Shown: positions 1 through 64,000 of the stretch, piece by piece
How the letters are laid out: each line of letters starts with the position of its first letter
Position numbering within the stretch: the stretch's first letter is position 1
Assembly (NCBI GenBank): GCA_944341075.1
Contig: CALVLV010000004.1
Coordinates: forward strand, 3,829 to 67,828
DNA from: an uncultured Clostridia bacterium
GTDB lineage: Bacteria > Bacillota > Clostridia > Christensenellales > Borkfalkiaceae
Reading direction: 5' to 3'
DNA length: 64,000 nucleotides
Program-made: the position numbers and the translations under genes
Notes under the pieces: model-generated
Database searches by the model: none
Told to the model about the DNA's origin: nothing
What the model saw: the letters and a program-made list of their open reading frames with translations, nothing else

Positions 1-6
1 CAGGAG

Positions 7-3000
7 ATGGGTTACCTTGCCCTTCAGTGCGAAAATGTGTTCAACCGCCTTTCGGGCATGATAAGCGCTCTTGAAGAAAAAGTCGAAGCTAATGCCGTCG
101 ACTACGAAAAGCTCGCCGATATGCTGCGCGAGCAGTTCGCTTCCGCGGAAGAGCCCGAAGAAGAGATCACGTTCGACGACGAGGTGGCTCCCGCAGCCGT
201 CACCGAAGAGGCCGACGACGAGCAGCTGACCATAGAAGACGGTTACATAGACTACGACCTCATAGCCGAAAAGCTTGCCGACAAGCTCGAAGAGCGCGGC
301 ACGCTCCGCACGGCAGAGATCGACTGCGACGAGCTGGCAAAGAAGGTTGCCGACAGCCTTCCTCCCCAGGAAGTCATTTCGCCCGACTATATTGCATCCA
401 AGGTCGCCGAGCAGATCGTCGTTCCCCAGGTTGTGGTGGGCGAAAGCGGCGAAGCTCAGCCCATAGAAGTGCACGCCACCGCCGAAGTAGACTACGAGGC
501 GCTCGCCGATAAGATAGCCGAAAGGCTTGTTCCCCTTGAAGACGAGGAAGATTACGAAGAATATGAAGACGCCGAGGCAGAGGACGAAGAGACTGCCGAA
601 GGCGAAGAGATAACCGAAGCCGCCGCAGAGAGCACCGTGGCCGATACCGATGCGCTCGCCGACGAAATAGCACGCAAGGTCAGCGCGCTTTCGCCCAACG
701 ACTTCGACATAATTGTAGACGACGAGGGCTGCCGTTCGCTTGCCGAAGCAGTTATAGACAGCCTCGACTACGACCTTATAATTCAGAAGATAGCCGAAAA
801 GAGCGCCGAAAAGGCAGCGGAAGAGACGGCTGCAGAAGAAGTTGCCGTTGCCGACGCCGCCGCCGAAGAGACAGAGGGTGCAGACAGCGAGGAGCTTGCT
901 CAGCTCATCTCCGAAAAGCTTGCCGTCAACGAAGACGCCATTGCCGATAAGACGGCCGCCGCCGTTTCCAACTACCTGCCCGACATTGACGCCGAAGATA
1001 TCGCAGACAAGGTGGCAGCGGCAGTGCTCGCCTCAATACCCGCTACGGAGATCGACTACGACGCCATAATCAACGGCGTAGTTGAAAAGCTCCGCGGCGA
1101 AGAGGCCGGGGAAGAGAGCGCCGAAGAGGTTGCTCCCGCCGCCGCAGAGGAGACTGCAGAAGAACCTGTTGAAGACGATTACGACATAGTTATCGACGAA
1201 GAGGGGCTTCAGAAGATAACCGAAAGCGTTTCGTGGAAGGTCACCGCCTCTACCAACGCAATGTTCGAAAGCGTGAACGACAAGCTTGCAGCCCTCAAGG
1301 GCGAGCTTGAAGAGCTCAAGGAACAGCTCAAAGAGGAGCAGCCCGCCGAAGAGGCCGCCGAAGTAATAGACGAAAGCGCCGAGGCCGTTGAAGAAGAGAC
1401 TGCCGCGGAAGAGGCCGCAGAGACCAACGAAGAGATAGCCGAACTCGGCCGCAAGATAGACGAGCTTGCCGCCAAGTTCGAAGAGCTGCTCACCCCCGAC
1501 GAAGAGGAGCTTGCCGAAGGCGAGGACGAGGCTGAAGCAGCCGAAGAGCAGAAGCCGCTTGCCACGGCGGAGGAAGTGGACGCCCTTGCCCGCAAGATAG
1601 ACGAACTCACCGCCAAACTCGAAGAACTTCTCACTCCCGATGAAGAGCTTGAAGAGGCATCTTCCGAGGAAGAGACCGAAGAGGAAGACCAGGCTGCGGT
1701 AACTGCAGAAGAGGTTGCCGAGATCAACCGCAAGATAGACGAACTCACCGCCAAGATAGAGGAACTTCTCACGCCCGACGAGGAGCTTGAAGAGGTTGAA
1801 GAGAGCGCCGAAGAGGCTGCTCCCTCCGCCGAAGACGAACTCAGGGCAGAGCTTGAAAACATCAAGACAACGCTCGAAGAGATAAAGCACGATCCCGCAA
1901 TACAGGATCTCAAGGGCGAAGTCGCCGAGCTCACCTCAAGGATAGACGAACTGTTCGCTCCCGAAGAAGAGGAAGGCGAAGAGGGCGAAACCGTATACGA
2001 AGAGCCCGATCCCGTCCAGGCCGAATTCGACGACATCAAGCAGAAGCTTGAGGATATGAAGAACGACCCTGCAATACAGGATCTCAAGGGCGAAGTTGCC
2101 GAACTCACCTCAAGGATAGACGAGCTTATGGCCCGCTCGGCAAGCGCCGAAGAACAGCCCGAGGCCGCCGCAGAAGAAGATAAGTCGGCGGAAGACATCG
2201 CCGAGATCAGGCAGGATATAGCCGAAATCAACAGGCAGCTCGACCAGATAAAGGCAATGATAGTTGCCGGCGCCGTAGTCACCACGGTGGCAGCGGCAAG
2301 CGACGGCGATTCAAATGAAGAGCCCGAACCCGTTGAAGAAACTGCCGCCGAGGAGGCCCCTGCAGAGGAAGAACCCGCAGAGGAACCTTCGGAAGAGGCT
2401 GAAGAAGTTGCCGAAGAGCCCGTTGAAGAGCAGCTTGCCGAGGAACAGCCCGAAGAAGCAGCCGAAGAGGCTGTTGAAGAGGCTGCGGAAGAACCCGTAG
2501 CAGAAGTTGAAGAGATTGCCGAAGAGCCCGTTGAAGAGCCCGCTGAAGAAGTTGAAGAGGCTGCGGAGGAGGCCCCCGCGGAAGAACCCGCTGAGGAGCC
2601 CGCAGAGGAACCTTCGGAAGAGGCTGAAGAGGCCGAAGAGGAAGGCGAGCTTGTTACCGTAAGCGACATAGTGGACGAAAGCGAGGTGGACGACGAACCT
2701 GTAGACGAGGTTATGGAGAACATCTTCGACGACGTAGACGAAGAGACGGCGGAAGGCGAGGCCCAGCCCGACGGAATACCCGGCATAAGCAACGGCGGCG
2801 TAGACTTCGCCAACATGATGAAGTATAACCGCAGCTTTATTGCAAGGATAATCCAGAGCAGCGACGACGTAAAGCGCTACTATGGCCAGATAAAGAACGC
2901 CATGCTTGCATACAGAAAGGTCAACTCGTCCATAGCATGGGGTGCCGAGCGCTTCAACAAGGGCAGGGAGACCATTGCAAAGCTGAAGATACGCGGCAAG

Positions 3001-3288
3001 ACGCTGTGCCTGTACCTCAACCTCGACCCTAACGAATTCAAGACTTCCGTTTACCACCAGGTGGACGTATCCGACAACAAGTCGATGCACGGCACGCCCA
3101 TGATGGTCAAGATCAAGAGCCCTCTCGGCGTTAAAAAGGCCATCCGCCTTATAGACGAAATGTTAAGGCGCCGCAACGGCGAAAAGCGCCCCATACAGGA
3201 AAGGGACTACGCCGCCATGTATCCTTACGAAACGATAGAAGAGCTTATCGAAGACGGACTTGTTAAGGACGTGAGGAAGATAAAGTAA
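7..3288 (+). CDS. Hyper-acidic (Glu/Ala/Asp-rich) repeat protein with a basic non-repetitive C-terminal domain; function unknown
   Basis: Uninterrupted 1093-codon ORF. The 5' end may lie upstream of the window, since there is no in-frame stop before nt 7. The translation shows about 10 copies of an amphipathic D-Y-D/E-x-L/I-A-x-K-I/V-A motif (nt ~90-1120). It also shows three ~47-aa repeats RKIDEL(T/A)AK(L/I/F)EELLTPDEE (nt 1431-1790) and two repeats DPAIQDLKGEVAELTSRIDEL (1890-2135). These are followed by EEPAEEPSEEAEE low complexity (2340-2640) and a Lys/Arg-rich ~160-aa tail (2800-3288). I do not recognise the tail family. Confidence 0.75.
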   Translation: MGYLALQCENVFNRLSGMISALEEKVEANAVDYEKLADMLREQFASAEEPEEEITFDDEVAPAAVTEEADDEQLTIEDGYIDYDLIAEKLADKLEERGTLRTAEIDCDELAKKVADSLPPQEVISPDYIASKVAEQIVVPQVVVGESGEAQPIEVHATAEVDYEALADKIAERLVPLEDEEDYEEYEDAEAEDEETAEGEEITEAAAESTVADTDALADEIARKVSALSPNDFDIIVDDEGCRSLAEAVIDSLDYDLIIQKIAEKSAEKAAEETAAEEVAVADAAAEETEGADSEELAQLISEKLAVNEDAIADKTAAAVSNYLPDIDAEDIADKVAAAVLASIPATEIDYDAIINGVVEKLRGEEAGEESAEEVAPAAAEETAEEPVEDDYDIVIDEEGLQKITESVSWKVTASTNAMFESVNDKLAALKGELEELKEQLKEEQPAEEAAEVIDESAEAVEEETAAEEAAETNEEIAELGRKIDELAAKFEELLTPDEEELAEGEDEAEAAEEQKPLATAEEVDALARKIDELTAKLEELLTPDEELEEASSEEETEEEDQAAVTAEEVAEINRKIDELTAKIEELLTPDEELEEVEESAEEAAPSAEDELRAELENIKTTLEEIKHDPAIQDLKGEVAELTSRIDELFAPEEEEGEEGETVYEEPDPVQAEFDDIKQKLEDMKNDPAIQDLKGEVAELTSRIDELMARSASAEEQPEAAAEEDKSAEDIAEIRQDIAEINRQLDQIKAMIVAGAVVTTVAAASDGDSNEEPEPVEETAAEEAPAEEEPAEEPSEEAEEVAEEPVEEQLAEEQPEEAAEEAVEEAAEEPVAEVEEIAEEPVEEPAEEVEEAAEEAPAEEPAEEPAEEPSEEAEEAEEEGELVTVSDIVDESEVDDEPVDEVMENIFDDVDEETAEGEAQPDGIPGISNGGVDFANMMKYNRSFIARIIQSSDDVKRYYGQIKNAMLAYRKVNSSIAWGAERFNKGRETIAKLKIRGKTLCLYLNLDPNEFKTSVYHQVDVSDNKSMHGTPMMVKIKSPLGVKKAIRLIDEMLRRRNGEKRPIQERDYAAMYPYETIEELIEDGLVKDVRKIK

Positions 3289-3334
3289 CTTCAGCCGCGG
3301 CATAACGCACGGCGTTAAAACAACATTTACTTAA

Positions 3335-3365
3335 GGGGGTTGATAAGGTGTTTTTATCAACCCCC
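3335..3365 (+). terminator. Stem-loop after the acidic-protein gene
   Basis: GGGGGTTGATAA (3335-3346) pairs perfectly with TTATCAACCCCC (3354-3365), a 12-bp stem with a 7-nt loop, 47 nt after the stop. There is no U-tract after it, so intrinsic termination is uncertain. Confidence 0.5.
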
Positions 3366-3430
3366 GAATTATACTGTAAGGGATCAAAACGGGGATATCA
3401 TGGTTCAACTACGTTAAGCCCTTTGCAGTA
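3361..3430 (+). promoter_or_regulatory. Structured rnj leader containing a solo L-type hairpin
   Basis: CCCCG (3362-3366) and CGGGG (3390-3394) enclose AATTATACTGTAAGGGATCAAAA, the same stem/TATA-loop layout as the L repeat module. A longer stem can form between TACTGTAAGGG (3372-3382) and CCCTTTGCAGTA (3419-3430). The 13-mer TATACTGTAAGGG and GGGATATCAyGG recur at 28043-28092. Confidence 0.4.
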
Positions 3431-3539
3431 TCGGCTGCGGGAACGCGTGCGCAGCATGCGGCTGCCTGCGGTAAGCATATTTTTAGCGCCGGTGCGGGCA
3501 CAATACGCCGGCCCGCCCGCGGCGCATGGGAGAAGTAAT

Positions 3540-5717
3540 TTGGACAAAGAAAACAAACCTAAAACAACTAAAAGACTGAGGATCGGCCGCGTGGGCAAGC
3601 CTTCGCAGGGCACGCCCATGGGCGGCAGCATGGGGCTTTCAAACTTTTTATACCTTGGCAACTCGGCCTCGGCAAACCGCTCCGCCGAAGAGGGGAACGA
3701 TCGGGATCCTGCAGAAAAAAAGGCGGCAAAGCCCCGCAAAACGGCGGGCAAGGGCGACGGCACAGTATTTTCTGCCGCCCCGCTGGATGAAAAGTATCAC
3801 GTAGACCCCGCCGAACAGGAGGAGCGCAAAAAGAAGGCCGCTGCAGATTCAAAAAAGAAGACTGCCGCCCAGATAATGGATGAAATAAAAAAGTCCGCCG
3901 CAGAGAGCGTACAGGGCAAGGAGCGCGCCAAAAAGTCGGGCGGGCAGTCCGCGGAAAATAAGGGCAAAAAGGCGCGCTCTTCAAAGGGTACGCCCGGTGA
4001 AAGGGGCGCCGAAGATGCCCGCACGCCCGTTCAGGCAGAAAAGCCCGCAAAAAAATCGCGCTCCAAAAAGGAAAAGCAGGTAAAGATAATATTCCTCGGC
4101 GGCGTGGGCGAGATAGGCAAGAACATGACCGCCATAGAGTACGGCGACGACATAATTATAATAGACGCCGGCATAATCTTCCCCTCGGAGGAGTTGCCCG
4201 GCATAGACCTTGTTGCGCCCGACATCTCTTACCTTGTGGCAAATAAGCAAAAGGTGCGCGGCCTGCTTTTAACGCACGGGCACGAAGACCATATAGGCGG
4301 CGTTCCCTACTTTCTGCGCGAAATCAAGGCGCCCGTAATAGGCACCCGCCTGACGCTGGCGCTCGTAGACAACAAGCTGCGCGAACACCGCATAAACGAC
4401 GCGGAGGAGATACTCGTAAAACCGGGCGACAAAATAAAGCTCGGCTGTTTCAGCGTACAGTTTGTAAACGTAAACCACTCCATAGCGGGCGCGCTGGCGC
4501 TTGCCATAGATACGCCGCAGGGCCTTATATTCCACAGCGGCGACTTTAAAATAGACCTCACCCCTGTTGCGGGCGAGCCCATAGATTTAAAGACGATAGC
4601 CGACATCGGCGAGCGGGGCGTGCTCTGTTACCTTGGCGAAAGCACCAACATAGAGCGCCCCGGCTACACCATGAGCGAAAAGACTGTGGGTATTACCTTA
4701 GACAGGCTTTTCAACGAAAACCGCACCCGCAGGCTTATAATAGCCACGTTCGCCTCCAACGTGCACAGGCTGCAGCAGATAGTCGACCTTGCGGTAAAAT
4801 ACGGCCGCAAGGTGGCGCTTTCGGGCAGGAGCATGCTCAACGTTGTAGACGCCGCCGAAAAGCTTGGCGACCTTAAGATACCCGAAGGCACCCTTGTCGA
4901 CGTAGCCAAGACCAAAAAACTTGCCGATAAGGAGCTTGTAATAGTTTCAACGGGCAGCCAGGGCGAGCCGATGAGCGCGCTCACCCGCATGGCCAACGGC
5001 GAAAACCCCTCTGTCACCGTCGGCGAAAACGACACCATAATCATATCCGCCTCGCCCATACCTGGCAACGAGCGCGATATATACCGCGTAATAGACAACC
5101 TCTACCGCAAGGGCGCATATGTGGTATACAAGAGCCTGGAAAACATTCACGTTTCCGGCCACGCCTGCCGCGAAGAGCACAAAATAATGCACAGGCTTTT
5201 AAAGCCTAAATTCTTTATACCGGTGCACGGCGAATACCGCCACTTAAAGGAGCACGCCGAACTCGCGCATGAACTCGGCATGAACGAAAGCAACATCTTC
5301 CTGCCCGATATAGGCAACTGCGTGATGCTCACGTCAAGCACCATGCGCCGCGGCGACAACGTGCCCGCAGGTTCGCGCCTTATAGACGGAGAGGGCATCG
5401 AGGACGAAAAGGCCAGCACGGTAATGCAGGACAGGCGCCAGCTGGCGGCCGACGGGTTGTTTATAGTGTCTGTAGTCGTCTCTGGCGGCGAAGTTATAGG
5501 CGAGCCCGCCGTAAACAGCCGCGGCTTTATATTCGGTTTCCACAAGGACTATATCGCCGAGGTTCGCGAGGTCATCAAAAACGCCATCGAAGGTTACGAC
5601 CTCTCCGTCGGCAGCGTAGACGAGCTCAAGCGCGCCATCAAGCGCACGCTCAAAAATTATCTGCTTAAAAAGACAAAGCAGTCGCCTATGATAGTGCCCG
5701 TGGTGGTGGAGCTATAA
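3540..5717 (+). CDS. rnj: Ribonuclease J with a Lys/Ala/Glu-rich N-terminal extension
   Basis: The last ~545 aa are a clear metallo-beta-lactamase/beta-CASP RNase J (KIIFLGGVGEIGKNMT, LLLTHGHEDHIGG). The ORF is open from 3348, but 3348-3539 overlaps the upstream stem-loop and leader structure. TTG 3540 has GGGAGA 6 nt upstream. Alternative starts are ATG 3618 and ATG 3876. The stop is firm. Confidence 0.9.
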   Translation: MDKENKPKTTKRLRIGRVGKPSQGTPMGGSMGLSNFLYLGNSASANRSAEEGNDRDPAEKKAAKPRKTAGKGDGTVFSAAPLDEKYHVDPAEQEERKKKAAADSKKKTAAQIMDEIKKSAAESVQGKERAKKSGGQSAENKGKKARSSKGTPGERGAEDARTPVQAEKPAKKSRSKKEKQVKIIFLGGVGEIGKNMTAIEYGDDIIIIDAGIIFPSEELPGIDLVAPDISYLVANKQKVRGLLLTHGHEDHIGGVPYFLREIKAPVIGTRLTLALVDNKLREHRINDAEEILVKPGDKIKLGCFSVQFVNVNHSIAGALALAIDTPQGLIFHSGDFKIDLTPVAGEPIDLKTIADIGERGVLCYLGESTNIERPGYTMSEKTVGITLDRLFNENRTRRLIIATFASNVHRLQQIVDLAVKYGRKVALSGRSMLNVVDAAEKLGDLKIPEGTLVDVAKTKKLADKELVIVSTGSQGEPMSALTRMANGENPSVTVGENDTIIISASPIPGNERDIYRVIDNLYRKGAYVVYKSLENIHVSGHACREEHKIMHRLLKPKFFIPVHGEYRHLKEHAELAHELGMNESNIFLPDIGNCVMLTSSTMRRGDNVPAGSRLIDGEGIEDEKASTVMQDRRQLAADGLFIVSVVVSGGEVIGEPAVNSRGFIFGFHKDYIAEVREVIKNAIEGYDLSVGSVDELKRAIKRTLKNYLLKKTKQSPMIVPVVVEL

Positions 5718-5721
5718 GTGT

Positions 5722-5763
5722 TCACGAAATTTTAGTTTTGGCCGAAAACTAAAATTTCCGTGA
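5722..5763. repeat. H hairpin copy 1 (42-nt palindrome)
   Basis: TCACGAAATTTTAGTTTTGGCCGAAAACTAAAATTTCCGTGA. Begins 4 nt after the rnj stop. Confidence 0.9.
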
Positions 5764-6086
5764 GCTTGAGAAACCAGGGTCTCGTGCGGCGTGCGGTAAA
5801 TTACCGCCGCACTCGGTCACCGCTCGCACTTTGCACTTTGTGCTCGCTCATTTCACAACACGCAAACAGCGCGTATGTGCTGTTTGCAGAAATGTGTTGT
5901 TCAACTCTTCGCGCGACTTTTAAGGGCCCACGAATATATAGTCGCGCGAATTCCCTTCCGGTGCGCGAGGGCTTTTGCCCGCTGCCCTGCCGAGGGTTCC
6001 CTTCGGGAAACGGCAGAACTCGCTTGCGCGACAAATTGGGTCGCGCTGGCGCAGGGGAACCCTGCTTGCGCCGTAATTTATTTAAT
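5764..6086 (-). repeat. Composite interspersed repeat, type I long form (H-proximal end on the left)
   Basis: Order on the + strand: M2 GAGAAACCAGGGTCTC (5768-5783), then core hairpins (5784-5905). The core hairpins are GTGCGGCG..CGCCGCAC and GCAAACAGC-GCGTATGT-GCTGTTTGC. Next come the L hairpin (5908-5952), GC-rich stems (5953-6072) and the AT-rich terminus GTAATTTATTTAAT (6073-6086). Positions 5768-6040 match the reverse complement of 40961-41233 with only 6 mismatches by my hand alignment. Confidence 0.9.
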
Positions 6087-6107
6087 ATAATTTCACACTT
6101 TCCGCAC

Positions 6108-6176
6108 GCGCCCTTGCCTCCCTTGCCAAAGGAAGGTGGCTTAACTGAACAAAGTGAAGTTAAGTCGGTGGGATTT
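6108..6176 (+). repeat. X module copy 1
   Basis: GCCTCCCTTGCCAAAGGAAGGTG, then the hairpin GCTTAAC..GTTAAGT, then CGGTGGGATTT. Same architecture as 24097-24173, and in reverse at 40827-40909, 54484-54552 and 59108-59188. Confidence 0.7.
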
Positions 6177-6220
6177 TTTGTGTTGCTATGTTTTTCAAAC
6201 TATTGTTCATATAATAATAT

Positions 6221-6868
6221 ATGGAAAATTTTTCTTACGCGCACCGCGATACTTCGGGCATGGCAAGGTGGAACACGCCGCGCATACCCGAAAGCCTTCA
6301 GGCCGTGCGCCAAAGCGCTTTCGGGCGCGAGATACCCATATCGGGCGATGAAACGCTGTCGTTTTTAATGGCTCAGGCGGCGGCGATAAAGCCTGATAGC
6401 ATACTCGAACTTGGCACGGCGGTGGGCGTAACTTCTGCCGCAATGCTGCTTGCATGCCCTGCGGCGCAGCTTACCACCGTAGAGCGCGACCATGCATTTT
6501 TTGAAGAGGCAAAAAATACCTACCATATGTGCGGCCTGCAGAGCAGGGTGCGCGCAATAGAGGGCGACGCGGGCGAAGTTATATATGCGCTCAGCGGCCC
6601 CTTCGATATGATATTTTTAGACTGCGCCAAGGTGCAGTACGTAAAGTACCTGCCCCGCTTAAAGCAGCTGTTAAGTGCTGGCGGCGTGCTGATCGCAGAC
6701 GACGTGCTGCTGTACGGCTGGGCGAGCGGCGAGGCCGAAGTGCCCAAAAAGCGCCGCATGCTGGCAAAGCACATAGAGGAGTACCTTGTTGCAGTCACGT
6801 CCGATCCCGAACTTTTCACCTCGGTGATAAAGGTGGGCGACGGCATTGCCCTTTCGGTAAAGCGCTGA
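6221..6868 (+). CDS. Class I SAM-dependent O-methyltransferase, YrrM/TrmR-like
   Basis: 215 aa with ILELGTAVGVTS (SAM motif I), DMIFLDCAK and GGVLIADDVLLYGW. The size and motifs fit family-3 O-methyltransferases. A U32 peptidase gene follows, as in B. subtilis yrrM-yrrNO. Confidence 0.8.
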   Translation: MENFSYAHRDTSGMARWNTPRIPESLQAVRQSAFGREIPISGDETLSFLMAQAAAIKPDSILELGTAVGVTSAAMLLACPAAQLTTVERDHAFFEEAKNTYHMCGLQSRVRAIEGDAGEVIYALSGPFDMIFLDCAKVQYVKYLPRLKQLLSAGGVLIADDVLLYGWASGEAEVPKKRRMLAKHIEEYLVAVTSDPELFTSVIKVGDGIALSVKR

Positions 6869-6940
6869 GCGCATATTATTTTGTATGTGGCGCATGCGCC
6901 TGCCTTTCGCGGCTTTGCCTATACAACTGTATTTTTGAAC

Positions 6941-8143
6941 ATGAAGAACGTTGAACTACTTGCCCCCGCGGGCAACTTTTCAAAACTTAAAACTGCCGTA
7001 TATTTCGGCGCGGACGCCGTATACTTAGGAGGAAAAGACTTTTCCCTTCGCTCGTTTGCCGACAACTTTTCGCGCGAGGAGCTTGTGCAGGCGGTAGAGT
7101 ACGCGCATGCGCTGGGCAAAAAGGTGTATGTCACCGTGAACATATACGCCCGCAACGCCGACCTTGCAAATATGGAGGACTATTTTGCCTTTCTGCAGTC
7201 GGCGGGGGCAGACGCGGCGCTCATCTCCGACCCCGGCGTGCTGTATGCCGCAAAAAAGGCGGCGCCCGAACTTGCCGTGCATATCTCCACCCAGGCCAAC
7301 GTAACCAACAAGTACGCCGTAAAATTCTGGCATGAACAGGGCGCAGAGCGCGCCGTGCTCGCCCGCGAACTTTCGCTTGCAGAGATTGCAGAAATACACG
7401 ACTTTGTGCCCGAAATGCAGCTTGAGGCCTTTGTTCACGGCGCAATGTGCATATCTTATTCGGGCAGGTGCCTGCTTTCCGACTATCTTGCGGGCAGGCC
7501 CTCCAACCGCGGCGAGTGTGCGCAGGCGTGCCGCTGGAACTATGCCGTGAGAAAGAGCGACGATAAGAGCGACAGCGGCTGGCTGCCGCTGGAAGAGGAC
7601 GAAAGGGGCGCATATATATTCAATTCAAAGGATCTGAATATGTCTGCCCACCTTGAAGATATGGCCGCCGCGGGCGTGTGCTCCTTCAAGATAGAGGGGC
7701 GCATGAAGAGCGAATATTACCTTGCCACCGTTATAAACGCCTACCGCAGGTGCATAGACGGCGGCTTTACGTCCGAGGTCGAGCGCGAGCTTTTGACCGC
7801 CGCCCACCGCGACTATACCACGGCCTACGCCCTCGGCGAAAATCATGCCACGGTAAACTATTCCAACAGCCAGACCAAGGGCGACTGCGACTACATAGGC
7901 AACGTTCTCGGCTATAAAGGCGGCTTTGCAAAGATAGAGATGCGCGGCCGCTTCTATGCGGGCGATACGCTGGAAGTGCTCTCCCCTACAGATAACTTTG
8001 GCAAGAGCTTTAAGGTGGAGGAGGTGTACGACTCGGAGGGAGTGCCCGTTTCCGACTGCAAGCGCGTGCAGGAGATATACTCAGTGCGCTGTCCCTATGC
8101 GCTTTCGGCAGGCGATATCGTCCGCCGAAGAAAACAGGCGTAA
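6941..8143 (+). CDS. Peptidase U32 family protein (TrhP/YrrO-like)
   Basis: MKNVELLAPAGNFSKLKTAVYFGADAVYLGG is the canonical U32 N-terminus, and the Cys-containing segment GECAQACRW is present. The ORF is open from 6881, but U32 proteins start at the M-x-x-ELLAPAG position, so ATG 6941 is preferred. Confidence 0.85.
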   Translation: MKNVELLAPAGNFSKLKTAVYFGADAVYLGGKDFSLRSFADNFSREELVQAVEYAHALGKKVYVTVNIYARNADLANMEDYFAFLQSAGADAALISDPGVLYAAKKAAPELAVHISTQANVTNKYAVKFWHEQGAERAVLARELSLAEIAEIHDFVPEMQLEAFVHGAMCISYSGRCLLSDYLAGRPSNRGECAQACRWNYAVRKSDDKSDSGWLPLEEDERGAYIFNSKDLNMSAHLEDMAAAGVCSFKIEGRMKSEYYLATVINAYRRCIDGGFTSEVERELLTAAHRDYTTAYALGENHATVNYSNSQTKGDCDYIGNVLGYKGGFAKIEMRGRFYAGDTLEVLSPTDNFGKSFKVEEVYDSEGVPVSDCKRVQEIYSVRCPYALSAGDIVRRRKQA

Positions 8144-8271
8144 GCTTTGGCAATTTTTTAATCGGGTGTGCGCGCACACATGTGCACGCATGCGCATTTA
8201 TGCAAAAGGGCGGCACATATGCCGCAAATAACGTTGGTTTATGCCGCGTTCAGACCAATAAAAGGTGTGTT

Positions 8272-9492
8272 ATGGACTATGCCGTACCCTGCATTTACAA
8301 CAAAATAAGGCACAGGTCGGCGCGCGTTAAGGTGCCCGGCTCCAAGAGCATAACTGCGCGCGCCCTGTTTATGGCGGCGCTTGCAAGGGGCACTTCGGTG
8401 CTGTATGGCGCGGGGCTTTCAGATGACTGCCTCACCTTTATAGATTGCCTTAAAAGCCTTAAAATAGGCGTCTTTGTAAGCGGCACGACTGTCACAGTCG
8501 AAGGCTGCGGCGGCAGGCTGCCCGTAACCGAAGGCGATGTGTACGTGGGCAGCGCGGGCACGGCGGCGCGCTTTATCACCGCACTGCTGGCGCTTTCGCC
8601 CGGCAAGTTCATCGTGCGCTCCTCCGCACAGATGGAGCGGCGGCCCATGGGCGCGCTTATCTCGGCGCTCAGGTCGGCGGGCGCGCAGTTTACGTTTGAA
8701 GGGCGGCAGGACTGCTTTCCGTTCATCGTGTGCGGCGCGGCACATCCCGCGGGCAGATTGTGCGTAGATATTGGCAGCAGCAGCCAGTTCCTTTCGGCCC
8801 TGCTCATGGTGGGCGCGTGCCTGCCGGGCGGGCTTGAGGTGGCCGTTCGGGGCAGCCACGGCATGAAGTACGTGGAAATGACTGCCGACATGATGTGGTC
8901 GTTCGGCGCCTCGGCGGAAAAAAGAGATGACGTTTACTATGTGGGCGGCGGCTACTCCGCGCGCAGGTACGATATAGAGCCCGATGTATCCGCGGCGTGC
9001 TATTTTTATGCCATGAACAGGGTGCTCGGCACAGATATCGCCGTAAACGGGCTTATGCCCCGCTCTTTACAGAGCGACATGCAGTTCATAGAGTTGATGA
9101 GGGCGGGGTTCGACGGCGGCGAAACAGATATGGGCGCCTTTTCCGACCAGGCCCTTACCATGGCGGCCATAGCCCCCTATTTTTCAAAACCCACGCGCAT
9201 ATGCGGCGTTGAACACATACGCGGGCAGGAGTGCGACAGGATTTATGCCATGGTAAAAAATCTTGCCGCCATGGGCGTCAGGTGCGAAGAGCACGCCGAC
9301 GGAATCACAATATACCCCTCGCAGCCGCGCCCCGCTATTATAGATACCTTTGGCGACCACCGCGTTGCCATGAGCTTTGCCGTAACGGGACTGCGCGCGG
9401 AGGGCATAGTGATACAGCACGCGGAGGTGTGCTCTAAAACGTTCGCCGAATACTTCGGCGTGCTGACTGAGCTTGTAAAACAGCTCATCTAA
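8272..9492 (+). CDS. aroA: 3-phosphoshikimate 1-carboxyvinyltransferase (EPSP synthase)
   Basis: KVPGSKSITARALFMAALA and the ERPM-like RRPMGALISAL are present, and the ~406 aa length fits. ATG 8272 is preceded by AAAGGTG. The ORF is open from 8182. Confidence 0.9.
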   Translation: MDYAVPCIYNKIRHRSARVKVPGSKSITARALFMAALARGTSVLYGAGLSDDCLTFIDCLKSLKIGVFVSGTTVTVEGCGGRLPVTEGDVYVGSAGTAARFITALLALSPGKFIVRSSAQMERRPMGALISALRSAGAQFTFEGRQDCFPFIVCGAAHPAGRLCVDIGSSSQFLSALLMVGACLPGGLEVAVRGSHGMKYVEMTADMMWSFGASAEKRDDVYYVGGGYSARRYDIEPDVSAACYFYAMNRVLGTDIAVNGLMPRSLQSDMQFIELMRAGFDGGETDMGAFSDQALTMAAIAPYFSKPTRICGVEHIRGQECDRIYAMVKNLAAMGVRCEEHADGITIYPSQPRPAIIDTFGDHRVAMSFAVTGLRAEGIVIQHAEVCSKTFAEYFGVLTELVKQLI

Positions 9493-9537
9493 TAGTTCGG
9501 GCATATTGCGCCCCATTTTACTGCAATCATCATACAC

Positions 9538-9562
9538 GGCGCCGCTTTTGCGGCGCCTTTTT
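9538..9562 (+). terminator. Rho-independent terminator of aroA
   Basis: GGCGCCGC-TTTT-GCGGCGCC followed by TTTTT. Confidence 0.85.
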
Positions 9563-9605
9563 ATGTTGCGCCCGGTTCATAAACAGGCAATTTTTTAAAA
9601 CGCCC

Positions 9606-9634
9606 TTGCGCGGCGCGGCGTAAAGTGGTATACT
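9606..9634 (+). promoter_or_regulatory. Sigma-A-type promoter
   Basis: TTGCGC, a 17-nt spacer, then TATACT with an upstream TGg (extended -10). It lies 120 nt upstream of the 9756 CDS. Confidence 0.6.
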
Positions 9635-9755
9635 ATAGGGGTAAAATTGTGCGCGTGGGCACGGCACAGGCGATCCCCGCCTGTATATGCAAAAATTAAC
9701 GCCTGTATATGCCTGAAACGGCGCAGATATATGACCTGATTAACAAGGTGAAGAT

Positions 9756-10685
9756 ATGACGGTAGATTTTAAAGACCCGTATTATTACCTCTTCCCGCTT
9801 ATGGGGGCGGCGGTATTTATAATTCTGTATTTCCTGCTGCGCAAAAGAAGCGCCCGCACGCAGAGCGTAGTGCTGTTTTTGCTGCTTGCGGCCAACTTTG
9901 CGCTGCACTTTTTAAAGTTGCTGTTCCCGCCCTATTCCACGCAGGAATTTGCAGACGCCATTCAGACTATAACGCCCGAAAACGTGTGCGCAATAAACAC
10001 CATGCTGTTCCCCTTCCTGTTTTTAAAGCGGGGCGGCGCGGCGCGCGACTACATGTTCTATATAGGCGCAATAAGCGGCATAGCCGCGTGCTGGCTGCCC
10101 ATGAGCATAGAGGAGGCGCAGCCCTTCGACTTCGACTGCATGCGCTATTACTTCTGCCACACCGTGCTGTGGGTGGTGCCTGTGCTCATGGTGGTGCTGC
10201 GACTGCATCGCCTTGACTACCGCCGCATAATATTCACTCCGCTGATATATATCCTCGACCTGGTGGTCATAGTATTCAACGAGGTAATGCTCGTCGCCCT
10301 CGGCTTTGAAGAGGCGCGCTACATTCTTTCGGTCAACAGAGGCAACGGCGGGCTGGCGTTCGGCCCGTACACCGACCTTGAGGGAACGGGCGCGCTCAAC
10401 TTTCTGCTTACATTCGTGCCGCCCTTCTTCAAGCCCACGGCAGAAAACCCCTACTATGCGCCCGCGCTGTGGCAGCTGTTCCCCGCCGTAATTCTCGGCT
10501 GCCCGCTCGGCTTTTTAATGTGCCTGTACTGGGAGCACAGGCACTTCATATCCGACTGCAAACGGCTTTTTGGCCGCGTAAAATGCCTCTTTACAAAATA
10601 CCGCTTCGGCCGCGGCCGCATAAAGTTCAACGGCGCACGGCGCTTCTGCGTGCGCGGCGTGCGCTACGGCGCGCGCAGGCGGTGA
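9756..10685 (+). CDS. Polytopic integral membrane protein (possibly YwaF/TIGR02206-like), Arg-rich C-terminal tail
   Basis: 309 aa with about 7 hydrophobic segments. AAGGTGA lies 5 nt upstream of the ATG. The family assignment is from memory only. Confidence 0.7.
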   Translation: MTVDFKDPYYYLFPLMGAAVFIILYFLLRKRSARTQSVVLFLLLAANFALHFLKLLFPPYSTQEFADAIQTITPENVCAINTMLFPFLFLKRGGAARDYMFYIGAISGIAACWLPMSIEEAQPFDFDCMRYYFCHTVLWVVPVLMVVLRLHRLDYRRIIFTPLIYILDLVVIVFNEVMLVALGFEEARYILSVNRGNGGLAFGPYTDLEGTGALNFLLTFVPPFFKPTAENPYYAPALWQLFPAVILGCPLGFLMCLYWEHRHFISDCKRLFGRVKCLFTKYRFGRGRIKFNGARRFCVRGVRYGARRR

Positions 10686-10689
10686 CGGC

Positions 10690-11982
10690 ATGGACAGAAT
10701 AGTCATACACTCCGACCTGAATAACTTCTTTGCCTCGGTAGAGCGCAAACTGCACCCCGAACTTGTCGGCGTGCCCCTCGCCGTGGGCGGCAACAGCGAG
10801 GAGCGCAAGGGCATAGTGCTGGCAAAGAGCGAAGAGGCCAAACGCTTCGGCGTAAAGACGGGCGAAACGCTGTGGCAGGCAAAGCGCAAGTGCCCCGGCC
10901 TTGTGGTGGTGCCCACGTCCTTCCCCGAATACACAAAATATTCGCGCATGGCGCGCGCAATATATGCCGAATATACCGACCTTCTGGAACCGTTCGGCAT
11001 AGACGAATGTTGGCTGGACGTAACGCACAGCACCAAAATATTCCCCGCATATGCGGGCGAAATGTACAGCGGCAAGGGGGAACAAACCTATTCGGAAGGC
11101 TTTCTGCGCTTTCTCGGCGACACTTTGCGCGAGCGGGTCAAGCGCGAGCTCGGCCTCACCGTGTCGGTGGGCGTGTCCTTCAACAAGGTGTTCGCAAAGC
11201 TCGGCTCCGACCTCAAAAAGCCTGACGGCACCACGGTGATATCGCGCGCGGGGTATAAAAAGATAGTGTGGCCGCTGCCCGTGGACGACCTGCTGTTCGT
11301 AGGCAGCGCCACCGCACAAAAGCTTAAACGCAGCGGAATAAGCACCATAGGCGCGCTGGCGGCGCTGGACGGCGACCACGCCCGCCGTCTGCTGGGCAAA
11401 ACCGGCGCAACGCTTTTAAAGTACGCCCGCGGGGAGGACGACGATCCCGTGCGCGGCATAGGCGAGCGGGAGGAGCTTAAGTCTGTGGGCAATTCGCTTA
11501 CATACGCGCACGACCTTGTCACGCCCGAAGAGGTAAAGACCAACATATACGTATTGTGCGAAAGCGTGGCGTCAAGGCTGCGCGAGGCCGAAGTCGGCAG
11601 GGCGGATACCGTGCACCTGTGGGTGCGTTCAAACGACATGACCACCGTCAGCATGCAAAAAAAGGTGCGCCCCACCGTGCTGTGCGGCGAAATAGCCGAA
11701 CACGCCTTTGCGCTGTTCTGCGAAAAGATAAAGCCGCCATTTAAGGTGCGCGCCATGGGCGTCACTGTTTCGGGCTTTGATAAAAACCTTTCTCAGCTTA
11801 CAATGGATCAGCTTGACGGCAGGTACGAAAAGCGCGAGCGCGCCGAGCGGGCGGTGGACGAAATACGCAAAAAATACGGCTACAGTTTTGTGCAACGCGG
11901 CATAACCGCTGCCGACCCGGAGGCGGCGCACACCGATATAAAGGGCGCCCGCCTTAAAAAGCCCGGAGATACAGATAAGTAA
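10690..11982 (+). CDS. dinB: DNA polymerase IV (Y-family)
   Basis: MDRIVIHSDLNNFFASVE, GIDECWLDVT and SVGVSFNKVFAKLGSDLKKPDG are typical DinB motifs. Confidence 0.9.
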   Translation: MDRIVIHSDLNNFFASVERKLHPELVGVPLAVGGNSEERKGIVLAKSEEAKRFGVKTGETLWQAKRKCPGLVVVPTSFPEYTKYSRMARAIYAEYTDLLEPFGIDECWLDVTHSTKIFPAYAGEMYSGKGEQTYSEGFLRFLGDTLRERVKRELGLTVSVGVSFNKVFAKLGSDLKKPDGTTVISRAGYKKIVWPLPVDDLLFVGSATAQKLKRSGISTIGALAALDGDHARRLLGKTGATLLKYARGEDDDPVRGIGEREELKSVGNSLTYAHDLVTPEEVKTNIYVLCESVASRLREAEVGRADTVHLWVRSNDMTTVSMQKKVRPTVLCGEIAEHAFALFCEKIKPPFKVRAMGVTVSGFDKNLSQLTMDQLDGRYEKRERAERAVDEIRKKYGYSFVQRGITAADPEAAHTDIKGARLKKPGDTDK

Positions 11983-12046
11983 ACATTGTCTTCAGCCGAG
12001 CTTAAAACCGCCGCGCGTATAAATATGCATTTGTGTAAAAAACTCA

Positions 12047-12238
12047 GTAAAATTAAATTAATAAAAGTCGCAAGGCGGGTTTCCCGCCGCAGCAGGCCCC
12101 CATTTGCGCATACCTGCGCCTCAGCAGGGTGAATGGCGAAGATTATATAATCGTAGGCCCTTAAGTATCTTCGCCAGAGGGGCTGGCCCTTAAAAGTCAC
12201 GAAATTTTTCGTTTTCGGCCAAAACGAAAAATTTGTGA
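12047..12238 (+). repeat. Composite interspersed repeat, type I short form
   Basis: AT-rich terminus AAAATTAAATTAAT (12049-), stem GGCGGG-TTT-CCCGCC (12075-12089) and L hairpin (12131-12175; stem GGCGAAGAT/ATCTTCGCC, loop TATATAATCGTAGGCCCTTAAGT). These are followed by the G palindrome (12177-12191) and H (12197-12238). It is the mirror image of 21628-21815. Confidence 0.9.
12197..12238. repeat. H hairpin copy 2
   Basis: TCACGAAATTTTTCGTTTTCGGCCAAAACGAAAAATTTGTGA. Confidence 0.9.
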
Positions 12239-12344
12239 ATAATATTAAATGGTCGCGCGCGAGTGCAAACAAAGGGCGGAATATGTATAACTTCTGCTTA
12301 TACCAAGCATAAAAAGTTGCTAAATTCAATGGTGTTCATATCGT

Positions 12345-12373
12345 TTGACAGGCACGGTTATTTATTTTATAAT
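12345..12373 (+). promoter_or_regulatory. Consensus sigma-A promoter of the glutamine synthetase gene
   Basis: TTGACA (12345-12350), a 17-nt spacer, then TATAAT (12368-12373). A ~105-nt leader follows with small hairpins (GCGGCA-ACAG-TGCCGC). Confidence 0.8.
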
Positions 12374-12483
12374 TTCAATATAAATTAAATACGGGCGCGG
12401 CAACAGTGCCGCAGTCCCTACGGGGGAGAATGTGAGAGAGCCCCGCAAAAAGAAAAATCTGATTTTGCAAAGGAGATAAAGTT

Positions 12484-14565
12484 ATGAATCTGCCCGAAAA
12501 GTTCGGCGAAAACGTATTCAACGACGCCGTCCAGAAGGAAAGGCTCCCCAAGGAAGTTTACAAGTCGCTCCGCGCCACCATAGAGGCGGGCACGCAGCTG
12601 GATGTTTCCATTGCAGGCGCGGTTGCCGCCGCAATGAAGGACTGGGCGGTTTCAAAGGGCGCCACGCACTACACCCACTGGTTCCAGCCGCTCACCGGCC
12701 TGACTGCGGAAAAGCACGACAGCTTTATAGAGCCTGAAGGCGACAAGGTAATAATGCGCCTCACCGGCAAGAGCCTTATAGTGGGCGAACCCGACGCGTC
12801 CAGCTTCCCCTCGGGCGGTTCAAGGGCAACCTACATGGCGCGCGGCTACACCGCGTGGGATCCAACTTCTCCCGCATTCGTAAAGGGCACCACGCTGTAC
12901 ATACCCTCTATATTCGTATCGTACACGGGCGAAACGCTCGATAAAAAGTCGCCCGTTTTAAAATCAATGAAGGCGCTGGATATGCAGGCCAAGAGGATAC
13001 TCAAACTCTTCGGCATAGAGTGTAAAAAGGTGACCACCACCGTCGGCCCCGAGCAGGAGTACTTCCTTATCTCCGAAGAGGAGTACTTCAAGCGCATAGA
13101 CCTGAGAATGACGGGCAGAACGCTTTACGGCGCGCCCGTGCTGCGCGGGCAGGAGCTTGAAGACCATTACTTCGGCACCATAAAGCCCGCCATTGCAGAG
13201 TTCATGGCCGACCTGGACGAAACGCTGTGGTCGTTCGGCATCCCCTCAAAGACCAGGCACAACGAGGTTGCCCCCGCCCAGCACGAAATGGCCCCCGTAT
13301 ATGCCACAACCAACGTGGCTATAGACGAAAATATGCTCACCATGGAGCTGATGAAAAAGGTCGCCCAGAAGCACGGCCTCATCTGCCTCCTTCACGAAAA
13401 ACCCTTCGAGGGAATAAACGGCTCGGGCAAGCACAACAACTGGTCTATGTCTACAGATACCGGCCTCAACCTGCTCGACCCCGGGCCCAACCCCGAAAAG
13501 AACACCTTGTTCATGCTCGTGCTCGCCGCAGTAATTCAGGCTGTGGATGAGTATCAGGGCATACTGCGCGGCGCCGTGGCCTCGGCAGGCAACGACCACC
13601 GCCTTGGCGCAAACGAAGCTCCTCCCGCGATCATCTCGGTATACCTCGGCGACCAGCTCGGCGCGCTGGTAGACAGCATAGCAAACGGCAAGGACTACGT
13701 TCCCTTCAGGGCGCAGGAAGGTTCTATCGGCGTTCCCGAATCGCCCATCTTCCCCAAGGACGCGTCCGACCGCAACAGGACTTCGCCCTTTGCGTTCACG
13801 GGCAACAAGTTCGAGTTCCGCATGCTCGGTTCGCAGGCAAACGTGGCCGACGCAAACATAGTGCTCAACACCATAATAGCAAAGACGTTCGCCGAATTTG
13901 CCGATAAGCTGGAGGGTGTAAAAGACATCGAAGCTGCCGCCCGCGAGCTTATAACCTCTACCATAAAGGCGCATAAGCGCATAATATTCAATCTGGACGG
14001 CTACGGCCCCGCATGGGAGCCCGAGGCCGCAAGAAGGGGCCTTTTGAACAATAAGGACACGGCGGACGCCACCGAAGTATTCTTTGAAAAGAAGAATATA
14101 GACGTGTTCGTAAGCCAGGGCGTGTACACAGAGGAAGAGGCCGTTGCCCGCGCAATGGTAAGGCTGGAAAACTATGTAAAGATAATCAATATAGAGGCGC
14201 TTACCATGCTTAAAATGGCAAAGCAGGATATCATCCCCGCCGTTTCAGACTACGTTGCCGAGTTGTGCTCTAACGTGGCAGCCAAAAAGGCTATATCGGA
14301 GAACATCCCCTGCGAAACGGAAAAGGGCCTTATCACCCGCCTTTCCGCCCTCAACGACAGCTTTGCCAAGGAAGTCGCCAAGCTCGAAAGCCTGCTTGCA
14401 GGCATAGACAAGGAGGATGTGCGCCCCGCTTCAAAGGCTATGGCCCATGAAGTACTGCCCCGGATGCAGGCCATGAGGAGGATAGCCGACGAAATGGAGA
14501 CGCTCACCGCCGAAGATTACTGGCCCTATCCTTCGTATACCGAGCTGCTTTACAGCGTAAAGTAA
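12484..14565 (+). CDS. glnN: Glutamine synthetase, type III
   Basis: 693 aa, which is the GSIII size class. The N-terminus [23 protein letters not shown] and the catalytic region [10 protein letters not shown] are present. AAAGGAG lies 8 nt upstream of the ATG. Confidence 0.9.
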
Positions 14566-14656
14566 GTCGGGCAACGTAGGTTCGGTCATGGCTTTGCGGG
14601 CGCTTGCCGCCCGCCCCGCCGCTGCCTGCAGGGGCAGGTAAAAACGCAATAATATC

Positions 14657-14686
14657 CCGCGGTGCGCGGCAAAAAGCGCGCCGCGG
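14657..14686 (+). terminator. Stem-loop after the GS gene
   Basis: CCGCGGTGCGC-GGCAAAAA-GCGCGCCGCGG (one mismatch). The 3' flank is A/T-rich but has no clean U-run. Confidence 0.45.
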
Positions 14687-14848
14687 TATTAAATCAACAT
14701 ATATTACAACAAAAACTAATTATTTACAACAATAAAATATAATTTTCTAACTTTATATTCAATGTCGGAAGAGAGAGCGAATAGGTGACAGAAGATATAA
14801 AGCATCAACCATCGGCTGACAAAAATTTTCCATGGAGGAATAAATTTT

Positions 14849-16645
14849 ATGGAGTTAACATGGACTACATGGCTGCTGATCGGCGCGGCGTTCGTATTCT
14901 TCATGCAGTGCGGCTTTGCAATGGTGGAAACCGGCTTTACGCGCGCAAAGAACACGGGCAACATTCTGTTCAAAAACTTCGTCGATTTCTGCATCGGCTG
15001 CGTATGCTTTCTCTTTCTGGGCTTCGGCCTGATGATGGGTACCGACTACGTTGCCGGATTTATCGGGGCGCCCAACCTTGACATCTTCGGGTGCTTCAAC
15101 ACACTGTTTTCCGGCGCCGAGGCTGCGGGGCAGGAGGCGTACGACGCTGCAATAAACACTGCGGCGAGCTTCACCTTCAACCTGGTGTTCTGCGCCACGG
15201 CGGCGACTATAGTTTCGGGCGCCATGGCAGAGCGCACCCGTTTTATGGCCTACTGCATCTATTCGGCAATGATCTCGCTGATAGTGTATCCGATAGAGGC
15301 CGGCTGGGTATGGAATCCCGAAGGCTGGCTTGCAAACCTGGGCGTAGGGTTTGTCGACTTTGCTGGCTCGGGCGCCATTCATTCGGTGGGCGGCACTGCA
15401 TCGCTGATAGGCATAATGTTCGTGGGCGCGCGCATCGGCAAATTCGAGCGCGACGAAAGCGGCAAAGTAATAAAGGTGAACGCCATTCAGGGCCACAACA
15501 TGACGATAGGCGCGCTGGGCGTGCTTATACTGTGGTTCGGCTGGTACGGATTCAACGGCGCCGCCGCTACCGAAACGGGCCAGCTTGCCCGCATATTCGT
15601 CACCACAACTATCGCCCCCTCGGTTGCATTGCTCGTGGCAATGATATACACGTGGATACGCAACAAAAAGCCCGACCTTGTGATGAGCATGAACGCCTCG
15701 CTTGCAGGCCTTGTGGGCGTAACGGCGGGTTGCTCTAACGTAGATATAATCGGTTCGCTGTGCATAGGCATAGTATCGGGCTTCCTTGTAATGGGCGCAA
15801 CATGGCTTTTAGAGCACGTTCTGCACCTCGATGACTGCGTGGGCGCCGTTCCCGTGCACTTTGCAAACGGCGTATGGGGCATAATCGCAGTCGGTCTGTT
15901 CGATGTGGAAAACGGCCTGTTCTACACAGGCAGGTTCGAACTGCTCGGCATACAGCTGCTCGGCATACTTACAATAGTTGCATGGACGACCGTATGGATG
16001 ACCATCTTCTTTGCAGCTATAAAGTACATACCCGTAATGGTAAAGTACAAGACGGTAAAGCCTGCCGAAGTATTTGCCTATGCCAAAACGTGGAACGGCC
16101 TGCGCGCCAACGTGGAGGAGGAGCTGATCGGTCTGGATATATCCGAACACGGCCTTACCTCTTCCTACCCCGACTTTGTGGCATCCGTACCCTCGTACGA
16201 CGGCGAGGGTGAGGACATTGATATTTCGGGTGTGGCTCCCGCAGATATCGACCTCGCTCCCGCACATGCGGGCAGGTATACCAAAATTACCATAGTCACC
16301 GGCCAGGATAAGTTCCTCACGTTAAAGGACGCAATGGCCAAGATAGGCGTTACCGGCATGACCGTTACCAACGTAATGGGCTGCGGCACGCAGGCGGGCA
16401 AGACCGGCCAGTACAGGGGCGTTAAAACTACCATGCACCTCATCCCTAAGGTTCAGGTGGATATAGTGGTCAGCACGGTAGATCCCAAGCTGGTGGTTGC
16501 CGTTGCACAGCATGTGCTTGACGACGGCAAGTACGGCGCGGGCAAGATATTCGTTGCCGACGTTGAAAACGTCATGCGCGTGCGCACCGGCGAAACGGGC
16601 GTGAGCGCGCTCACCAACGAGCCCGAACCTTCACCCGCCAAATAA
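14849..16645 (+). CDS. amt: Ammonium transporter (Amt) fused to a C-terminal P-II (GlnB/GlnK) domain
   Basis: The N-terminal ~430 aa are Amt-like (AMVETGFTRAKN, DFAGSGAIHSVGG). After an acidic linker, nt ~16300-16620 encode a P-II fold (KITIVTGQDKF.., T-loop GTQAGKTGQYRGVK, GKIFVADVENVMRVRTGE). GGAGGA lies 9 nt upstream of the ATG. Confidence 0.9.
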   Translation: MELTWTTWLLIGAAFVFFMQCGFAMVETGFTRAKNTGNILFKNFVDFCIGCVCFLFLGFGLMMGTDYVAGFIGAPNLDIFGCFNTLFSGAEAAGQEAYDAAINTAASFTFNLVFCATAATIVSGAMAERTRFMAYCIYSAMISLIVYPIEAGWVWNPEGWLANLGVGFVDFAGSGAIHSVGGTASLIGIMFVGARIGKFERDESGKVIKVNAIQGHNMTIGALGVLILWFGWYGFNGAAATETGQLARIFVTTTIAPSVALLVAMIYTWIRNKKPDLVMSMNASLAGLVGVTAGCSNVDIIGSLCIGIVSGFLVMGATWLLEHVLHLDDCVGAVPVHFANGVWGIIAVGLFDVENGLFYTGRFELLGIQLLGILTIVAWTTVWMTIFFAAIKYIPVMVKYKTVKPAEVFAYAKTWNGLRANVEEELIGLDISEHGLTSSYPDFVASVPSYDGEGEDIDISGVAPADIDLAPAHAGRYTKITIVTGQDKFLTLKDAMAKIGVTGMTVTNVMGCGTQAGKTGQYRGVKTTMHLIPKVQVDIVVSTVDPKLVVAVAQHVLDDGKYGAGKIFVADVENVMRVRTGETGVSALTNEPEPSPAK

Positions 16646-16691
16646 AATGTTTTTAATACTTGTTCACACCGCTCTCTCATAGATACCGAAG

Positions 16692-16726
16692 GGCCCCGCG
16701 CGCTTTACAGTGCGCGGGGCCTTTCG
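16692..16726 (+). terminator. Rho-independent terminator of amt
   Basis: GGCCCCGCGC..GCGCGGGGCC, a 10-bp stem, followed by TTTCGCGC. Confidence 0.7.
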
Positions 16727-16813
16727 CGCTTATATTGCGCGTTTCTCTCAGGCCGCCCGCGCGCCGCGCGCTTAAATTGCTCATTTTTTATATGCCGTTT
16801 TGCGGACACTTTT

Positions 16814-16842
16814 TTGACATAACCCTTTAAATGGGGTATAAT
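16814..16842 (+). promoter_or_regulatory. Consensus sigma-A promoter
   Basis: TTGACA, a 17-nt spacer, then TATAAT. The leader contains an 11-bp hairpin GTAGCCGAGTG..CACTCGGCTAC (16850-16885). Confidence 0.75.
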
Positions 16843-16971
16843 TTACCTGTAGCCGAGTGCTAATAGCTTTAACACTCGGCTACCGTCGGGCGCATGCAAA
16901 ATGCGCGTAATAGCGGCGGCATTAACCTGCGGCGGGGCGCTGCCGCAAGGGCAATTTTCAGGGGAATTTTT

Positions 16972-18579
16972 ATGGCTGAAAAACACGGCGGCAGGGGCCG
17001 CCTGCGCGCCCTGCGCGAATACGGCTTGAACCTTATTGTTTTAAGCATACTCACGGGCCTTTTTTCGGGCACGGTGGTAACTTTATACAACATTGTCACC
17101 TATTACGGGGAGCATCTTTCGGTAAAATTATATGCGCTGGTGCGCGATAACCCCGCGTTTGTTCCGCTGCTGTTTTCAGGGCTTGCGGCGGGCGCAATAG
17201 TTATCGGCACGTTCACGCGGCTGGTACCCATGATACGCGGCAGCGGCGTTCCGCAGACCGAGGGCGCGGCGCGCGGGCTACTGCGCTTCAAATGGTATAC
17301 GGTAATGTGCTCCATGTTCGCCGCCTCGGTGGCGTGCGTGTTCATGGGGCTGCCCGCCGGCAGCGAGGGGCCTTCCCTGCAGATAGGCGGGTGCGCGGGC
17401 GACGGCGTGGCGTCTGTCTTCAGGCGTTCGCTCATGGTGCGCAGGCTTCAGACGGCCGCGGGCGCCTCGGCAGGCCTTGCGGCGGCATTCAACGCCCCCG
17501 TCACCGGCCTTGTGTTCGCCATGGAGGAGGCCTTCCGCTCGTTTTCGGCGCAGGTGTTCACCTGCTCGGCGGTCAGCGTGCTCATATCGCTCACGGTGCG
17601 CAACCTCATGCGCACTGCCATGGGCTTTTCCACGGGCTTTACGTTCACAACGTTCACGTTTGCCGATATGCCCGCCATGGGCTATCTGTATACCGCCATA
17701 GCCGCGCTTGTTGCGGCGCTGCTGGGCGTGGCGTTCTACCATCTCATGCTGCTGTGCAGAAGGGGCTTTTCAAAGCTCACCTTTTTAAAGGGCGCGGGCA
17801 GGTATATAATACCCTTCCTTGTTGCGGGCGCATTCGGGCTGGTTTCGGCGTACTCCATGGGCGGCGGGCACGAGTTTATTCAGTCGCTCGGCTCGGGCAG
17901 CGAAGGGCTGCAGACGATATTCGGCATATCCGTTGCCGCCACGCTTGCAATAGTGGTGATATTCCGCTTTATTTCCTGCATACTCGCCGTGGGATGCGGC
18001 ATGCCGTACGGCATATTCGTGCCGCTGCTCGCCACGGGCGCGGGGCTGGGCGCACTGCTGTGCGTCGGCTTCGAAGGGCTGGGAATGGAGGCTGCCGCCG
18101 CCGACTATATAATAATCATAACCATGGCGGCGTATTTTGCCACCGTGGTGCGCGCGCCCATAACTTCGCTTGTGCTCGTGTTTGAATTTACCGGGCAGTT
18201 TGCTAACCTTCTGCCCGCCCTGCTCGGCGTGGGCATAGGTTTTATAGTCGGCGAGCTGTTCCGCACGCAGTCTGTATTTGAAAAGTGCCTCGACCTTATG
18301 GTGGAGGAGGGCAACATAAATACGGGCGCAACAAAGCGCCGCGTCACGCTTGAGGTAGAGCGGCACAGCTACGCCGCGGGCAGGGCCATCCGCTCGGTGC
18401 TGTGGCCGGCGGGCGGCATGGTAACGCAGGTGCTCCCCTCGGGCGGGCAGGCGTTCGTGCCGGACGGCAAAACGGTGCTCTCCGCGGGCGATAGAATAAC
18501 CTTTGAATGTGTGGCCGCCTCTGAAGAGGACGTGAAAAAATACCTTGCGGACATAGTCTGCGCGCCCGACGGCAAATGA
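16972..18579 (+). CDS. ClC-family chloride channel/antiporter with a C-terminal TrkA-C (RCK_C) domain
   Basis: ClC signatures GSGVPQ and GSEGPSLQIGG are present, with multiple TM segments and a C-terminal ~80-aa soluble domain. The ORF is open from 16894. ATG 16972 lies downstream of the promoter and leader. Confidence 0.8.
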   Translation: MAEKHGGRGRLRALREYGLNLIVLSILTGLFSGTVVTLYNIVTYYGEHLSVKLYALVRDNPAFVPLLFSGLAAGAIVIGTFTRLVPMIRGSGVPQTEGAARGLLRFKWYTVMCSMFAASVACVFMGLPAGSEGPSLQIGGCAGDGVASVFRRSLMVRRLQTAAGASAGLAAAFNAPVTGLVFAMEEAFRSFSAQVFTCSAVSVLISLTVRNLMRTAMGFSTGFTFTTFTFADMPAMGYLYTAIAALVAALLGVAFYHLMLLCRRGFSKLTFLKGAGRYIIPFLVAGAFGLVSAYSMGGGHEFIQSLGSGSEGLQTIFGISVAATLAIVVIFRFISCILAVGCGMPYGIFVPLLATGAGLGALLCVGFEGLGMEAAAADYIIIITMAAYFATVVRAPITSLVLVFEFTGQFANLLPALLGVGIGFIVGELFRTQSVFEKCLDLMVEEGNINTGATKRRVTLEVERHSYAAGRAIRSVLWPAGGMVTQVLPSGGQAFVPDGKTVLSAGDRITFECVAASEEDVKKYLADIVCAPDGK

Positions 18580-18850
18580 CGGGCCGCCGCGCATATATGC
18601 GTTGATCGGGGCATATATGCCGCCCTTTTGCAAGGGATGCAAGTGCTCTTAAGCGCTTTATACGGCAGTGCGTAATGTTTATCTGTCGTTCCGTGCGGAG
18701 AAATCTCATTGCGCCGTGGCGTGTTCAGCGGCCAATTTTTTTTGGTTAATTATGCATTGCGGCTTATAATTATAAGCTCAGGTTATATTCACTATTAATA
18801 ATAGCAAATGCCGCGCAGGCGCATAATTGCCTTATGGCAAATTTAACCGC

Positions 18851-18879
18851 TTGACTTAAAAGGGCGTTTTTTATATAAT
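18851..18879 (+). promoter_or_regulatory. Consensus sigma-A promoter of the glutamate-synthase cluster
   Basis: TTGACT, a 17-nt spacer, then TATAAT. A ~115-nt leader follows with three short GC hairpins. Confidence 0.75.
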
Positions 18880-18997
18880 ATCATAGAACTGTAATTTTTC
18901 CCGTTTGAGGCGTGTCGGGGCGCCGACGGCCTGAACGGGCCGCAAATTGCGGCTACTCGATCAATTTTGGCGGAGCTTCCGCCACGGAACAAAAGTT

Positions 18998-20116
18998 ATG
19001 TTTACTGATACCAACAATTTTCCCCTTGAAGGGGAGGTGCGCATACCTTCGGGCTGCGCCGTAAGCGCCATTATAGACCGCAGCGGCGGCAGAATGACGG
19101 GCGAAAAGATAATACGCTCCATCGCCACCATGCACGACAGGTCAAACGGCCTGGGCGGCGGCTTTGCAGGCTACGGCATATACCCCGACTATAAGGACTA
19201 TTACGCCTTTCACTTGTTCTTCGACGACCGCATTGCGCGCAAGGAGACGGAAGATTACCTTGCCGCCCACTTCGAGGTGGTGTATTCCTCGGAGATGAAG
19301 ACCAGAAAGGTGGCGGGCATAAAGGGCGAACCGCTTATATTCCGTTACTTTTTATACCCTCTTTCAAAGCGCCTTGCCAACTCCCTGCTCGATGAAGAGC
19401 AGTATGTGGTGCGCTGCGTAAACAGAATAAATACCGACATAAAGGGTGCCTTTGTATTTTCCAGCGGCAAAAACATGGGCATATTCAAGGGCGTGGGCTA
19501 CCCGGAAGATATAGGCAGGTTTTACCTTTTGGACGAGGAGTACGAAGGTTACATGTGGACTGCCCACGGCAGGTACCCCACAAACACCCCCGGCTGGTGG
19601 GGCGGCGCGCACCCCTTCGGGCTTTTAAGCTATTCGGTGGTGCACAACGGCGAGATCTCCTCTTACGACGCCAACAGGCGCTATATAGAGATGTTCGGCT
19701 ACAAGTGCAACCTGCAGACCGATACCGAGGTAATAACCTACATAATCGACTTTTTGCTGCGCGTTAAAAAGCTGACGCTGGAAGAGGTGGCAAAGGTGAT
19801 TTCCGCCTCGTTCTGGTCTACCATAGAGGACAAGAGCGAAGACGACAGGCGGCAGGAGACATTCCTGCGCAAGGCCTTCCCTTCGCTGCTCATAAACGGC
19901 CCGTTCTCCATAATCTTCGGGTACGAAGGCGGCATGATGGCGCTCAACGACAGGCTCAAGCTGCGCTCTATGGTGTGCGCCGAAAAGGGCGACCTTGCCT
20001 TTGTATCTTCTGAAGAGTGCGGCATAAGGGTGATCCAGCCCGAACTTGACAGCATTTTTGCGCCTGCGGGCGGGCAGCCCGTAATATATACCCTGCGGGA
20101 GGGCGCCGAAATATGA
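18998..20116 (+). CDS. Class II glutamine amidotransferase domain protein (stand-alone glutamate synthase domain 1)
   Basis: RIPSGCAVSAI (candidate nucleophile Cys), HDRSNGLGGGFAGYG, WTAHGRYPTNTPGWWGGAHPF and VVHNGEISSY. The start is uncertain: ATG 18998, ORF open from 18947, or a GTG just before RIPSGC. Confidence 0.8.
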   Translation: MFTDTNNFPLEGEVRIPSGCAVSAIIDRSGGRMTGEKIIRSIATMHDRSNGLGGGFAGYGIYPDYKDYYAFHLFFDDRIARKETEDYLAAHFEVVYSSEMKTRKVAGIKGEPLIFRYFLYPLSKRLANSLLDEEQYVVRCVNRINTDIKGAFVFSSGKNMGIFKGVGYPEDIGRFYLLDEEYEGYMWTAHGRYPTNTPGWWGGAHPFGLLSYSVVHNGEISSYDANRRYIEMFGYKCNLQTDTEVITYIIDFLLRVKKLTLEEVAKVISASFWSTIEDKSEDDRRQETFLRKAFPSLLINGPFSIIFGYEGGMMALNDRLKLRSMVCAEKGDLAFVSSEECGIRVIQPELDSIFAPAGGQPVIYTLREGAEI

Positions 20117-21618
20117 AAGATATGTTTATACCCGCCGAGTACGAGGTGGTGCGCAACCCCGACCTGTGCATAGCGTGCAGGGTATGCGAAAGGCAGTGCG
20201 CCAACGAGGTGCATAAGTTCGACAGCGACCTCGGCAAGATGATAGCCGACAGCACAAAGTGCGTAAACTGCCACAGGTGCGTATGCATGTGTCCCACGCA
20301 CGCTTTAAAGATAGTCAAGAGCGACGATACCTACAAACTCAACGGCAACTGGCCGATGAGGACTATGAACGAGGTATACAGGCAGGCCGCAACGGGCGGC
20401 GTGCTGCTCTCGTCCATGGGCAACCCCACCGAAAACCCCATATATTTCAGCAAGATACTTTTAAATGCCTCGCAGGTGACCAACCCGCCCATAGACCCGC
20501 TGCGCGAGCCCATGGAAACGGCGGTATACCTGGGCAAAAAGGACGTGGAGATAAAGAGGGACGCCCGCGGCATGCTGGTGGATAACCTTCCCCCTCAGCT
20601 CAAGCTTACCACGCCCATAATGTTCTCCGCCATGAGCTACGGCTCCATATCCTACAACGCGCACGAATCTCTCGCCCGCGCCGCGGAGGAGCTGGGCATA
20701 TACTACAACACGGGCGAAGGCGGACTGCACAGCGACTTTTATAAATACGGCAAAAACACCATAGTTCAGGTGGCATCGGGCAGGTTCGGCGTGCACGAAC
20801 AGTATTTAAAGACCGCCGCCGCCATAGAAATAAAGATGGGCCAGGGCGCCAAGCCCGGCATAGGCGGGCACCTGCCCGGAATGAAGATCTCGGACGACGT
20901 TTCAAAGACGCGCATGATCCCCAAGGGCGTAGACGCCATTTCACCCGCGCCCCATCACGACATATATTCCATAGAAGACCTCCGCCAGCTTATATACAGC
21001 CTTAAGGAGGCAACGGCATATACAAAGCCCGTAATAGTAAAGGTTGCCGCCGTTCATAACGTTGCGGCCATCGCCTCGGGCATAGCGCGCAGCGGCGCCG
21101 ATATCATCGCCATAGACGGCTACCGCGGCGGCACGGGCGCGGCTCCCACGCGCATACGCGACAACGTGGGCATTCCCATAGAGCTTGCGCTCGCCCAGGT
21201 AGATGAACGCCTCCGCCAGGAGGGCATACGCGACAACGTCTCCGTGGTGGTGGGCGGCTCTATACACTCCAGCGCAGATGTGGTAAAGGCAATAGCGCTC
21301 GGCGCCGACGCCTGCTACATAGCCACAGCGGCAGTGCTTGCACTCGGCTGCCACCTCTGCCGCAGCTGCCATTCGGGCAAGTGCAACTGGGGCATAGCAA
21401 CCCAGCGCCCCGACCTTGTAAAAAGGCTCAACCCCGACGTGGGCAAACAGCGCCTTGTAAACCTCGTCCACGCCTGGACGCACGAGATCCAGGAGATGAT
21501 GGGCGGCATGGGCATCAACTCTATAGAGGCCCTTCGCGGCAACAGGCTCATGCTCCGCGGCGTCGGCCTGAACGAGACGGAGTTGAGGATACTCGGCATC
21601 AAGCACGCCGGCGAATAA
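20113..21618 (+). CDS. Glutamate synthase FMN-binding domain protein with an N-terminal 2x[4Fe-4S] ferredoxin module
   Basis: CIACRVCERQC and CVNCHRCVCMCP, followed by the GltB domain-2 motifs GEGG, KMGQGAKPGIGGHLPG and IAIDGYRGGTGAAP. There is a 4-nt ATGA overlap with the preceding CDS. Confidence 0.9.
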   Translation: MKDMFIPAEYEVVRNPDLCIACRVCERQCANEVHKFDSDLGKMIADSTKCVNCHRCVCMCPTHALKIVKSDDTYKLNGNWPMRTMNEVYRQAATGGVLLSSMGNPTENPIYFSKILLNASQVTNPPIDPLREPMETAVYLGKKDVEIKRDARGMLVDNLPPQLKLTTPIMFSAMSYGSISYNAHESLARAAEELGIYYNTGEGGLHSDFYKYGKNTIVQVASGRFGVHEQYLKTAAAIEIKMGQGAKPGIGGHLPGMKISDDVSKTRMIPKGVDAISPAPHHDIYSIEDLRQLIYSLKEATAYTKPVIVKVAAVHNVAAIASGIARSGADIIAIDGYRGGTGAAPTRIRDNVGIPIELALAQVDERLRQEGIRDNVSVVVGGSIHSSADVVKAIALGADACYIATAAVLALGCHLCRSCHSGKCNWGIATQRPDLVKRLNPDVGKQRLVNLVHAWTHEIQEMMGGMGINSIEALRGNRLMLRGVGLNETELRILGIKHAGE

Positions 21619-21627
21619 AAAAAGTTT

Positions 21628-21669
21628 TCACAAATTTTTCGTGCGGGCCGCGCCCGAAAAATTTCGTGA
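21628..21669. repeat. H hairpin copy 3
   Basis: TCACAAATTTTTCGTGCGGGCCGCGCCCGAAAAATTTCGTGA. Begins 9 nt after the stop at 21618. Confidence 0.9.
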
Positions 21670-21815
21670 GTTTGGGAGAGCCAGCTCTCCCTTGCCACGA
21701 TTTTTTAAGGGCCCCCGATAATATAATCGGGGCAATTCCCTCTTTGGTGAGCCTGCTGACCGCAGCAAATTGGGTCTTGCGGCGGCGGGAAACCCGCCTT
21801 GCAAACGTAAATTGT
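21670..21815 (-). repeat. Composite repeat, type I short form (mirror of 12047-12196)
   Basis: G palindrome GGGAGAGCCAGCTCTCCC (21674-21691), reversed L hairpin (21692-21738), the GCGGCGGGAAACCCGCC stem, and the terminus ..GTAAATTG. Confidence 0.85.
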
Positions 21816-21827
21816 TCTATGTAATAA

Positions 21828-21865
21828 TTGTCATTTCGACCGAGCGACAGCGAGTGGAGAAATCT
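21828..21865 (+). repeat. S module copy (TTGTCATTTCGACCGAGCG..GGAGAAATCT)
   Basis: TTGTCATTTCGACCGAGCGACAGCGAGTGGAGAAATCT. The same module occurs at 26810, 35969, 40717, 49917, 54261 and in reverse elsewhere. Confidence 0.85.
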
Positions 21866-21877
21866 ATTCCGCAATAC

Positions 21878-21950
21878 AGTCTCCTCTGATAGGAGAGGTG
21901 GGTAGCACGAACTTTAGCGAGGGCTACCTGGTGGGATTTGTGCTCGCATC
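21878..21950 (+). repeat. X module copy 2
   Basis: CTCCTCTGATAGGAGAGGTGGGTAGCACGAACTTTAGCGAGGGCTACCTGGTGGGATTT. It is nearly identical to the reverse complement of 59120-59175. Confidence 0.8.
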
Positions 21951-22080
21951 TCCAAATTTTTTGCGCCGTGTTTTCATTGTTGCAAAAATACAAACGGTTA
22001 CGGCTTATTGCCGCGTAAATTGCAATCAAACCCTCGTTAGAGAGCCGAGGGGAAAAATATAATCATAAGGATTTTTAACT

Positions 22081-23361
22081 ATGCTTACAAGTATCTGTGG
22101 TATCAACTGGGGCGACGAAGGCAAGGGCAGAATGGTTGACCTGCTTTCGCGCGATTTCGACATAGTCTGCCGCTATCAGGGCGGCAACAACGCCGGGCAC
22201 ACCGTAATCAACGAAAGGGGTAAGTTTATTTTAAATCTGCTCCCTTCGGGCATCCTGCGCGAAGAGGTGGTAAACATTCTCGGCTGCGGCATGGTCATCG
22301 ACCTCAAGCACCTGTGCGGCGAAATTGAAAAGCTGCGCAGCGCAGGCATAAAGATCACGCCCGAAAATCTGAAGATAAGCGACAAGGCTGTAATCACCAT
22401 GCCCTACAACGTGCTGCAGGACGTTATGGAAGAAGACAGGCTTTCAAAGGCGACGGGCAAGCCCTACGGTTCTACGCGCCGCGGCATTGCGCCCGTATAT
22501 GCCGATAAGTACATGAAAAAGGCCTTCCGCATGGGCGAACTTTTAAACACCAAGCTCATGTTCAGGCGTCTGCCCGATATAGTCGCATGGAAAAACCTCA
22601 CCGTCACCGCATACGGCTACGACCCCGTAAAGGTGGAGGACATGGAGGACTATTTCCGCACCTACGGCGAACCTTTAAAGGAATTTATAACAGATACGGG
22701 CGTATACCTCAACGAGGCGCACAAGGCGGGCAAAAAGATAATGTTCGAAGCCCAGCTGGGTGCCCTGCGCGATATCGACTACGGCATCGTTCCCTATACT
22801 TCAAGCTCCTCTACCATAGCCGCTTACGCGCCCATAGGCGCGGGCGTGCCCAACTTAAAGCTGGATAAGTCCATAGGCATAATGAAGGCTTATTCAAGCT
22901 GCGTGGGCGCCGGCCCCTTCACATGCGAATACTTCGGCGAGCAGGCCGAAAGGCTGCGCGAACTGGGCGGAGAATATGGCGCCGCTACGGGCAGGCCCCG
23001 CAGGGTGGGCCCCTTCGACGTAGTTGCCTCGCGCTACGGCATACGCTGCCAGGGAGCGGACGAGATAGCGCTCACCAAGCTGGACGTGCTCGACGACTAT
23101 GAAGAGATAGAGATCTGCACGCACTACGAGCTGGACGGCAAAAGGCTGGACGAGTTCCCCTTCACCGATGTGCTCGACTACTGCAAGCCCGTGTTTGAAA
23201 AGGTCAAGGGCTGGCACTGCGACATAAGCAAGTGCAGAAAGCCCGAAGACCTTCCCAAAGAGGCGCTCGACTACATAAAACTGCTTGAAAAGCTGTGCGA
23301 TTGCCGCATACGCTATGTTTCGGTGGGCGCCGAACGCGAAGCGTGCATAAAGATGTATTGA
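22081..23361 (+). CDS. purA: Adenylosuccinate synthetase
   Basis: NWGDEGKGRMVDLL, YQGGNNAGHTV and TGRPRRVGPFD are present, and 426 aa fits. Confidence 0.95.
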   Translation: MLTSICGINWGDEGKGRMVDLLSRDFDIVCRYQGGNNAGHTVINERGKFILNLLPSGILREEVVNILGCGMVIDLKHLCGEIEKLRSAGIKITPENLKISDKAVITMPYNVLQDVMEEDRLSKATGKPYGSTRRGIAPVYADKYMKKAFRMGELLNTKLMFRRLPDIVAWKNLTVTAYGYDPVKVEDMEDYFRTYGEPLKEFITDTGVYLNEAHKAGKKIMFEAQLGALRDIDYGIVPYTSSSSTIAAYAPIGAGVPNLKLDKSIGIMKAYSSCVGAGPFTCEYFGEQAERLRELGGEYGAATGRPRRVGPFDVVASRYGIRCQGADEIALTKLDVLDDYEEIEICTHYELDGKRLDEFPFTDVLDYCKPVFEKVKGWHCDISKCRKPEDLPKEALDYIKLLEKLCDCRIRYVSVGAEREACIKMY

Positions 23362-23442
23362 TAAATCAGCGCGGCACTTATGCGCCGCGCTGAGCGTAAT
23401 AACTTTGGCGCGTGCGCCGCGGCGGCGCGCAAGGACTTTTTA

Positions 23443-23886
23443 ATGAAAAGGATCTATGTCAACGAAGAATGGTGCCTCGGCTGCCACCTGTGCGAATACG
23501 AGTGCATGTATGCCAACTCCGGGCTGGACGCAATGTTCAAGCTCAAGGGCAGGCTGGGCGAGTTTATCCCCCGCATAAAGGTGGAGGGAGAGGACGGCGC
23601 CGATGTACATTTTGCCGTCAACTGCCGCCAGTGCTCAGACCCCGTATGCGTTAAAAGCTGCATAGCGGGCGCCCTTTCAAAGGACGAAGGCGGCATTGTG
23701 CGCATAGATAAAAACAAGTGCGTGGGCTGCTATACCTGCGTGCTCGTCTGCCCCTACGGCGCAATAATGCCCGCGCCCGACGGCAAGGCCGCGCAAAAGT
23801 GCGCCCTGTGCACGGATAATATGATGGGCGAGCCCAACTGCGTAAAAAACTGCCCCAACAACGCCATCGTCTTTGAAGAGAGGTGA
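23443..23886 (+). CDS. 4Fe-4S dicluster (ferredoxin-like) protein
   Basis: CLGCHLCEYEC, CRQCSDPVCVKSC, CVGCYTCVLVCP and CALCTD..CVKNCP cysteine clusters. AAGGA lies 7 nt upstream of ATG 23443. The ORF is open from 23380. Confidence 0.85.
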   Translation: MKRIYVNEEWCLGCHLCEYECMYANSGLDAMFKLKGRLGEFIPRIKVEGEDGADVHFAVNCRQCSDPVCVKSCIAGALSKDEGGIVRIDKNKCVGCYTCVLVCPYGAIMPAPDGKAAQKCALCTDNMMGEPNCVKNCPNNAIVFEER

Positions 23887-23896
23887 AAATATATGT

Positions 23897-23938
23897 TCAC
23901 AATTTTTTCGGTCGGGCCGCGGCCGAAAAAATTCGTGA
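23897..23938. repeat. H hairpin copy 4
   Basis: TCACAATTTTTTCGGTCGGGCCGCGGCCGAAAAAATTCGTGA. Begins 10 nt after the stop at 23886. Confidence 0.9.
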
Positions 23939-24084
23939 GTTTAAGAAACCAAGTTTCTCTTCGCGCGACCTCTAAGTGCCCACGATTGTATAGTCGCGCG
24001 AATTCACTTCCGGTGAGCCCGCTTGCGCGGCAAATTGTGTCGCGCTGGCGCAGGGGAACCCTGCTTGCGCACATAATTTATTTG
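23939..24084 (-). repeat. Composite repeat, type I without the core insert
   Basis: M2 AAGAAACCAAGTTTCTC is followed directly by the reversed L hairpin (23960-24004). Next come GC stems GCGCGGCAAATTGTGTCGCGC and GCGCAGGGGAACCCTGCTTGCGC, then the terminus ACATAATTTATTTG. Compared with 5764-6086, the 122-nt core is absent exactly at the M2/L junction. Confidence 0.85.
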
Positions 24085-24096
24085 AAAAATCTATTC

Positions 24097-24173
24097 CTTA
24101 ATCGTGCCTCCCTTAATAAGGGAGGTGCCTTAAGTGAATAAAATGAAGTTAAGGCGGTGGGATTTAAATCCCC
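24097..24173 (+). repeat. X module copy 3
   Basis: TTAATCGTGCCTCCCTTAATAAGGGAGGTGCCTTAAGTGAATAAAATGAAGTTAAGGCGGTGGGATTT. Confidence 0.8.
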
Positions 24174-24175
24174 CT

Positions 24176-24360
24176 TTGTCATTTCCCCCTTAGTAAGGGG
24201 GACTTGACCGCGTCTTTGGCGCCCTTGTGTAAAGACGAACAAGCCATTTCATAGCACAGCGGACACCCGCTGTTCGTGTGCCGTGGAGACACCTTGCTTG
24301 AAACGTTATTTATTTGAGAATAGTGGCTGCGGGGGGGGTGCGGTAAATTGCCGCCGCGCG
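24176..24360. repeat. Further repeat modules (S-like stub, M5 hairpin, terminus, M3 fragment)
   Basis: TGTCATTTC plus CCCCCTTAGTAAGGGGG. Then GACGAACAAGCCATTTCATAGCACAGCGGACACCCGCTGTTCGTG, which matches the reverse complement of 54715-54760. Then a second ..GTTATTTATTTG terminus and GTGCGGTAAATTGCCGCCGCGC, which resembles the M3 stem of 5784-5812. Confidence 0.7.
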
Positions 24361-24383
24361 CAACTAAATAAAGGTAACAGACC

Positions 24384-25616
24384 ATGAAATACGTGATAAT
24401 AGGCAATTCAATAGCCGCCACCGCTTGCATAGAGGGCATACGCTGTGCAGATAAAAAGGGTGAAATAACGGTAATTTCGGCAGAAGACCACCCGGTATAC
24501 GGTAGGCCGCTCATATCATATTGCCTGCTCGGCAGGGTAAAGCGGGAGAACATGAACTACCGCCCCGCAGACTTTTACCAAAAGAACGGCGTAAATGTGC
24601 TGTACGGCGTGCGCGCCGAAAAGATAGACGCCGCCGCAAAGACAGTTTTTCTGGGCAGCGGCGAAAAGGTGCCCTACGACAGGTTGCTCGTGGCAACTGG
24701 TTCCAGGCCGTTCGTGCCGCCCATGCAGGGGCTTGAAGGCGTAAAGGACTGTTTTTCGTTCATGACCATGGACGACATGCTCGCCCTCGAAGGCGCGCTT
24801 TCGCCCGAAAAGAATGTGCTGGTGATAGGCGCGGGCCTGATCGGGCTCAAGTGCGTTGAGGGAATACTTGCAAGGGTAAAGTCTGTCACCGTGGTAGACA
24901 TGGCGGACAGGATATTGCCCTCTATACTCGATAAGGAGGGCGCCGCCCTCGTTCAGCGCGGGCTGGAGGCAAAGGGCGTAAAGTTCGTGCTTGCAGACAG
25001 CGCCGCCCGCTTTGAAGGCAACACTGCCTATCTTAAAAACAGCGGCGCGGCAATAAATTTCGATATTCTGGTAGTGGCGGTGGGCGTGCGCGCCAACACC
25101 GAACTCGTCAAGGAGGCGGGCGGCGAAGTAAACCGCGGAATAGTGGTGGATAAGGGCATGCATACCACGCTTGCAGACGTGTATGCCGCGGGCGACTGCG
25201 CAGAGGGGTACGATAGCTCCATAGGCGCCAACCGCGTGCTGGCACTGCTGCCCAACGCATATTTCCAGGGATATACCGCCGGCGTGAACATGGCGGGCGG
25301 CATGGCCGTCCACGACGACGCCATACCCATGAACGCCATAGGCTTTTTTGAAACGCATGTGCTTACGGCGGGGACGTATGAGGGCGAAGTCATCGCCGAA
25401 ATAACCCCCGATAAATACAAAAAATTATTTATAAAGGACGGCAGGCTGGCAGGATTTATTCTTATAAACGACTTTTTGCGCGCGGGGATATACACCTCGC
25501 TCGTCAGGGAAAAGACCCCGCTTGAAGAGGTCGATCTTGAACTGCTTGAACACTGCCCGCAGCTGCTTGCATTCGGCAAGGACGCGCGCAAACACAAGCT
25601 TGCGCGAAGGGTGTAA
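24384..25616 (+). CDS. FAD/NAD(P)-dependent pyridine nucleotide-disulfide family oxidoreductase (likely electron-input subunit of the split glutamate synthase)
   Basis: MKYVIIGNSIAATACIEGIR (FAD fold), VLVIGAGLIGLKCVE (NAD fold) and VYAAGDCAE. The role in glutamate synthase is inferred from gene context. Confidence 0.8.
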   Translation: MKYVIIGNSIAATACIEGIRCADKKGEITVISAEDHPVYGRPLISYCLLGRVKRENMNYRPADFYQKNGVNVLYGVRAEKIDAAAKTVFLGSGEKVPYDRLLVATGSRPFVPPMQGLEGVKDCFSFMTMDDMLALEGALSPEKNVLVIGAGLIGLKCVEGILARVKSVTVVDMADRILPSILDKEGAALVQRGLEAKGVKFVLADSAARFEGNTAYLKNSGAAINFDILVVAVGVRANTELVKEAGGEVNRGIVVDKGMHTTLADVYAAGDCAEGYDSSIGANRVLALLPNAYFQGYTAGVNMAGGMAVHDDAIPMNAIGFFETHVLTAGTYEGEVIAEITPDKYKKLFIKDGRLAGFILINDFLRAGIYTSLVREKTPLEEVDLELLEHCPQLLAFGKDARKHKLARRV

Positions 25617-25708
25617 GTTTGTTGTTGCATAAGGGGCAGACTTTTCCCCTTACCTTACAAAATTTTACGGCGATACCTGCCCGCAGAATTTTGTGAAAGG
25701 AGTTTTAT

Positions 25709-26437
25709 ATGGAAATAAAGGTAGACGAAAACGTCCACTTTCAGGCGCTCAACCGCATTGTGCGCGAAAGTAAGGATGCCGATATAACCCTGAACGGGGT
25801 GGTGGGCCAGCGCTATATAGCCGACGGGCTTTCGGGCAAGCGCATAGTAATAAACGGCGTGCCCGGCAACGCGCTGGGAGCGTATATGAACGGCTGCGAG
25901 GTGATAGTGCACGGCAACGTGCAGGAGGCCACGGGCGACACAATGAACAGCGGCAAAATAGTCGTCTACGGCAACGCAGGCGACGCCACGGGGTACGCCA
26001 TGCGCGGCGGAAGAATATATATCCGCGACAACACAGGCTACCGCGCGGGCATCCACATGAAGGCGTATATGGACTTCAAGCCCGCAATCGTGATAGGCGG
26101 CAGGGCGGGGTCATTCCTCGGCGAATACCAGGCGGGCGGCACGATCGTCGTGCTCGGCCAGAACAAGGACGGGCTGCCCATAATAAACAACTTCTGCGGC
26201 ACGGGCATGCACGGCGGAACTATATATCTCCGCTGCAACAAGATCCCCCGCTCGCTGCCCGCACAGGTGGCTGCCGAAGGCAAATGGGGCGCAGATATGC
26301 CCGAATTATGCGAGCTGGTGCGCGACTGGTGCAACTTCTTCCCCGAATACAATGCCGACGAATTGCTTGGGCATAACTTCTTTGTGCTTACCCCCAACAG
26401 CGCCAATCCGTATAAGCAGATGTATACGAATAACTGA
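25709..26437 (+). CDS. GXGXG-motif protein (stand-alone glutamate synthase domain 3)
   Basis: Repeated beta-helix motifs GQRYIADGLSG, VHGNVQEATGDTMNSGKIVVYGNAGDATGYAMRGGRIYIRDNTGYRAG. GAAAGGAG lies upstream of the ATG. Confidence 0.9.
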   Translation: MEIKVDENVHFQALNRIVRESKDADITLNGVVGQRYIADGLSGKRIVINGVPGNALGAYMNGCEVIVHGNVQEATGDTMNSGKIVVYGNAGDATGYAMRGGRIYIRDNTGYRAGIHMKAYMDFKPAIVIGGRAGSFLGEYQAGGTIVVLGQNKDGLPIINNFCGTGMHGGTIYLRCNKIPRSLPAQVAAEGKWGADMPELCELVRDWCNFFPEYNADELLGHNFFVLTPNSANPYKQMYTNN

Positions 26438-26444
26438 AAGAGGT

Positions 26445-26486
26445 TCACGAAATTTTACGCCTGGCCGAGTCGTAAAATTTCCGTGA
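26445..26486. repeat. H hairpin copy 5
   Basis: TCACGAAATTTTACGCCTGGCCGAGTCGTAAAATTTCCGTGA. Begins 7 nt after the stop at 26437. Confidence 0.9.
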
Positions 26487-26810
26487 TTTGAGGGGCCTTC
26501 TCGCGCGGCGTGCGGTAAATTACCGCCGCGCTCGGTCACCGCAAATGCCTTGAATATGCATTTGCTCATCTCGCACCACGCAAACAGCGCGTATGTGCTG
26601 TTTGCAGAAATGTGTTGCGTCCCTCTTTGCGCAATCTTTAGTGCCCACGAAGTGTATAATTGCGCAAATTCACCCTGCTGCGCGAGGGCTTTGCCCGCTG
26701 CCCTGCCGAGGGTTCCCTTTGGGAAACGGCAGATGCGCAGGTATGCGCAAATTGTGTCCTGCTGCGGCGGCATAGCCGCCTTGCGACATTATTTATTTCA
26801 GAAAAATAAT
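26487..26810 (-). repeat. Composite repeat, type I long form (diverged paralogue of 5764-6086)
   Basis: Same module order as 5764-6086: M3 GCGCGGCG..CGCCGCGC (26503-26531), GCAAATGC..GCATTTGC, GCAAACAGC..GCTGTTTGC (26580-26605) and reversed L (26627-26670; stem TTGCGCAAT/ATTGCGCAA). These are followed by the CTGCCGAGGGTTCCC..GGGAAACGGCAG stem and the terminus ATTATTTATTT. Several stems differ from the 5.8-kb copy by paired (compensatory) changes. Confidence 0.85.
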
Positions 26811-26900
26811 TGTCATTTCGAGCGGAGCGAAGCGTAGTCGAGAAATCTCATCCGCATTTGGAGCGCCTTTAATGCGACAAGCATCAAGGGGCCTGGCTGC
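26810..26900 (+). repeat. S module plus M6 hairpin
   Basis: TTGTCATTTCGAGCGGAGCGAAGCGTAGTCGAGAAATCTC, followed by GGAGCGCCTTTAATGC-GACAA-GCATCAAGGG. The latter matches the reverse complement of 59239-59267. Confidence 0.75.
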
Positions 26901-26985
26901 GCTCAATTGCTTTAAAATACAACAAAAATTCAAAAGGGCGGCATATATGCCGCTATTGCTTTAATAAAATAAGGGCGGTGTATCT

Positions 26986-27825
26986 ATGCTGAGAAAATTT
27001 TATAAGATGCAGGGAATAGGCAACGACTATATCTATTTCGACTGCATGCACGAGGACTTACCCAACCCGGGAGAGCTGTCTATAAGGCTTTCAGACAGGC
27101 ACTTCGGCATAGGCGGCGACGGCGTTATTCTGCTGCGCCCCTCGCAGGTTGCCGACTGCCGCATGAGCATGTTCAACCGCGACGGCTCCGAAGGCAAAAT
27201 GTGCGGCAACGGAATAAGGTGCGTGGGCAAGCTTGCGCACGATTTGGGCTACGTAAAGGGCGACAGCGTGTGCATTGAAACGCTGTCGGGCATAAAGATG
27301 CTGGCGCTCAACAAGGACGCAAGCGGCAAGGTGTGCTCTGCAAAGGTGGATATGGGCGCGCCCGTGCTTGAAGGCAGCGCCATTCCCAGCCTTATTCAGG
27401 GCAAAACGGTGGTAAACGTTCCCGTGGAGGCGGACGGGAGGACTTTTGGCGCCACCCTCGTTTCCATGGGCAACCCGCACTGCGTCATATTCGAAAACCC
27501 CGACTCGGTGGGGCTTGAGCACTACGGCCCGCTCCTTGAAAATCACAAGATCTTCCCGGAGCGCATAAACGTTGAATTTGTGCGCGTTATCGACCGCTAC
27601 AGGCTTAAAATGCGCGTGTGGGAGCGCGGCAGCGGCGAAACGCTCGCCTGCGGCACGGGCGCGTGCGCCTCGGCGGTGGCGGCCGTACTCAACGGCTTCT
27701 GCGATAAGAATACCGAAATTTCGGTATACCTCCTCGGCGGCGAACTGCGCATAACATATACCGACCAGACTGTGTATATGGAGGGCCCCGCAACGCTTGT
27801 ATTCACGGGCGAAGTGGAAATTTAG
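26986..27825 (+). CDS. dapF: Diaminopimelate epimerase
   Basis: F(Y)KMQGIGNDYIYFD, MCGNGIRCV and ETLACGTGACA (the two catalytic Cys motifs). 279 aa. Confidence 0.95.
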   Translation: MLRKFYKMQGIGNDYIYFDCMHEDLPNPGELSIRLSDRHFGIGGDGVILLRPSQVADCRMSMFNRDGSEGKMCGNGIRCVGKLAHDLGYVKGDSVCIETLSGIKMLALNKDASGKVCSAKVDMGAPVLEGSAIPSLIQGKTVVNVPVEADGRTFGATLVSMGNPHCVIFENPDSVGLEHYGPLLENHKIFPERINVEFVRVIDRYRLKMRVWERGSGETLACGTGACASAVAAVLNGFCDKNTEISVYLLGGELRITYTDQTVYMEGPATLVFTGEVEI

Positions 27826-27923
27826 CCTGCAGTATAGCGCAGACAGGCAGGCTGAATTTTGGCTTGATAGGCGCATATGTGCGCCTCAATTAATTGCCGA
27901 GCACTGAAATTAATTTATATTTA

Positions 27924-27962
27924 AAGCGCGCCGCGCGGGGCAACAGCCCGCGCGGCGCGCTT
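27924..27962. terminator. Bidirectional terminator between convergent dapF and gltS
   Basis: AAGCGCGCCGCGCGGG-GCAACA-GCCCGCGCGGCGCGCTT, a 16-bp stem with T-rich flanks on both strands. Confidence 0.8.
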
Positions 27963-28032
27963 GCTTTTATATATCTGCAAACAATTGATATTCAGGCTTT
28001 GATTGAATATAAATATCGTTTTAACGGTAAAA

Positions 28033-28092
28033 TTATTCCCGCTATACTGTAAGGGCTCAATGAGAACCCGGTTTAAAACAGGGATATCACGG
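28033..28092 (+). repeat. Solo L-like hairpin, twin of the rnj leader element
   Basis: TATACTGTAAGGG (28043-28055) and GGGATATCACGG (28081-28092) match 3370-3382 and 3392-3403. An extra near-palindrome AACCCGGTT is inserted in the loop. It lies between the gltS stop (28109) and the terminator, so it sits in the gltS 3' UTR or is read antisense. Confidence 0.45.
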
Positions 28093-28108
28093 CACCAACT
28101 GCAAAAAG

Positions 28109-29653
28109 TCAGCTCTCGGCAACATCGCCGCCTTCGGCAGGCCCTGCGTCGCAACCGTCGTCGCCGCCTTCGGCTGCACATGGCCCGTCGGTTCCTTCGG
28201 CCGCGCCGGCTGTTTCCGCGCCTTCGCCCCCGTGCTTTGCAAGATAGCGAGTGTACGTCTTTTTAAATATTGTCCGCCTGAACAGCAGAATGTTCAGCAC
28301 AACAAAGCATACGCCCACGACTATACACGTTATAAGCGCCGCAAGGTTGCTCGTCGCCGCATACGGCGCAAGGAACATGAGCGGGAAGCCGAACACTATT
28401 GCGGGCAGGCTTTGGTAAACAAGGTTTTCGCTGGCGGGCGTGCGGTAACTGCCGTCTACCTCGCGCAGCAGTATCATGCCCGTGCTCGCCGTGCCCGTAA
28501 GCATGCCGAAGAATGCAAGGAACTGCTCGTGCCTGTACGAAGGGAACAGCTTTTTGCTTACAAAGTTTACGTACACAAAGGTGACTATTGTGCCATATAC
28601 GGCCATTATCAGCAGCACCGCCCAATACTCTGCAATTAGTGGAAGTTTAATTGCGGCAACGCCCGCAACTATCATTATGTCGAAGGCAAGGCCGCTTATC
28701 CTGTCCATCATGTAGTTGTTTATTATGCGCTTTTTAACTATTCCCTTGTCGTACAGCTTGTTGAGTATGGCCTTTGCGGGCACCGTAAGCAGTACGCCTA
28801 TAAGGAAGTTGAAGCCGAACAGCGTGTCTGCAAGCGAGGGTATCAGCGCCGAAAGCCCGTACATTATGCCGAAGGATATGGCGTATACGACCAGCACTAT
28901 GGCAAACTGAACGGTCATTTTGTCTATGGAAGAAACGGATGGCAGCTCGTTTTCGTCCTCGTAGTCGGCAAGGGTGTTGCGGCGCTGGGTGGTATCTATC
29001 TTTATAAGCCCCTTGCGGCGCATTACGTTTATGTATATAACGCCGCCTATGCAGGCTACCAGAAAGCCGAGTGCGGCTATCGTCAGGCCGAAGTGGTCGC
29101 CGCCTTCAAAACCATAGGTTTCTTTGTATATATTGCCGTAGTTGAGCGCCTGTCCCGTGCCCTGGCCGAAGCCGAAGGCGAGCAGTATGCCCGCGGCCGA
29201 AATCATTCCGTCGGTGTGCAGCGCCCACACGGCTATTATCGTTATAATAAGCCCGCCGAACGCCTGTATCAGGTAGCCGTTAACCGTCACCACGCCCGAA
29301 TCGAATATCTCGGCGGCGCGCTTTTTGGTGAACTTCTTTTTTGAATTGCGCATGCCGGACGCCACAAAGCCAAGTCCCAGGCAGTGGTAGGTTATCATCT
29401 CCAGCATATCCATGCCAGAGACGCCTTCGGAACCGTCGCCGAACACCGGCAGTTCAAACAGATAATTTCCCGCGGCAAAGTAAACAATGGTAGAAATAAT
29501 AAGCAGCAGTATGCCGCCGAGCACCGAAACGGGTATAAGCGTCTTTTGTAAAAAGGGTATAAAGTGTTTCAGCGCGGCGGCCACAAGCATGCTTGCAAGC
29601 AGTGCGGCGAACACCATTATGAACGTCCACACTCCAAGCTCGGCAAAACTCAT
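28109..29653 (-). CDS. gltS: Sodium/glutamate symporter family (GltS/ESS) protein with an acidic Gly/Ala/Glu C-terminal tail
   Basis: Polytopic membrane protein. FIPFLQKTLIPVSVLGG, GFGQGTGQA and MLTGTASTG resemble E. coli GltS segments as I recall them. ATG 29653 is preceded by GGAGGA at 6 nt. The track start at 29671 is a TTG. Confidence 0.65.
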   Translation of the reverse strand: MSFAELGVWTFIMVFAALLASMLVAAALKHFIPFLQKTLIPVSVLGGILLLIISTIVYFAAGNYLFELPVFGDGSEGVSGMDMLEMITYHCLGLGFVASGMRNSKKKFTKKRAAEIFDSGVVTVNGYLIQAFGGLIITIIAVWALHTDGMISAAGILLAFGFGQGTGQALNYGNIYKETYGFEGGDHFGLTIAALGFLVACIGGVIYINVMRRKGLIKIDTTQRRNTLADYEDENELPSVSSIDKMTVQFAIVLVVYAISFGIMYGLSALIPSLADTLFGFNFLIGVLLTVPAKAILNKLYDKGIVKKRIINNYMMDRISGLAFDIMIVAGVAAIKLPLIAEYWAVLLIMAVYGTIVTFVYVNFVSKKLFPSYRHEQFLAFFGMLTGTASTGMILLREVDGSYRTPASENLVYQSLPAIVFGFPLMFLAPYAATSNLAALITCIVVGVCFVVLNILLFRRTIFKKTYTRYLAKHGGEGAETAGAAEGTDGPCAAEGGDDGCDAGPAEGGDVAES

Positions 29654-29728
29654 AGCTTGTCCTCCATACAAAATTATTTGGTTTTAATCTATATATTCGT
29701 CATCAGGCGTTGTTTTCCTGCGCCTGTG

Positions 29729-30970
29729 CTACGGCGTTGCCGCTTCGCAATTTTCTTCGGCTGCAGTATGTTCTGCCGCCCTCTCTGCGGCGCGCAGCCC
29801 GTCAAAGGCGTGCACATACTTTATCGCGCAGAAGCGCTCGTCTCCCTTGACCTGCAATATCTTGCCGTTGCAGTAAAAATTGAACTTCTTTTTGCCTACC
29901 GCGGTGATCGCGTCTATATCTTCAAGCGGGTAAACGTATTCCGTCCCGCCGCCGCTTATCTTCAGTTCGCGGGCGTTCATCTCCACGCGGTCGCCGCCAA
30001 GCTTTATTTTGTTTTTCAGCTTTACGCTCTCGCGGAAGAGTATGCCGTCGTCGGCTATCGTTTCGCCTGCGGCAACGCGGCGGACTATCTCTTTCCGCTC
30101 CCATTCAAACCAGCCGTAAACTTCGTCGTAGCCGCATATGGGCGGGTCAATTTTAAGTTTTTCGGTATATTCGGCCTCGGCGCCGCACTTGGTGCAGCCG
30201 AAATTTGCCCCGTGCGAACGTATGGTGCCTATGGCCCCGCATTTGGGGCACATGTAAAGGGCGCGCTCTATGTATTCCGCCCTGCGCGGGCTGAAGTAGC
30301 TTTCGCCCGAGGCGACGTCGTTCACGTCAAGCTCGCGCTTTATAATTTCAAACAGCTCGGCAACGGACATGTTTTTGTATTCGTCGGGGTATATTATGCG
30401 CTTAACGTGCCCCACATATTTTGTGCCTTTGCGTATTTTGGCGCCCCACCTGGGGTCGGTGCCGTAGCCGCCGCACAGGTTGTATAAAACAAGCGGCACC
30501 TTAGAAAGTTTTACAAGCTTTGCTGCGGAATCTGCCATTTCCCACTGCCTGCCGCTCAAAGTGCGGTTGCCTTCGGGCGCTATGCACACCGCGCCGCCCT
30601 CTTTGAATACGCGCAGCGCTATTCTCACGGCCTCCATGTCTGAAACCGATTTGCTCTTGGGTATGGGGTTCACAAGGTAGCGTATCAGCGGCGATACCTT
30701 AAGGTTGAACAGGTCGTCTGAGGCAAAAAAGTACAGGGGGAATTTAAAGGAATCTGCCACAAAGAAGGGATCCATCGTCGCCTGATGGTTGTGCAGTATC
30801 AGGCAGGGGCCGCTTTTTATGGGTGCGGGTTCTGCCACATAGTTGTAGCGCAGTTTAAAAAAGGGTGTCATTACGGCGCGCAGAAAGGCAAATACCCTTC
30901 TGTGTCTGCCGCAAGTCCACCCTTTGCGTTTCTTTTCAGTTTTTTGTTTTCCGTCATCCGTCTGTTTCAT
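29729..30970 (-). CDS. Lysophospholipid/glycerol-3-phosphate acyltransferase family (PlsC-like) protein with a C-terminal Cys4 zinc-ribbon region
   Basis: HX4D motif (HNHQATMD), the PEGNRT motif and CPKCG..CTKCG. GGAGA lies 6 nt upstream of the ATG. Confidence 0.75.
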   Translation of the reverse strand: MKQTDDGKQKTEKKRKGWTCGRHRRVFAFLRAVMTPFFKLRYNYVAEPAPIKSGPCLILHNHQATMDPFFVADSFKFPLYFFASDDLFNLKVSPLIRYLVNPIPKSKSVSDMEAVRIALRVFKEGGAVCIAPEGNRTLSGRQWEMADSAAKLVKLSKVPLVLYNLCGGYGTDPRWGAKIRKGTKYVGHVKRIIYPDEYKNMSVAELFEIIKRELDVNDVASGESYFSPRRAEYIERALYMCPKCGAIGTIRSHGANFGCTKCGAEAEYTEKLKIDPPICGYDEVYGWFEWERKEIVRRVAAGETIADDGILFRESVKLKNKIKLGGDRVEMNARELKISGGGTEYVYPLEDIDAITAVGKKKFNFYCNGKILQVKGDERFCAIKYVHAFDGLRAAERAAEHTAAEENCEAATP

Positions 30971-31218
30971 TTATTTCTCCGATCACCTCACGGGCACATG
31001 CTCCCGCGCCCTTATATGTTATAACAGAATTATTATAGCAAAAATTTTGCGCAATGTCAACGGCGGCGGGGCATACACGCGCCGCAGGGGCGCCTGCGCG
31101 TGTATTTTTTTGCATGTTGAACAAGCCGTCCGCGCTTTCGTCCGCAGTACCTTCTCGCCGCGGCGGGCGACGCGGGCGGCAATGTAAAAAATAAGTAAAA
31201 ATTAATGTCGATTTGCGG

Positions 31219-31247
31219 TTGCCTTAAGGCAAGGCGTGTGGTATAAT
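31219..31247 (+). promoter_or_regulatory. Sigma-A promoter of pyrG
   Basis: TTGCCT, a 17-nt spacer, then TATAAT with TGg (extended -10). The leader carries a tandem GCAGATTATACA x2 (31252-31276) and the CCCGCG-GGT-CGCGGG hairpin. Confidence 0.7.
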
Positions 31248-31319
31248 GTACGCAGATTATACAAGCAGATTATACATACAGCGCGCAGGCCCGCGGGTCG
31301 CGGGCGGGGAGAAAGGTTT

Positions 31320-32924
31320 ATGACAAAGTACATTTTCGTTACGGGCGGCGTAGTTTCCGGCCTCGGCAAGGGCATCACGGCGGCATCACTCGGCAGGCTT
31401 TTAAAGTGCAGGGGGTATAAGGTGGCTTCGCAGAAGCTCGACCCCTACATAAACATAGACCCCGGCACGATGAGCCCCTATCAGCACGGCGAGGTGTTCG
31501 TAACCGACGACGGCGCCGAAACCGACCTCGACCTCGGCCACTACGAAAGGTTCATAGACGAAAATCTGAATAAATACTCCAACCTTACCACGGGCAAGGT
31601 GTATTGGAACGTTCTCAACAAGGAGCGCAACGGCGAATACCTCGGCCAGACGGTGCAGGTAATTCCCCACATAACCGACGAAATAAAGACCTTTATATAC
31701 AACGTTGGCAAGACCACGGGCGCAGACGTGGTGATAACCGAAATAGGCGGCACCATCGGCGACATCGAAAGCCAGCCCTTCATAGAGGCGATAAGGCAGG
31801 TCGCGCGCGAAGTAGGCAGGGACAACTGCTGCTTTATACACGTAACGCTGGTGCCCTATATATCGGGCTCGGAAGAGTTCAAGTCCAAGCCCACCCAGCA
31901 CTCGGTAAAGGAGCTGCAGGGCATGGGCATCTCGCCCGACATAATAATCGCGCGCGTAGACAAGCACCTGCCCAAGGACGTGCGCGCAAAGATTTCAATG
32001 TTCTGCAACGTCGCCCCCGAGTGCTGCATAGAAAACCTCACCCTTCCCGTGCTCTACCAGGCGCCCATAATGCTGGAAAAGAGCAACTTTTCAAAGATAG
32101 TCTGCCAGCGGCTGAAGCTTGACCCCAGGGTGATAGATCTTACCGAATGGAACAAGATGCTCGCCCGCATAGACGCGCGCGACAAGACTGTTAAAATAGC
32201 GCTGTGCGGCAAGTATGTGCAGCTGCACGACGCATACCTCTCCGTGGCGGAAGCGCTGGCGCACGCCGGCTACGAAAACGCCGCCAAGGTGCAGATAAAG
32301 TGGGTGGACAGCGAAACCGTCACCGAAGATAACGCCGCCGAAGTGCTCGGCGACTGCGACGGCGTGCTCGTCCCCGGCGGGTTCGGCAACCGCGGCATAG
32401 AGGGCAAAATAGCGTGCGCAAAGTACGCGCGCGAAAACAACGTGCCCTACCTCGGCATCTGTCTGGGCATGCAGACGGCGGTGGTGGAATTTGCCCGCAA
32501 CGTGCTCGGTTATAATGACGCAAACTCTTCGGAGTTCGACCCCGAAAGCGCGCACTGCGTTATAGACCTGATGCCCGACCAGCACGGGGTCAAGATGGGC
32601 GGCACCATGCGCCTGGGCGCATATCCCTGCAAGGTGCTGGGCGAAAAGATGAAAAAGGCGTACGGCAAGGACGAAATTTCCGAACGCCACCGCCACAGAT
32701 ACGAATTCAACAACGAATACCGCGAACAGGTGGAAAAGGCCGGCATGAAGATTGCCGGCACTTCCCCTTCGGGCCTTCTGGTGGAGGCGGTGGAGATACC
32801 CGCAAACGACTTTTATGTGGGCGTGCAGTTCCACCCCGAATTCAAGTCGCGCCCCCAGTCGGCGCACCCGCTGTTCCGCGACTTTATAGCCGCGGCGGTA
32901 AAGTACAATAAAAAGAAGCGCTGA
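31320..32924 (+). CDS. pyrG: CTP synthase
   Basis: [18 protein letters not shown] and the GATase domain GICLGMQ..HRHRYE. GGGAGAAAGG lies upstream of the ATG. The ORF track start at 31236 overlaps the promoter. Confidence 0.95.
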
Positions 32925-33026
32925 AAAGATCCATGCGGTGAAGTTGTATGTTTAAAACCCGTGGTTTTACAACCTGACATCTTTGCCTGTATAACGGAAT
33001 AAAATGATAGTACCAAAGGGTACGTT

Positions 33027-33058
33027 GCGGCGCGAAACACCTTCGCGCCGCCTTTTTT
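33027..33058 (+). terminator. Rho-independent terminator of pyrG
   Basis: GCGGCGCGAA-ACACC-TTCGCGCCGC followed by C and TTTTTT. Confidence 0.85.
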
Positions 33059-33140
33059 AAATATGCGCGCACGCGGTGTAAAATAAAAATTGCCCCGCAC
33101 ATATGCCGCAAACAACGCAATAAATTTTAAAGGTGTACAT

Positions 33141-34325
33141 ATGAAGCTGAACACAAATTATTCAAACGTAAGCGACAGCTACCTCTTTTCCACGATAGCA
33201 AAAAAGGTTGCGGCATATCAGGCCGCCAACCCGGGTAAAAAGGTGTTGCGCCTGGGCATAGGCGACGTAACGTTGCCGCTCGCGCCCGCGGTCATCTCTG
33301 CAATGCATGCCGCCGTAGACGAAATGGCATCTGCCGCCACGTTCCGCGGCTACGGCCCCGAACAGGGCTACGGCTTTTTAAAGGACGCCATCGCGGCGTA
33401 CTATTTAGAGCGCGGAGTAAAGCTTGACAGCGAGGAGATTTTCATCTCCGACGGCGCCAAGTCCGACCTCGGCAACATACTCGACATCTTCTCGCAGGAC
33501 AACACGGTGCTCATTCCCGACCCGGTATATCCCGTATATGTGGACACCAACGTGATGGCGGGCAGAAAGATAGTGTACATGAACGCCACGGCTGAAAACG
33601 GTTTTTTGCCCATGCCCGACTATTCGGTGGATGCAGACATAATCTACCTGTGCTCGCCCAACAACCCCACGGGCGCGGCGTACACCGTGGCACAGCTTGA
33701 AGAGTGGGTGAAGTACGCGCTTGAAAAGGACGCGGTCATCTTGTACGACGCCGCCTACGAATGTTTTATAGAGGGAAACTCCGCCGCCCGCTCGATATAC
33801 CTTGTAAAGGGGGCGGAAAAGTGCGCAATAGAGTTCTGCTCGTTTTCAAAAATGGCGGGCTTTACGGGAACGCGCTGCGGCTGGACGGTAGTCCCCGCGC
33901 AGCTTGTAAGCGGCGGCCTTTCGGCGCACAAAATGTGGCTCAGGCGCCAGACCACCAAGTTCAACGGCGTGCCCTATATAGTACAGCGGGGCGCGGCGGC
34001 CGTGTTCACGCCCGAAGGGCGCGCGCAGACAGCCGAAAACCTGAACTATTACAAACAGAATGCAAAGATTATAGCCGAAGGCCTCAAACAGCTGGGCATA
34101 ACCTTTTTCGGCGGCGAAAGTTCGCCCTATATCTGGATGCAGTGCCCGCACGGCATGACCAGCTGGCAGTTCTTCGACTACCTGCTTGAAAACGCTCAGG
34201 TGGTGGGAACGCCCGGCGCGGGCTTCGGCGTAAACGGCGAGGGCTTTTTCCGCCTTACGGCGTTCGGCAGCAGGCAGACCACGCAGGAAGCCGTGGAGAG
34301 GATCAAGGCCCTGCTCGGCAAATAA
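33141..34325 (+). CDS. dapL: LL-diaminopimelate aminotransferase
   Basis: MKLNTNYSNVSDSYLFSTIAKKV.., a fold-type I aminotransferase with SFSKMAGFTGTRCGW (PLP lysine). This N-terminal pattern and the ~394 aa length are typical of DapL. AAAGGTG lies upstream of the ATG. Confidence 0.85.
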   Translation: MKLNTNYSNVSDSYLFSTIAKKVAAYQAANPGKKVLRLGIGDVTLPLAPAVISAMHAAVDEMASAATFRGYGPEQGYGFLKDAIAAYYLERGVKLDSEEIFISDGAKSDLGNILDIFSQDNTVLIPDPVYPVYVDTNVMAGRKIVYMNATAENGFLPMPDYSVDADIIYLCSPNNPTGAAYTVAQLEEWVKYALEKDAVILYDAAYECFIEGNSAARSIYLVKGAEKCAIEFCSFSKMAGFTGTRCGWTVVPAQLVSGGLSAHKMWLRRQTTKFNGVPYIVQRGAAAVFTPEGRAQTAENLNYYKQNAKIIAEGLKQLGITFFGGESSPYIWMQCPHGMTSWQFFDYLLENAQVVGTPGAGFGVNGEGFFRLTAFGSRQTTQEAVERIKALLGK

Positions 34326-34354
34326 TGCCCGCATCTACTCTCAGGGAGAAAATA

Positions 34355-35863
34355 ATGGATAAACGCAGGTTTAAGCGCGGCGCAGGCGTGCTGTGCCACA
34401 TATCGTCGCTGCCCGGCCCCTACGGCATAGGTTCGCTCGGCAGCGCGGCTTATAAATTTGTCGATTTCCTTGCAAAAAGCAGGGTAAAGTATTGGCAGAT
34501 ACTTCCGCTCGTGCAGACGGGCTACGGCGATTCGCCCTACCAGTCGGTGTGCTGCAATTCTGGCAACCCCTATTTTATCGACCTTGAAAGGCTGGCAAGG
34601 GAGGGGCTGCTCACCGAAGAGGAGCTTGAAGGCGCCCGCATGCCCGCGGGCAGGGTAAATTACGGTGAGCTGTATAAAAGCAGGTACGCCACCCTGCGCA
34701 CGGCCTTTTCGCGCTTCGATATCTCAACGCCCGAATTCAAAGAGTTTGTAAACAGCGGGCTGTTTGACGACTACGCGCTGTTCATGTCGCTCAAAACGCG
34801 CTACGGCGGCACCTTCAGGGACTTCCCCAGGGCATACAAGCACAGGGAGGGGCTTGCCGTATCGGAGTTCAGGCGCAACAACTATGCAAACGAATACTGC
34901 TTCTGGCAGTTTTTGCAGTTTGAATTTATGCGGCAGTGGAAGGCGCTCAAAACATACGCAAACGCCAACGGCATACAGCTTATAGGCGATATTCCGCTGT
35001 ATGTGGCCGCCGATTCGTCGGACGTATGGGCGCACCCCGAGCTGTTCTTAGTGGATGAAGACCTGAACCCCACCGCCGTTGCGGGCGTGCCGCCCGACTA
35101 TTTTTCCGCCACGGGCCAGCTGTGGGGCAACCCGCTCTATGATTGGGACTATGCCAAAAGTACGGGCTACAGGTGGTGGATAGACCGCTTTGCGCACGCC
35201 TACGAACTTTACGATATTGTCCGCTTAGACCATTTCCGCGGATTCGACAGGTACTATGCCGTGCCTGCGGGCGCGCCCACGGCCGAAAGCGGCGAGTGGC
35301 GCAACGGCCCCGGGCTTGAGTTGTTCGAGGCCGCCGAACGCGCGCTCGGCCACCTGAACATAATTGCCGAAGACCTCGGCGTGATAGACGACGGCGTTGT
35401 GGCGCTGCGTTCGGCAACGGGCTTCCCCGGCATGAAGATAATGCTGTTCGCCTTCGACGGAAACGAGGGCAACGACTACCTGCCGCAGCACATAACCGAA
35501 AATTCGGTTACATATACGGGCACGCACGATAACGACACCGCCTACGGCTTTGTAAAGGATATGCCGCACGAACGGTTCGAACACTTTAAAAAGCTGGTGC
35601 GCGCCGCGCTCAGGTACGAAGGGGTCAGCTATCCGCTCGTCACCCGTACAGAGGCCGCCCGCGCCCTGGTAAAGTGCGCTTTGGGCTCGCGGTCAGATAT
35701 ATGCATAATTCCCATACAGGATGTGCTGGGGCTTGATAATTCCGCCCGCATGAATGTGCCCTCGGTGCCCTCGGGCAACTGGCAGTTCAGGCTGGAAGAA
35801 GTCCCCGGCAGGCAGGTTGCCGCATGGCTGCGCAACGCCGTAAAATCAAGCGCCAGGCTTTAA
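34355..35863 (+). CDS. malQ: 4-alpha-glucanotransferase (amylomaltase)
   Basis: RGAGVLCHISSLPGPYGIGSLG, WQILPL, LIGDIPLYVA, RLDHFRGF and YTGTHDNDT are GH77 signatures. AGGGAGA lies upstream of ATG 34355. Confidence 0.9.
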   Translation: MDKRRFKRGAGVLCHISSLPGPYGIGSLGSAAYKFVDFLAKSRVKYWQILPLVQTGYGDSPYQSVCCNSGNPYFIDLERLAREGLLTEEELEGARMPAGRVNYGELYKSRYATLRTAFSRFDISTPEFKEFVNSGLFDDYALFMSLKTRYGGTFRDFPRAYKHREGLAVSEFRRNNYANEYCFWQFLQFEFMRQWKALKTYANANGIQLIGDIPLYVAADSSDVWAHPELFLVDEDLNPTAVAGVPPDYFSATGQLWGNPLYDWDYAKSTGYRWWIDRFAHAYELYDIVRLDHFRGFDRYYAVPAGAPTAESGEWRNGPGLELFEAAERALGHLNIIAEDLGVIDDGVVALRSATGFPGMKIMLFAFDGNEGNDYLPQHITENSVTYTGTHDNDTAYGFVKDMPHERFEHFKKLVRAALRYEGVSYPLVTRTEAARALVKCALGSRSDICIIPIQDVLGLDNSARMNVPSVPSGNWQFRLEEVPGRQVAAWLRNAVKSSARL

Positions 35864-35914
35864 TATAATTCGTAAACCCTTTTTATTGAAATAATATTGT
35901 GAAATATATAATCG

Positions 35915-35942
35915 GCCGCCGCGGAAAATTTTCCGCGGCGGC
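35915..35942 (+). terminator. Perfect 28-nt palindrome after malQ
   Basis: GCCGCCGCGGAAAATTTTCCGCGGCGGC. There is no strong U-run after it. Confidence 0.55.
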
Positions 35943-35968
35943 ACTTATTGCGTTTAGTTGCCTTTCTT

Positions 35969-36200
35969 TTGTCATTTCGACCGAGCGATAGCGAGCGGAG
36001 AAATCTCTGCCCAATTCTTGTCCCCCTTGTGTAAAGGGGGAATTGAAGGGGGATTGTGCCTTGTTTTGAGATTTCTCCGCAGTTTCCACGCTATGCGGGA
36101 ATCATCTGCCGTTTCCCATATGGAACCCCACGGCAGGGCAGCGGCTACGCCTCGCGCGGCAGGGGGCGTCGGCTATATCTCCTCGCGCGTGTAAATGACA
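35969..36200. mobile_element. MITE-like composite bounded by inverted TTGTCATTT termini
   Basis: The left end is TTGTCATTTCGACCGAGCGATAGCGAGCGGAGAAATCTC (an S module). The right end is ..ATATCTCCTCGCGCGTGTAAATGACAA, the inverse. Inside are the TCCCCCTT-GTGTAA-AGGGGGA hairpin, a reversed S stub GAGATTTCTCCGC (36068-) and CTGCCGTTTCCCATATGGAACCCCACGGCAGGGCAGCGG. The last of these is a variant of the stem in the type I elements. Confidence 0.6.
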
Positions 36201-36220
36201 ATATGCCAATAAAAAACTTG

Positions 36221-38527
36221 TTAAGCGGTGGCAGCCCTGCTATCTGCCTGCAGGCGGGCGTCCGTGGCAAAAATACGCGTGCACAGAACGGTCATGTCGT
36301 CCTCGGCCCTGCCGCCCGTGCGGGCAAGCGCCGCCGCAAGCAGTTTTTCGGCAAGCTCCTGCGGGTTCAGTGGCTTTATCGGCTGCAGGTAGGCAAGCAG
36401 TTCGGGCGTGGAGCTGAAGGCCGAGGTTATGCCGTCGCTCATGAACACCAGCATGTCGCCGTCCTCAAGCCTCTCCTGCATCACGGTGGGGCGCAGGCTG
36501 TCGAGTATGCCCAGCGGCAGGCTTTGGCTTTCAAGCACCTTCACCTTGCCGCCGCGCAGAATGGCCGCCACGGGCGAACCTATCTTAACAAATTCCGCGC
36601 CGCCCGTGTTCAGATTTACCGAGCATATGTCTATGCATGCAAACCGCTCCTCCTGCGAAAATGCGAGCAGTTTGTTTATTGTTTCAAGCACCGTTGCTTC
36701 GGGCATATCCGCGCGGTAAAAGGCCTCTATCAGCGATATCGCCGTGCGCGAGACTTTGCGCGCGTATTCGCCGCTGCCCATTCCGTCTGAAAGCGCCATT
36801 AAAAAGCGGTGTTCGTTTATGCGTATCACCGAGTGGGTGTCGCCCGAGGCCCTTTCGCCCGCTTTTTTTGCACTTGCCACCCCGAAAACGGCGTCGAACC
36901 TGGGCGGGCGGCAGAATGTGTAGCACGCCTTTTCGCCGCCGTAGTCTGTCTTTTCGCGCAGGCTGAATTTTTCGCCGGTGGCGCGCTCGAGCGCGGCGGA
37001 TATGGTATGCGCGTCCGCCCTGCCCACGGTGACTGTGCTTATCTCTTCGCCGTCCTCGCCGCTTGTGCAAACCTCGGGGCAGGCTATGCCGCAATCTGCC
37101 AGCGTGCGCACTATTTCGCGGCCCTCTTCGCCGCTGTCCCTGCGCTGCCTGCACAGCTCCGCGGCGTTGTTTTTCAGCACGGCGGCAATGCCGTGCGCCT
37201 GGTCGGCAAGCATGCTCCTGCCCGCGCGCACGTTCTCCGATTCGGTCATGAACCGCCTGTAGTCGCCCAGCAGCGCGTTCAGCTCCTTTATCACCTCGGC
37301 GGGGCGGGTGCAGTTCTGCGTTATGGCGGGCGGCAGGTCGATAAGGTTAACTTTTCCCTTCACGGTGCCCGTCTCCGTAAGCGCGTTGAATCCTACATAT
37401 ACCACGCTCTTTTCGCATTTTTGCCTGCGTTCGCAGTTTGAACACAACCGCTCCTTCAGCTCGGCGGCAACGCGCTTTTTTGCGCCCTTTTCGTCGGCGG
37501 CGTCGTCCATTTCGCGGAAGGCGCACTCAACCTCGCGGAACACCTCGCTCACTCTGAACAGCTTTTCCGCCGCCCGTTCGCGCTCGCGGTTTATGGCGGT
37601 GTTTTCAAGCACGCCGCGCACGGCTAACCTGTCGCACACGCCCGCAAGCTGTTTTGCCGAGGGGATCATGGCTATGGCGCAGCAGATGGCCGCAGCGCAT
37701 ACCCGCACGGCTATAACTGCCGCGCCCGAAAAGTACCAGCCCTCAAAGTAGCCGTATACGCAGAAGGCCGCAAATACCGCCGCGGGCGCCGCCCTGCCCG
37801 TCCGCGCGAACAACAGCCCGAATATGGCGGTGAGCACAAACGCCGTTACGGGGGTGAGTTCAAACCGCATGATGGCGGAGGGAGCTGCGCATGCTACCGC
37901 AACGGCAATGGCGGCGGGGCTCTTCAGCGCGCGCACGGCAAGCGAAATTATAAGCGCGCCTACGGCGCACAGCGCAAAGTCGCCCGCAAGGTCGTATATG
38001 CCCGCGCCCGCGCCTGCGTACAGCACGGCAAGGCTGAACAGCTCGTCTTCGGCAAGCCTGCACCGCCCAAGGCGGAATATGCAGGCGTATACGCTTTTAT
38101 AGCAGAAGATGAAGAACAGCAGCACGGCCGCGGCGGCAATTGCCCGCACTATATAGCCGTTTTGTATAAAGTATATCGCCCCGCCCGCGTCCCAGCCCGA
38201 AAAGGCTATAAACGGCGCCAGCGCCACGGCTGCAAACGCCGCGCTTTCAAGCTTCATCTTCCTCTCCGTGCGGCGGTATATCGCCGTTATTCCCAATAGG
38301 AAGGCGGCCTCGAACAGTGCGCACAGAAAGGCCGTCAGGCTGACATGCACCGCCGAGCTGGCTATGTATATCAGCGGTGAGGCTATCATGCTGCCGCCGC
38401 ATATAAGCAGTGCAAAGTACAGCCCCAGCGAAAGGGGTACGCCCGCCGTGGCGCGGTTCAAAAATATGCACAGCGCCGCATAGCCGAGGTACAAAAGGGC
38501 GCTTTTTATGTTTATTCTCATAGGCAT
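36221..38527 (-). CDS. spoIIE: Stage II sporulation protein E (membrane PP2C phosphatase)
   Basis: About 10 N-terminal TM segments and a C-terminal PP2C domain (GDTHSV.., MALSDGMGSG, VFMSDG.., EDDMTV). 768 aa. Confidence 0.85.
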   Translation of the reverse strand: MPMRINIKSALLYLGYAALCIFLNRATAGVPLSLGLYFALLICGGSMIASPLIYIASSAVHVSLTAFLCALFEAAFLLGITAIYRRTERKMKLESAAFAAVALAPFIAFSGWDAGGAIYFIQNGYIVRAIAAAAVLLFFIFCYKSVYACIFRLGRCRLAEDELFSLAVLYAGAGAGIYDLAGDFALCAVGALIISLAVRALKSPAAIAVAVACAAPSAIMRFELTPVTAFVLTAIFGLLFARTGRAAPAAVFAAFCVYGYFEGWYFSGAAVIAVRVCAAAICCAIAMIPSAKQLAGVCDRLAVRGVLENTAINRERERAAEKLFRVSEVFREVECAFREMDDAADEKGAKKRVAAELKERLCSNCERRQKCEKSVVYVGFNALTETGTVKGKVNLIDLPPAITQNCTRPAEVIKELNALLGDYRRFMTESENVRAGRSMLADQAHGIAAVLKNNAAELCRQRRDSGEEGREIVRTLADCGIACPEVCTSGEDGEEISTVTVGRADAHTISAALERATGEKFSLREKTDYGGEKACYTFCRPPRFDAVFGVASAKKAGERASGDTHSVIRINEHRFLMALSDGMGSGEYARKVSRTAISLIEAFYRADMPEATVLETINKLLAFSQEERFACIDICSVNLNTGGAEFVKIGSPVAAILRGGKVKVLESQSLPLGILDSLRPTVMQERLEDGDMLVFMSDGITSAFSSTPELLAYLQPIKPLNPQELAEKLLAAALARTGGRAEDDMTVLCTRIFATDARLQADSRAATA

Positions 38528-38644
38528 ACAGCCATTTTAATGCCTGCCGCCGCGCGTTATTTTGGTGTTCGGGTCGTTTATTCGCATGTTCTGCCGCATG
38601 CCGCCGCGCGCATATGTTTTGCGGTCGAGCGGAATAAACGGGCG

Positions 38645-38689
38645 TCAAAAAACATGCGGGCGGCGCACATAGAAATGTGCGCCGCCCGC
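38645..38689 (-). terminator. Rho-independent terminator of mnmG
   Basis: GCGGGCGGCGCACAT-AGAA-ATGTGCGCCGCCCGC, followed on the minus strand by a T-run (A-run 38647-38652 on the + strand). Confidence 0.85.
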
Positions 38690-38711
38690 AAACCGCATAT
38701 AAAAATCTATG

Positions 38712-40565
38712 TCATTTTAAATAGAGTATGAGAACGGCTATGTCCGCGGGGTTCACCCCGGGTATGCGCGAAGCCTGCCCCAGCGAGGCGGGGCGCACCT
38801 TGTTCAGCTTTTCGCGCGCCTCCAGCCTCAGTCCGCCTATCTGCATGTAGTCCAAGTCCTGCGGCAGCTTGCGTTCCTCCAGCTTGCGCGCCCGCGCTAT
38901 CTGCTCCAGCCCCTTCTTTAAATAACCCTCGTACTTTACGTATATCTCTGCCGACTGTGCCGCGCTCTCGTCGCCCGCGCACACCTCACCAAAGGCGCCG
39001 CGTATCTGTTTCAAGGTCGCCCCGCGGCGAATAAAATCGGCATATGTTAGGGGCTTTTCCGTTCCGTCCATGCCAAGGCCACTTAAAAATTCGTCCGCCT
39101 CGCCCTGCGGAACGCGCGTTTCAAGCTCGCTTAAAAAGCCCTCGTAGTGCGCCTTCCTCTCAAGGTAGCGGGCGTATCTTTCCTCCGTCACCAGCCCGCA
39201 GTCGTAGCCCTTCTGCGTAAGGCGGAAGTCGGCGTTATCCTGCCGTATCTCCAGCCTGTGTTCCGCGCGCGAGGTCATCATGCGGTACGGCTCGTCCGTG
39301 CCCTTGGTCACAAGGTCGTCTATCAGCACGCCTATATACGCCTCTTCGCGGCCGAGTATCAGCGGCGGCATACCGCGCAGCTTAAGGCTTGCGTTCAGCC
39401 CCGCCATCAGCCCCTGCGCCGCGGCCTCTTCGTAGCCCGAAGTGCCGTTTATCTGCCCCGCCGTGTACAGCCCTTCCACCTTTTTAAACTCAAGGGTGGG
39501 GTAAACGTCAAGCGTGTCTATGCAATCGTACTCTATTGCATAGGCATAGCGCATTATTTCGCACTCCTCCAGCCCCGCAACGGTGCGGTACATTTCCCTC
39601 TGTACGTCGTGGGGGAGGGAGGACGACATGCCCTGCACATACACCTCAAGCGTGTCCCTTCCCTCGGGTTCAAGGAACAGCTGGTGGCGCTCCTTGTCGG
39701 CAAAGCGCACCACCTTGGTCTCTATCGAAGGGCAGTAGCGCGGCCCCGTGGAGAGTATGGTACCGTTGTACAGCGGCGAACGGTCAAGGTTGGAAAGTAT
39801 CACCTCGTGGGTGGCTGCGTTTGTATAGGTCAGGTAGCAGGGCAGCTCGTTCTTAACAGGCCCCCCTGCCATGTACGAAAAGGGCAGCACATCGTCGTCG
39901 CCGCGCTGCTCTTCGCAGCGCTCAAAGTGCACGGTGCGCCCGTCCAGCCTTGCGGGCGTGCCCGTCTTGAAGCGGCGCACGCTGTAGCCCAGCCCGATAA
40001 GGTTTTTGGTAAGGGCGGTGGCGGGGGCAAATCCGCTCGGGCCGCTGCTCTGCTTAACGTCGCCCGTTATCGTTTCGGCGTTCAGGTATACGCCCGTGCA
40101 AAGTATCGCCGCCCTGCACCCCAGCACGCCGCCATACGTAGTTTTAACGCCGCATACTTTGCCGTCTTTTGTAAGTATTTCGGCCGCTTCGCCCTGCAAT
40201 ATGCGCAGGTTATCGGTGTGCTCAAGCGTGCGCTTCATCTCGGTGTGGTAGGCGTGTTTGTCGCTCTGGCAGCGTAGTGACTGCACCGCAGCGCCCTTTC
40301 CTACGTTAAGCATGCGCATCTGCAGGGCGGTCTTATCGGCGTTTATTCCCATCTCGCCGCCCAAAGCGTCTATCTCGCGCACAAGCTGACCCTTTGCCGT
40401 GCCGCCCACCGAGGGGTTGCACGCCATAAAGGCTATGCTGTCTAAGTTCAGCGTAAGCATGCACGTCTTAAGCCCGGTGCGCGCGCAGGCAAGCGCGGCC
40501 TCGCACCCGGCGTGACCCGCGCCCACGACTACTGCGTCGAATTGTCCTTCAAAAAATTCAGTCAT
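38712..40565 (-). CDS. mnmG: tRNA uridine 5-carboxymethylaminomethyl modification enzyme MnmG (GidA)
   Basis: FDAVVVGAGHAGCEAALA, NPSVGGTAKG, YAIEYD and GQINGTSGYEEAAAQG. GAGGTGA lies upstream of the ATG. Confidence 0.95.
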   Translation of the reverse strand: MTEFFEGQFDAVVVGAGHAGCEAALACARTGLKTCMLTLNLDSIAFMACNPSVGGTAKGQLVREIDALGGEMGINADKTALQMRMLNVGKGAAVQSLRCQSDKHAYHTEMKRTLEHTDNLRILQGEAAEILTKDGKVCGVKTTYGGVLGCRAAILCTGVYLNAETITGDVKQSSGPSGFAPATALTKNLIGLGYSVRRFKTGTPARLDGRTVHFERCEEQRGDDDVLPFSYMAGGPVKNELPCYLTYTNAATHEVILSNLDRSPLYNGTILSTGPRYCPSIETKVVRFADKERHQLFLEPEGRDTLEVYVQGMSSSLPHDVQREMYRTVAGLEECEIMRYAYAIEYDCIDTLDVYPTLEFKKVEGLYTAGQINGTSGYEEAAAQGLMAGLNASLKLRGMPPLILGREEAYIGVLIDDLVTKGTDEPYRMMTSRAEHRLEIRQDNADFRLTQKGYDCGLVTEERYARYLERKAHYEGFLSELETRVPQGEADEFLSGLGMDGTEKPLTYADFIRRGATLKQIRGAFGEVCAGDESAAQSAEIYVKYEGYLKKGLEQIARARKLEERKLPQDLDYMQIGGLRLEAREKLNKVRPASLGQASRIPGVNPADIAVLILYLK

Positions 40566-40609
40566 ATTTCACCTCACAAAAATTCCCGCCTTGTGTGACG
40601 GGAATTGTT

Positions 40610-40618
40610 TGTGGATAA
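40610..40618 (-). promoter_or_regulatory. Perfect DnaA box (TTATCCACA on the minus strand)
   Basis: TGTGGATAA on the + strand. Next to it lie the tandem ATGTTGTTTTAT x2 (40627-40650) and the AT-rich tract 40619-40660. It is the only perfect box I found in 40566-42935. Confidence 0.5.
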
Positions 40619-40660
40619 CTTTTTTAAATGTTGTTTTATATGTTGTTTTATGTATTATTT

Positions 40661-40706
40661 AAGGCATATATGCGGGGCAATTTTAAAAGTGATGAGTGAT
40701 GAGCGG
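40661..40706 (+). repeat. Q module (GCATATATGC palindrome + CAATTTTAAAAGT + GATGAGTGATGAG)
   Basis: AAGGCATATATGCGGGGCAATTTTAAAAGTGATGAGTGATGAGCGGG. A longer version lies at 49783-49890. Confidence 0.75.
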
Positions 40707-40716
40707 GCTGCGTCCG

Positions 40717-40820
40717 TTGTCATTTCGACTAAGCGAATGTAATGAGCGCATGGAGAAATCTCTTTGCTTTGCCGCATTTCTTGAGATTTCTCCACTCGCT
40801 GATGCTCGGTCGAAATGACA
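40717..40820. mobile_element. Inverted pair of S modules (104-bp hairpin / MITE-like unit)
   Basis: TTGTCATTTCGACTAAGCGAATGTAATGAGCGCATGGAGAAATCTC, a 20-nt centre, then GAGATTTCTCCACTCGCTGATGCTCGGTCGAAATGACA. The termini are perfect inverted repeats (GTCATTTCGAC/GTCGAAATGAC). Confidence 0.75.
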
Positions 40821-40826
40821 GTGAAA

Positions 40827-40909
40827 GAGATTTTTGTAAATCCCACCGACACGCCCTCGCTACGCTCGTGCGTATCACCTCCCTTAATAAGGGAGGCACG
40901 ATTAAGGAA
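40827..40909 (-). repeat. X module copy 4
   Basis: GAGATTTTTGTAAATCCCACCGACACGCCCTCGCTACGCTCGTGCGTATCACCTCCCTTAATAAGGGAGGCACGATTAAGGAA. Confidence 0.8.
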
Positions 40910-40914
40910 AAATT

Positions 40915-41279
40915 TTTTAAATAATCAATGTTTCAAGCAAGGTTTCCTTGCGCAGAAAGACACAATTTGTCGCGTGAGCGAGTTCTGCCGTTTCCCGAAG
41001 GGAACCCTCGGCAGGGCAGCGGGCAAAAGCCCTCGCGCACCGGAAGTGAATTCGCGCGACTATATATTCGTGGGCTCTTAAAAGTCGCGCGAAGAGTTGA
41101 ACAACACATTTCTGCAAACAGCACATACGCGCTGTTTGCGTGTTGTGAAATGAGCGAGCACAAAGTGCAAAGTGCGAGCGGTGACCGAGTGCGGCGGTAA
41201 TTTACCGCACGCCGCACGAGACCTTGGTTTCTCAAAATCACGAATTTTTTCGGGCGCGGCCCGAACGAAAAAATTGTGA
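40915..41279 (+). repeat. Composite repeat, type I long form, including H copy 6 (41238-41279)
   Basis: Terminus TTTTAAATAATCAATGTT, GC stems, L hairpin (41048-41093), core (41097-41217), M2 GAGACCTTGGTTTCTC and H TCACGAATTTTTTCGGGCGCGGCCCGAACGAAAAAATTGTGA. Positions 40961-41233 are the inverted near-identical twin of 5768-6040. Confidence 0.9.
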
Positions 41280-41282
41280 AAA

Positions 41283-41404
41283 ATTTTAAAATAATTAATG
41301 CCGAAAAAATGCAAAGCGGAATTTACTTCCGCTGTTAAGCATTTTTACGACTTACCTAAACCTCACGGCGGAAGATTTTTGCATCGCAAAAAGATTTCGC
41401 GTGA
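41283..41404 (+). repeat. T module plus H copy 13 (41363-41404)
   Basis: TTTTAAAATAATTAATGCCGAAAAAATGCAAAGCGGAATTTACTTCCGCTGTTAAGCATTTTTACGACTTACC, then TCACGGCGGAAGATTTTTGCATCGCAAAAAGATTTCGCGTGA. The same T sequence occurs at 54383-54463. H ends 2 nt from the dnaA stop codon. Confidence 0.85.
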
Positions 41405-41406
41405 AC

Positions 41407-42759
41407 TCACTTCTTCAGTATTATATTCTTTATATCGTCCACGTCCTTGGCTATGCGGTCGTTTATGCGGCACATCTCTTCAACCTTGTCGCGCGAATAC
41501 AGCACGGTGGTGTGGTCTCTGCCGCCCAGCTCCTTGCCTATGGAAACAAGGGGGAGGGATAGCAGTTCGCACATAAGGTAGCAGCATATCTGGCGGGGTA
41601 TGACAACTTCCTTCTTCTTGCTCTTGCCGGTAATGTCTGCCTTGTTTATGTGGTAAAAGGACGTAACTGCCGAAATCACCGTTTCGGGCGTTATCTCTTC
41701 CTTGCCGCCTTCGGACACGGCCTCGTTCAGCGCGCTGCGCGCAAGGGCTATGGTTATGGGCTCTTCGTGCAGGCGCGAGGCGAATATCACCTTTGTCAGC
41801 CTGCCCTCAAGCGTGCGCACGTCGTCGCCGCTGTCCTTTGCCAAAAAGGCCAGCACCTCTTCGGGCACGGCGCACTTCTTTTCAAACGCCTTGCGCTTTA
41901 AAATGGCTATCTTCGTGTCGTAGTCGGGCGGAAGTATGTCAAACAGCAGCCCGCCCGAAAAGCGCGTGCGCAGCCTCTCTTCAAGCGCCGCAAGCTCCCT
42001 GGGGGAGTGGTCGGAGGAGATGACTATCTGCTTGCCCTTGGAGACAAGCTCGTTGAAGGTGTGGAAAAATTCCTCCTGCACGGCCTTTTTGTTCTCTATA
42101 AACTGTATGTCGTCTATAATAAGCACGTCGGCGGTGCGGTAGTGCTGCCTCAGCTTGTTGCTCTTGTCGCGAGTGTCCGCCCCGCGCGTTGCAAACATTG
42201 TGTCTATTATTTCGTTTACAAACTTCTCGCAGGTGATGTATATTACCTTTAAATAGGGCTTTTCGCGCACTATTTTATTTGCAATGGCCTGCATAAGGTG
42301 GGTCTTGCCCAGGCCTGTGCCGCCGTATATAAACAGCGGGTTGTATGTGCCCGCGGGGTCTGCCGCAACCGACTGCGCCGCGGCGTACACGTATTCGTTG
42401 TTGGGGCCTACCACAAAACTTTCAAAGGTGTATTTGGGGTCAAGATTTTCCGGCGCGGAAAAAGCGGCCTCCTCGCCGGGGGCGTTGTATGCGTAGCCGT
42501 CCGCCCCCTCTATCTTTAAGCGGAAGTCGGTTATGCCCGTGCCCGTTTCGGCTATGGCCTCGCGCATTTTGTCGGCTATTTTGCCCGTTATCATCTTGGC
42601 AAAGCTCTCCGTGGGCGCTTCAAGCACAATATACCTTCCGTCCACGTCAACGGGCACCAGCCTCTCTATAAAGGTGGTGTAGGTTATCGGCGAAACAAGT
42701 TCGCGCAGCTTTTCCTTTATCGGGTTGTACAAAAAGTCGAAGTTTCCGTTAGATGCCAT
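41407..42759 (-). CDS. dnaA: Chromosomal replication initiator protein DnaA
   Basis: LFIYGGTGLGKTHLMQAI (Walker A), IDDIQF, the sensor motifs, and the C-terminal DNA-binding helix GGRDHTTVLYS. The ORF is open to 42828, but that extension overlaps a divergent promoter. MASNGNFDF at ATG 42759 gives a normal 450-aa DnaA. Confidence 0.93.
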   Translation of the reverse strand: MASNGNFDFLYNPIKEKLRELVSPITYTTFIERLVPVDVDGRYIVLEAPTESFAKMITGKIADKMREAIAETGTGITDFRLKIEGADGYAYNAPGEEAAFSAPENLDPKYTFESFVVGPNNEYVYAAAQSVAADPAGTYNPLFIYGGTGLGKTHLMQAIANKIVREKPYLKVIYITCEKFVNEIIDTMFATRGADTRDKSNKLRQHYRTADVLIIDDIQFIENKKAVQEEFFHTFNELVSKGKQIVISSDHSPRELAALEERLRTRFSGGLLFDILPPDYDTKIAILKRKAFEKKCAVPEEVLAFLAKDSGDDVRTLEGRLTKVIFASRLHEEPITIALARSALNEAVSEGGKEEITPETVISAVTSFYHINKADITGKSKKKEVVIPRQICCYLMCELLSLPLVSIGKELGGRDHTTVLYSRDKVEEMCRINDRIAKDVDDIKNIILKK

Positions 42760-42779
42760 AAGTTTTGCAAAAAGTTCCT

Positions 42780-42807
42780 TTGTAATTAAAAAATATTGTG
42801 GTATAAT
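42780..42807 (+). promoter_or_regulatory. Sigma-A promoter directed toward recF
   Basis: TTGTAA, a 16-nt spacer, then TATAAT with TGg (extended -10), in the 176-bp dnaA-recF spacer. Confidence 0.6.
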
Positions 42808-42935
42808 GCGTATAAAATAAAAAGTCAACGCAGATAGTATGCGGTAAGCCTCTGCGCAACTGTGGTAAAATCAACTGCCTTTGTTTTTCAATTATACTAC
42901 AACGCGCGGCAAAATGAAAGAGTTTTTACAAAAAA

Positions 42936-44021
42936 ATGCAGATAAAAAATTTGACGCTTAAAAATTTCAGAAACTACGCCGATGAAAATTTTGAGTTTAC
43001 CGAAGGGCTCAACGTGCTCTACGGCAAAAACGCGCAGGGCAAAACCAACTGTGCGGAGGCGGTGTTTTACCTCTGCACGGGCGTTTCTCCGCGCGCCCGC
43101 CGCGAAAAACAGCTGATAATGCACGGCAAGCAGCGCGCCGACATATCTGCCACCGCCTGCGGCAGGTACGGCGACGTGAACATTGCCGCCACCATCTTTG
43201 AAAACGGGCGCGAGATCCGCATAAACGGCAACCGCATAGCGCGCAACGCCGACCTTTTGGGCAACATATTCAGCATCTTTTTTTCGCCTTCGGAACTGCG
43301 CCTTATCCAGGACGGGCCCGACGAGCGCAGGCGGTTTTTGAACATATCCATATCGCAGCTGTCAAAGCCATACTACACGGCGCTGTTGCGCTATAACAAG
43401 ATACTGGAACAGCGCAACAACCTGTTAAAGGACAGGGATACCGGCCTCATCTACGACACCCTGCCCGTGTGGGACGAACAGCTTGCAAAGTATGCCGCCA
43501 TAGTCGTGCGCCACCGCGCCGACTATATCGCCCGCCTGGCGCCCGTTGCGGAGGAGGAGCACTACCGCCTTACCGACGGCGCCGAAAAACTTGTCGTCCG
43601 CCCAGAAAAGAGGTACGATGGCGACGACGAGGAGCTTAAGGAGCAGCTGTTTGAAGAGCTGCGGCGCAATTACGAGCGCGACGTGCGGCTGGGCTACACG
43701 AGCATCGGCCCCCACCGCGACGACCTCGACTTTCTCATCAACGGGCAAGACGCCAAAAATTTTGCCTCGCAGGGGCAGACGCGCACGGCCGCCCTTTCGG
43801 TAAAGCTTGCCGAAATGGAGATATTCAAACAGCTTTCGGGCGAATATCCCGTGCTCATCCTCGACGACGTGATGAGCGAGCTCGACCTTCCCCGCCGCAA
43901 AAAGCTGGTGGAGCGCGCCCAGGGCATGCAGACCATACTCACCTGCACGCACGCCGAGCGCGTGCTGTACGGCAGGCAGACCAACAAAATACGCATAGAG
44001 GGGGGTGCCATAAAGCGATGA
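42936..44021 (+). CDS. recF: DNA replication and repair protein RecF
   Basis: LTLKNFRNY, GKNAQGKTNCAEA (Walker A), the SMC-like signature SQGQTRTAALS and ILDDVMSELD (Walker B). Confidence 0.9.
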   Translation: MQIKNLTLKNFRNYADENFEFTEGLNVLYGKNAQGKTNCAEAVFYLCTGVSPRARREKQLIMHGKQRADISATACGRYGDVNIAATIFENGREIRINGNRIARNADLLGNIFSIFFSPSELRLIQDGPDERRRFLNISISQLSKPYYTALLRYNKILEQRNNLLKDRDTGLIYDTLPVWDEQLAKYAAIVVRHRADYIARLAPVAEEEHYRLTDGAEKLVVRPEKRYDGDDEELKEQLFEELRRNYERDVRLGYTSIGPHRDDLDFLINGQDAKNFASQGQTRTAALSVKLAEMEIFKQLSGEYPVLILDDVMSELDLPRRKKLVERAQGMQTILTCTHAERVLYGRQTNKIRIEGGAIKR

Positions 44022-44845
44022 AGGCAGACATGCACATACATTCATATTATTCCGACGGCGTAATGTCGCCCGCTGAGATTGCCGCCCTCTGCATGCGCAA
44101 CGGGCTGGGATTTGCCGTGCTCACCGACCACGACAACATGAACGGCAGCGCGCAGTTTGCCGCCGAGTGCAAAAAAGCGGGCATAAAATGCGTAAGCGGC
44201 ATGGAAATTTCGGCCTACACGCAGGTAAAGGTGCACATTTTGGGCTACGGCATGAACGCTGCCTGCGATGCATATAAAAAATTTCTCTCCTTCGTGTGCG
44301 AAGGCGCCGTGGCGCGCACTGCAGACATACTTTCAAAACTTAAAAAGCGCGGCCTTGCCCTCAGCTTTGAAGAGGTCATGCGCGAACGCCGCTGCGCGGC
44401 TTCGCCCCTGCACACCATGTATATAGCCCGCGCCGCCGCCCGCAAGGGCTTTGCACCCTCCCCCGGTGCGTTCTATATTGATATGCTCGCGCCCGGCAGG
44501 CCCGCATATTCCGACGTCGGCCGCCCCTCTCCCGAACACGCGCTTGAGGTGATAGCCGCGTGCGGCGGAATATCGTCGCTCGCCCACCCCGGCAGGATAA
44601 CTCTGCCCGCCGATGAAGAATATGCCCTCATAGAGCGGTTGCGCTCGTGCGGGCTTGCGGGAATAGAGGCGGTGTATTCGGGGCATACTGAGGAAGAGAC
44701 GGCTTACTTTAAGGGGGTCGCCGCAAAGCTTTCGCTGTTGGTCACGGGCGGTTCCGATACTCACTACCCCGAAGGTTCGCGCGCCATAGGCACGCCCGAC
44801 TTTCATCCCTCGGCGCAGCTGTTGTCGGCGCTTGGAATAAATTGA
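44018..44845 (+). CDS. PHP-domain metal-dependent phosphoesterase (TrpH/YciV-like)
   Basis: ADMHIHSYYSDG, AVLTDHDNMNG, SLAHPGR and GGSDTH. There is a 4-nt ATGA overlap with recF. Confidence 0.8.
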   Translation: MKADMHIHSYYSDGVMSPAEIAALCMRNGLGFAVLTDHDNMNGSAQFAAECKKAGIKCVSGMEISAYTQVKVHILGYGMNAACDAYKKFLSFVCEGAVARTADILSKLKKRGLALSFEEVMRERRCAASPLHTMYIARAAARKGFAPSPGAFYIDMLAPGRPAYSDVGRPSPEHALEVIAACGGISSLAHPGRITLPADEEYALIERLRSCGLAGIEAVYSGHTEEETAYFKGVAAKLSLLVTGGSDTHYPEGSRAIGTPDFHPSAQLLSALGIN

Positions 44846-46047
44846 AAAATTGCCTTAAAAAAATACTGTATGTATCTATTGCAGTGCCCGCTCTCATGGC
44901 GGGCACTTTTGCTTGCGGCGGCGCGGGACGCCTTCCGCGCGGCACTCTCATCCAAGGGGTCAATGTGGGCGGCCTGCTGCCCGCGCAGGCCGTGCAGGTC
45001 GTGCGCGAGGCCATCAGGGCCGACCTCAGGCCCCGCAGCCTGAACATTTCGGCGCCGTGCGGGGACTATTGTTTCCGCTACCCCGAAATATCTTTCAGGG
45101 ATGACCTTAATTCTGTGGTCGGCGGCATAAAAAGGGCGGGGGAATACGGCTGCGCGGTGCAGTACTACCTCAACGGCTTTAACGACGTTGTTTCGGGCAT
45201 ATGTGACGCCCAATTCAGGCAGGCGCAGCCGCCTTACGCGCAATTCAACGGGGGAGAAGGCGAGGCGTTTGAATATTTTGAAGGCGTTTCGGGCGCCGTT
45301 GCCGACGAGGGCGCTTTGCGGCAGGATATCCTCGCTTCGCTCTCTTCGCGGACTTTCGGCGGAGAGTTCGAGCCCGTCGCGGTCAATGTTAAAAAGGTGC
45401 CCGCTGAAATATCTATGGAACAGGTCAGGGAGAACACTGCGCGGCTTTCGGCGTTCACCACCTATTTCGACTGCGAAAATTCTCCCCGCGTTTCAAACAT
45501 AAGGCTTGCAGGCGACAAGATCAGCGGCACAGTGATTGAGCCGGGCGAAAGCTTTTCCTTCAATGGCACCGTAGGGCCGCGCACCGTTAAAAACGGGTTC
45601 AAAAATGCAAAAGTGATCGAAAACGGCCGCTTTGTTTGCGGCATAGGCGGCGGGGTATGCCAGGTATCCACCACGCTTTACAACGCCGCGCTGCTCGCCG
45701 GACTCAAGGTCACCGAATATCACCCGCACAGCCTTGCGGTGAGCTACGTAAAACCTTCGCGCGATGCAATGGTAAGCGGCGAATACTGCGACCTGAAATT
45801 CTGCAACACTACTGATTGCCCCGTATATATACGCGTTTTAACAGGCCTGTATTACACCCGCTGCGAAATTTACGGCAAGAGCGACGGGGTGGAATATTCG
45901 CTGGAATCGGTGCTGCTCGGCGAAGAGAACGGCGGAGTGCAGAGCGAGTGTTACATGCTTGCCTCGTCTGACAGGGGCACCAGCCGCACCCTTCTGCGCA
46001 GGGACAGGTACAAGCCCGCCGCCGCGGAGGTTCCGCCCGAACAGTAG
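44842..46047 (+). CDS. VanW family protein (N-terminal signal/anchor)
   Basis: GGGVCQVSTTLYNAALLAGLKVTEYHPHS is the VanW core. The N-terminus is hydrophobic. There is a 4-nt overlap with the PHP gene. Confidence 0.8.
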   Translation: MKNCLKKILYVSIAVPALMAGTFACGGAGRLPRGTLIQGVNVGGLLPAQAVQVVREAIRADLRPRSLNISAPCGDYCFRYPEISFRDDLNSVVGGIKRAGEYGCAVQYYLNGFNDVVSGICDAQFRQAQPPYAQFNGGEGEAFEYFEGVSGAVADEGALRQDILASLSSRTFGGEFEPVAVNVKKVPAEISMEQVRENTARLSAFTTYFDCENSPRVSNIRLAGDKISGTVIEPGESFSFNGTVGPRTVKNGFKNAKVIENGRFVCGIGGGVCQVSTTLYNAALLAGLKVTEYHPHSLAVSYVKPSRDAMVSGEYCDLKFCNTTDCPVYIRVLTGLYYTRCEIYGKSDGVEYSLESVLLGEENGGVQSECYMLASSDRGTSRTLLRRDRYKPAAAEVPPEQ

Positions 46048-46064
46048 TATGTATGTGTTTTTAA

Positions 46065-46110
46065 GGCCGCGGGGCGCGCCTGCATTGTTGCAGGCGCGCC
46101 CCGCGGCTTT
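46065..46110 (+). terminator. Rho-independent terminator of the recF-PHP-vanW operon
   Basis: GCCGCGGGGCGCGCCTGCA-TTGT-TGCAGGCGCGCCCCGCGGC followed by TTTG. Confidence 0.8.
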
Positions 46111-46190
46111 GTGCCGCCTTTGCCTGTATACGCGCCTGCAAGGGCGTATACAGGCGCATATAAATGTATAAAATTTGTCGGGCTTTTTTA

Positions 46191-46219
46191 TTGAAATTTT
46201 GGTAAAAATATGTTACAAT
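46191..46219 (+). promoter_or_regulatory. Sigma-A promoter of asnS
   Basis: TTGAAA, a 17-nt spacer, then TACAAT. The ~110-nt leader has no T-box signature. Confidence 0.7.
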
Positions 46220-46333
46220 TTAACGTGGACATATAATTTAAAATTTTCGGGGCGCCGCCGCAGAAGTTTTTCGCGCGGCAACGGCGCGGCAAAATACCGC
46301 CGTTTCCGTCGGCCCGCCCCGCAAAGAGGCTTT

Positions 46334-47713
46334 ATGGAAAGAACTTACGTAAAAAGCATGTATGCCGACCCTTCGGCTTTCGGCGAAAAAAAGGTGACCG
46401 TCCGCGGCTGGGCGCGCACCGTGCGCGACGGCAAAAACTTCGGCTTTATAGAGCTGAACGACGGCACCTGCCAAAAGAACTGCCAGGTCGTGCTGGAAAG
46501 GGAAAAACTTTCCGACTACGAGCAGATAGTGCACTGCGGCGTAGGCGCCGCGCTCACCGTTACGGGCACGGTGGTGCTCACGCCCGAAATGCGCCAGCCC
46601 TTTGAACTGCACGCCGAGGAGGTGGTTGTAGACGGCGCGTCGCTGCCTTCGTACCCCCTGCAAAAAAAGCGCCATTCGCCCGAATTTTTGCGTGAAATTG
46701 CCCACCTGCGCCCCAGGACAAACCTGTTCGGCGCGGTGTTCCGCATACGCTCGCAGGCGGCGTTCGCCATTCATAAATTTTTCAACGACCGCGGCTTTGT
46801 CTACGTTCACACACCCATAATCACCGGTTCGGACTGCGAGGGCGCTGGCGCAATGTTCAGGGTGACCACGCTGGAGCCGGGCGAAACCGACCTTTCAAAG
46901 GACTTCTTCGGCAAGCGCGCCGCGCTCACCGTATCCGGCCAGCTCGACGTGGAAACGTTCGCCATGGCATTTTCGAACGTATATACCTTCGGCCCCACGT
47001 TCCGCGCCGAAAACTCCAACACCGCGCGCCACGCCGCCGAATTCTGGATGATAGAGCCTGAAATGGCCTTCTGCGACCTCTCGGGCGATATGGACGTCGC
47101 CGAGGCCATGGTAAAATCCGTTGCCGAATATGTGCACGAAACGTGCGCGTTCGAGGTGGAGTTCCTCGCAGAGAGGGTGTGCCCCGAGCTCGTGTCGCGC
47201 TATGAAGCGCTCAAGGGCGGCGACTTTGTCCGCCTGCCATACACTCAGGCCATAGACATACTCAAAAAGGCGGCAGAGGGCGGCCACAAGTTCGAATATC
47301 CCGTAGAGTGGGGGTGCGACCTGCAGAGCGAGCACGAGCGCTACCTCACCGAAACGGTGTATAAAAAGCCGGTGTTCCTTACCGACTACCCCAAGGAGAT
47401 CAAGGCCTTCTATATGCGCCTCAACGACGATAAAAAGACGGTCGCCGCGGCAGACCTGCTCGTGCCCGGCATAGGCGAACTCGTCGGCGGCAGCCAGAGG
47501 GAGGAGAGGCTTGAAGTGCTTGAACAGCGCATGGCCGAGTGCGGCCTTAAAGCCGAAGACTACGAATTCTACACCGATTTAAGGCGGTACGGCGGCTGCG
47601 TTCACTCCGGCTTCGGCCTGGGCTTTGAAAGGCTTATCATGTACCTGACGGGCGTGGCGAATATAAGGGATGTAATACCCTTCCCCCGCACAGTGGGCCA
47701 CCTGGAGTACTGA
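46334..47713 (+). CDS. asnS: Asparagine--tRNA ligase
   Basis: [24 protein letters not shown] and [17 protein letters not shown] are class IIb AsnRS motifs. AAAGAGG lies upstream of ATG 46334. The track start at 46175 overlaps the promoter. Confidence 0.93.
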
Positions 47714-47721
47714 TTACTTAC

Positions 47722-47846
47722 AAACGCTTTTGATAAGCGGCGCAATACTGTGTCGCGTTTACGGGTATGTTCGGTCACTTACCTCAAAGTAAGCTTCCTC
47801 ACATCTTCCGCACGCTCCTTGTCTTGCTTGCTTCTGAAAAGCGTAT
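47722..47846. repeat. Long imperfect hairpin related to the core module
   Basis: AAACGCTTTTGATAAGC (47722-47738) pairs with GCTTCTGAAAAGCGTAT (47830-47846). The interior TCGGTCACTTACCTCAAAGTAAGCTTCCTCAC resembles the TCGGTCACCGC-hairpin-CTCATCTCAC segment of the type I core. Confidence 0.45.
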
Positions 47847-47924
47847 ATTTGTGTGTGTGGTGGTTTTGTGTACTGCTCGCATCTCCAAGGTCATTATGTT
47901 CGTAGGCGTTGCGGTATATAAGCA

Positions 47925-48076
47925 AAAATTAATAAAATTAAATTAATCTAATTTGCGCAAGCAGGGTGAATTTGCCCCAATTATACTATATGAGAGCCCT
48001 TAAGATTGGGGCAAGGGGGAGCTGGCTCCCCAAAATCACGAAGATTTTACGGCGGCACCAGCCGCAAAATCTGTGA
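47925..48076 (+). repeat. Composite repeat, type I short form, including H copy 7 (48036-48076)
   Basis: AT-rich terminus AAAATTAATAAAATTAAATTAATCTAATT, GCGCAAGCAGGGTGAAT, and the L hairpin (47968-48014; stem GCCCCAATT/GATTGGGGC). These are followed by G GGGGAGCTGGCTCCCC (48016-48031) and H TCACGAAGATTTTACGGCGGCACCAGCCGCAAAATCTGTGA. H ends 9 nt before the plsX ATG. Confidence 0.9.
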
Positions 48077-48085
48077 GGTATTTTG

Positions 48086-49117
48086 ATGATTAAAATTTTA
48101 GTTGACGCAATGGGCGGCGACAATGCGCCCGCCGCGCCTGTAGAGGGCGCCGTAAAGGCCCTTGAGGCCGATAATGAAGTTTACCTCATTCTTGCAGGAA
48201 AGCAGGAAGTAATTGAGGAAGAGCTGAAAAAATACACGTACGATAAGTCCCGCATAGAGATAATGGACTGCCGCGACGTGATAGACATGAACGATATCCC
48301 CACCGAGGCCATACGCAAGAGCGAATCGTCGCTCGTAAAGGCTTTCCGTGCGCTCAAGGCGCAGGAAGATATCGCAGGCCTGGTCACGGCAGGTTCCACG
48401 GGTGCCACAATAGCCGCAGGCCAGCTGCTTCTGGGCAGAATACGCGGCATAAAGCGCCCCGCGCTCTGCCCCGCCATACCAAACATACGCGGCGGGTATA
48501 CTCTGCTGTGCGACTGCGGCGCCAATGCCGAGTGCAAGCCCTCTATGCTCTGCCAGTTTGCAGTGCTCGCCTCTGCCTATGCCGAGGCAGGTTTCGGCAT
48601 AAAGAACGCCAAAGTGGGCCTTTTGAATAACGGCACCGAAGAGCACAAGGGCGACCCCCTGCACCAGCAGACATACCAGCTGTTGAAGAAGATGGACGTT
48701 ATAAACTTCGGCGGCAACATCGAAGGGCGCGACATAATGATAGGCGACTGCGACGTTGCCGTGGCCGACGGCTTTTCGGGCAATATCGCCCTCAAGTCTA
48801 TCGAGGGGTGCGGCAAGCTGATACTCTCCGTGCTCAAAAAGGAGGCTACAAGTTCGCTCTCCTCAAAGATAGGCAGCCTGTTTTTAATGAAGGGCTTCAA
48901 GCGCATGCGCTCCCGCCTCGATTTCGAGGCCGTGGGCGGCGCCCTTCTCCTCGGCGTAAAAAAGGTGGTAATAAAGAGCCACGGCTCCTCAAAGGCGCGC
49001 ACTATAACCGCCGCCGTGCAGAATGCCGCCGCCATATACCGCGGCAACCTTATAGGCAAGGTGGAAAGCATGCTCGCCTCTGTCGACTGGAACAACCTCA
49101 TACCCAAAGATGAGTGA
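48086..49117 (+). CDS. plsX: Phosphate acyltransferase PlsX
   Basis: MIKILVDAMGGDNAP and the conserved GFSGNIALKS. The start is ATG 48086, since 48083 is a TTG one codon upstream. Confidence 0.93.
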   Translation: MIKILVDAMGGDNAPAAPVEGAVKALEADNEVYLILAGKQEVIEEELKKYTYDKSRIEIMDCRDVIDMNDIPTEAIRKSESSLVKAFRALKAQEDIAGLVTAGSTGATIAAGQLLLGRIRGIKRPALCPAIPNIRGGYTLLCDCGANAECKPSMLCQFAVLASAYAEAGFGIKNAKVGLLNNGTEEHKGDPLHQQTYQLLKKMDVINFGGNIEGRDIMIGDCDVAVADGFSGNIALKSIEGCGKLILSVLKKEATSSLSSKIGSLFLMKGFKRMRSRLDFEAVGGALLLGVKKVVIKSHGSSKARTITAAVQNAAAIYRGNLIGKVESMLASVDWNNLIPKDE

Positions 49118-49754
49118 AATAAGCGCAAAAGAGCTTGCCATTATCGAAAGGGAGCTCGGCTACAAATTTAAAGACAGGCAGCTTCTGGCGCTTGCGCTCA
49201 CCCATTCGTCGGCGTCCCATTCGCGCAACTACGAGCAGCTGGAGTTTTTGGGCGACTCGGTAATTCAGCTTATAGTCACGCACTTTTTATACAAAAAGGG
49301 CGGCAGCGAGGGCGAAATGACGGCGCAGCGGCAAAAACTTGTGTCGCACGCTCCGCTCAAGTGCGCGTCGGAAGAACTGCACCTGCCCGAACACATAGTA
49401 AAGGGCGTGCCCGACGTGGGCGAAAAGGCGCTGTCTTCTGTATACGAGGCGGTGTGCGGCGCGGTGTTTTCAGATGGCGGCTATGCCGCCGCAGAGCAGT
49501 TCGTTACGCGTACGCTGCTCGCCGCGCACATCTCTGCGCCCCGCAACTACAAGGGCGACCTGCAGGAGTATGTGCAGGGCAAGGGAGAGGATCTGCCCGA
49601 ATACAACACAGGCCGCAGCGGCGGCACTTCAAACAAGCCCGAATTTGTGTGTAACGTAATAGTGTGCGGCAAGAGCTTTACGGGCACGGGAGGAAGCAAG
49701 GCCGAGGCCGAGCGCAACGCCGCTAAAAGCGCCCTAAAAAGCCTTAAAAAGTGA
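49110..49754 (+). CDS. rnc: Ribonuclease III
   Basis: LALTHSSA, the NYEQLEFLGDSV signature, and the C-terminal dsRBD (KAEAERNAAKSAL). There is an 8-nt overlap with plsX. Confidence 0.93.
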   Translation: MSEISAKELAIIERELGYKFKDRQLLALALTHSSASHSRNYEQLEFLGDSVIQLIVTHFLYKKGGSEGEMTAQRQKLVSHAPLKCASEELHLPEHIVKGVPDVGEKALSSVYEAVCGAVFSDGGYAAAEQFVTRTLLAAHISAPRNYKGDLQEYVQGKGEDLPEYNTGRSGGTSNKPEFVCNVIVCGKSFTGTGGSKAEAERNAAKSALKSLKK

Positions 49755-49782
49755 TAATTTTCGCGGCGCGTACCGCGTTATT

Positions 49783-49890
49783 TGCCGCATATATGCGTGG
49801 CAATTTTAAAAGTTACGGGTTTGCCGTCCGGCAAACGTGATAAGTGATGAGTGATAAGTTTGCCCTGTCGGGCAAACGTGGTGGGGGGGA
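49783..49890 (+). repeat. Q module, long version
   Basis: TGCCGCATATATGCGTGGCAATTTTAAAAGT plus two hairpins, GTTTGCC-GTCC-GGCAAAC and GTTTGCCC-TGTC-GGGCAAAC, interleaved with GATAAGTGATGAGTGATAAG. Confidence 0.75.
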
Positions 49891-49916
49891 TTTGCCCTAT
49901 GTGGAGCAATGTGCTT

Positions 49917-50085
49917 TTGTCATTTCAGCTTGGCGCATTTATATGTCATTGACGCTATTGCGCCTACGGCGAACAATAGCTATTCCGTCGCTTCGCTCCT
50001 TACGACCGAGCGGCAGCGAGTGGAGAAATCTCAAAATAAGAGATCTCTCCATGCGCTCATTACATTCGCTTAGTCGAGATGATAG
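49917..50085. mobile_element. Inverted S-long / S pair (MITE-like)
   Basis: The left part contains TGTCATTGACGCTATTGCGCCTACGGCGAACAATAGCTATTCCGTCGCTTCGCTCCTTACGACCGAGCGGCAGCGAGTGGAGAAATCTC, which matches the reverse complement of 59276-59370. The right part, AGATCTCTCCATGCGCTCATTACATTCGCTTAGTCGAGATGA, matches the reverse complement of the S copy at 40722-40762. Confidence 0.7.
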
Positions 50086-50122
50086 GGGTCATTTTTTTAA
50101 TAATCTACGTACGCGCGAATAG

Positions 50123-50205
50123 TTTCCCGCAGTAAAGTTCAGCGAGCCGGCGCGAGCGCCCGGAACTTTACAAGAAATAACTTTTTTGCGACAACGAATT
50201 TAAAA
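50123..50205 (+). repeat. U module copy 1
   Basis: TTTCCCGCAGTAAAGTTC..GGAACTTTACAAGAAATAACTTTTTTGCGACAACGAATTTAAAA, a long hairpin GTAAAGTTC/GAACTTTAC. The second copy is at 56819-56901. Confidence 0.75.
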
Positions 50206-50509
50206 TTACTTATGTGCGCAAGGCGAATTTAGTTCGCCGTTAAGCGGTCGCCTCGTGCCTCGTTGGTCGGCTCCGCAACGCCTCACGCTTTGCTCGGCAT
50301 GTTGCGGTTTCTCCGCGGCACACGAACAGCGGGTATCCGCTGTTCTACAGAACGTGCCGCTCGTCCCTATTTGCTGCGGTCAGCAGGCTCACCAAATGGG
50401 GAATTGCCCCAATTATAATATAAGAGAGCCCCTGAAATTGGGGCAAGGGGGAGCTGGCTCCCCTAAATCACGGAAAAAGATTTGCGTCACCAGCAAAGAT
50501 TTTTCGTGA
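50199..50509 (+). repeat. Composite repeat, type II, including H copy 8 (50468-50509)
   Basis: Terminus TTTAAAATTACTTATGT, V module (50250-50400, ~90% identical to 54777-54927), L hairpin (50401-50446), G (50447-50463) and H TCACGGAAAAAGATTTGCGTCACCAGCAAAGATTTTTCGTGA. H ends 13 nt before the smc ATG. Confidence 0.9.
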
Positions 50510-50522
50510 ACAAGGTCATTTT

Positions 50523-53500
50523 ATGGTTACATTCAAACAAATCGAACTCGTCGGGTTCAAGTCCTTTGCGGACAAAACGGTGATCCCCTTTACAGACGGC
50601 GTCACCTGCATAGTCGGCCCCAACGGGTGCGGCAAGTCAAACGTTGCCGACGCCATCCGCTGGGTTCTGGGCGAACAGTCCGCCAAGATGATGCGCGGCT
50701 CCCAGATGCTCGACGTCATCTTCAATGGCACCGAAAAGCGCCGTCCCACAGGCTTTTGCGAGGTAACTCTGTCGTTCGACAACACCTCGCGCATATTCAA
50801 CATAGACTGCGACGAGGTAGAGATGACCCGCCGCCTGTACCGCAACGGCGACAGCGAATATCTTCTGAACCGCCAGCCTTCGAGGATGAAGGTGCTGACG
50901 GGCCTTTTGCATGGCGCGGGCGCCGCGAAAGAGGGCTACTCCATAATCGGCCAGGGCCGTATAGAGATGATAATGAACGCCAAGCCCGAGGACAGGCGCT
51001 CTATATTTGAAGAGGCTACGGGCATTTCGGTGTTCAAGGAGCGCAAGGCCGACGCCGAACGCAAGCTTGCCGCCGCGCGCGACAACCTGTATGTGTTCCT
51101 GCAGCGCATGCACGAGGTAGAGCGCCAGCTCGCCCCTGCCGAAAAGGCTGCAGAGAGCGCCATAAAGTACGAAGAACTGTACGCAAAACTGCGCACGTCA
51201 GAAATAAACACCTACATATACCAGCACGACACCAGCGCCGAGCGCAAGCAGAAGATAAACGACAAGATAGAGGCGTTTTCCGCCGAGCTTGAAAAACTTG
51301 CCGCCCGCCTTGAAGAGGTGCAGAGCGAATACGAGCGCTGCCGCGACGAGCTGAACGGCGCCGACGCCGAGCTTGCCGAACTCAACGAAAGGCGCCTGCG
51401 CTACACGGTGGGCATACAGCAGAAGACGGGCGAAGGCAAGGTGTTGCAGGAAAAGGCCAATTCGGTAAAGGAAAAACTGCGCGCCGCGCACGAGGACGTG
51501 GCCTTTTCTACCCAGCGCATAGACGAGATAGAAAAGGAGATACGCCGCACCGAGGCGTACGCCGCCAAAAACACCGAGCGCGCCGAAAAACTCGCCGCAC
51601 AGTGCGCCGCCGCTGAGACCGAACTTTCGGAACTCTCCCGCGAGATAGGCCAGTTCGAGGCCATGAACGACGAGAACAGAAAGAAGGTGATGGATACCTT
51701 CCGCGACCTTTCCGACCTGAACAAAAACATGGGCTCTATAGAGGCCCAGCGCGAACTTTTAAACGAGCGCCTTGCCGAAGTGCAGGCCACGCTTGCCGAA
51801 ATACGCGCCCTGCGCGAAGGTTACAAGGCCGACTACGACGCCAGCTTGCAAAAGCACGGCGAAATTTCCGACTTCATCGCCTCGGAAAACGAGACCATGG
51901 AGCGCGCGCAAAAGGCCGTGCACGAGGCCGAGGAGGCCGTGCAGAACTATACCCGCCGCGCCTACGACGCACGCTCGCAGATAGCCAGCTTGAACGACAG
52001 CCTCTCCACCGTAAAGGCGCTGCGCGACAGGTTCGACGGCTACATATATTCCGTAAAACGCCTTATGACCGACGCCAAGGCGTACCCGGAAATTTCCTCA
52101 AAGATACAGGGCCTCATCGCCGACATAGTTTCAACTTCCGGCGATTATGAGGTAGCCATAGAGACGGCGTTCGGCGGCGCCATGCAGAACGTAGTCACCC
52201 GCACGCGCGAGGACGCGAAGTTCCTCATCGAACACTTAAAGCGCACGCGCGGCGGCCAGGTCACCTTCCTGCCAGTGGAGGCGCTCGCTCCCCGCACCGA
52301 GGGGCCCAGTATACGCTCCGCCATAAAGGAAAAGGGCGCCATAGGCTTTGCCGTGGAGCTTGTGGAATACGATAAAAAGTACGATAATGTAATAAGATAC
52401 CTCTTGGGCAACACGCTCGTCTGCGACAATATAGAGAGCGCCACAATAATCTCCCGCAGGTATCCCCGCGCGTTCAAAATAGTTACGCTTGACGGCGACG
52501 TTATAAACAGCTCTGGCTCTATGACGGGCGGCTCGCGCAAGGACAACGCGGGCAACCTGCTTGCAAACGAGCGCAGGATAAAGGAGATAGAGGAGAACAT
52601 CTCCGAAAAGAAGGGCGCGCTCACCCGCGCCGAAAACATGCGCGAAAAGTCGCAGCGCGAACTTGAAGAGCGCACCGCCGAGCTTGACAGCCTGCGCGAA
52701 CGCTTCCATAACTCGCGCGCAGAACTCGCCGCCAACGAGCAGCTGTCCGACAGCCTGTTAAAGCAGCTCTCTTCTGAAGAGAGCAGGCTTTCGGTATTTT
52801 CGCAGACCGAACAGATGATAACCTCAAGGCTTGCCGCGCTCGATGACAAGTACAGCGAAACCACCCGCGGCGCAAGCGACCTGAACGAGCGCTCTACCGA
52901 GGCTTCCACCGCCATAGAGAGCATTTCCACCCAGTACGACGTGTTGGTAAAACAGCGCAACGACAAGCTTGAGGCGCTGAATGCCGCCCGCGTGGAAAAG
53001 GCGTCTTTGGACGCGGCAGTCAAGTCGAATAAGGAGAACACCGAAAGGCTGAGCGCCGAAAAGGAAGACCTGATCAAAAAGATAGCGCGCATCCGCGCAA
53101 GCATACCCGACATAGAGCGCGAGCTGGAGGAACTCAACCGCCAGGCGGAAAATTCCGTGCTCACCGCCGAGGAACAGGCCGTGGTGGACGACATCCGCGA
53201 CCGCATAACCAAGGTAACGGAGAGCAAAACGGCGCTCAACGAGCGCATCAAGCAGCTGGATATAGAGCGCTTCGACATAGGCAAGCGCACGCAGGAGCTC
53301 ACCGACAGGCGCAACGGCCAGCAGATAGCGCTCACAAAGCTGGAGGCCGACCTCGAAAATATGCAGCAGCGCATACTTGAGGAGTACGGCGAGGAGTACG
53401 AAGGCTGCCTCAAGTACAAGGTGGACGACTTCGACATAGCCTCCGCGCCCGCGCAGACTGCCTCGTTAAAGCGCCAGATAACCATGCTCGGCTCAATAAA

Positions 53501-54122
53501 CCCCAACGCTGTTGCCGAATACAGGGAGATAAAGGAGCGCTACGACAAGATGGCCGAGGACAAGGCCGATATGGAAAAGGCCATAGACGACCTCAACAAG
53601 GCGCTTGACGAAATAAGGCAGGAGATGCTGCGCATCTTCAACGAGGGCTTCGATAAAATAAACGAAAACTTCAAGCTCACCTTCAAGGAGCTGTTCGGCG
53701 GCGGCAGGGCAGAACTTCAGCTCGACTACACCGACTGCGAAGATCCCCTTGACGCGGGCGTTGAAATAGTTGCCTGCCCGCCCGGCAAAAAGCTTACCAA
53801 AATTTCCCTTCTTTCGGGCGGCGAACGCGCGCTCACGGCAATTGCCATTCTGTTTGCAATAATAGGCATGCGCCCCATGCCCTTCTGCGTGCTGGACGAA
53901 ATTGAGGCCGCGCTCGACGAGGCAAACGTAGGCAGGTATGCAAAGTACCTTAAAAAGTTCTCGTCGGAAACGCAGTTCATAGTAATTACCCACCGCAAGC
54001 CCACAATGGAAAATGCCGACAACCTGTTCGGCGTAACCATGGAGGAAAAGGGCGTTTCAAAGATAGTATCTGTAAAACTTTCCGAGGTTGAAAGCAGGCT
54101 CGGCGGCGACACTGTTATGTAA
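50523..54122 (+). CDS. smc: Chromosome segregation protein SMC
   Basis: FKSFADKTVIPFTDGVTCIVGPNGCGKSN (Walker A), long coiled coils, a hinge (~52100-52500), LSGGERALTAIA (signature) and FCVLDEIEAALD (Walker B). 1199 aa. Confidence 0.95.
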   Translation: MVTFKQIELVGFKSFADKTVIPFTDGVTCIVGPNGCGKSNVADAIRWVLGEQSAKMMRGSQMLDVIFNGTEKRRPTGFCEVTLSFDNTSRIFNIDCDEVEMTRRLYRNGDSEYLLNRQPSRMKVLTGLLHGAGAAKEGYSIIGQGRIEMIMNAKPEDRRSIFEEATGISVFKERKADAERKLAAARDNLYVFLQRMHEVERQLAPAEKAAESAIKYEELYAKLRTSEINTYIYQHDTSAERKQKINDKIEAFSAELEKLAARLEEVQSEYERCRDELNGADAELAELNERRLRYTVGIQQKTGEGKVLQEKANSVKEKLRAAHEDVAFSTQRIDEIEKEIRRTEAYAAKNTERAEKLAAQCAAAETELSELSREIGQFEAMNDENRKKVMDTFRDLSDLNKNMGSIEAQRELLNERLAEVQATLAEIRALREGYKADYDASLQKHGEISDFIASENETMERAQKAVHEAEEAVQNYTRRAYDARSQIASLNDSLSTVKALRDRFDGYIYSVKRLMTDAKAYPEISSKIQGLIADIVSTSGDYEVAIETAFGGAMQNVVTRTREDAKFLIEHLKRTRGGQVTFLPVEALAPRTEGPSIRSAIKEKGAIGFAVELVEYDKKYDNVIRYLLGNTLVCDNIESATIISRRYPRAFKIVTLDGDVINSSGSMTGGSRKDNAGNLLANERRIKEIEENISEKKGALTRAENMREKSQRELEERTAELDSLRERFHNSRAELAANEQLSDSLLKQLSSEESRLSVFSQTEQMITSRLAALDDKYSETTRGASDLNERSTEASTAIESISTQYDVLVKQRNDKLEALNAARVEKASLDAAVKSNKENTERLSAEKEDLIKKIARIRASIPDIERELEELNRQAENSVLTAEEQAVVDDIRDRITKVTESKTALNERIKQLDIERFDIGKRTQELTDRRNGQQIALTKLEADLENMQQRILEEYGEEYEGCLKYKVDDFDIASAPAQTASLKRQITMLGSINPNAVAEYREIKERYDKMAEDKADMEKAIDDLNKALDEIRQEMLRIFNEGFDKINENFKLTFKELFGGGRAELQLDYTDCEDPLDAGVEIVACPPGKKLTKISLLSGGERALTAIAILFAIIGMRPMPFCVLDEIEAALDEANVGRYAKYLKKFSSETQFIVITHRKPTMENADNLFGVTMEEKGVSKIVSVKLSEVESRLGGDTVM

Positions 54123-54128
54123 AATGGT

Positions 54129-54150
54129 GCGCACCTTGATTGCGGTGCGC
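54129..54150 (+). terminator. Short stem-loop after smc
   Basis: GCGCACC-TTGATTGC-GGTGCGC, with no U-run. Confidence 0.35.
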
Positions 54151-54172
54151 TGCCTTCCCCAGCCAAGGGGAG

Positions 54173-54227
54173 GCTTCCGTCGCCTGCGGCTCCTTACGAC
54201 CGAGCGATAGCGAGTGGAGAAATCTTG
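54173..54227 (+). repeat. S-long module, 3' part
   Basis: CCGTCGCCTGCGGCTCCTTACGACCGAGCGATAGCGAGTGGAGAAATCTTG. It is preceded by the X-like CCTTCCCC-AGCCAA-GGGGAGG hairpin (54153-54172). Confidence 0.7.
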
Positions 54228-54260
54228 AAAAATCCCTCAGTCAGGCTGTTGCCTGTCAGT

Positions 54261-54361
54261 CGTCATTTCGACTGTAGCGAACGAAGTGAGCGGAATGGAG
54301 AAATCTCGTTGTTTTTTATTGAGATTTCTCCGCGCGGGCTTTGCCCTTGGTCGAAATGACA
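54261..54361. mobile_element. Inverted pair of S modules (101-bp hairpin / MITE-like unit)
   Basis: CGTCATTTCGACTGTAGCGAACGAAGTGAGCGGAATGGAGAAATCTC-GTTGTTTTTTATT-GAGATTTCTCCGCGCGGGCTTTGCCCTTGGTCGAAATGACA. Confidence 0.75.
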
Positions 54362-54382
54362 GGTAATATAACCGGTACGAAA

Positions 54383-54486
54383 AAATTTTAAAACAAATAA
54401 TGCTGAAAATTGCAAAGCGGAATTTACTTCCGTTGTTAAGCAATTTTACGGCTTACCGTAAAATCACGGCGGAAGATTTTTGCAAA
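54383..54486 (+). repeat. T module plus truncated H (copy 14, left arm only)
   Basis: AAAATTTTAAAACAAATAATGCTGAAAATTGCAAAGCGGAATTTACTTCCGTTGTTAAGCAATTTTACGGCTTACCGTAAAA, then TCACGGCGGAAGATTTTTGCA. This runs directly into the AAATCCCACC end of an X module, the same junction as at 40827 and 59108. Confidence 0.8.
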
Positions 54487-54552
54487 TCCCACCGCCGCGG
54501 CCTGCGGTCGCGTCACCTCCCTTTGACAAGGGAGGCACGAATAAGGAAAGAT
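54484..54552 (-). repeat. X module copy 5
   Basis: CAAATCCCACCGCCGCGGCCTGCGGTCGCGTCACCTCCCTTTGACAAGGGAGGCACGAATAAGGAAAG. Confidence 0.8.
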
Positions 54553-55034
54553 TTAAAATAATTTATGTTTGCAAGGCGGGGTCTTGCCGCCATCAAGGTA
54601 AAACATGGCGGTTTTGCGGTTTCCCAAAGGGAACCCTCCGCAAAGTAGCGTCGCTTGCGCTCCTCACGCGGTCACCGCAAACGCAAGTCATATGCGTTTG
54701 CTCATCTCACTTCACCACGCACAACGGGTGTCCGTTGTGCTATGAAATGGCTCGTTCGTCCCGCCGCCGCAAGTTCGCCTCGTATCCTCGTTGGTCGGCT
54801 CCGCAACGCCTCACGCTTTGCTCGGCATGTTGCGGTCTCTCCGCGGCACACGAACAGCGGGTGTCCGCTGTTCTATTGGGCGTGCCGCTCGTCTCAATTT
54901 GCTGCGGCCAGCAGGCTCACCAAGGGTGAATTTGCGCAATTATATAACCGAGGGCATTTAAGATTGCGCAAAGAGGGGCTGGCCCCTTAACATCACGAAA
55001 TTTTTCGCGCTCGGCCAGCACGAAAAAATTGTGA
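54551..55034 (+). repeat. Composite repeat, type II long form, including H copy 9 (54993-55034)
   Basis: Terminus ATTTAAAATAATTTATGTT, GC stems, and a core variant (54655-54760; GCAAACGCA..TGCGTTTGC and GCACAACGG-GTGT-CCGTTGTGC). These are followed by V (54777-54927), L (54928-54971; stem GCGCAAT/ATTGCGC), G (54975-54986) and H TCACGAAATTTTTCGCGCTCGGCCAGCACGAAAAAATTGTGA. H ends 14 nt before the ftsY ATG. Confidence 0.9.
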
Positions 55035-55048
55035 AAAAGGTATATTGT

Positions 55049-55945
55049 ATGGGTTTCTTTTCAAAAATCGCAAATGCTTTAAAAAAGACTAAAGAAAAGC
55101 TTGGCGGGGCTATAAAATCGCTGTTTTCGCGCGGCAAGCTCGGCGACGACTTCTACGAAGATCTTGAAGAAATTCTCATCTCCGCAGATATCTCGGTGAC
55201 CACCGCAGAGGAGACGGTAGACCAGCTGCGCGCCGAGGTCAAAAAGGAAAAACTTAAGGATGAGGAGTATGTTGTGGGCCTTTTAAAGGACATTCTCGAA
55301 GATACCCTCACCCGCGCGGAGGTGCCCGAGATAGAGTACCCCGCCGTTATAATGCTGATAGGCGTAAACGGCGTGGGCAAGACCACCACGGTGGGCAAGC
55401 TTGCCGATTACTTTTTGCGCAACAAAAAGACGGTCACCGTTGCGGCGGCCGATACATTCCGTGCGGCGGCCGCAGACCAGCTTACCATCTGGGCGGAGCG
55501 CGCGGGCGTGCGCATAGTCAAGCACGAAGAGGGCAGCGACCCCTCTGCCGTGGTGTTCGACGCCATATCTTCGGTAAAGGCAAAGGGCACCGACGTGTTG
55601 CTTGTGGATACCGCAGGCCGCCTGCACGTAAAGGCCAACCTGATGGAGGAGCTAAAAAAGATATCCCGCGTTATATCGCGCGAATATCCCCGGGCGCACG
55701 TGTATAAACTGCTCGTGCTCGACGCAACCACGGGCAACAATGCCGTAAACCAGGCGCGCCTCTTCGACGAGGCCGTGGAGCTCGACGGCATAGTGCTCAC
55801 CAAGCTCGATTCCACCGCAAAGGGCGGGTTTGTAATATCGCTGTGCGGCGAGCTTGAAATACCCGTCATCTACGTGGGCACGGGCGAAAAGATAGGCGAC
55901 CTTGAAAAATTCGACCCCGAAGAATTTATAGATAACATTCTGTGA
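55049..55945 (+). CDS. ftsY: Signal recognition particle receptor FtsY (short form, NG domain)
   Basis: GVNGVGKTTTVGKLA, DTAGRL and TKLDSTAKGG are SRP GTPase motifs. ATG 55049 has AAAAGG upstream. The track start GTG 55031 lies inside the H hairpin. Confidence 0.93.
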   Translation: MGFFSKIANALKKTKEKLGGAIKSLFSRGKLGDDFYEDLEEILISADISVTTAEETVDQLRAEVKKEKLKDEEYVVGLLKDILEDTLTRAEVPEIEYPAVIMLIGVNGVGKTTTVGKLADYFLRNKKTVTVAAADTFRAAAADQLTIWAERAGVRIVKHEEGSDPSAVVFDAISSVKAKGTDVLLVDTAGRLHVKANLMEELKKISRVISREYPRAHVYKLLVLDATTGNNAVNQARLFDEAVELDGIVLTKLDSTAKGGFVISLCGELEIPVIYVGTGEKIGDLEKFDPEEFIDNIL

Positions 55946-55978
55946 CTGTAAAACAGTAGCTTAAAGGAATTACATTGC

Positions 55979-56527
55979 ATGACTGAAAAGCAAAAAATGC
56001 TGGCGGGCGAACTTTATATAGCCGAAGAACCCGAACTTGCCGCGGCGCACGCCCGCGCAATAGCGCTGTGCGAAAAGCTCAACTACGGCGGGCTTGACGA
56101 AAAGGAGCGCGACGAGGTAACCAGGCAGCTTTTAGGCAGGTGCGGCAAAAGGGTGGTGCTCGGCCGCAACTTCTGGTGCGACTATGGCGAAAATATCGAA
56201 GTGGGCGAAAATTTTTATGTGAACTACGGCGTGGTAATACTCGATGTCTGCAAGGTGAAAATAGGCGATAACTGCCTTATCGCGCCGCAGGCGGGCATAT
56301 ATACCGCCGCGCACCCGCTGGACGCCGGAGTAAGGCGCTCGGGGCTGGAATACGGCAAGCCGATAACTATAGGCAACGATGTGTGGATAGGCGGAGGGGC
56401 AAGGATCCTCCCCGGCGTTAACCTCGGCAACAATGTGGTGGTCGGCGCGGGCGCGGTAGTCACCAAAAGCTTTGGCGACAACGTTGTCATCGCTGGCAAC
56501 CCCGCCGTTATAATAAAAAGACTGTGA
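55979..56527 (+). CDS. maa: Maltose/galactoside O-acetyltransferase (left-handed beta-helix)
   Basis: MTEKQKMLAGELY.., hexapeptide repeats, and IGNDVWIGGGARILPGVNLGNNVVVGAGAVV. 182 aa. Confidence 0.85.
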   Translation: MTEKQKMLAGELYIAEEPELAAAHARAIALCEKLNYGGLDEKERDEVTRQLLGRCGKRVVLGRNFWCDYGENIEVGENFYVNYGVVILDVCKVKIGDNCLIAPQAGIYTAAHPLDAGVRRSGLEYGKPITIGNDVWIGGGARILPGVNLGNNVVVGAGAVVTKSFGDNVVIAGNPAVIIKRL

Positions 56528-56590
56528 TTTTTATTTGAAATTTGTTTTGTTGCAGTTAAAGTATATGGCTGTATAGATTATAAAAAGTGA

Positions 56591-56624
56591 GTGCGGGCGG
56601 CGCAGTTGCGCCGCCCGCACTTTT
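56591..56624 (+). terminator. Rho-independent terminator of maa
   Basis: GTGCGGGCGGCGCA-GT-TGCGCCGCCCGCAC followed by TTTT. Confidence 0.85.
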
Positions 56625-56766
56625 CGGACATATCAAACCCTTTAACGGCAATAGTTTTTTCTGTTTTAACTAAATAAAACATAAGTGTTATCGCCAAAGT
56701 TTGCATGTCCTTCGGTAAATGATTGGTTTTTTACAACTTTGCTGCCCCGTTGCAGAAACAGTTTCA

Positions 56767-57340
56767 CAAACTCACGAAATTTTTCGGGCGCGGCCCGCAC
56801 GAAAAATTTGTGAACCCTTTTTCCCGCCGTAAAGTTCAGCGCGGCAGCCCGCGCATAAAGAACTTTACAAGGAATAACTTTTCGCAACAGCAAGTTTAAA
56901 ACAAATTGTGCCGAAAAAGTGCAAGGACGAGCAACACATTTCTGCAAACAGCACATACGCGCTGTTTGCGTGTTGCGAGATGAGCAAAAGCATATTAAAA
57001 GCTTTTGCGGTGACCGAATGCGGCGGCAATATACCGCATGCCGCATGAGAAGATTTAGTTCAACCGTTAAGCACTTTTACGACTTACCGTAAAATCACGG
57101 AAAAAGATTTTTGCGTAGCAAAAAGATTTTTCGTGAACGTTTAAAATAATTAATGTGCGCAAGCAGGGTTTCCCTGCGATAGCGCGACTACATTTGCGGC
57201 GAAAGCCGGCTCACCGGAAGTGAATTCGCGCGACTGCATAATCGTGGGCCCTTAAAGGTCGCGCGAAGAGAAACTTGGTTTCTCAAACTCACGAAATTTT
57301 TCGGGCGCGGCCCGCACGAAAAATTTGTGAACCCTTTTTT
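56767..57340. repeat. 574-bp composite of repeat modules flanked by 56-nt perfect direct repeats
   Basis: Order: H copy 10 (56772-56813), U (56819-56901), reversed core (56926-57047, with M3 stem ATGCGGC../..GCCGCAT at 57018-57046) and a T tail (57053-57094). Next come H copy 12 (57095-57136, TCACGGAAAAAGATTTTTGCGTAGCAAAAAGATTTTTCGTGA) and a type I element (terminus 57139-, L 57222-57267, M2 GAGAAACTTGGTTTCTC). H copy 11 (57289-57330) closes the unit. CAAACTCACGAAATTTTTCGGGCGCGGCCCGCACGAAAAATTTGTGAACCCTTTTT occurs identically at 56767-56822 and 57285-57340. Confidence 0.85.
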
Positions 57341-57432
57341 ACAAATCATCCGCATCTTGCCGGGGCATTCCGCCGTCTGCCGCTACACCCGTGTAGCTGC
57401 CGTCGGGGTCTGATTTGCTGAAAAAGTCCGGC

Positions 57433-57516
57433 TTACTTGCAGTTTTTGGGCTGCTTGTTGTTGCCGCAGTTTTTCTGCTTGTTGTTTTCACCTGAATTAC
57501 CATTAGTCTTTTTCAT
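57433..57516 (-). CDS. Candidate 27-aa Lys/Asn-rich peptide with two Cys (MKKTNGNSGENNKQKNCGNNKQPKNCK)
   Basis: Its ATG overlaps the rubrerythrin TGA (ATGA), and AAGGAG lies 8 nt upstream. There is an internal duplication NNKQ(K/P)KNC. It is not in the supplied ORF track because it is too short. It could be a chance ORF. Confidence 0.35.
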   Translation of the reverse strand: MKKTNGNSGENNKQKNCGNNKQPKNCK

Positions 57517-58109
57517 ATTTTCTCCTTTTCAAAGGGCAAATGCAGCTCAACATAGCCCTGCGAACTCTTGCACAACGGGCATACGTCCCATGCCTTTGTG
57601 CCCGTGTGCATATAGCCGCATTCGCTGCAGATATACACCATGGGCGACTCGTTTGAAAACAGTGTGCCCGTCTTAAACGCTTCGTACAGATAGTTGAAGA
57701 TCATTTCGTGCCGCTTTTCAACATTGGCTATCATTCTGAACAGTGCCGCAACGTCGGCATAGCCTTCGGCTTCGGCCTCATCCGCAAATGCGGGATATAT
57801 TCTGCTGTGTTCGGCGTGCTCGTCTAAAGCCGCCACCCGCAGACATTCCTGCAGGTCGCCGCCGTGAAAGGGGTAGCCTGCGTCCAGCACTATGTTGTCA
57901 AGCTGTTTTCCGCGCTTTGAAAGTTCTTCAAAAAATCGGCGCGCGTGCACCGTTTCGTTCTTTGCAAGCGTGCGTATGGTCTCTGCCAGCGTGGCGTAGC
58001 CCTGCTGAGTGGCAAGCCTTGCCGCCAGCTGATACCTCATGCCCGCCTGCGATTCGCCTGCAAAGCTTCTTGCAAGGTTCACATAAGTCTTTGTTTCGTC
58101 AAATTGCAT
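57513..58109 (-). CDS. rbr: Rubrerythrin (ferritin-like diiron domain + C-terminal rubredoxin-like CxxC..CxxC)
   Basis: MQFDETKTYVNLARSFAGESQAGMRYQ.., EHA..H diiron ligand motifs, and CSECGY..CPLCKS. GGAGGG lies 5 nt upstream of ATG 58109. The ORF is open to 58151. Confidence 0.9.
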   Translation of the reverse strand: MQFDETKTYVNLARSFAGESQAGMRYQLAARLATQQGYATLAETIRTLAKNETVHARRFFEELSKRGKQLDNIVLDAGYPFHGGDLQECLRVAALDEHAEHSRIYPAFADEAEAEGYADVAALFRMIANVEKRHEMIFNYLYEAFKTGTLFSNESPMVYICSECGYMHTGTKAWDVCPLCKSSQGYVELHLPFEKEKI

Positions 58110-58197
58110 ATCTGCCCTCCGTAAAAGTATTTTGGGCAGCTTTGCGTGCATTATTCGGTCTAACAGTGCCTTATTTTTCCTTTTTTGGCGTCCGTGC

Positions 58198-58226
58198 TTG
58201 CCCGTCGGCGTGCAGTGTGGTATAAT
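58198..58226 (+). promoter_or_regulatory. Sigma-A promoter
   Basis: TTGCCC, a 17-nt spacer, then TATAAT with TGg (extended -10). It lies 24 nt upstream of the 58250 CDS. Confidence 0.65.
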
Positions 58227-58249
58227 GGCGGTAAGGGAGGGGATGTGTC

Positions 58250-58636
58250 ATGGATAAAAGGGGCTTTAAGGGCGCTTCGATATTCCAGACGGCGTGCTTT
58301 TTTATCGTTGCGCTCGTGTGGTCGATAGCCGAAAACCGGGCAGACGTAGTCGCGTTCATCGTCATCGGCTGGCTGCTGTTCGCGCTCGGCGCAATACAGA
58401 CGGTGCTGTGTTTTGCAATGCCCGAGGCAAAGAATACGGCGGCCGTTTGCGGGCTGGCCGTGGCGGCGGACATGGCGCTCGGCGGCGCGCTCATCGCGCT
58501 GTTCGTAACGCAGATAGGCTTTTCTCAGGGCGGCGTTTCGCTTTTCAACGATGTGTTCACTATCGTCCTGTTTGTCGTGATTTTAGTGGCCGTTGCGGCC
58601 ACCTATGTGTGCGGCGTGACCGACCGCAAGGGGTGA
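58250..58636 (+). CDS. Small 4-TM membrane protein, unknown function
   Basis: 128 aa with four hydrophobic helices. AGGGAGGGG lies upstream of the ATG. Confidence 0.7.
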   Translation: MDKRGFKGASIFQTACFFIVALVWSIAENRADVVAFIVIGWLLFALGAIQTVLCFAMPEAKNTAAVCGLAVAADMALGGALIALFVTQIGFSQGGVSLFNDVFTIVLFVVILVAVAATYVCGVTDRKG

Positions 58637-58687
58637 TTGCCCCGCACATATGCCTTAAATAATGTACATTTTTTATAATATAGAAAT

Positions 58688-58720
58688 GCGCGCAGTGCGG
58701 CATTTTGCCGCGCTGCGCGC
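58688..58720. terminator. Bidirectional terminator between convergent genes
   Basis: GCGCGCAGTGCGGC-ATTTT-GCCGCGCTGCGCGC, with A/T-rich flanks. Confidence 0.7.
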
Positions 58721-58775
58721 ACTTTAAAAGATTATTGTTTTTTAAAGAGCGGCACATATGCCGCAACGATTCGTT

Positions 58776-59057
58776 TTATGCGGCAAGATACAGGTAGGCA
58801 AGCACCAGTGCAAAGCCCTGCCATGCCAGGCCGGCTACGTTGGCGGCGATAAACGCGGGCTTGCGGAATTTGTGATGGAATATCATCATGCCGAGTATTC
58901 CGCCCACAGCCCCGCCGAGCAAGGAGAGGAGTATCAGCGTTATTTCGGGCACGCGCCATGTGCCCTTTATTGCGGCAAACTTGTCTTTGCCGTACAGTAT
59001 AAAGTTTATAAGCGATATGGCGCCCGCTATGGCGCAGATAATTATAAATGCAGTCAT
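58776..59057 (-). CDS. DUF1294-family small membrane protein
   Basis: MTAFIIICAIAG..YGKDKFAAIKGTWRVPEITLILLSLLGGAVGGILGMMIFHHKFRK matches the DUF1294 pattern as I recall it. The upstream part of the track ORF (to 59198) runs through repeat module X. Confidence 0.7.
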   Translation of the reverse strand: MTAFIIICAIAGAISLINFILYGKDKFAAIKGTWRVPEITLILLSLLGGAVGGILGMMIFHHKFRKPAFIAANVAGLAWQGFALVLAYLYLAA

Positions 59058-59107
59058 CGGATTCTGCCCCCCTGTCCGGCTGAAATAACAAAGGCGCTCA
59101 AAATGCG

Positions 59108-59188
59108 GAAAGATTTTCGCAAATCCCACCGGGTAGCCCTCGCTAAAGTTCGTGCTACCCACCTCCCTTTGGCAAGGGAGGCACGATT
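59108..59188 (-). repeat. X module copy 6
   Basis: GAAAGATTTTCGCAAATCCCACCGGGTAGCCCTCGCTAAAGTTCGTGCTACCCACCTCCCTTTGGCAAGGGAGGCACGATTGCGG. Confidence 0.8.
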
Positions 59189-59238
59189 GCGGTGACAATT
59201 CCTCAGTCTTGCTGTCGCTTACGCTTTCGCAAGATAGC

Positions 59239-59370
59239 TCCCTTAATGCTCGCGCATTAAAGGAGCCTTTAGTGTGGAATAGATTTCTCCGTTCGCTTCG
59301 CTCGGTCGTAAGGAGCGAAGCGACGGAATAGCGATTGTTCGCACGAAGTGCGCAATCGCGTCAATGACAA
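59239..59370 (-). repeat. M6 hairpin and S-long module (reverse orientation)
   Basis: TCCCTTAATGC-TCGC-GCATTAAAGGAGCC, then GGAATAGATTTCTCCGTTCGCTTCGCTCGGTCGTAAGGAGCGAAGCGACGGAATAGCGATTGTTCGCACGAAGTGCGCAATCGCGTCAATGACA. The internal stem is CGCTTCGCTC/GAGCGAAGCG. Confidence 0.8.
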
Positions 59371-59565
59371 ATTTTTTTAAATAATGAACGTTTCAAGCAG
59401 GGTTCCCCTGCGCAGAAAGACCCAATTTGTCGCGTAAGCGAGCTCACCAAAGGGGGAATGACTGCAATTGTATAATAAGTGAGCACTTAAAAATTGCAGT
59501 CAGGGGGAGCTGGCTCCCCCAAAGTCACGAAGATTTTACGGCGGCACCAGCCGTAAAATCTGTGA
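59371..59565 (+). repeat. Composite repeat, type I short form, including H copy 15 (59525-59565)
   Basis: Terminus ATTTTTTTAAATAATGAACGTT, CAAGCAGGGTTCCCCTGCG and the L hairpin (59456-59501; stem GACTGCAATT/AATTGCAGTC). These are followed by G GGGGGAGCTGGCTCCCCC (59503-59520) and H TCACGAAGATTTTACGGCGGCACCAGCCGTAAAATCTGTGA. H ends 4 nt from the radA stop codon. Confidence 0.9.
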
Positions 59566-59569
59566 GACC

Positions 59570-60931
59570 CTATTTGAACAGGCTCTTTATCATAGTGCCC
59601 ACGTACAGCACGGGCACTATGTCTATTTTATCCATGAATTTTGTCATCGACTTCATGTTCTTTGCGGGCACAAGCACCTTTTTAAAGCCCATTTTAACGC
59701 ACTCGGCAACGCGCTTTTCGGCGTAGGATACGGCGCGCACCTCGCCCGTAAGGCCCACTTCGCCGAAGGCGGCGGTGAATTTGTCCACGGGCCTGTCGTA
59801 AAAGGAGGAGGCCAGCGCCGCGCACACGGCAAGGTCGGCGGCAGGTTCGTTCAGGCGTATGCCGCCCATCACGTTCACATACACGTCAAAGCCGCCAAGG
59901 TTCACGCCGCAGCGCTTTTCAAGCACTGCCAAAAGCAGCACCAGCTTGTTGTAGTCCACCCCCAGCGGCATCCTGCGCGGCTGGCCGAAACTCGTCTTGG
60001 ATATCAGCGTCTGCACCTCAACGTTCATGCAGCGGTTGCCCGTGCGCGCGGGGGTGACTATCGCGCCCGCCTCTTCGCCGCGGCTTTCGGATAGGAATAT
60101 GCCCGAATAATCGGTGACGGGTATAATTCCGCGGTCGGTCATCTCGAACACGCCCACTTCGGAAACGTTGCCGAACCTGTTCTTCACCGAGCGCAGTATG
60201 CGGTAATTTTCCTGGTTTTCGCCCTCAAAGTACAACACGGTGTCCATTATGTGTTCAAGCACCTTGGGGCCTGCCAGCGCGCCCTCCTTTGTTACGTGGC
60301 CGATTATAAAAAAGGTTATGCCGCGGCTCTTGGCTATGCGCATAAGTCGGGAGGCGCACTCGCGCACCTGCCCCACAGACCCCGCGGAGGAGGTAAGCTC
60401 TTCGGTATATACCGCCTGAATGGAGTCTATCACGCAGAACTCCACGCCGTCCAGCTCGGCCTCAAGCCCGTCTATGCACGTCTCGTTTATAAGCAGAAGG
60501 TTGTCGGAAGACAGCCCCAGCCTCTCGGTGCGCAGCTTTACCTGCGAACAGCTCTCCTCGGCCGAAAAGTAAAGCACCCTGTGCTCCTGCGAAAGGTGCG
60601 CGGCTATCTGGGTGAGCAACGTAGATTTGCCTATGCCCGGGTCGCCGCCCAGAAGTATCAGCGAGCCCTTTACTATGCCGCCGCCTATCACGTTGTCGAA
60701 TTCGGAGATGCCCGAAGGGGTGCGCTCGTATGTGCGGTATTCCACCTGCGAAAGGGGAGTGGCGCGGGGCGCGGAATATGCCGGCTTTTTTGCCTGTTTT
60801 GCCGCGGGCGCGGGGGCAACCGGTTCCTCCGCCATGGTATTGAATTTTCCGCACGAAGGGCACCTGCCCAGCCAGCGCGGGCTGGTGGCGCCACATTCGC
60901 TGCATACAAAAACTGTAGTCTGTTTAGCCAT
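59570..60931 (-). CDS. radA: DNA repair protein RadA (Sms)
   Basis: Zinc finger CSECGATSPRWLGRCPSCG, Walker A GGDPGIGKSTLL, KNRFG, and a Lon-like C-terminal domain. MAKQTT at ATG 60931. The track start at 60976 lies in a palindrome. Confidence 0.93.
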   Translation of the reverse strand: MAKQTTVFVCSECGATSPRWLGRCPSCGKFNTMAEEPVAPAPAAKQAKKPAYSAPRATPLSQVEYRTYERTPSGISEFDNVIGGGIVKGSLILLGGDPGIGKSTLLTQIAAHLSQEHRVLYFSAEESCSQVKLRTERLGLSSDNLLLINETCIDGLEAELDGVEFCVIDSIQAVYTEELTSSAGSVGQVRECASRLMRIAKSRGITFFIIGHVTKEGALAGPKVLEHIMDTVLYFEGENQENYRILRSVKNRFGNVSEVGVFEMTDRGIIPVTDYSGIFLSESRGEEAGAIVTPARTGNRCMNVEVQTLISKTSFGQPRRMPLGVDYNKLVLLLAVLEKRCGVNLGGFDVYVNVMGGIRLNEPAADLAVCAALASSFYDRPVDKFTAAFGEVGLTGEVRAVSYAEKRVAECVKMGFKKVLVPAKNMKSMTKFMDKIDIVPVLYVGTMIKSLFK

Positions 60932-61038
60932 GATAATAAGCCTTAAAAGTATAATTGCCCCGCATATATGGGGCAATCAATGTATTTTTATGTTTTTGCG
61001 GCAAGGCTTTTAAAGTCTTTGCCGCTTTTAACACTCGG

Positions 61039-62178
61039 TTAAATTTCCTTCATCATAACGGCGGAATAGGCCGTTATTCCCAGCCCCTCGCCCACAAAGC
61101 CGAGGCGTTCGCACGTGCCCGCGGCTATCGCCACGCGGCTTTCGTCCAGCCCGCATAATTTAGCGAGAGTGGCTACCATTTCGTCTATGTAAGGGGCAAG
61201 CTTCGGCTTTTCGGCCTGTATCGTCACCGAAACGTTCACGGGGGCAAGGCCCTTTCCGCGCACCAGGGCAAGCACCTCTTCAAGCAGCTTTGCGCTGTTT
61301 GCGCCCTTGTAGCGCCTGTCGCTGTCGGGGAAGTAGTGGCCTATGTCCTTGAGCCCCGCCGCCGAGAGCATGGCGTCCATAACGGCGTGCAGCACCACGT
61401 CGCCGTCGCTGTGCGCAACAAGCGAACTGTCGCACGGTATCTTCACGCCCGAAAGCACCACAAAGTCGTTCAGCCCGCCGAATGCGTGCGTGTCGGCGCC
61501 TATGCCTGTGCGGCAGCCGTCAACGGGCGCCGGCGCGGGCAGATCCTTCAAAAAGTCCTCGCGGTAGGTTAGCTTTAAATTGTGCCTGTCGCCTTCAAAA
61601 ATGTGCGGCAGGCCTATGTAGTTTGCGTATACCGCGCTGTCGTCGGTGTAGGCGATGCCGTCGTCGCTGGCAAGCTCATATGCCTTTTTCAGGTCGTCGG
61701 TGCGGAAGCCCTGCGGGGTCTGCACGGCATACACCGTCTCGCGCTTGGGTACGTCGGTTATCACGCCGTAATACACGGTTGCCATAGTGTCGGTAACGGG
61801 GGTGGCGCACACGGCGCTGCCGTAGGTGTTTACCGTATCTATGCAGTCGCGTATTATCTTTTCGGTAACATAGGGGCGCGCGCCGTCGTGAATGAGCACT
61901 ATGTCGCCCGTCACCTTGGCAAGTGCCTTGCGCACGCCAAGGTAGCGCGTCTTTCCGCCCAGCACCACCTCGTAGCCCAAGGGGGCGCACAGCGCCTTTA
62001 TCTCCTTATAGTCGGCGGCGGAGGAGGTGACTATCACCTCGTCTATGCCCGAAATATCAAATTTTTTCAGCGTGTGATATAGCGCGGGGGCGCCGCCTAG
62101 CGGGGCAAGCAGCTTGTTTATGCCGAAGCCGGCGCGCTCGCCTGTGCCCGCTGCGCAGATTATAACGCTAACTTTCAT
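61039..62178 (-). CDS. ispDF: Bifunctional IspD/IspF (MEP cytidylyltransferase / MEcPP synthase)
   Basis: The N-terminus VIICAAGTGERAG is IspD-like. The C-terminus GIGADTHAF..HSDGDVVLHAVMDA is IspF-like. It is a single 379-aa ORF, with AAAGGGG upstream of the ATG. Confidence 0.9.
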   Translation of the reverse strand: MKVSVIICAAGTGERAGFGINKLLAPLGGAPALYHTLKKFDISGIDEVIVTSSAADYKEIKALCAPLGYEVVLGGKTRYLGVRKALAKVTGDIVLIHDGARPYVTEKIIRDCIDTVNTYGSAVCATPVTDTMATVYYGVITDVPKRETVYAVQTPQGFRTDDLKKAYELASDDGIAYTDDSAVYANYIGLPHIFEGDRHNLKLTYREDFLKDLPAPAPVDGCRTGIGADTHAFGGLNDFVVLSGVKIPCDSSLVAHSDGDVVLHAVMDAMLSAAGLKDIGHYFPDSDRRYKGANSAKLLEEVLALVRGKGLAPVNVSVTIQAEKPKLAPYIDEMVATLAKLCGLDESRVAIAAGTCERLGFVGEGLGITAYSAVMMKEI

Positions 62179-62200
62179 ATCGTGTACCCCTTTCGCGCCG

Positions 62201-62443
62201 TCAGGAGATCACTTCGTAAAGCCCCTGGGCGTCGTCCTTTTTAACAACTTCCTTTACGGCCAGCACCCTGAATTTAAGTGTGCCGCTGCTGTAGAGCACC
62301 TCTACAACGTCGCCCTCCTTCACCTCGTGCGAGGGCTTTGCCTCTTTTCCGTTTATAACAACTTTGCCCGCCGCGCATGCCTCCTGCGCCACGGTGCGCC
62401 TTTTAAGTATGCGCGAAACCTTTAAAAATTTGTCTATCCTCAT
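62201..62443 (-). CDS. rqcP: S4-domain RNA-binding protein, YabO/RqcP-like
   Basis: MRIDKFLKVSRILKRRTVAQEACAAGKVVINGK closely parallels the B. subtilis YabO N-terminus as I remember it. 80 aa. The ORF is open to 62479. Confidence 0.75.
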   Translation of the reverse strand: MRIDKFLKVSRILKRRTVAQEACAAGKVVINGKEAKPSHEVKEGDVVEVLYSSGTLKFRVLAVKEVVKKDDAQGLYEVIS

Positions 62444-62526
62444 GTCTTTTAAGGCGGCTTTTTTACGCATGGCGGGCAAAAAAGCCTGTGTTTATAATAA
62501 AATTGAATAAAAAACCGCGAAAATGC

Positions 62527-62555
62527 TTGACTTGCGCGCGTTTAACTTCTATAAT
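62527..62555 (+). promoter_or_regulatory. Consensus sigma-A promoter ~420 nt upstream of rpoB
   Basis: TTGACT, a 17-nt spacer, then TATAAT. The long leader has several GC hairpins and no credible ORF. Confidence 0.7.
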
Positions 62556-62975
62556 GTTAGAATGTATTAAAATGCGGTAATTGCCACATTTTGCTTTTTC
62601 CGATGTTTTTTCCGCACAAAATCTGCCGCAAAACGCGCGCTTTTTTGCGCCTTTTCTGCGGCCGACAAAGCAATTATATACCAAACCCGTGCGTTTGTAA
62701 AGTATGGCAGCGGAAAAATAATCATTTTTAAAAAATTTTTTTAGGGGCGCGGCCCCCGCGTGCGTGTGTGCATGCGGGCGTGTTTTACCCTTAATAAACA
62801 ATCCGCACGCCTTTGACTTTATCTGTGCGGACTTGAAAAAATTTTAAAGCGGCGGCGCCCGCCGCAGGCACAAAAAAGATGCAAACCGATTTTTTCCGGT
62901 GAAAAGATATATACGGATAATCGCTCATGTATAGACCAATAAAACGGCTGCAGCCAAAGGAGTAATTATCTTTCA

Positions 62976-64000
62976 ATGAATTTACCTGTTCACAAGTACG
63001 GCAAAACGGAAAGAAGAAAATTCGGCAAGATAAACGAAGTCATAGACATACCCGACCTCGTTGAGATCCAGAAAGCCAGCTATGCCTCGTTTATAAACGA
63101 GGGCATATCGGAGGTGTTCGAAGATTTCTCGCCCATTACCGACTATTCCGACCACTATGAGCTCTATTTCCTCAATCACTGGTTCGACGAAAAGCCCAAG
63201 TACGACGAAAAGGAGTGCCGCAACCGCGACGCAACTTACGCGCTTCCGCTGCACGTCACCGTGAGGCTGGTCAACAAGGTAAAGGACGAAGTTATCGACC
63301 AGCCCGTGTTCATGGGCGAATTCCCGCTGATGACCGACAGCGGTTCCTTCATCATAAACGGCGCCGAGCGCGTAATAGTTTCGCAGCTGGTGCGCTCGCC
63401 CGGCGTATACAACGCCTCCACGCGCGACAAGACGGGCAAGGAGATGTTCGGCACCACCGTCATCCCCAACCGCGGCGCATGGCTGGAGTTTGAACAGGAC
63501 GCCCAGGGCGTTTTATGGGTACACGTGGACAGGAAGCGCAAGATATGCGCCACCGTGCTTCTGCGCGCCCTCGGCTTCGGCTCCGACAGGGCAATACTCG
63601 ACCTGTTCGACGACGACAAGATGATAAAGGACACCATCGAAAGGGATACCACCAAGTCGGAATCGGACGGCCTTATAGAGCTGTACCGCAGGCTGCGTCC
63701 CGGCGAGATACCCACCGAGGCCTCCGTGCGCCAGCACCTCAACAACCTTTTCTTCGACCCCAGAAGGTACGACGTGGTAAAGGTGGGCAGGTATAAGTTC
63801 AATAAAAAGCTCAACCTTGCGTACCGCCTTCCCGGCTGCAAGCTTGCCGACGACATATTCAACCCCGAAACGGGCGAAATAATGGCAAAGGCGGGCGAAG
63901 TTGTCACCGAAGAGCAGGCCGTGGCCATTCAGGACGCTGGCGTGAACGAGGTGTTCGTGCTCGTCTCCGACCCCGAGCGCGGCGAGATAAGGCACAAGAT
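62976..64000 (+). CDS. rpoB: DNA-directed RNA polymerase subunit beta (5' part, runs off the window)
   Basis: My own translation from ATG 62976 reads MNLPVHKYGKTERRKFGKINEVIDIPDLVEIQKASYASFI..FPLMTDSGSFIINGAERVIVSQLVRSPGVY, the canonical RpoB N-terminus. AAGGAG lies 13 nt upstream. It is absent from the ORF track because there is no stop within the window. Confidence 0.93.
   Translation, partial: MNLPVHKYGKTERRKFGKINEVIDIPDLVEIQKASYASFINEGISEVFEDFSPITDYSDHYELYFLNHWFDEKPKYDEKECRNRDATYALPLHVTVRLVNKVKDEVIDQPVFMGEFPLMTDSGSFIINGAERVIVSQLVRSPGVYNASTRDKTGKEMFGTTVIPNRGAWLEFEQDAQGVLWVHVDRKRKICATVLLRALGFGSDRAILDLFDDDKMIKDTIERDTTKSESDGLIELYRRLRPGEIPTEASVRQHLNNLFFDPRRYDVVKVGRYKFNKKLNLAYRLPGCKLADDIFNPETGEIMAKAGEVVTEEQAVAIQDAGVNEVFVLVSDPERGEIRHK

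Follow-up and report, generated by a model that had tools for sequence, protein, structure and literature searches.

Hairpin-forming interspersed repeats fill long intergenic regions of a Coproplasma-like Clostridia contig and probably form a new REP/BIME/BOX-like family

The question raised by this locus is what the recurrent palindromic sequences in its long intergenic regions are and how they came to be there. Self-BLASTN and a repeat search of the window (the whole 64-kb stretch analyzed) placed all dispersed repeats in intergenic DNA, in the regions that an initial annotation had listed; the coding tandem repeats of the gene at 7-3288 were the only other self-similarity. The 12 regions total 5,728 nt, matching the ~5.7 kb first estimated and making up roughly half of all intergenic DNA (~11.5 kb), and two diagnostic patterns gave 6 and 9 matches compared with 0.00 expected in shuffles. 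In most of the regions, 72-100% of the length recurs at five or more other sites in the 1.79 Mb of sequence sampled from related contigs; two are lower (44% and 64%). Undescribed hairpin repeats with a fast turnover, mainly a ~200-base unit of six hairpins, account for about half of the non-coding DNA here. We consider it probable that the regions are lineage-specific, interspersed, non-coding DNA repeats of Coproplasma-like Clostridia, of the same kind as REP/BIME, BOX and bcr elements.

The initial annotation described about ten modules. These do recur, but those named H, G, L and M, together with a tail, are not free modules; they form one co-linear ~200-nt unit in which six hairpins are joined by conserved single-stranded stretches. 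The unit opens with P1, a long hairpin whose stem is hypervariable and whose feet (TTCAC...CGTGA) are invariant; beyond P1 lie another four hairpins, P2, P3, P5 and P6 (the last on two levels, outer and inner), conserved unpaired joints (ATTCAC, GGTGAGC and CAAATTG) and a closing A/T-rich tail. The TTCAC...GTGA motif of P1 is found again in the joint after P3, and optional hairpin blocks are placed at helix junctions or loops. The ends, a TTCAC hairpin and an A/T-rich tail, are not mutual inverted repeats, and no terminal inverted repeats of the unit were found. The reference short unit is copy D (23888..24101, plus strand; 215.7 bits with CM R1), in which P1 (23896-23938) is followed by P2 (23943-23959), P3 (23960-24002), the conserved single strand TTCACTTCCGGTGAGC (24003-24018), P5 (24019-24030), CAAATTGTGT (24031-24040), P6 with its outer and inner hairpin (24041-24070) and the A/T-rich tail (24071-24091). 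Its P1 begins 10 nt past the stop codon of a ferredoxin-like gene (end 23886), and the copy is missing from the orthologous intergenic region of two related contigs (L011 and L090).

CM R1 identified 11-12 copies of the unit in the window, ~1 per 5 kb, three of them in a long form (~385 nt) that carries additional hairpin blocks. The long copies are A (5713..6101, plus; 148.5 bits), beginning 3 nt past the rnj stop codon; B (40901..41288, minus; 145.6 bits), downstream of dnaA (41407-42828, minus strand) with a T/U module (41290-41406) between it and the dnaA stop codon; and C (26436..26816, plus; 141.2 bits), whose P1 begins ~6 nt past the stop codon at 26437. Copy A is 92% identical to 40959-41288 (the copy B region) and copy C is 77% identical to copy A. 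In copy A a 122-nt 'core' block (5783-5904) lies between P2 and P3, and a ~55-60-nt block (5962-6021) follows P3. Alignment of copies confirmed that the 122-nt block lies at the junction preceding the L hairpin, as first reported; the second block, also present in long copies, was not in the initial annotation. The additional blocks occupy helix junctions or loops, in line with the earlier suggestion of nesting.

The short units are F (21619..21835, plus; 197.8 bits), directly adjoining the stop codon at 21618 and followed by an S half-element (21829-21873); G (12038..12247, minus; 173.8 bits), reverse-oriented between dinB and glnA, with the perfect sigma-A promoter of glnA (12345-12373) outside it; E (57126..57339, minus; 213.8 bits), followed by a T/U module with another TTCAC hairpin (57138-57092) at its head; and I (59361..59574, minus; 187.6 bits), whose P1 is 4 nt from the stop codon of a radA-like gene (59570-60976, minus strand). 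Two reverse-oriented units have a variant 3′ half: the P1 foot of copy J (50185..50518, minus; 145.4 bits) adjoins the smc Shine-Dalgarno site (CGTGAACAAGGTCATTTTATG, ATG at 50523), and that of copy H (54851..55043, minus; 135.8 bits) adjoins the Shine-Dalgarno site of an ftsY-like gene (TGTGAAAAAGGTATATTGTATG, ATG at 55050). Copy K (47917..48085, minus; 104.1 bits) is truncated or degenerate, with its P1 foot fused to the plsX Shine-Dalgarno site (TGTGAGGTATTTTGATG), and at 56650..56822 (minus; 56.4 bits) a P1 hairpin (56772-56813) stands alone, the rest of the unit being degenerate.

The unit gave 396 nhmmer matches in the 1.79 Mb of related contigs, a count that is not a copy number per genome because the sampled loci were picked for carrying the repeat. 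A genome-collection scan found at least 97 stretches, nearly all in at least 15 Candidatus Coproplasma or uncultured-Clostridia MAGs, and a metagenome scan found 120 more loci, 110 of them with units. Overall, the unit is abundant in gut-metagenome MAGs of Candidatus Coproplasma and of related uncultured Clostridia. No Rfam family matched the unit or the regions, no phage or plasmid record matched the repeats, and a literature search returned no paper that mentions such repeats. These results support the initial description of uncatalogued, modular, BIME/BOX-like hairpin repeats with nested insertions, and we conclude that they are a new REP/BIME/BOX-like family: a familiar kind of 'junk-or-regulatory' bacterial repeat and not a new kind of system.

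The stems had been proposed to persist through paired substitutions, and the L and M3 stem pairs quoted in support were found as written. When 96 units were aligned by MAFFT, blind to structure, the proportion of paired cells was 92.1%, compared with 36-46% in controls with the partners slid, and double-change cells numbered 833, compared with 73-204; 0 of 500 shuffles attained these values. For 150 units aligned with the CM, pairing reached 95.7% of cells (slid controls, 38-51%), and double changes occurred in 46 of the 48 pairs. P1 occurs with 76 distinct arms and P3 with 36, with perfect complementarity in nearly all. Compensatory changes are thus far above controls, but at least some of this 'compensation' is due to whole-hairpin swaps between copies. 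G·U pairs were not in excess of A·C pairs (91 vs 95), and therefore the paired substitutions are not evidence for RNA function.

The P1 end is found 1-10 nt past stop codons or immediately ahead of Shine-Dalgarno sites, at a frequency far above chance. Among co-oriented units, 53 of 69 begin ≤11 nt from a stop codon (10.1 expected); among reverse-oriented units, a Shine-Dalgarno site and start codon lie 0-15 nt from the P1 foot in ~28 of 43. By contrast, just 5 of 113 units have a flush tail end. Both orientations occur, as first described, with 78 units on the strand of the upstream gene and 43 on the opposite strand (p = 0.002), and orientations are mixed along one 265-kb contig (+6/−10). 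Divergent intergenic regions are under-represented among unit sites (6 of 109). The neighboring genes are, from their Pfam domains, functionally unrelated housekeeping genes. Three species carry a unit at the copy J site upstream of smc (the others being represented by L035 and L069), with different stem sequences. The rnc-smc-ftsY genes are an operon in Bacillus subtilis, and units within its counterpart are therefore probably transcribed. No canonical terminator U-tract follows P1, and a terminator scan left the units unflagged.

Comparison of strains revealed gain, loss and exchange. Copy E is absent from a near-identical metagenome contig (L106), as a 197-nt indel with flanks 98-99% identical, and four more filled/empty pairs were found. 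Elsewhere the P3 hairpin alone was swapped (L157 vs L095; flanks 98.4% identical) or a whole unit was replaced (L208 vs L096). One insertion is clean, with TTTTTT on each side (L109 vs L156), a possible 6-nt target duplication; no consistent duplication was found in the other filled/empty pairs. Newly acquired units adjoin a resident TTCAC hairpin on its 5′ side and share its orientation, and the neighboring hairpin also differs in several pairs, so that simple insertion looks the same as recombination or deletion. Differences of whole units or single hairpins between near-identical strains indicate mobile, recombining DNA and not a dedicated RNA gene.

Interspersed repeats of this kind would spread as DNA, through a trans-acting enzyme encoded elsewhere that recognizes the hairpin foot, through recombination between copies, or both. 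Hairpin-templated correction and the conversion of whole hairpins may keep the arms complementary in the DNA itself, and copies would persist at gene ends because a hairpin is tolerated there. By analogy with REPs inside operons, the hairpin may be useful as an mRNA 3′-end or 5′-proximal stabilizer or as an insulator.

One possible, if doubtful, alternative is that the units are non-autonomous ssDNA elements (REPIN-like or IS200/IS605 PATE-like) moved in trans by a Y1 HUH transposase (RAYT/TnpA), which would recognize the P1 hairpin and its TTCAC foot. The invariant feet with free stem sequence, the repeated motif after P3, the lack of terminal inverted repeats, the placement of new units beside resident hairpins and the strict Watson-Crick pairing expected of DNA hairpins all agree with this idea. 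However, RAYTs are usually flanked by their REPs, and in the 1.79 Mb centered on repeats neither tBLASTN with approximate, possibly inexact IS200 and IS608 TnpA queries nor an HUH/Tyr motif scan found anything; this sample held no Y1/HUH transposase, multi-copy ORF or protein-coding master copy. In the window Pfam likewise detected only housekeeping domains, and no transposase was found there, as the initial annotation had stated. The mixed orientations on the 265-kb contig argue against strict lagging-strand bias, the unit is five times the length of a REP, and most filled/empty pairs lack clean junctions.

It is unlikely that the unit is a functional structured cis-acting RNA of 3′-UTRs or intercistronic regions, spread by selection, in which P1 would set or protect the ends of mRNAs. 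In its favor are the six helices, which covary and are linked by conserved single strands, the insertions of variable length in loops and junctions (a feature of many functional RNAs), the orientation bias, the placement of P1, the occupied smc site and the probable transcription in the rnc-smc-ftsY counterpart; the conserved unpaired motifs, loop and junction blocks and single-nucleotide precision of P1 are likewise compatible with a functional RNA or with an element bound by protein. Yet one third of copies are oppositely oriented, G·U pairs show no excess over A·C, whole units are present or absent between 98-99% identical strains, the neighboring genes are unrelated at this density of units, and the lack of an Rfam match and of terminator features weighs in the same direction.

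Classical MITEs, that is, internally deleted insertion sequences of a DDE transposase moved by cut-and-paste with target-site duplication, would share the ~200-nt size, high copy number, intergenic location, presence/absence polymorphism and the TTTTTT-flanked insertion. We regard this origin as very improbable, given the dissimilar ends, the inconsistent duplication in other pairs and the sampled contigs, in which there was no related transposase or longer master copy and the largest internal gaps hold ordinary genes, e.g. trkA. Ordinary intrinsic terminators alone, or a local duplication or assembly artefact, could draw on the many hairpins just past stop codons and on the frequent breaks of MAG and metagenome contigs at repeats (e.g. 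L070), but were rejected as extremely improbable, since the same units recur in independent assemblies and in at least 15 species-level MAGs, in 11-12 window copies and in the additional metagenome loci, have six helices and conserved joints instead of a single hairpin with a U-tract, and also lie upstream of start codons.

Interspersed hairpin repeats, the preferred reading, have several relatives in kind. Like REP/BIMEs of Escherichia coli and the RAYT-associated REPINs of Pseudomonas, the units are short palindromic sequences present in hundreds, only in intergenic DNA, mostly after genes or between cistrons and rarely between divergent genes, in both orientations and in mosaics with other motifs, with conserved hairpin foot nucleotides and likely transcription within mRNAs. 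They differ in size (~200 nt and six helices, compared with a 35-40-nt hairpin or ~100-nt REPIN), in sequence, to which they show no similarity (foot TTCAC, not GTAG), in having hypervariable instead of conserved stems, in the lack of a RAYT in the 1.79-Mb sample and in a P1 flush with stop codons or Shine-Dalgarno sites to near single-nucleotide precision. Pneumococcal BOX (boxA-boxB-boxC), RUP and SPRITE elements are likewise modular intergenic repeats of a Firmicute, predicted to fold stably, variable in the number of their internal modules and amounting to a few percent of the genome, and the mobilizing mechanism of BOX is likewise not established; there is no sequence similarity, and here the module vocabulary is larger, each helix covaries strongly and independently, and the host clade is different and uncultured. 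The bcr1-bcr18 elements of the Bacillus cereus group are 100-400 nt long, intergenic in Firmicutes and conserved in predicted secondary structure with compensatory changes, and some are MITE-like and transcribed; bcr1, however, has a defined TTTAT target duplication and conserved sequence, whereas the units here lack a consistent duplication and exchange whole hairpins between copies. Integron attC sites are hairpin recombination sites immediately past ORF stop codons that function as folded single-stranded DNA, with conserved foot ('core') sequences and a variable, covarying stem. In contrast, the feet here do not fit RYYYAAC/GTTRRRY, the units are flanked by core housekeeping genes whose synteny is conserved and not by cassettes, one unit in three faces a start codon, the window has no integrase, and the unit has five further hairpins.

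Other repeat modules accompany the unit. The S element is a ~110-nt long palindrome (GTCATTTCGAC...GTCGAAATGAC; 40712..40821), with copies or halves at 54256-54362, 49997-50087, 21829-21873 and 35969-36011 and 54 matches in the 1.79 Mb. The X module (6100..6176, plus; other copies at 24103-24164, 40828-40903, 54474-54540 and 59105-59188) is a hairpin of CCTCCCTT paired with AAGGGAGG(TG), followed by conserved GGTGGGATT; S and X modules were swapped between 99%-identical strains at 18639-18738. The 122-nt 'core' block, found inside copies A, B and C, is also free-standing (56929..57045, minus) and has 49 matches in the related contigs, and the T/U module (41290..41406, plus; other copies at 54392-54485 and 57052-57138) has 50. 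A further abundant family missed by the initial annotation, the W repeat (47733..47841, plus), lies 20 nt past the stop codon of a lysS-like gene, with a depth of ~51 and 92 matches in 69 loci of the related contigs.

Self-comparison of the window by BLASTN confined all dispersed repeats to intergenic DNA, where the initial annotation had located them. The only other self-similarity was among coding tandem repeats in a gene at 7-3288, directly upstream of RNase J, whose highly acidic, Glu/Ala/Pro-rich product of 1093 aa has no Pfam match. The twelve repeat-rich regions were confirmed and sum to 5,728 nt of the ~11.5 kb of intergenic DNA; one repeat, W (47733-47841), had been overlooked. Two diagnostic patterns matched 6 and 9 times in the window and zero times in shuffled sequence. 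The repeats are not a local artefact, since in most regions 72-100% of positions had five or more further matches in 1.79 Mb of related contigs (two regions were lower, at 44% and 64%). The observation of modular hairpin repeats is confirmed and the interpretation offered for it supported, except that H, G, L, M and the A/T-rich end, treated as separate modules, are successive parts of one unit of ~200 nt.

The layout of this unit was taken from alignments A1 and A2, and the coordinates of its parts are those of the short reference copy (23888-24101). P1 (23896-23938) is a hairpin of ~43 nt with a variable stem of ~17 bp, one bulged C and invariant feet, TTCAC and CGTGA; after it, the consensus and the covariance model (CM) matches always continue for another ~150 nt in conserved hairpins. 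After P1 come (G/T)TTT, the P2 hairpin (23943-23959) and P3 (23960-24002), whose 10-bp stem carries a conserved loop of ~23 nt ending in TATA(A/G). An unpaired, conserved joint (TTCACYNNNGGTGAGC, 24003-24018) leads to the P5 hairpin (24019-24030), a second joint (CAAATTGNGT, 24031-24040) to P6 (24041-24070), a hairpin of two levels, and the unit closes with an A/T-rich, ACRTTATTTATTTTAAA-like tail (24071-24091). A seventh candidate helix, P4 (ATTCAC paired to GGTGA), was removed from the model because it did not covary and had 27 unpaired cells. The CM of the unit, R1, trained on 96 units, detected 11 clear units in the window, together with a solo P1, and 179 matches in 755 kb (the window plus loci from metagenome-assembled genomes, MAGs). 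Three copies (5713-6101, 26436-26816 and 40901-41288) have a long form of ~385 nt with two additional hairpin blocks each, one of 122 nt and a second of ~55-60 nt; the 122-nt block, said earlier to distinguish 5764-6086 from 23939-24084, was recovered in alignment A1. Across all R1 matches, additional sequence lay at helix loops or junctions.

At least eight further families (core-122, ins2, S, X, T/U, V, Z and W) occupy the rest of the regions, and all are multi-copy in related genomes. W, of 109 nt, occurs once in the window, 20 nt after the stop codon of a lysS-like gene, and gave 92 matches in 69 related loci sampled. Copies of X lie at 6100-6176, 24103-24164, 40828-40903, 54474-54540 and 59105-59188; in its hairpin a Shine-Dalgarno-like AAGGGAGGTG pairs with an anti-SD-like CCTCCCTT, and a conserved GGTGGGATT lies ~40 nt downstream. 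Short palindromes of the GCATATATGC type (18586-18632, 40654-40690, 49778-49813 and 58636-58663), previously named P/Q, recur just after stop codons and are in some cases followed by GGCAATTTTAAAAG. They were low-copy in our sample (5 matches for 18586-18632) and may be ordinary terminators.

The DNA around the repeats is an ordinary stretch of bacterial chromosome with a G+C content of 55%. Pfam searches identified housekeeping genes (rnj, aroA, dinB, type III glnA, amt-PII, split glutamate synthase genes, purA, dapF, pyrG, spoIIE, mnmG, dnaA, recF, lysS-like, plsX, rnc, smc, ftsY, radA-like and ispDF) and no transposase, integrase or phage domain in the window, in agreement with the initial annotation as regards transposases; the sole IstB match is the AAA+ domain of DnaA. 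Independent gut metagenome assemblies contain contigs near-identical to the window, and its genes share 76-87% nucleotide identity with MAGs labelled Candidatus Coproplasma or 'uncultured Clostridia bacterium', which makes the source an uncultured, Coproplasma-like member of the Clostridia. Two long contigs from a different metagenome project (JGI contigs Ga0137307_100061 and Ga0137307_100008, loci L120 and L163) carried copies that were more diverged, so the range of the family is probably wider than the named Coproplasma MAGs.

One end of the unit is placed at stop codons or ribosome-binding sites with near single-nucleotide precision. Among co-oriented units with both neighbours known, 53 of 69 start within 11 nt past the upstream stop codon, as compared with 10.1 expected from uniform placement over the gene-free interval, and the spacing from stop codon to P1 is typically 1-10 nt (for example, TAG/TTCAC). 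In ~28 of 43 reverse-oriented units, a Shine-Dalgarno sequence and start codon lie 0-15 nt past the P1 foot; three such cases are in the window, upstream of plsX, smc and ftsY. Of 113 tail ends, only 5 were flush with an ORF; it is P1 rather than the tail that lies at ORF boundaries. The genes on either side were co-directional at 83 units, convergent at 20 and divergent at 6 (n = 109). A promoter reading of the TATAAT-like sequences in the tail or P3 loop was rejected, as the hexamer spacings were wrong and perfect sigma-A promoters lay outside units. Units are also present within the rnc-smc-ftsY cluster and the split glutamate-synthase cluster; in the latter, the intergenic regions of relatives measure only 66-90 nt. 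Transcription of the units as part of mRNAs is therefore probable, and they are probably not strong terminators. Intrinsic terminators consist of a G+C-rich hairpin directly followed by a U-tract, which the unit lacks, and a terminator consensus scan flagged none of the units on the + strand at 5.5-25.4 kb, picking out only the inner P6 hairpin of one copy (12038-12247).

The claim that diverged copies keep their stems through paired substitutions proved correct, and all of the stem pairs cited for it were found in alignment A1. In a MAFFT alignment, which is blind to structure and on which helices were drawn by hand, 92.1% of cells were paired, as compared with 36-46% in controls with the 3′ partners slid by 1-3 columns, and double changes numbered 833 versus 73-204; none of 500 shuffles reached the observed values. 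In the CM alignment of 150 matches, which is biased towards the structure, 95.7% of cells were paired and 46 of 48 pairs had double changes. For P1, 127 units contained 76 different 17-nt arms, with at most one non-Watson-Crick pair in 106 of them; for P3, 134 units contained 36 different arms, with perfect pairing in 115.

One explanation for this covariation is that the unit is a dedicated, strand-specific RNA; four results argue against it. First, in functional RNAs G·U is normally in clear excess on the strand that is transcribed, yet G·U pairs in the unit were not more frequent than A·C (91 vs 95), and the test thus revealed no strand asymmetry; without one misaligned subtype (GGGGAGC, in which the P2 helices are one position out even in the CM alignment, raising both counts by 30) the values were 61 vs 65. 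Second, with respect to the upstream gene, units were co-oriented in 78 cases and reversed in 43. Third, strains that are almost identical differ in whether they carry a unit: the unit at 57137-57338 is absent from the related locus L106, which has flanks 98-99% identical, and four more such filled/empty pairs were found. Fourth, copies exchange parts. The sole and complete difference between loci L157 and L095, with flanks 98.4% identical, is the P3 hairpin with its joint, and between L208 and L096 another subfamily replaces the whole unit while both flanks are conserved.

Because copies exchange parts, at least some of the apparent compensation is the swapping of whole hairpins, and exchange of a single hairpin between copies is itself a point of biological interest. 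Modules other than R1 also show recent turnover: 18639-18738, a segment of 99 nt, is replaced by a 197-nt segment with S and X in locus L002 (12485-12682), with flanks 99% identical. The strictly Watson-Crick stems are consistent with their being maintained as DNA. Quasi-palindromes are known to mutate by hairpin-templated correction, and such correction in DNA would preserve the complementarity of the stems. The unit is a clean natural example of hairpins that stay perfectly complementary in dozens of different sequence states and lack the G·U signature that marks RNA.

How the units spread was addressed in 1.79 Mb of repeat-centred loci. No Y1/HUH transposase was found there, either by tBLASTN with approximate IS200 and IS608 TnpA queries or by a scan for HUH/Tyr motifs, and no cognate RAYT gene was found in the window (by Pfam) or in these loci. 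Nor was any TnpA, TnpB or multi-copy ORF seen in the sampled loci. A gene-bearing master copy was sought in the same 1.79 Mb as pairs of 5′ and 3′ halves of the unit separated by 0-5 kb, and none was found; the gaps between halves held 46-490 nt of known blocks, or ordinary genes such as trkA in locus L077. Three filled/empty pairs have the new unit immediately 5′ of a TTCAC hairpin already resident at the site, co-oriented with it and between the hairpin and the ORF. One clean insertion, seen in L109/L156, has a possible 6-nt duplication (TTTTTT on both sides); the other pairs show no duplication or have altered neighbouring sequence. Orientations were mixed along one 265-kb contig. Spread could be by a hairpin-recognising enzyme encoded elsewhere, by recombination between copies, or by both. 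A phage or plasmid origin was rejected, as viral contigs gave no match to the unit pattern and phage and plasmid collections no BLASTN match, as was a tRNA or tmRNA origin, of which no sign was found (the window has no tRNA genes). The window includes dnaA (41407-42828, -), between mnmG (38712-40565, -) and the divergent recF (42936-44021, +), with dnaN not between them, and repeat modules fill the 744-nt region downstream of dnaA. A replication-origin explanation was dismissed despite dnaA, because no more than one perfect DnaA box (40610-40618) was found in the window and its GC skew has no clear minimum; oriC is therefore not evident.

In kind, the unit is like REP/BIME, pneumococcal BOX and Bacillus cereus bcr elements, which are high-copy, structured, modular, intergenic and mainly downstream of genes. 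It shares with REP/BIME in the broad sense its copy number, non-coding hairpins, intergenic location, occurrence in both orientations and depletion between divergent genes. As those three families are described, however, it has no sequence similarity to them, its foot motif is different, its stems are hypervariable, and it is far larger, with six helices and no cognate transposase seen. A REP is an imperfect palindrome of ~35-40 nt with a conserved 5′ GTAG, often in inverted pairs, and RAYT genes (Y1, IS200-like) are typically flanked by the repeat, whereas P1 has TTCAC/GTGA feet and no GTAG. MITEs have terminal inverted repeats and target-site duplications of constant length; the ends of the unit, a 5′ TTCAC hairpin and a 3′ A/T-rich tail, are not inverted repeats, and the consensus ends have no complementarity. 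PATEs of the IS200/IS605 type carry subterminal hairpins at both ends, insert 3′ of a fixed tetra- or pentanucleotide and show strand bias with respect to replication; the unit has a hairpin at the 5′ end, and new units adjoin a resident TTCAC foot. Integron attC sites have R″/R′ core sites (RYYYAAC...GTTRRRY), form cassette arrays and are served by the IntI integrase; the unit has TTCAC...CGTGA feet, its neighbours are syntenic housekeeping genes, and the window encodes no integrase domain.

The Rfam search (release 15) yielded no family at or above the gathering threshold over the window and, in E-value mode, nothing on any repeat; in focused scans of 23880-24380 and 40650-41410, the sole match was at chance level (Rubella_3, 20 bits vs 35). 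A search of the literature for repeats in Coproplasma or Christensenellales brought up nothing relevant. We conclude that the repeats are elements of a well-known kind that make up a new, lineage-specific family, or more exactly several such families, and that the unit is not a member of the REP/BIME, BOX or bcr families. Two of its properties are unusual, namely stems that are hypervariable yet perfectly paired and one end that precisely abuts stop codons or ribosome-binding sites. Repeats described in no database or paper searched make up ~9% of this chromosome segment and about half of the intergenic DNA within it, in a gut clade known from metagenomes only.

We also considered a hairpin-guided system that either delivers P1 to the exact boundary of an ORF or retains it there, the unit then being more than selfish DNA, and regard it as rather unlikely. 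In one possible form, a novel recombinase or nuclease reads the TTCAC foot and inserts units on the ORF-proximal side of resident hairpins; as a mechanism of mobilisation this would be new, akin in its logic to integron attC but lacking cassettes. In another, also possible, the units are mobile, genome-wide 'mRNA end caps' for hundreds of genes, including cistrons inside operons, and would set transcript 3′ ends and 5′-proximal stability. If the placement reflects targeting or function, the choice of site by the repeat and the shaping of mRNA ends become testable.

The repeats have consequences for genome annotation as well. They explain contig breaks in genome-resolved metagenomics and cause spurious ORF calls and wrong start extensions, and covariation screens will falsely register them as 'structured RNA'. 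The 202-aa ORF at 5760-6368 is probably spurious because it lies mostly within a repeat unit. GTG in the reverse complement of P1 lengthens the longest ORFs, so that start calls next to repeats are misleading. The starts at 48083 and 55031 are wrong extensions, and Shine-Dalgarno spacing points to ATG 48086 (plsX) and ATG 55050 (ftsY-like) as the likely true starts; the smc start at ATG 50523 is correct.

Follow-up and report, generated by a model that had tools for sequence, protein, structure and literature searches.

A polar modular repeat whose terminal hairpin adjoins stop codons and Shine-Dalgarno sequences in gut Clostridia

Results

Copies of the hairpin and their gene neighbourhood

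The window, by which we mean the whole 64,000-nt stretch of DNA analysed, carries among others rnj, dnaA, radA, a rubrerythrin operon, a likely operon lysS-plsX-rnc-smc-ftsY, and a gene for a GXGXG protein preceded, likely in the same operon, by a pyridine-nucleotide oxidoreductase gene (24384-25616). A palindromic hairpin, here called H, recurs between these genes. Sequence reading combined with a covariance model (CM) yielded 14 full copies and one half copy, as an earlier note on this DNA had counted, together with one degenerate copy (Table 1). The arm 15-mer TCACGAAATTTTTCG had 8 matches at up to 2 mismatches against 0.25 expected, and none of 100 shuffles reached 8. Units containing H occur in the window at a density of ~1 per 4-5 kb.

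Table 1. Copies of H in the window, with strand and setting
Copy	Position	Strand	Setting
H, A type	5722-5763	-	4 nt past rnj stop; outer end of long composite ~5722-6095; CM unit 5719-5822
H, A type	12197-12238	+	ends unit 12127-12241; outer end faces start of GS-III gene, 245 nt off
H, A type	21628-21669	-	9 nt past stop of glutamate synthase FMN-domain gene (gltB-FMN); unit 21625-21742
H, A type	23897-23938	-	10 nt past stop of Fe-S protein gene; unit 23894-24009
Degenerate H	25655-25696	+	TTAC...GTGA, without bulge; P2-like hairpin upstream; directly 5' of Shine-Dalgarno of GXGXG gene, 12 nt ahead of its ATG
H, A type	26445-26486	-	7 nt past stop of GXGXG gene; outer end of long composite
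H, A type	41238-41279	+	outer end of long composite ~40930-41279; AT-rich far end of next composite follows directly
H, C type (TCACGGCGGAAGATTTTTGC...)	41363-41404	+	2 nt from dnaA stop (dnaA on - strand)
H, B type (GAAGATTTT...AAAATCT, 2-nt GA bulge)	48036-48076	+	touches plsX Shine-Dalgarno (GTGAGGT), 9 nt ahead of plsX ATG; unit 47964-48079
H, C type	50468-50509	+	13 nt ahead of smc ATG; unit 50397-50512
Half H	54464-54484	+	truncated; 5' arm of C-type H
H, A type	54993-55034	+	14 nt ahead of ftsY ATG; unit 54924-55037
H, A type	56772-56813	+	upstream P2 degenerate, no other module; same sequence as copy 57289
H, C type	57095-57136	+	far end of next unit follows directly
H, A type	57289-57330	+	ends best-scoring unit 57218-57333; full short-form element ~57138-57333; outer end faces 3' end of rubrerythrin operon (~100 nt to small ORF, 182 nt to rbr)
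H, B type	59525-59565	+	4 nt from radA stop (radA on - strand); unit 59452-59568

Architecture of the repeat unit

H is no autonomous 42-nt palindrome. It closes a conserved unit that has a fixed orientation and measures at least 115 nt, and it forms the hairpin at the outward-facing end of a polar modular repeat of roughly 115-200 nt. The core unit of ~115 nt reads GGTGAAT, a P6 stem whose loop is conserved, then AGAG, P2 (also a hairpin), the linker CAAA(A/C), H, and finally A(C), which is conserved just outside the GTGA of H. The linker between P2 and H is unpaired, 4-7 nt long and C-rich in some species. A short full form of ~200 nt adds two more hairpins and an AT-rich end, long forms of ~350 nt contain extra hairpin modules, and a GTGAA motif appears again at the hpB-P6 junction. 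The CM recovered 12 strong units from the window alone and 117 once the 71 loci were added to it, with P6, P2 and the junction sequences strongly conserved across genera; the repeat had no match in Rfam. Both H subtypes named earlier, AAATTTTTCG and AGATTTT, are present, and a third type, TCACGG(A/C)(A/G)(A/G)AAGATTTTTGC, was found. The resulting subfamilies A, B and C are discrete and co-occur across genera.

Position and polarity at gene ends

In the window, the nearest CDS boundary is at most 15 nt away for 10 of the 16 copies of H, compared with 8.2% of random non-coding positions (binomial p = 7e-8). The earlier note also gave ten, a number that is reached when the degenerate copy ahead of the GXGXG gene is counted, and the reported distances from H to the stops of rnj, gltB-FMN, the Fe-S gene, the GXGXG gene, dnaA and radA and to the ATG codons of plsX, smc and ftsY were all recovered, with the ORFs confirmed by Pfam. 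Across the family, 65 of 103 units have the outer end of H no more than 20 nt away from a CDS boundary (46 at stops, 19 at Shine-Dalgarno sequences or starts), compared with 5 of 101 for the P6 end, 5 of 63 for the far end and 10% of random non-coding positions. Thus the closeness of H to CDS boundaries and its place as the gene-proximal end of composites, both claimed from this one stretch, hold as general rules for the family in many genomes.

The start-side copies touch the Shine-Dalgarno sequence (e.g. GTGA|GGAGG..ATG), and ~30% of boundary copies stand directly 5' of it. A polarity is also visible within the hairpin: the bulge is on the gene-distal arm and the unbulged arm points toward the gene in 57 cases against 3 (p ~1e-14), the three exceptions being spurious ORFs inside composites. 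H is also found at cistron borders inside the likely operon lysS-plsX-rnc-smc-ftsY and between the pyridine-nucleotide oxidoreductase and GXGXG genes.

Fold and covariation

The helix of H comprises 16-19 bp with an AT-rich base and a GC-rich top, and its folding energy is -13 to -17 kcal/mol (z-scores -2.3 to -6.1). Every well-formed copy has a conserved bulge of 1-2 nt (G, or GA in the AGATTTT subtype) or a G·T wobble next to the terminal 4-bp TCAC/GTGA helix, and many copies contain an internal mismatch as well, so that the perfect ~19-bp duplex of the earlier note does not describe H. Its other statement on the fold, that the centre varies and yet stays self-complementary, stood up: among 78 distinct copies, double changes occur at 8 of the 15 pairs of H. 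All three stems of the unit covary strongly, with double changes at 27 of 29 pairs and 96.1% of cells paired against 70% after shuffling, and none of 500 shuffles reached the observed values. G·U pairs are rare and the fold is equally good on both strands, which fits a palindrome acting at the DNA level as well as an RNA used in both orientations. Complementarity of the arms could also come from template switching on DNA, without selection on structure.

Spread, shared sites and turnover

The family was found in Christensenellales-type gut Clostridia including Ca. Coproplasma, Borkfalkia, Gallimonas and Christensenella. Orthologous H sites are shared by several genera past the rnj stop, past the dnaA stop (also in loci L017 and L035), before smc (also L052), before ftsY (also L019 and L066) and at both ends of the GXGXG gene, several of them despite a protein identity of only 55-75%. 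The 5' copy at the GXGXG gene, degenerate in the window, is well formed in the orthologous copy in L050, and at the 3' end L050 has an H at the same position with a different inner stem. On the other hand, a congener with ~94% amino-acid identity has no H past the stop of gltB or that of the Fe-S gene, in the Fe-S case Ca. Coproplasma stercorigallinarum (L050). Copies are thus gained and lost between species, and yet certain orthologous gene ends keep theirs from genus to genus.

Modules have been swapped between strains whose flanks are ~99% identical; the B-type H ahead of plsX, for example, is replaced by an A-type H in strain L004. A 517-nt segment bounded by the identical H copies at 56772 and 57289 is present in some strains and absent from others, and inverted pairs of units fill whole intergenic regions in L019, L062, L066, L096 and L116. 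Exchange among the copies, by recombination or gene conversion, both homogenises and reshuffles them. The polarity marked by the bulge, the spread over several genera, the conservation at orthologous gene ends and the recombination between copies had all gone unseen in the earlier note.

Discussion

The roles first considered for H, namely targeted insertion at gene ends, a 3' stabiliser or processing site, and translation control, stand as possibilities. Because H is 1-20 nt away from a stop, or sits immediately 5' of a Shine-Dalgarno sequence where a promoter would not fit, it presumably belongs to the transcript of the neighbouring gene. We tentatively propose that the family is a mosaic repeat of the REP/BIME kind in which H is transcribed together with the gene and caps mRNA ends, a reading to which we give slightly less than an even chance. 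As a terminal hairpin H would protect the RNA, capping the 3' end where it follows a stop and the 5' end where it precedes a Shine-Dalgarno sequence. The unpaired linker and the bulge, always gene-distal, lie on the side where an endonuclease would most naturally separate H from the other modules, and copies inserted the other way round would give coding RNA without a cap and be lost. At the repeat itself, neither a promoter or terminator signature nor a transposase was found. A role as mRNA stabilisers has been proposed for REPs. However, a hairpin 1-4 nt past a stop would be melted by the terminating ribosome, and E. coli REPs that near to a stop lower expression rather than raise it. If H alone were of value to the host, the strong conservation of P6, P2 and the junctions across genera would be left unexplained; that conservation speaks for selection acting on the element itself or for concerted evolution.

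A non-autonomous selfish element moving as single-stranded DNA, by means of an HUH/Y1 transposase (RAYT or IS200/IS605 type) or another recombinase, seems rather unlikely, although it carries an appreciable probability. H would then be the recognition hairpin of the enzyme, the bulged G would mark the active strand, and the nearness to gene ends would result from a preference for certain insertion sites together with purifying selection, with no host function. The high copy number, the discrete subfamilies shared among genera, the presence/absence differences between close species, and the conservation of the whole unit, loops and junctions included, all agree with this, as do the conserved A(C) outside GTGA, the repeated GTGAA at the hpB-P6 junction and the conserved extrahelical base on one arm, a feature by which IS608 TnpA and integron integrases distinguish strands. 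New copies could arise by a hairpin-specific transposase or by recombination alone. However, no pair of empty and filled sites with clean element boundaries was found, and recombination between copies explains every polymorphism seen. No recurrent ORF accompanies H in the 71 loci, the viral contigs searched contained no copies, and a tblastn search of 1.13 Mb, a weak test, gave no match to IS200 TnpA or E. coli RAYT. H is also present at one end of the unit only, the far-end hairpin being unrelated to it and the far end lacking a conserved target sequence, and several sites are common to different genera.

It seems improbable that H is a processing site of RNase III, as the earlier note specifically proposed. 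In that case transcripts that are polycistronic or read through would be cut where one gene borders the next, in the manner of the sites in phage T7 early mRNA or the Correia elements of Neisseria. The helix with its conserved asymmetric bulge and the placement at cistron borders, likely operons included, speak for such a site, and in T7 asymmetric internal loops direct single-strand cuts by RNase III so that the upstream RNA keeps its hairpin. However, RNase III usually needs a helix of roughly 20 bp, and that of H is at or below this length and broken by the bulge and often by a mismatch too. A double-strand cut would take the hairpin away and leave unprotected ends, and RNase III sites offer no sequence signature to look for here. 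The presence of rnc in the window, previously cited in support, is uninformative, because almost all bacteria have this gene.

Still less can be said for H and its linker as a weak one-way transcription terminator or insulator, to which we assign a low probability. Read from the gene side, the hairpin would be followed by (G/U)UUUG, CAAA(A/C) giving a short U-run on the opposite strand, whereas reading from the inside gives AC and transcription would pass; the polarity rule is compatible with such a one-way block. Against this, the U-run is just 3-4 nt and becomes a G-run with the C-rich linker of some species, and the stem base is AT-rich and bulged. In the stretch of 40.5-60 kb a terminator scan picked one H in the required orientation (48072-48042), the single copy to reach its criteria, and terminator-like sites there were no commoner than in shuffles (39 vs 31.9 ± 5.2), while canonical terminators with a GC stem and T-run exist elsewhere in the window, e.g. 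at 56590-56621. Finally, it is very unlikely that H serves as an operator, bound as double-stranded DNA by a dimeric CRP/FNR/Rex-type regulator: the invariant outer arms TCAC(G)AAA...TTTGTGA(A) do resemble the half-sites of these regulators, TGTGA/TCACA, but they are everted (TCAC first, GTGA last) and ~30 bp apart, the variable yet self-complementary centre is of no need to an operator, and H occurs in hundreds of copies by unrelated housekeeping genes, after stops as well as before starts, always accompanied by P2 and P6.

Comparison with known repeats

Several known systems share features with the H family. The subterminal hairpins of IS200/IS605 and PATE are likewise imperfect palindromes with an extrahelical base and one-strand recognition, without terminal inverted repeats or target duplication, but in those elements the two ends carry similar hairpins and insertion takes place 3' of a fixed tetra- or pentanucleotide, while H is at one end with no fixed target visible. 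Integron attC sites are also imperfect palindromes directly after the stop of the preceding ORF, with conserved arms, a variable but paired centre and extrahelical bases that set the recombining strand. H differs in having neither the R''/R' core GTTRRRY nor cassette arrays, in its housekeeping neighbours in conserved synteny, in its association with P2 and P6, and in its occurrence ahead of genes in the opposite relative orientation.

Correia/NEMIS of Neisseria and ERIC of Yersinia, reportedly studied by De Gregorio and colleagues, are co-transcribed repeats of 100-150 bp beside genes with long hairpins; Correia hairpins are cut by RNase III, and ERIC alter mRNA stability according to orientation. 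These are classical MITEs with terminal inverted repeats and target duplications in which the whole element is one hairpin, whereas the H unit has neither and consists of distinct hairpins in a row, with only one of its two ends special. The BOX elements of Streptococcus pneumoniae, also of Firmicutes, are intergenic, ordered boxes A, B and C with stable structure and variable module number. They have no sequence relationship to the H unit, and we know of no reported rule by which one end of BOX adjoins starts or stops, nor of a bulge-marked polarity. REPINs, said to be mobilised by RAYT transposases in the work of Bertels and Rainey, Nunvar, and Ton-Hoang, resemble the family in their hairpin-forming units and compensatory variation between arms, to which the inverted pairs of H units may be compared; however, a REPIN is a REP doublet and H a single long hairpin, and no RAYT gene was seen in the DNA examined.

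Closest are the REP/BIME of Enterobacteria, Pseudomonas and others, which differ from the H family in several respects: H has no unpaired GTAG or CGTC tag, which defines REPs, its stem of 16-19 bp (6-9 bp in REPs) has an AT-rich base, a GC-rich top and a conserved bulge, its mosaic keeps the fixed order P6, P2, H and strong conservation of junctions and loop, its polarity toward the gene is strict with part of the boundary copies before Shine-Dalgarno sequences, and its hosts are Bacillota (Christensenellales), outside the taxa surveyed for REPs, with no RAYT found. Both are short palindromes of imperfect pairing that reach hundreds of copies and are strictly confined to extragenic DNA, and they have in common subfamilies separated by complementary stem changes, strain polymorphism arising from them, and ordered mosaics with other conserved motifs. 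The closeness of palindromic repeats to stops is itself an already described property of REP families, which in proteobacteria lie mostly <20 bp from ORF 3' ends (PMC3733652). The family is best read as a new REP/BIME-like mosaic of extragenic palindromes.

Occurrence of the H hairpin and anatomy of its repeat unit

The 42-nt palindrome H forms the outer hairpin of a polar repeat made of modules; its copies recombine with one another, and H abuts stop codons and Shine-Dalgarno sequences beyond what chance allows. Neither artefact nor chance explains the pattern. The arm 15-mer TCACGAAATTTTTCG occurs eight times in the window with at most two mismatches, against a mean of 0.25 in shuffled sequences, among which a count of eight was never reached. 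Site reading and a covariance model together recovered the 14 full copies and the half copy reported in an earlier note from the sequence alone, and added one degenerate copy; all of them (14 full and 2 partial in 64 kb) are intergenic without exception. Every distance to a stop or an ATG given in that note is correct, and its ten copies within 15 nt of a coding boundary now stand as ten of 16, compared with 8.2% of random non-coding positions under identical scoring (p = 7e-8). The interval of about 100 nt that it had left between H and the rubrerythrin (rbr) operon is explained by a Lys/Asn/Cys-rich ORF of about 27 codons just downstream of rubrerythrin (~57431-57514, minus strand), which appears as a 54-aa gene in other assemblies. 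Pfam searches confirmed the flanking genes as RNase J, the glutamate-synthase FMN domain, the Fe-S protein, the GXGXG protein, DnaA, PlsX, RNase III, SMC, FtsY, rubrerythrin and RadA.

Well-formed copies of H begin with a terminal 4-bp TCAC/GTGA helix, followed by a bulge of 1-2 nt on one arm only (G, or GA in the AGATTTT subtype), then 7-8 A/T pairs, an inner stem and the loop. The inner stem of 4-7 bp differs among copies and remains complementary, in agreement with the variable yet self-complementary centre described earlier. The perfect duplex of about 19 bp proposed at the same time is not found, since every well-formed copy carries either the bulge or a G·T wobble; the wobble, beside an internal loop, replaces the simple bulge in the third 'GGAAAAAGATTTTT' subtype, and the degenerate copy has no bulge. 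Because the bulge lies on one arm, an orientation can be assigned to each H copy. H is never solitary: its bulged side carries a short single-stranded linker, typically CAAA(A/C), after which come a small GC hairpin (P2), an AGAG motif and the P6 stem, which is itself preceded by GGTGAAT and closes a conserved loop of 22-25 nt (ATTATAtAAt..G.GGGC.CTTAAaA). Beyond P6 lie two further hairpins (hpA and hpB) connected by CAATTTGC, and an AT-rich end (..AAATAAt..ACGtGCGCAAG), so that the order far end, hpA, hpB, P6, P2, H is kept in the window and across genera, with extra modules optional; short forms including the AT-rich end measure about 200 nt, and long forms with extra hairpin modules about 350 nt. 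On the unbulged side the GTGA terminus is followed by A (~80%) and C (55-78%). The junction between hpB and P6 (GCTCAC-CGGAA-GTGAAT; 57205-57225 and other units) is a miniature of the TCAC...GTGAA motif at the ends of H, a resemblance which raises the possibility that some factor recognises GTGAA.

Distribution and positional rule

Proteins of the window organism share about 94% identity with their Ca. Coproplasma stercorigallinarum counterparts, and the occurrence of identical proteins on many metagenome contigs marks it as an uncultured gut bacterium. In a scan of one genome per species, palindromic H was present in Ca. Coproplasma, Ca. Borkfalkia, Ca. Gallimonas, Christensenella, Christensenellaceae MAGs and related 'uncultured Clostridia', and some 40 other matches, all in unrelated low-GC genomes, were non-palindromic and attributable to chance. 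A P6-P2-H covariance model built from 44 units identified 117 units in the window and 71 further loci (L-numbers below denote loci of other genomes or strains), and 103 of these units, whose H end could be identified and whose flanks were long enough, were scored for position. The outer end of H lies within 20 nt of a coding boundary in 65 of the 103 (46 stops and 19 starts with a Shine-Dalgarno sequence), compared with 5/101 for the P6 end of those units, 5/63 for the AT-rich far end and 10% for random non-coding positions. The boundary faces the unbulged arm 57 times and the bulged arm three times, and the three exceptions are spurious ORFs within composite elements. Since units occur between unidirectional (39), convergent (10) and divergent (4) gene pairs, the rule is that H abuts a coding boundary and not that H follows genes. 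Back-to-back pairs with their far ends joined, resembling a large inverted dimer, were also seen (L019, L062, L066, L074, L096 and L116); these put H against the gene on either side of the spacer, as at the ftsY start and smc stop of L066.

Almost all intergenic DNA of the window consists of repeat modules, with spacers of up to 400-985 nt, and the coordinates of the other repeats are collected with the H distances in the table. The second family often stands beside H-bearing composites and is sometimes a long inverted pair, MITE-like in look; the third module lies in spacers shared with H composites. The gene dnaN is not adjacent to dnaA.

Features of the window and distances of H copies to coding boundaries
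Feature	Position (nt)	Description
Partial ORF	1-3288	large; acidic E/A/P-rich tandem repeats (families D1-D11); directly upstream of RNase J
RNase J (rnj)	3348-5717	789 aa; long N-terminal extension, catalytic domains from ~residue 257
H after rnj		4 nt downstream of stop
H after gltB		9 nt downstream of stop
H after Fe-S gene		10 nt downstream of stop
H after GXGXG gene		7 nt downstream of stop
H after dnaA		2 nt downstream of stop
H after radA		4 nt downstream of stop
H before plsX		9 nt upstream of ATG
H before smc		13 nt upstream of ATG
H before ftsY		14 nt upstream of ATG
H, degenerate	25655-25696	12 nt upstream of GXGXG ATG
H, half	54464-54484	
Second repeat family	21828-21870, 35969-36011, 40718-40820, 49994-50036, 54188-54336, ~59280-59330	GTCATTTCGAC..GAGCG..GGAGAAATCTC; 40718-40820 is an inverted pair of ~100 nt
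Third repeat module	6110-6180, 24110-24175, 40845-40905, 54495-54550	CCTCCCTTnnnAAGGGAGG then CTTAAnTGAAnAAAnTGAAGTTAAGnCGGTGGGATTT; T-run end terminator-like
Further module	47740-47830	..GTCGC..TTACGG..TTCGxTCAGTCACTTACCTCxAAGTAAGCTxCxTCAC..; also in L050 (Ca. Coproplasma stercorigallinarum), reverse strand ~2455-2550, in a different spacer
dnaA-mnmG spacer	40566-41406	840 nt; two composites
DnaA box	40610-40618	perfect; by AT-rich stretch (~40600-40650)
recF-like gene	42936-44021	divergent from dnaA
RNase III gene	49110-49754	confirmed by Pfam

Shared sites and exchange between copies

Several H sites are shared with other genomes: after the rnj stop with L097 (68% protein identity), after the dnaA stop with L017 and L035 (55%), ahead of smc with L052, ahead of ftsY with L019 and L066, and on both sides of the GXGXG gene with L050. 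At these shared sites, found in different genera, the inner stems, and even the H subtype, differ. In L050, H is absent after the gltB and Fe-S stops, and the Fe-S spacer measures 90 nt there vs 497 nt in the window. The L050 gltB stop codon is overlapped by another palindrome, GGTGAGTGATTTTTGC TGG CAAAAATCACTCACC (reverse strand, ~2395-2430), with arms GTGA...TCAC in the opposite arrangement to H.

Between strains, the B-type H ahead of plsX in the window is replaced by an A-type H in one strain and by a longer composite in others, within flanks that are about 99% identical. After the Fe-S gene, one strain carries a different H, P2 and P6 with an extra module, and identity resumes within a conserved module. 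A 517-nt block between identical direct H copies at 56772 and 57289, in the hexapeptide-rbr spacer, is absent from four strains; the rnj-methyltransferase spacer is unchanged. These differences bear the marks of copies recombining or undergoing gene conversion with one another, and a clean transposition footprint or empty site was not found between strains in the rnj-methyltransferase, lysS-plsX, Fe-S and hexapeptide-rbr spacers.

Pairing, strand and molecule

Among 116 distinct units, 96.1% of alignment cells form standard pairs vs 70% in shuffled controls, in an alignment that was fitted to the model and thus leans towards structure; independent MAFFT/RNAalifold runs recover the same helices. 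Double-sided changes were found in 27 of 29 pairs, none of 500 shuffles matched any observed measure, and sliding the partner columns lowered pairing to 36-57%. The hairpins of the unit are thus maintained, as pairing and double changes exceed those of shuffles and the helices are recovered independently.

On the bulge-bearing strand G·T exceeds A·C solely through the basal G; elsewhere both are rare, and the small excess is unchanged between start and stop contexts. Nor did the strands differ in minimum free energy (p = 0.73 for H alone, p = 0.07 for whole units). Rare G·U and equal folding of the strands fit RNA that folds in both orientations, as would be needed because the transcribed strand differs between stop and start contexts; they are equally compatible with DNA hairpins, and also with arm-to-arm copying at the DNA level without structural selection.

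Candidate identities and proposed function

Rfam yielded no match at gathering thresholds and, at E <= 5, none overlapping H or the unit, and no tRNA or tmRNA genes were found. A sigma-70 promoter was rejected, as on the H-directed strand no -35 stands at the required 16-18 nt from the TATAAT-like motif of the P6 loop, and scanning together with manual reading extended this to the AT-rich far end. The opposite strand of P6 gave two weak 9/12 matches only (TTGCCC/TATAGT and TTGCCC/TATATT), and the scanned region held 17 promoter-like matches, with no excess over shuffles (11.6 ± 3.9 expected). A phage or plasmid origin was dismissed on 17 viral-contig matches, all non-palindromic and due to chance in low-GC DNA, and a link to replication direction was dropped as GC skew and gene orientation fail to define replichores.

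The gap between H and a Shine-Dalgarno sequence is too short to hold a promoter, and that between a stop and H too short to hold a terminator, so that H is probably transcribed together with the neighbouring gene. Coding RNA that ends in a stable hairpin is classically protected from exonucleases, as in the REP stabilisers of E. coli and the 5' stem-loops that stabilise transcripts against RNase J in B. subtilis. The sole conserved single-stranded stretch beside H, and the bulge, always lie on the gene-distal side; cleavage at this linker or bulge would leave the gene RNA capped by H and discard the remaining repeat, and a single rule would then explain the polarity in start and stop contexts alike. 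Our favoured explanation, a polar REP/BIME-like repeat whose H hairpin caps mRNA ends, is proposed tentatively from these sequence features and as a whole falls a little short of an even chance; its repeat half is much firmer than its capping half. In a bolder and rather doubtful version, the unit would be a domesticated 'cistron punctuation' system of Christensenellales, a polar multi-hairpin module at gene borders, in which a dedicated nuclease or RNA-binding protein would recognise H with its bulge and linker, and so define and cap mRNA ends both before and after a gene, by a logic analogous to T7 RNase III sites or mitochondrial tRNA punctuation.

Alternatively, and equally novel, the repeat could be a new class of hairpin-guided mobile DNA homing precisely to the boundary between coding and non-coding sequence, so that the position of H would reflect targeting. 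We consider such an element unlikely, though the strongest competitor of capping. The extrahelical base of H is shared with integron attC sites and IS200/IS605 ends, and H fails the sequence and context criteria of both: its ends are TCAC...GTGAAC without the RYYYAAC...GTTRRRY core sites of attC, and its neighbours are syntenic housekeeping genes (rnj, dnaA, smc, ftsY, plsX and radA) instead of cassette arrays. In DNA from incomplete genomes, no IS200 TnpA or RAYT match was obtained by tblastn (1.13 Mb), and all-against-all ORF clustering over 71 loci yielded syntenic housekeeping clusters only, with no recurrent ORF beside H; both are weak negatives. A MITE was rejected, as the AT-rich far end, followed by a GCAAG hairpin, is unrelated in sequence to the H end and flanking direct repeats are missing. 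The sole conserved flank that could mark an insertion target is the A(C) next to GTGA, with no conservation at the far end.

That H is a specific RNase III site, as the earlier note had suggested, is improbable. RNase III substrates comprise roughly two turns of double-stranded RNA and have no sequence definition; the predicted H helices of 16-19 bp are broken by the bulge and often by a mismatch. Slightly less probable again is a weak one-way terminator. An intrinsic (Rho-independent) terminator, a GC-rich stem with a U-tract directly behind it, was rejected: 3-4 U follow the full hairpin in just one orientation, the T-run 5' and A-run 3' of the GC-rich inner stem pair on both strands and lengthen the stem, a terminator scan picks out a single H copy, and H does not resemble the genuine terminators of the window. 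A double-stranded DNA operator is scarcely credible, as the centre of H varies yet remains self-complementary.

Implications for annotation and assembly

If H does cap or delimit transcripts, it would provide a genome-wide, sequence-recognisable mRNA-end signal in abundant, barely studied gut Clostridia, marking hundreds of genes, dnaA, smc, ftsY and rnj among them. Even without such a role, the repeat gives this lineage its first well-defined superfamily of REP/BIME type, and its built-in polarity marker (the bulge), strict start/stop-abutting rule and clear recombination between copies make it a tractable system for asking whether repeats are parasites, regulators or both. The repeats also generate structural variation between strains. 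Metagenome contigs of the species (L124, L126-L129, L159-L165) often end 100-270 nt outside a gene, inside composites, and the repeats thus systematically break assemblies. Mechanical ORF calls begin inside H or cross composites (GTG at 55031, 40933-41241, 5801-6034 and others), and in annotated genomes the repeats will produce misplaced start codons and spurious 'hypothetical proteins'.

Comparison with REP and BIME elements

Among known elements, the REP/BIME family of proteobacteria comes closest. REPs are short, high-copy extragenic palindromes of 20-40 bp, mostly lying under 20 bp from an ORF 3' end, and their definition includes an unpaired terminal GTAG or CGTC tag and a cognate RAYT (Y1 transposase) gene flanked by the repeats (PMC3733652). 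H is likewise a high-copy extragenic palindrome, at 42 nt on the upper edge of this range, and 46 of 103 units lie within 20 nt of a stop; its complementary stem subfamilies and mosaic arrangement are REP/BIME-like, and, as in BIMEs, palindromic units are combined with other conserved motifs in regular order. However, the 19 units within 20 nt of a start are atypical for REPs, and the ends of H are paired TCAC/GTGA flanked by CAAA(A/C) and A(C), with the GTAG/CGTC tag missing. The H repeat further differs from REP/BIME elements in stem length and conserved bulge, in its fixed P6-P2-H order with conserved junctions and strict polarity, in its sizeable class directly 5' of Shine-Dalgarno sequences, and in host lineage, and its positional rules are sharper than those described for REPs.

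Follow-up and report, generated by a model that had tools for sequence, protein, structure and literature searches.

Near-identical inverted repeats behind rnj and dnaA in an uncultured gut Clostridia bacterium: probable copies of an abundant family of modular, hairpin-rich intergenic elements

The window analysed here, a stretch of 64,000 nt (64 kb), comes from an uncultured gut bacterium of the Clostridia. The DnaA of this species shares 76% identity with the DnaA of Candidatus Coproplasma avicola. Near the left end of the window lies rnj (3456..5717, + strand; NCBIfam TIGR00649, E = 1.7e-172), which encodes an RNase J of 753 aa; the identical protein is on record in other assemblies. A repeat begins 2 nt past the rnj stop, and downstream of it is an O-methyltransferase-like gene (6221..6868, +), with weak NCBIfam methyltransferase matches and matches to Pfam Methyltransf_3/24. 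Further right in the window, dnaA (41407..42759, -; 450 aa; TIGR00362, E = 5e-137) has mnmG (38712..40565, -; TIGR00136, E = 3.5e-238) downstream of it. The identical DnaA protein is present on 21 contigs; for MnmG, no record of the same protein exists. There are no tRNA or tmRNA genes in the 64-kb window.

A preliminary description of this DNA had claimed a near-identical inverted pair of ~270 bp. Such a pair is present, at ~98% identity and with 5-6 mismatches. The left copy is at 5768..6040 (+; placed by that description and by alignment), and the right copy is at 40963..41233 (-; placed by alignment, inverted-repeat search, and blastn). In blastn, the left block matches the reverse complement of the right block over 271 nt at 98.2% with 5 mismatches, far above chance within the window (E = 7e-119). 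The MAFFT alignment contains six mismatched columns (5777, 5925, 5954, 6025, 6026, and 6039), and the central ~250 nt hold three mismatches, as had been claimed. The uninterrupted identical runs are 147, 28, and 70 nt, the longest being 147 nt. Wider inverted arms, 5713-6042 and 40959-41288 (330 nt, 92% complementary), were obtained by an inverted-repeat search of the window. The distance between the end of the right core and the dnaA stop (41407) is 174 nt. The two copies are mutually inverted because one trails rnj (+) and the other trails dnaA (-).

Each block is part of a longer element. The left long-form element (5716..6083, +), delimited by copy alignment, nhmmer, and a covariance model (CM), is composed of H1, H2, U2, H6, U3, H7/H8, and an A/T-rich tail. 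The right long-form element (40919..41284, -), delimited by alignment, nhmmer, and CM, has the same orientation as dnaA. The basic unit of the family is ~195 nt long and consists of H1, H2, H6, smaller hairpins, and the A/T-rich tail. H1 is a long hairpin, an imperfect palindrome with an 18-20 bp stem and a conserved strand-specific extra C. In the left copy, H1 is at 5720..5763 (+; GTTCACGAAATTTT..AAAATTTCCGTGA), with the extra C in the 3' arm. H2 is a short hairpin with a C(C/A)AG loop, and H6 is a hairpin with a conserved 22-nt loop. The long forms have two extra modules nested in the core: U2, which is 125 nt long and follows H2, and U3, which is 53 nt long and follows GGT. The short forms are without U2 and U3. 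Across both forms, the size ranges from about 195 to 370 nt, with 6-10 hairpins.

The left element has a predicted fold of -161.7 kcal/mol (z = -7.6 versus shuffles). Compensatory changes are seen at 23 of the 34 predicted pairs; the stems covary, and the loops of H2 and H6 are conserved. The counts of G.T and A.C mismatches, 13 versus 9, are uninformative for picking the functional strand. H1 starts with (G)TTCAC, and the bases 5' of H1 vary among copies. In the aligned copies, terminal inverted repeats were not found, as TTCAC... at one end is not complementary to the ...ATTTATTT tail at the other, and no clear target-site duplication was seen around the whole element. The insertion point of U2 leaves at most 2-3 nt of ambiguity (CTC) as a target-site duplication. 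Inside the left element, a scan for promoter and terminator consensus sequences gave no hit, and 5600-6300 has no terminator-like site, that is, no G+C-rich hairpin followed by a U-run. The window has no Rfam match at gathering score, and the element searched at E<=10 gave only chance-level matches (E>1).

A CM search counts 12-13 family copies in the window, all intergenic. A third long-form copy (26439..26805, +; alignment, CM) starts 6 nt after the stop of a GXGXG-domain gene. Its claimed divergence holds, with 78% identity at 26443-26785 by blastn. Short-form copies on the + strand are found at 21621..21824 (CM 188 bits), 9 nt after the stop of a glutamate-synthase-domain (gltB-like) gene, and at 23891..24090 (CM 207 bits), 10 nt after the stop of a 4Fe-4S gene. 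On the - strand, they are found at 12048..12240, between dinB and glnA and antisense to both (CM 168 bits), at 57137..57337, downstream of a rubrerythrin gene (-) (CM 199 bits), and at 59372..59571, 2 nt after the radA stop (CM 167 bits). Two more short-form copies on the - strand are antisense to their flanking genes. The H1 of the one at 50313..50512 stops 11 nt short of the smc ATG (50523); that of the other, at 54841..55036, ends just before the ribosome-binding site and ATG (55050) of ftsY. A truncated short-form copy (47909..48078, -) supplies, with its H1 end, the GAGG just before the plsX ATG (48086). A solitary U2 module, 83% identical by alignment, is located at 56929..57050 (-). It is not in any short-form element, and U2 is therefore a separate unit.

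Directly after the dnaA stop lies a different repeat module (41305..41406, -), composed of an H1-like hairpin and a terminator-like hairpin (41333-41315, then a T-run). The latter is the sole terminator-like site near the right copy. A repeat-family search of the window revealed two further copies of this module, starting at 54406 and 57037.

The position of H1 relative to genes is regular. H1 lies 0-10 nt past the stops of rnj and of the gltB-like, 4Fe-4S, GXGXG, and radA genes, as well as of three genes elsewhere in the species, and the H1-like hairpin follows the dnaA stop with no spacing (0 nt). In the opposite orientation, H1 directly precedes the SD/ATG of plsX, smc, ftsY, and the gene at 25709. 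In every case, H1 is turned toward the coding sequence next to it.

When a 34-mer from the core was used to scan metagenomes, at least four further copies came up at other sites of this species. Their identities to the left copy are 98.7% (225 nt), 97.8% (271 nt), 96.5% (199 nt), and 94.1% (186 nt). The preliminary description held all other copies to be far more diverged; this is the case inside the window, but not elsewhere in the species, where copies reach 94-98.7%. Because the genome has other equally similar copies, the pair in the window is no privileged recombination substrate. The family is species-restricted. In the dnaA loci of 80 other species, blastn with the element and a CM search over the 1.36 Mb that these loci comprise yielded a single 16-bit match and nothing convincing, and phage, plasmid, and viral collections contained no match.

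The flanking genes of the compared strains differ by 0-2.6%. Within 5778-6024, no difference between the left and right copies is fixed across strains, and the differences at the block edges (5777, 6025/6026, and 6039+) are fixed in every strain. Strains L012 and L015 have a clustered patch of 8 changes at 5918-5948, which matches other family members. U3 is missing from the right copy in strains L001 and L007, and the module set at the right locus is wholly replaced in strains L004 and L005, where DnaA is identical. The indels between copies include the 53-nt and 125-nt modules and many small gaps, not multiples of three. The identity limited to the interior, the fixed edge differences, and the 8-change patch suggest ectopic gene conversion or module turnover. 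This evidence carries a caveat, because the within-repeat variants were read from metagenome assemblies of short reads, in which copies can become mixed. We infer that the near-identity, which covers the H2-U2-H6-U3 block only, arose by such conversion or turnover and not by transposition of the whole element. The preliminary description is supported in that the identity reflects recent copying or homogenisation.

The family is a new interspersed repeat, similar in kind to REP, BIME, BOX, and MITE sequences. REP/BIME in enterobacteria and REPINs in Pseudomonas are extragenic high-copy imperfect palindromes that form stable hairpins (PMC3116915, PMC3337134). Like them, the elements here are mosaics with other motifs, often lie just after genes, are inherited vertically, and stay within a lineage; the extragenic imperfect palindromes are here H1 and its companion hairpins, in many copies (12-13 elements per 64 kb). 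Unlike REPs, the units are much longer multi-hairpin arrays, with no GTAG-type 5' motif and no inverted REP doublets, and no RAYT (Y1 transposase) gene is present among the 40 window genes. BOX, RUP, and SPRITE of pneumococci are also modular, species-restricted, highly structured repeats in a Bacillota genome. Transcribed together with neighbouring genes and turning over slowly from strain to strain, they are judged parasitic but still able to affect expression (PMC3049150). In contrast to them, no sequence relationship was found, U2 and U3 are nested in the core instead of forming an A-Bn-C array, and H1 keeps its orientation toward the coding sequence. The elements resemble MITEs in being short, non-coding, multi-copy, and structured and in their presence/absence polymorphism, as with U3 and the replaced modules; MITEs depend on a function supplied in trans (PMC10969869, PMC3184786). 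Of the features that define MITEs, terminal inverted repeats were not found here and no clear target-site duplication was seen.

It is probable that the pair represents two copies of an abundant non-coding modular family, homogenised by conversion or module turnover, with no inversion in the sampled strains. This account draws on the observed anatomy, copy number, covarying stems, restriction to the species, module polymorphism among strains, and single gene order. The elements would be selfish non-autonomous DNA. Their spread and homogenisation would occur via recombination or a putative trans-acting enzyme, and very stable hairpins would be set at the 3' or 5' ends of messages as a side effect. 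There is no transposase or recombinase among the 40 window genes. Mobility by such an enzyme is putative: no mobilising enzyme was found in the 64 kb and the few other loci of the genome that were covered.

The abutment of H1 on stop codons and ribosome-binding sites, together with the conserved loops, could instead indicate a host function. The elements might act as structured RNA in which H1 shields messages from exonucleases, offers an RNase III site, or slows terminating ribosomes. In that case, purifying selection would account for the near-identity. In E. coli, REPs located 15 nt or less from a stop codon reportedly lower translation, according to Liang, Rudd and Deutscher in 2015. The constant facing of H1 toward coding sequence within 0-10 nt, its 18-20 bp stem, the covarying stems, and the conserved H2 and H6 loops are consistent with such a function. 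The Correia elements are a precedent, as they bind RNase III and are cleaved or protected by it (PMC2649163). Nevertheless, this explanation is rather unlikely. Copies occur in both orientations relative to transcription, and the mismatch counts reveal no strand preference. Relatives get by with ordinary terminators and dnaA-mnmG spacers of 25-60 nt, and the family was not detected in the 80 other species examined. Modules are gained or lost between strains with identical DnaA, which resembles pneumococcal BOX/RUP/SPRITE (PMC3049150).

A doubtful alternative is that a Y1/HUH transposase mobilises single-stranded DNA hairpins in a REPIN/RAYT- or IS200/IS605-like manner, with the orientation of elements following the direction of replication. 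The pair would then be inverted because its copies flank a point, somewhere at about 27-41 kb, at which replication switches direction. The imperfect palindrome of H1 with its strand-specific extra base and the lack of visible terminal inverted repeats or target-site duplications fit this idea. The orientation is + in 4 of 6 elements at 5-27 kb and always - at 41-60 kb, even beside + genes (about 8 copies, counting those that consist of H1 alone). An AT-rich 12-mer repeat and a perfect DnaA box lie at 40.61-40.66 kb, upstream of mnmG. If this alternative is true, element orientation would report replication direction, with the switch point at about 27-41 kb near the DnaA box and 12-mers, and the left-right exchange would be an origin-spanning inversion. 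However, the window genes include no Y1 transposase, no GTAG-like or other conserved target motif precedes H1, and two - copies occur in the left part of a small sample in which element orientation is confounded with gene orientation. The window also has no DnaA-box cluster and no change of skew sign. A scan allowing <=2 mismatches found a single perfect DnaA box (40610-40618) and no clustering of boxes, which gives no basis for placing an origin; dnaN is absent from the window too. Being next to dnaA is therefore not equal to being next to the origin.

There is a slim chance that the family is an undescribed class of hairpin-first modular elements, either placed by an HUH-type enzyme on single-stranded DNA or selected as modules for message-end processing.

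The preliminary description proposed that the pair could be a recombination substrate for inversion of the 35-kb interval; that the interval actually inverts, among strains or within cultures, is given little credence. The copies share 271 nt at 98%, and their 147-nt perfect run is in principle sufficient for RecA-dependent recombination. The apparent sequence exchange shows that family copies interact, and in Neisseria gonorrhoeae inversion breakpoints coincide with small interspersed repeats (PMC3454330). The Correia repeat enclosed elements of this genus, which are intergenic and about 100-150 bp long, can mark inversion breakpoints (PMC2649163, PMC3454330). Being small intergenic repeats like those here, they are the best precedent for inversion, but they have terminal inverted repeats and a TA duplication, unlike this family, and inversions at such repeats were observed between Neisseria strains, whereas none was seen here. 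At the right junction, 8 of 8 spanning contigs read dnaA-repeat-mnmG-spoIIE, although consensus assemblies are blind to a minority inverted subpopulation. At the left junction, all three distinct spanning contigs read rnj-repeat-methyltransferase, again in short-read consensus that is blind to rare inverted cells. Every spanned junction among these strains, 0-2.6% diverged, is thus parental, and neither an actual nor a recurrent inversion is supported. The order recF<>dnaA->mnmG is kept in relatives with 52-76% DnaA identity, and inversion would break the conserved dnaA->mnmG adjacency. GC skew, whether bulk, at 4-fold sites, or intergenic, has no break at either copy. Unchanged gene order in relatives and a smooth skew are outcomes that the preliminary description had named as refuting. 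In this 64-kb window, which makes a weak test, bulk skew tracks gene orientation, and at 4-fold sites a codon preference for C over G dominates the skew. Estimated from + versus - genes, the replication term keeps one sign on both sides of dnaA, and intergenic skew is about 0-0.03 throughout. Inversion between the copies is a theoretical possibility only. The flanked segment is 35 kb of housekeeping genes, and no window protein has a recombinase domain. A site-specific invertible DNA switch was rejected, with no adjacent invertase or recombinase gene in the window.

That the shared block encodes protein is most improbable: ORFs at 5760-6368 (+) and 40933-41241 (-) share a GTG start 8 nt before the core and the same frame, but the 53-nt and 125-nt module indels and small gaps are not multiples of three, for which the coding reading was rejected, the left ORF extends into the next gene, and the sequence consists of stacked hairpins that show compensatory changes.

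In a genome so rich in repeats, the pair is an ordinary outcome, and the population sampled does not use it to invert the interval. The family widens intergenic spacers to 300-900 nt, compared with about 25-60 nt in relatives, and breaks short-read assemblies at predictable places. It shows the exchange of short sequence patches between copies. Its very stable hairpins, set against the stops or ribosome-binding sites of rnj, dnaA, smc, ftsY, and plsX, could affect expression. The family is a clean case for studying the origin of such repeats in an uncultured lineage of gut Clostridia.

The repeat 3' of rnj (left copy, core 5768-6040, +) and the repeat 3' of dnaA (right copy, core 40963-41233, -) are 98.2% identical across 271 nt. 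The alignment reproduces the counts of the preliminary description: six mismatches (5777, 5925, 5954, 6025, 6026, and 6039), three of them central, with uninterrupted identical stretches of 147, 28, and 70 nt. A repeat search of the window gave arms of 330 nt (5713-6042 and 40959-41288), which are 92% complementary. The left copy begins 2 nt past the stop of rnj (3456-5717, +), and a methyltransferase-like gene starts downstream at 6221. On the minus strand, the right copy is flanked by dnaA (41407-42759, -) on its 5' side and by mnmG (38712-40565, -) and spoIIE on its 3' side; 174 nt separate its core from the dnaA stop, close to the earlier estimate of 170 bp.

The pair is not unique in the species. 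Other copies had been regarded as far more diverged, which holds for the third copy of the window (26443-26785, 78% identity) but not for four copies at three other genomic sites, whose identities to the left core are 98.7%, 97.8%, 96.5%, and 94.1%. Of these, three begin directly past a stop codon, and the fourth lies ~130 nt downstream of one, behind another repeat module. Two of the four make up a second inverted long-form pair (L106 6068-6346 and 9093-9464), 3 kb apart, each member 3' of a different gene's stop. All four come from the one sample, of the same species, that was hit when metagenomes were scanned with a 34-mer of the core; another contig of that sample is the left junction (98.8% identity).

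Searches with nhmmer and the covariance model R1, built on 13 copies, detected 12-13 elements of the family in the 64-kb window. The short form (~195 nt) consists of the hairpins H1, H2, and H6, further small hairpins, and an A/T-rich tail. H1 is an 18-20 bp hairpin (GTTCAC(G/A)AAWTTTT ... AAAAWTT(C)CGTGA) whose 3' arm has a conserved extra C; H2 closes a C(C/A)AG loop with a stem of 5-7 bp, and the stem of H6 (9 bp) carries a conserved loop of 22 nt, TTTAAGGGCCCACGATTATATA. The long forms are the left and right copies, 26439-26805, and the four copies at other loci. They contain the module U2 (125 nt) inserted 3' of H2, and most also contain U3 (53 nt) 3' of GGT. A solitary U2 is found at 56929-57050. 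RNAalifold showed compensatory double changes in 23 of the 34 predicted pairs, and the predicted fold of the left copy has an energy of -161.7 kcal/mol (z = -7.6). Mismatch counts (13 G.T versus 9 A.C) show no strand preference. There was no match in Rfam or in phage, plasmid, and viral collections, and R1 gave no convincing hit across 1.36 Mb of sequence from 80 other species. Copies of a second repeat family (GTCATTTCGACCGAGCG..GGAGAAATCTC), frequently in inverted pairs, lie among those of the main family (21828-21870, 35969-36011, 40720-40830, 49994-50082, and 54188-54360; L021 6788-6815). In contrast to the main family, this second family is also present in Candidatus Coproplasma avicola.

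H1 always faces a coding sequence. In sense copies, it starts 0-10 nt past the stops of the rnj, gltB-like, 4Fe-4S, GXGXG, and radA genes and of three genes at other loci; immediately past the dnaA stop (0 nt) there is an H1-like hairpin. At plsX, smc, ftsY, and the 25709 gene, the element has the opposite orientation, and the end of H1 lies just 5' of the Shine-Dalgarno sequence and the ATG. It is because one follows a + gene and the other a - gene that the left and right copies are inverted to each other.

The near-identity had been attributed to recent transposition or gene conversion. Five left and seven right copies from different strains were compared. Left and right differ in every strain at 5777, 6025/6026, and from 6039 onwards, and no fixed difference is seen within 5778-6024. 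The H1 and 3' hairpins of the two are only ~70-80% alike, each resembling a different family member. Changes private to the window's left copy are 5925 and 5954; 5925G is shared with one right copy and with two at other loci. In two strains, eight changes are clustered in a patch (5918-5948) resembling other family members, although such repeat-internal variants come from short-read assemblies and may partly be path mixing. The right copy is without U3 in two strains, and the entire right-locus module set differs in two strains with identical DnaA. The copies were probably inherited vertically, with ectopic gene conversion or module replacement homogenising their interior.

The preliminary description also proposed that the pair could invert the 35-kb segment beside dnaA. 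This is mechanistically possible, because small repeats can mediate inversions (PMC3454330). All the tests that could be run fell against it. The exact DnaA protein was found on 21 contigs, and the repeat-spanning ones (8/8) show recF<>dnaA-repeat-mnmG-spoIIE, with recF and dnaA divergent. The exact methyltransferase was found on 23 contigs, and the distinct repeat-spanning ones (3/3) show rnj-repeat-methyltransferase; a look-up with RNase J returned one of the same three. All are in the window arrangement, and the divergence of their flanking genes from the window is 0-2.6%. No contig places rnj beside mnmG or the methyltransferase gene beside dnaA. Many short contigs end within the repeat, as expected from short-read assembly.

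The closest genome match is Candidatus Coproplasma avicola (DnaA 76% identity), followed by genomes at 57% and 52%. The order smc-rnc-plsX-asnS-vanW-PHP-recF<>dnaA->mnmG is retained at 57%; therefore, the right junction is ancestral and not the product of a recent inversion. The dnaA-mnmG spacer is ~25-60 nt with an ordinary terminator in relatives, versus 841 nt of stacked repeat modules in the window. Bulk GC skew tracks gene orientation with no step at 5.7-6.0 kb, and four-fold-site and intergenic skew change sign nowhere in the window. The window's only perfect DnaA box (40610-40618), directly upstream of mnmG, adjoins an AT-rich 12-mer tandem repeat (TAAAACAACATA; 40600-40665) of two or three units by strain. 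This region is not clearly an origin, since the window has no DnaA-box cluster, and nearness to dnaA thus cannot be read as nearness to oriC.

The ORFs at 5760-6368 and 40933-41241, which overlap the shared block, cannot credibly be taken as genes, given the 53- and 125-nt indels between copies. The 40 genes of the window all belong to the housekeeping class, with no transposase, recombinase, or invertase among them. dnaA and recF are divergent, 176 nt apart, with mnmG downstream of dnaA on the same strand (41407-44021) and dnaN absent from the window; this unusual layout is kept in relatives at 52-76% DnaA identity. At 6195-6223, a TATAAT hexamer ends ~5 nt 5' of the ATG of the methyltransferase-like gene with no Shine-Dalgarno sequence between, and its message may be leaderless. 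RNase J has a ~200-aa N-terminal extension without family match ahead of the beta-CASP core (3456-4080). The 1093-aa ORF at 7-3288, without Pfam match, is made up of acidic Glu/Ala/Pro-rich tandem repeats (periods ~12, 141, and 174 nt), and its counterpart in other strains is 1196-1200 aa. Glutamate-synthase domains are separate genes at 18947-26437 (GATase_2, Glu_synthase, 4Fe-4S, Pyr_redox_2, and GXGXG), interrupted by purA; repeat elements lie 3' of three of them, and an H1-H2 unit occupies the spacer after a fourth. The two strains without U3 have 3.7 kb inserted between malQ and spoIIE (L001 16498-20601, L007 11769-15872; window site ~35914-35949), with coding sequences for a DivIC-like protein and a surface protein of the Flg_new/peptidase S8 type. 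The insertion site is the malQ terminator hairpin, and a copy of this hairpin is present at either end of the insertion.

REPs situated within 15 nt of stop codons reportedly offer one precedent for effects of such elements on messages. Correia elements are another (PMC2649163). The family most likely represents selfish, non-autonomous interspersed repeats restricted to a lineage, of the kind of REP/BIME (PMC3116915), pneumococcal BOX/RUP/SPRITE (PMC3049150), or MITE (PMC10969869). It has neither the GTAG motif and doublets that define REP nor the terminal inverted repeats that define MITE, and is therefore a new family of this kind. With hairpins lying directly against stop codons and ribosome-binding sites, the elements could plausibly influence message stability, RNase III processing, or termination.
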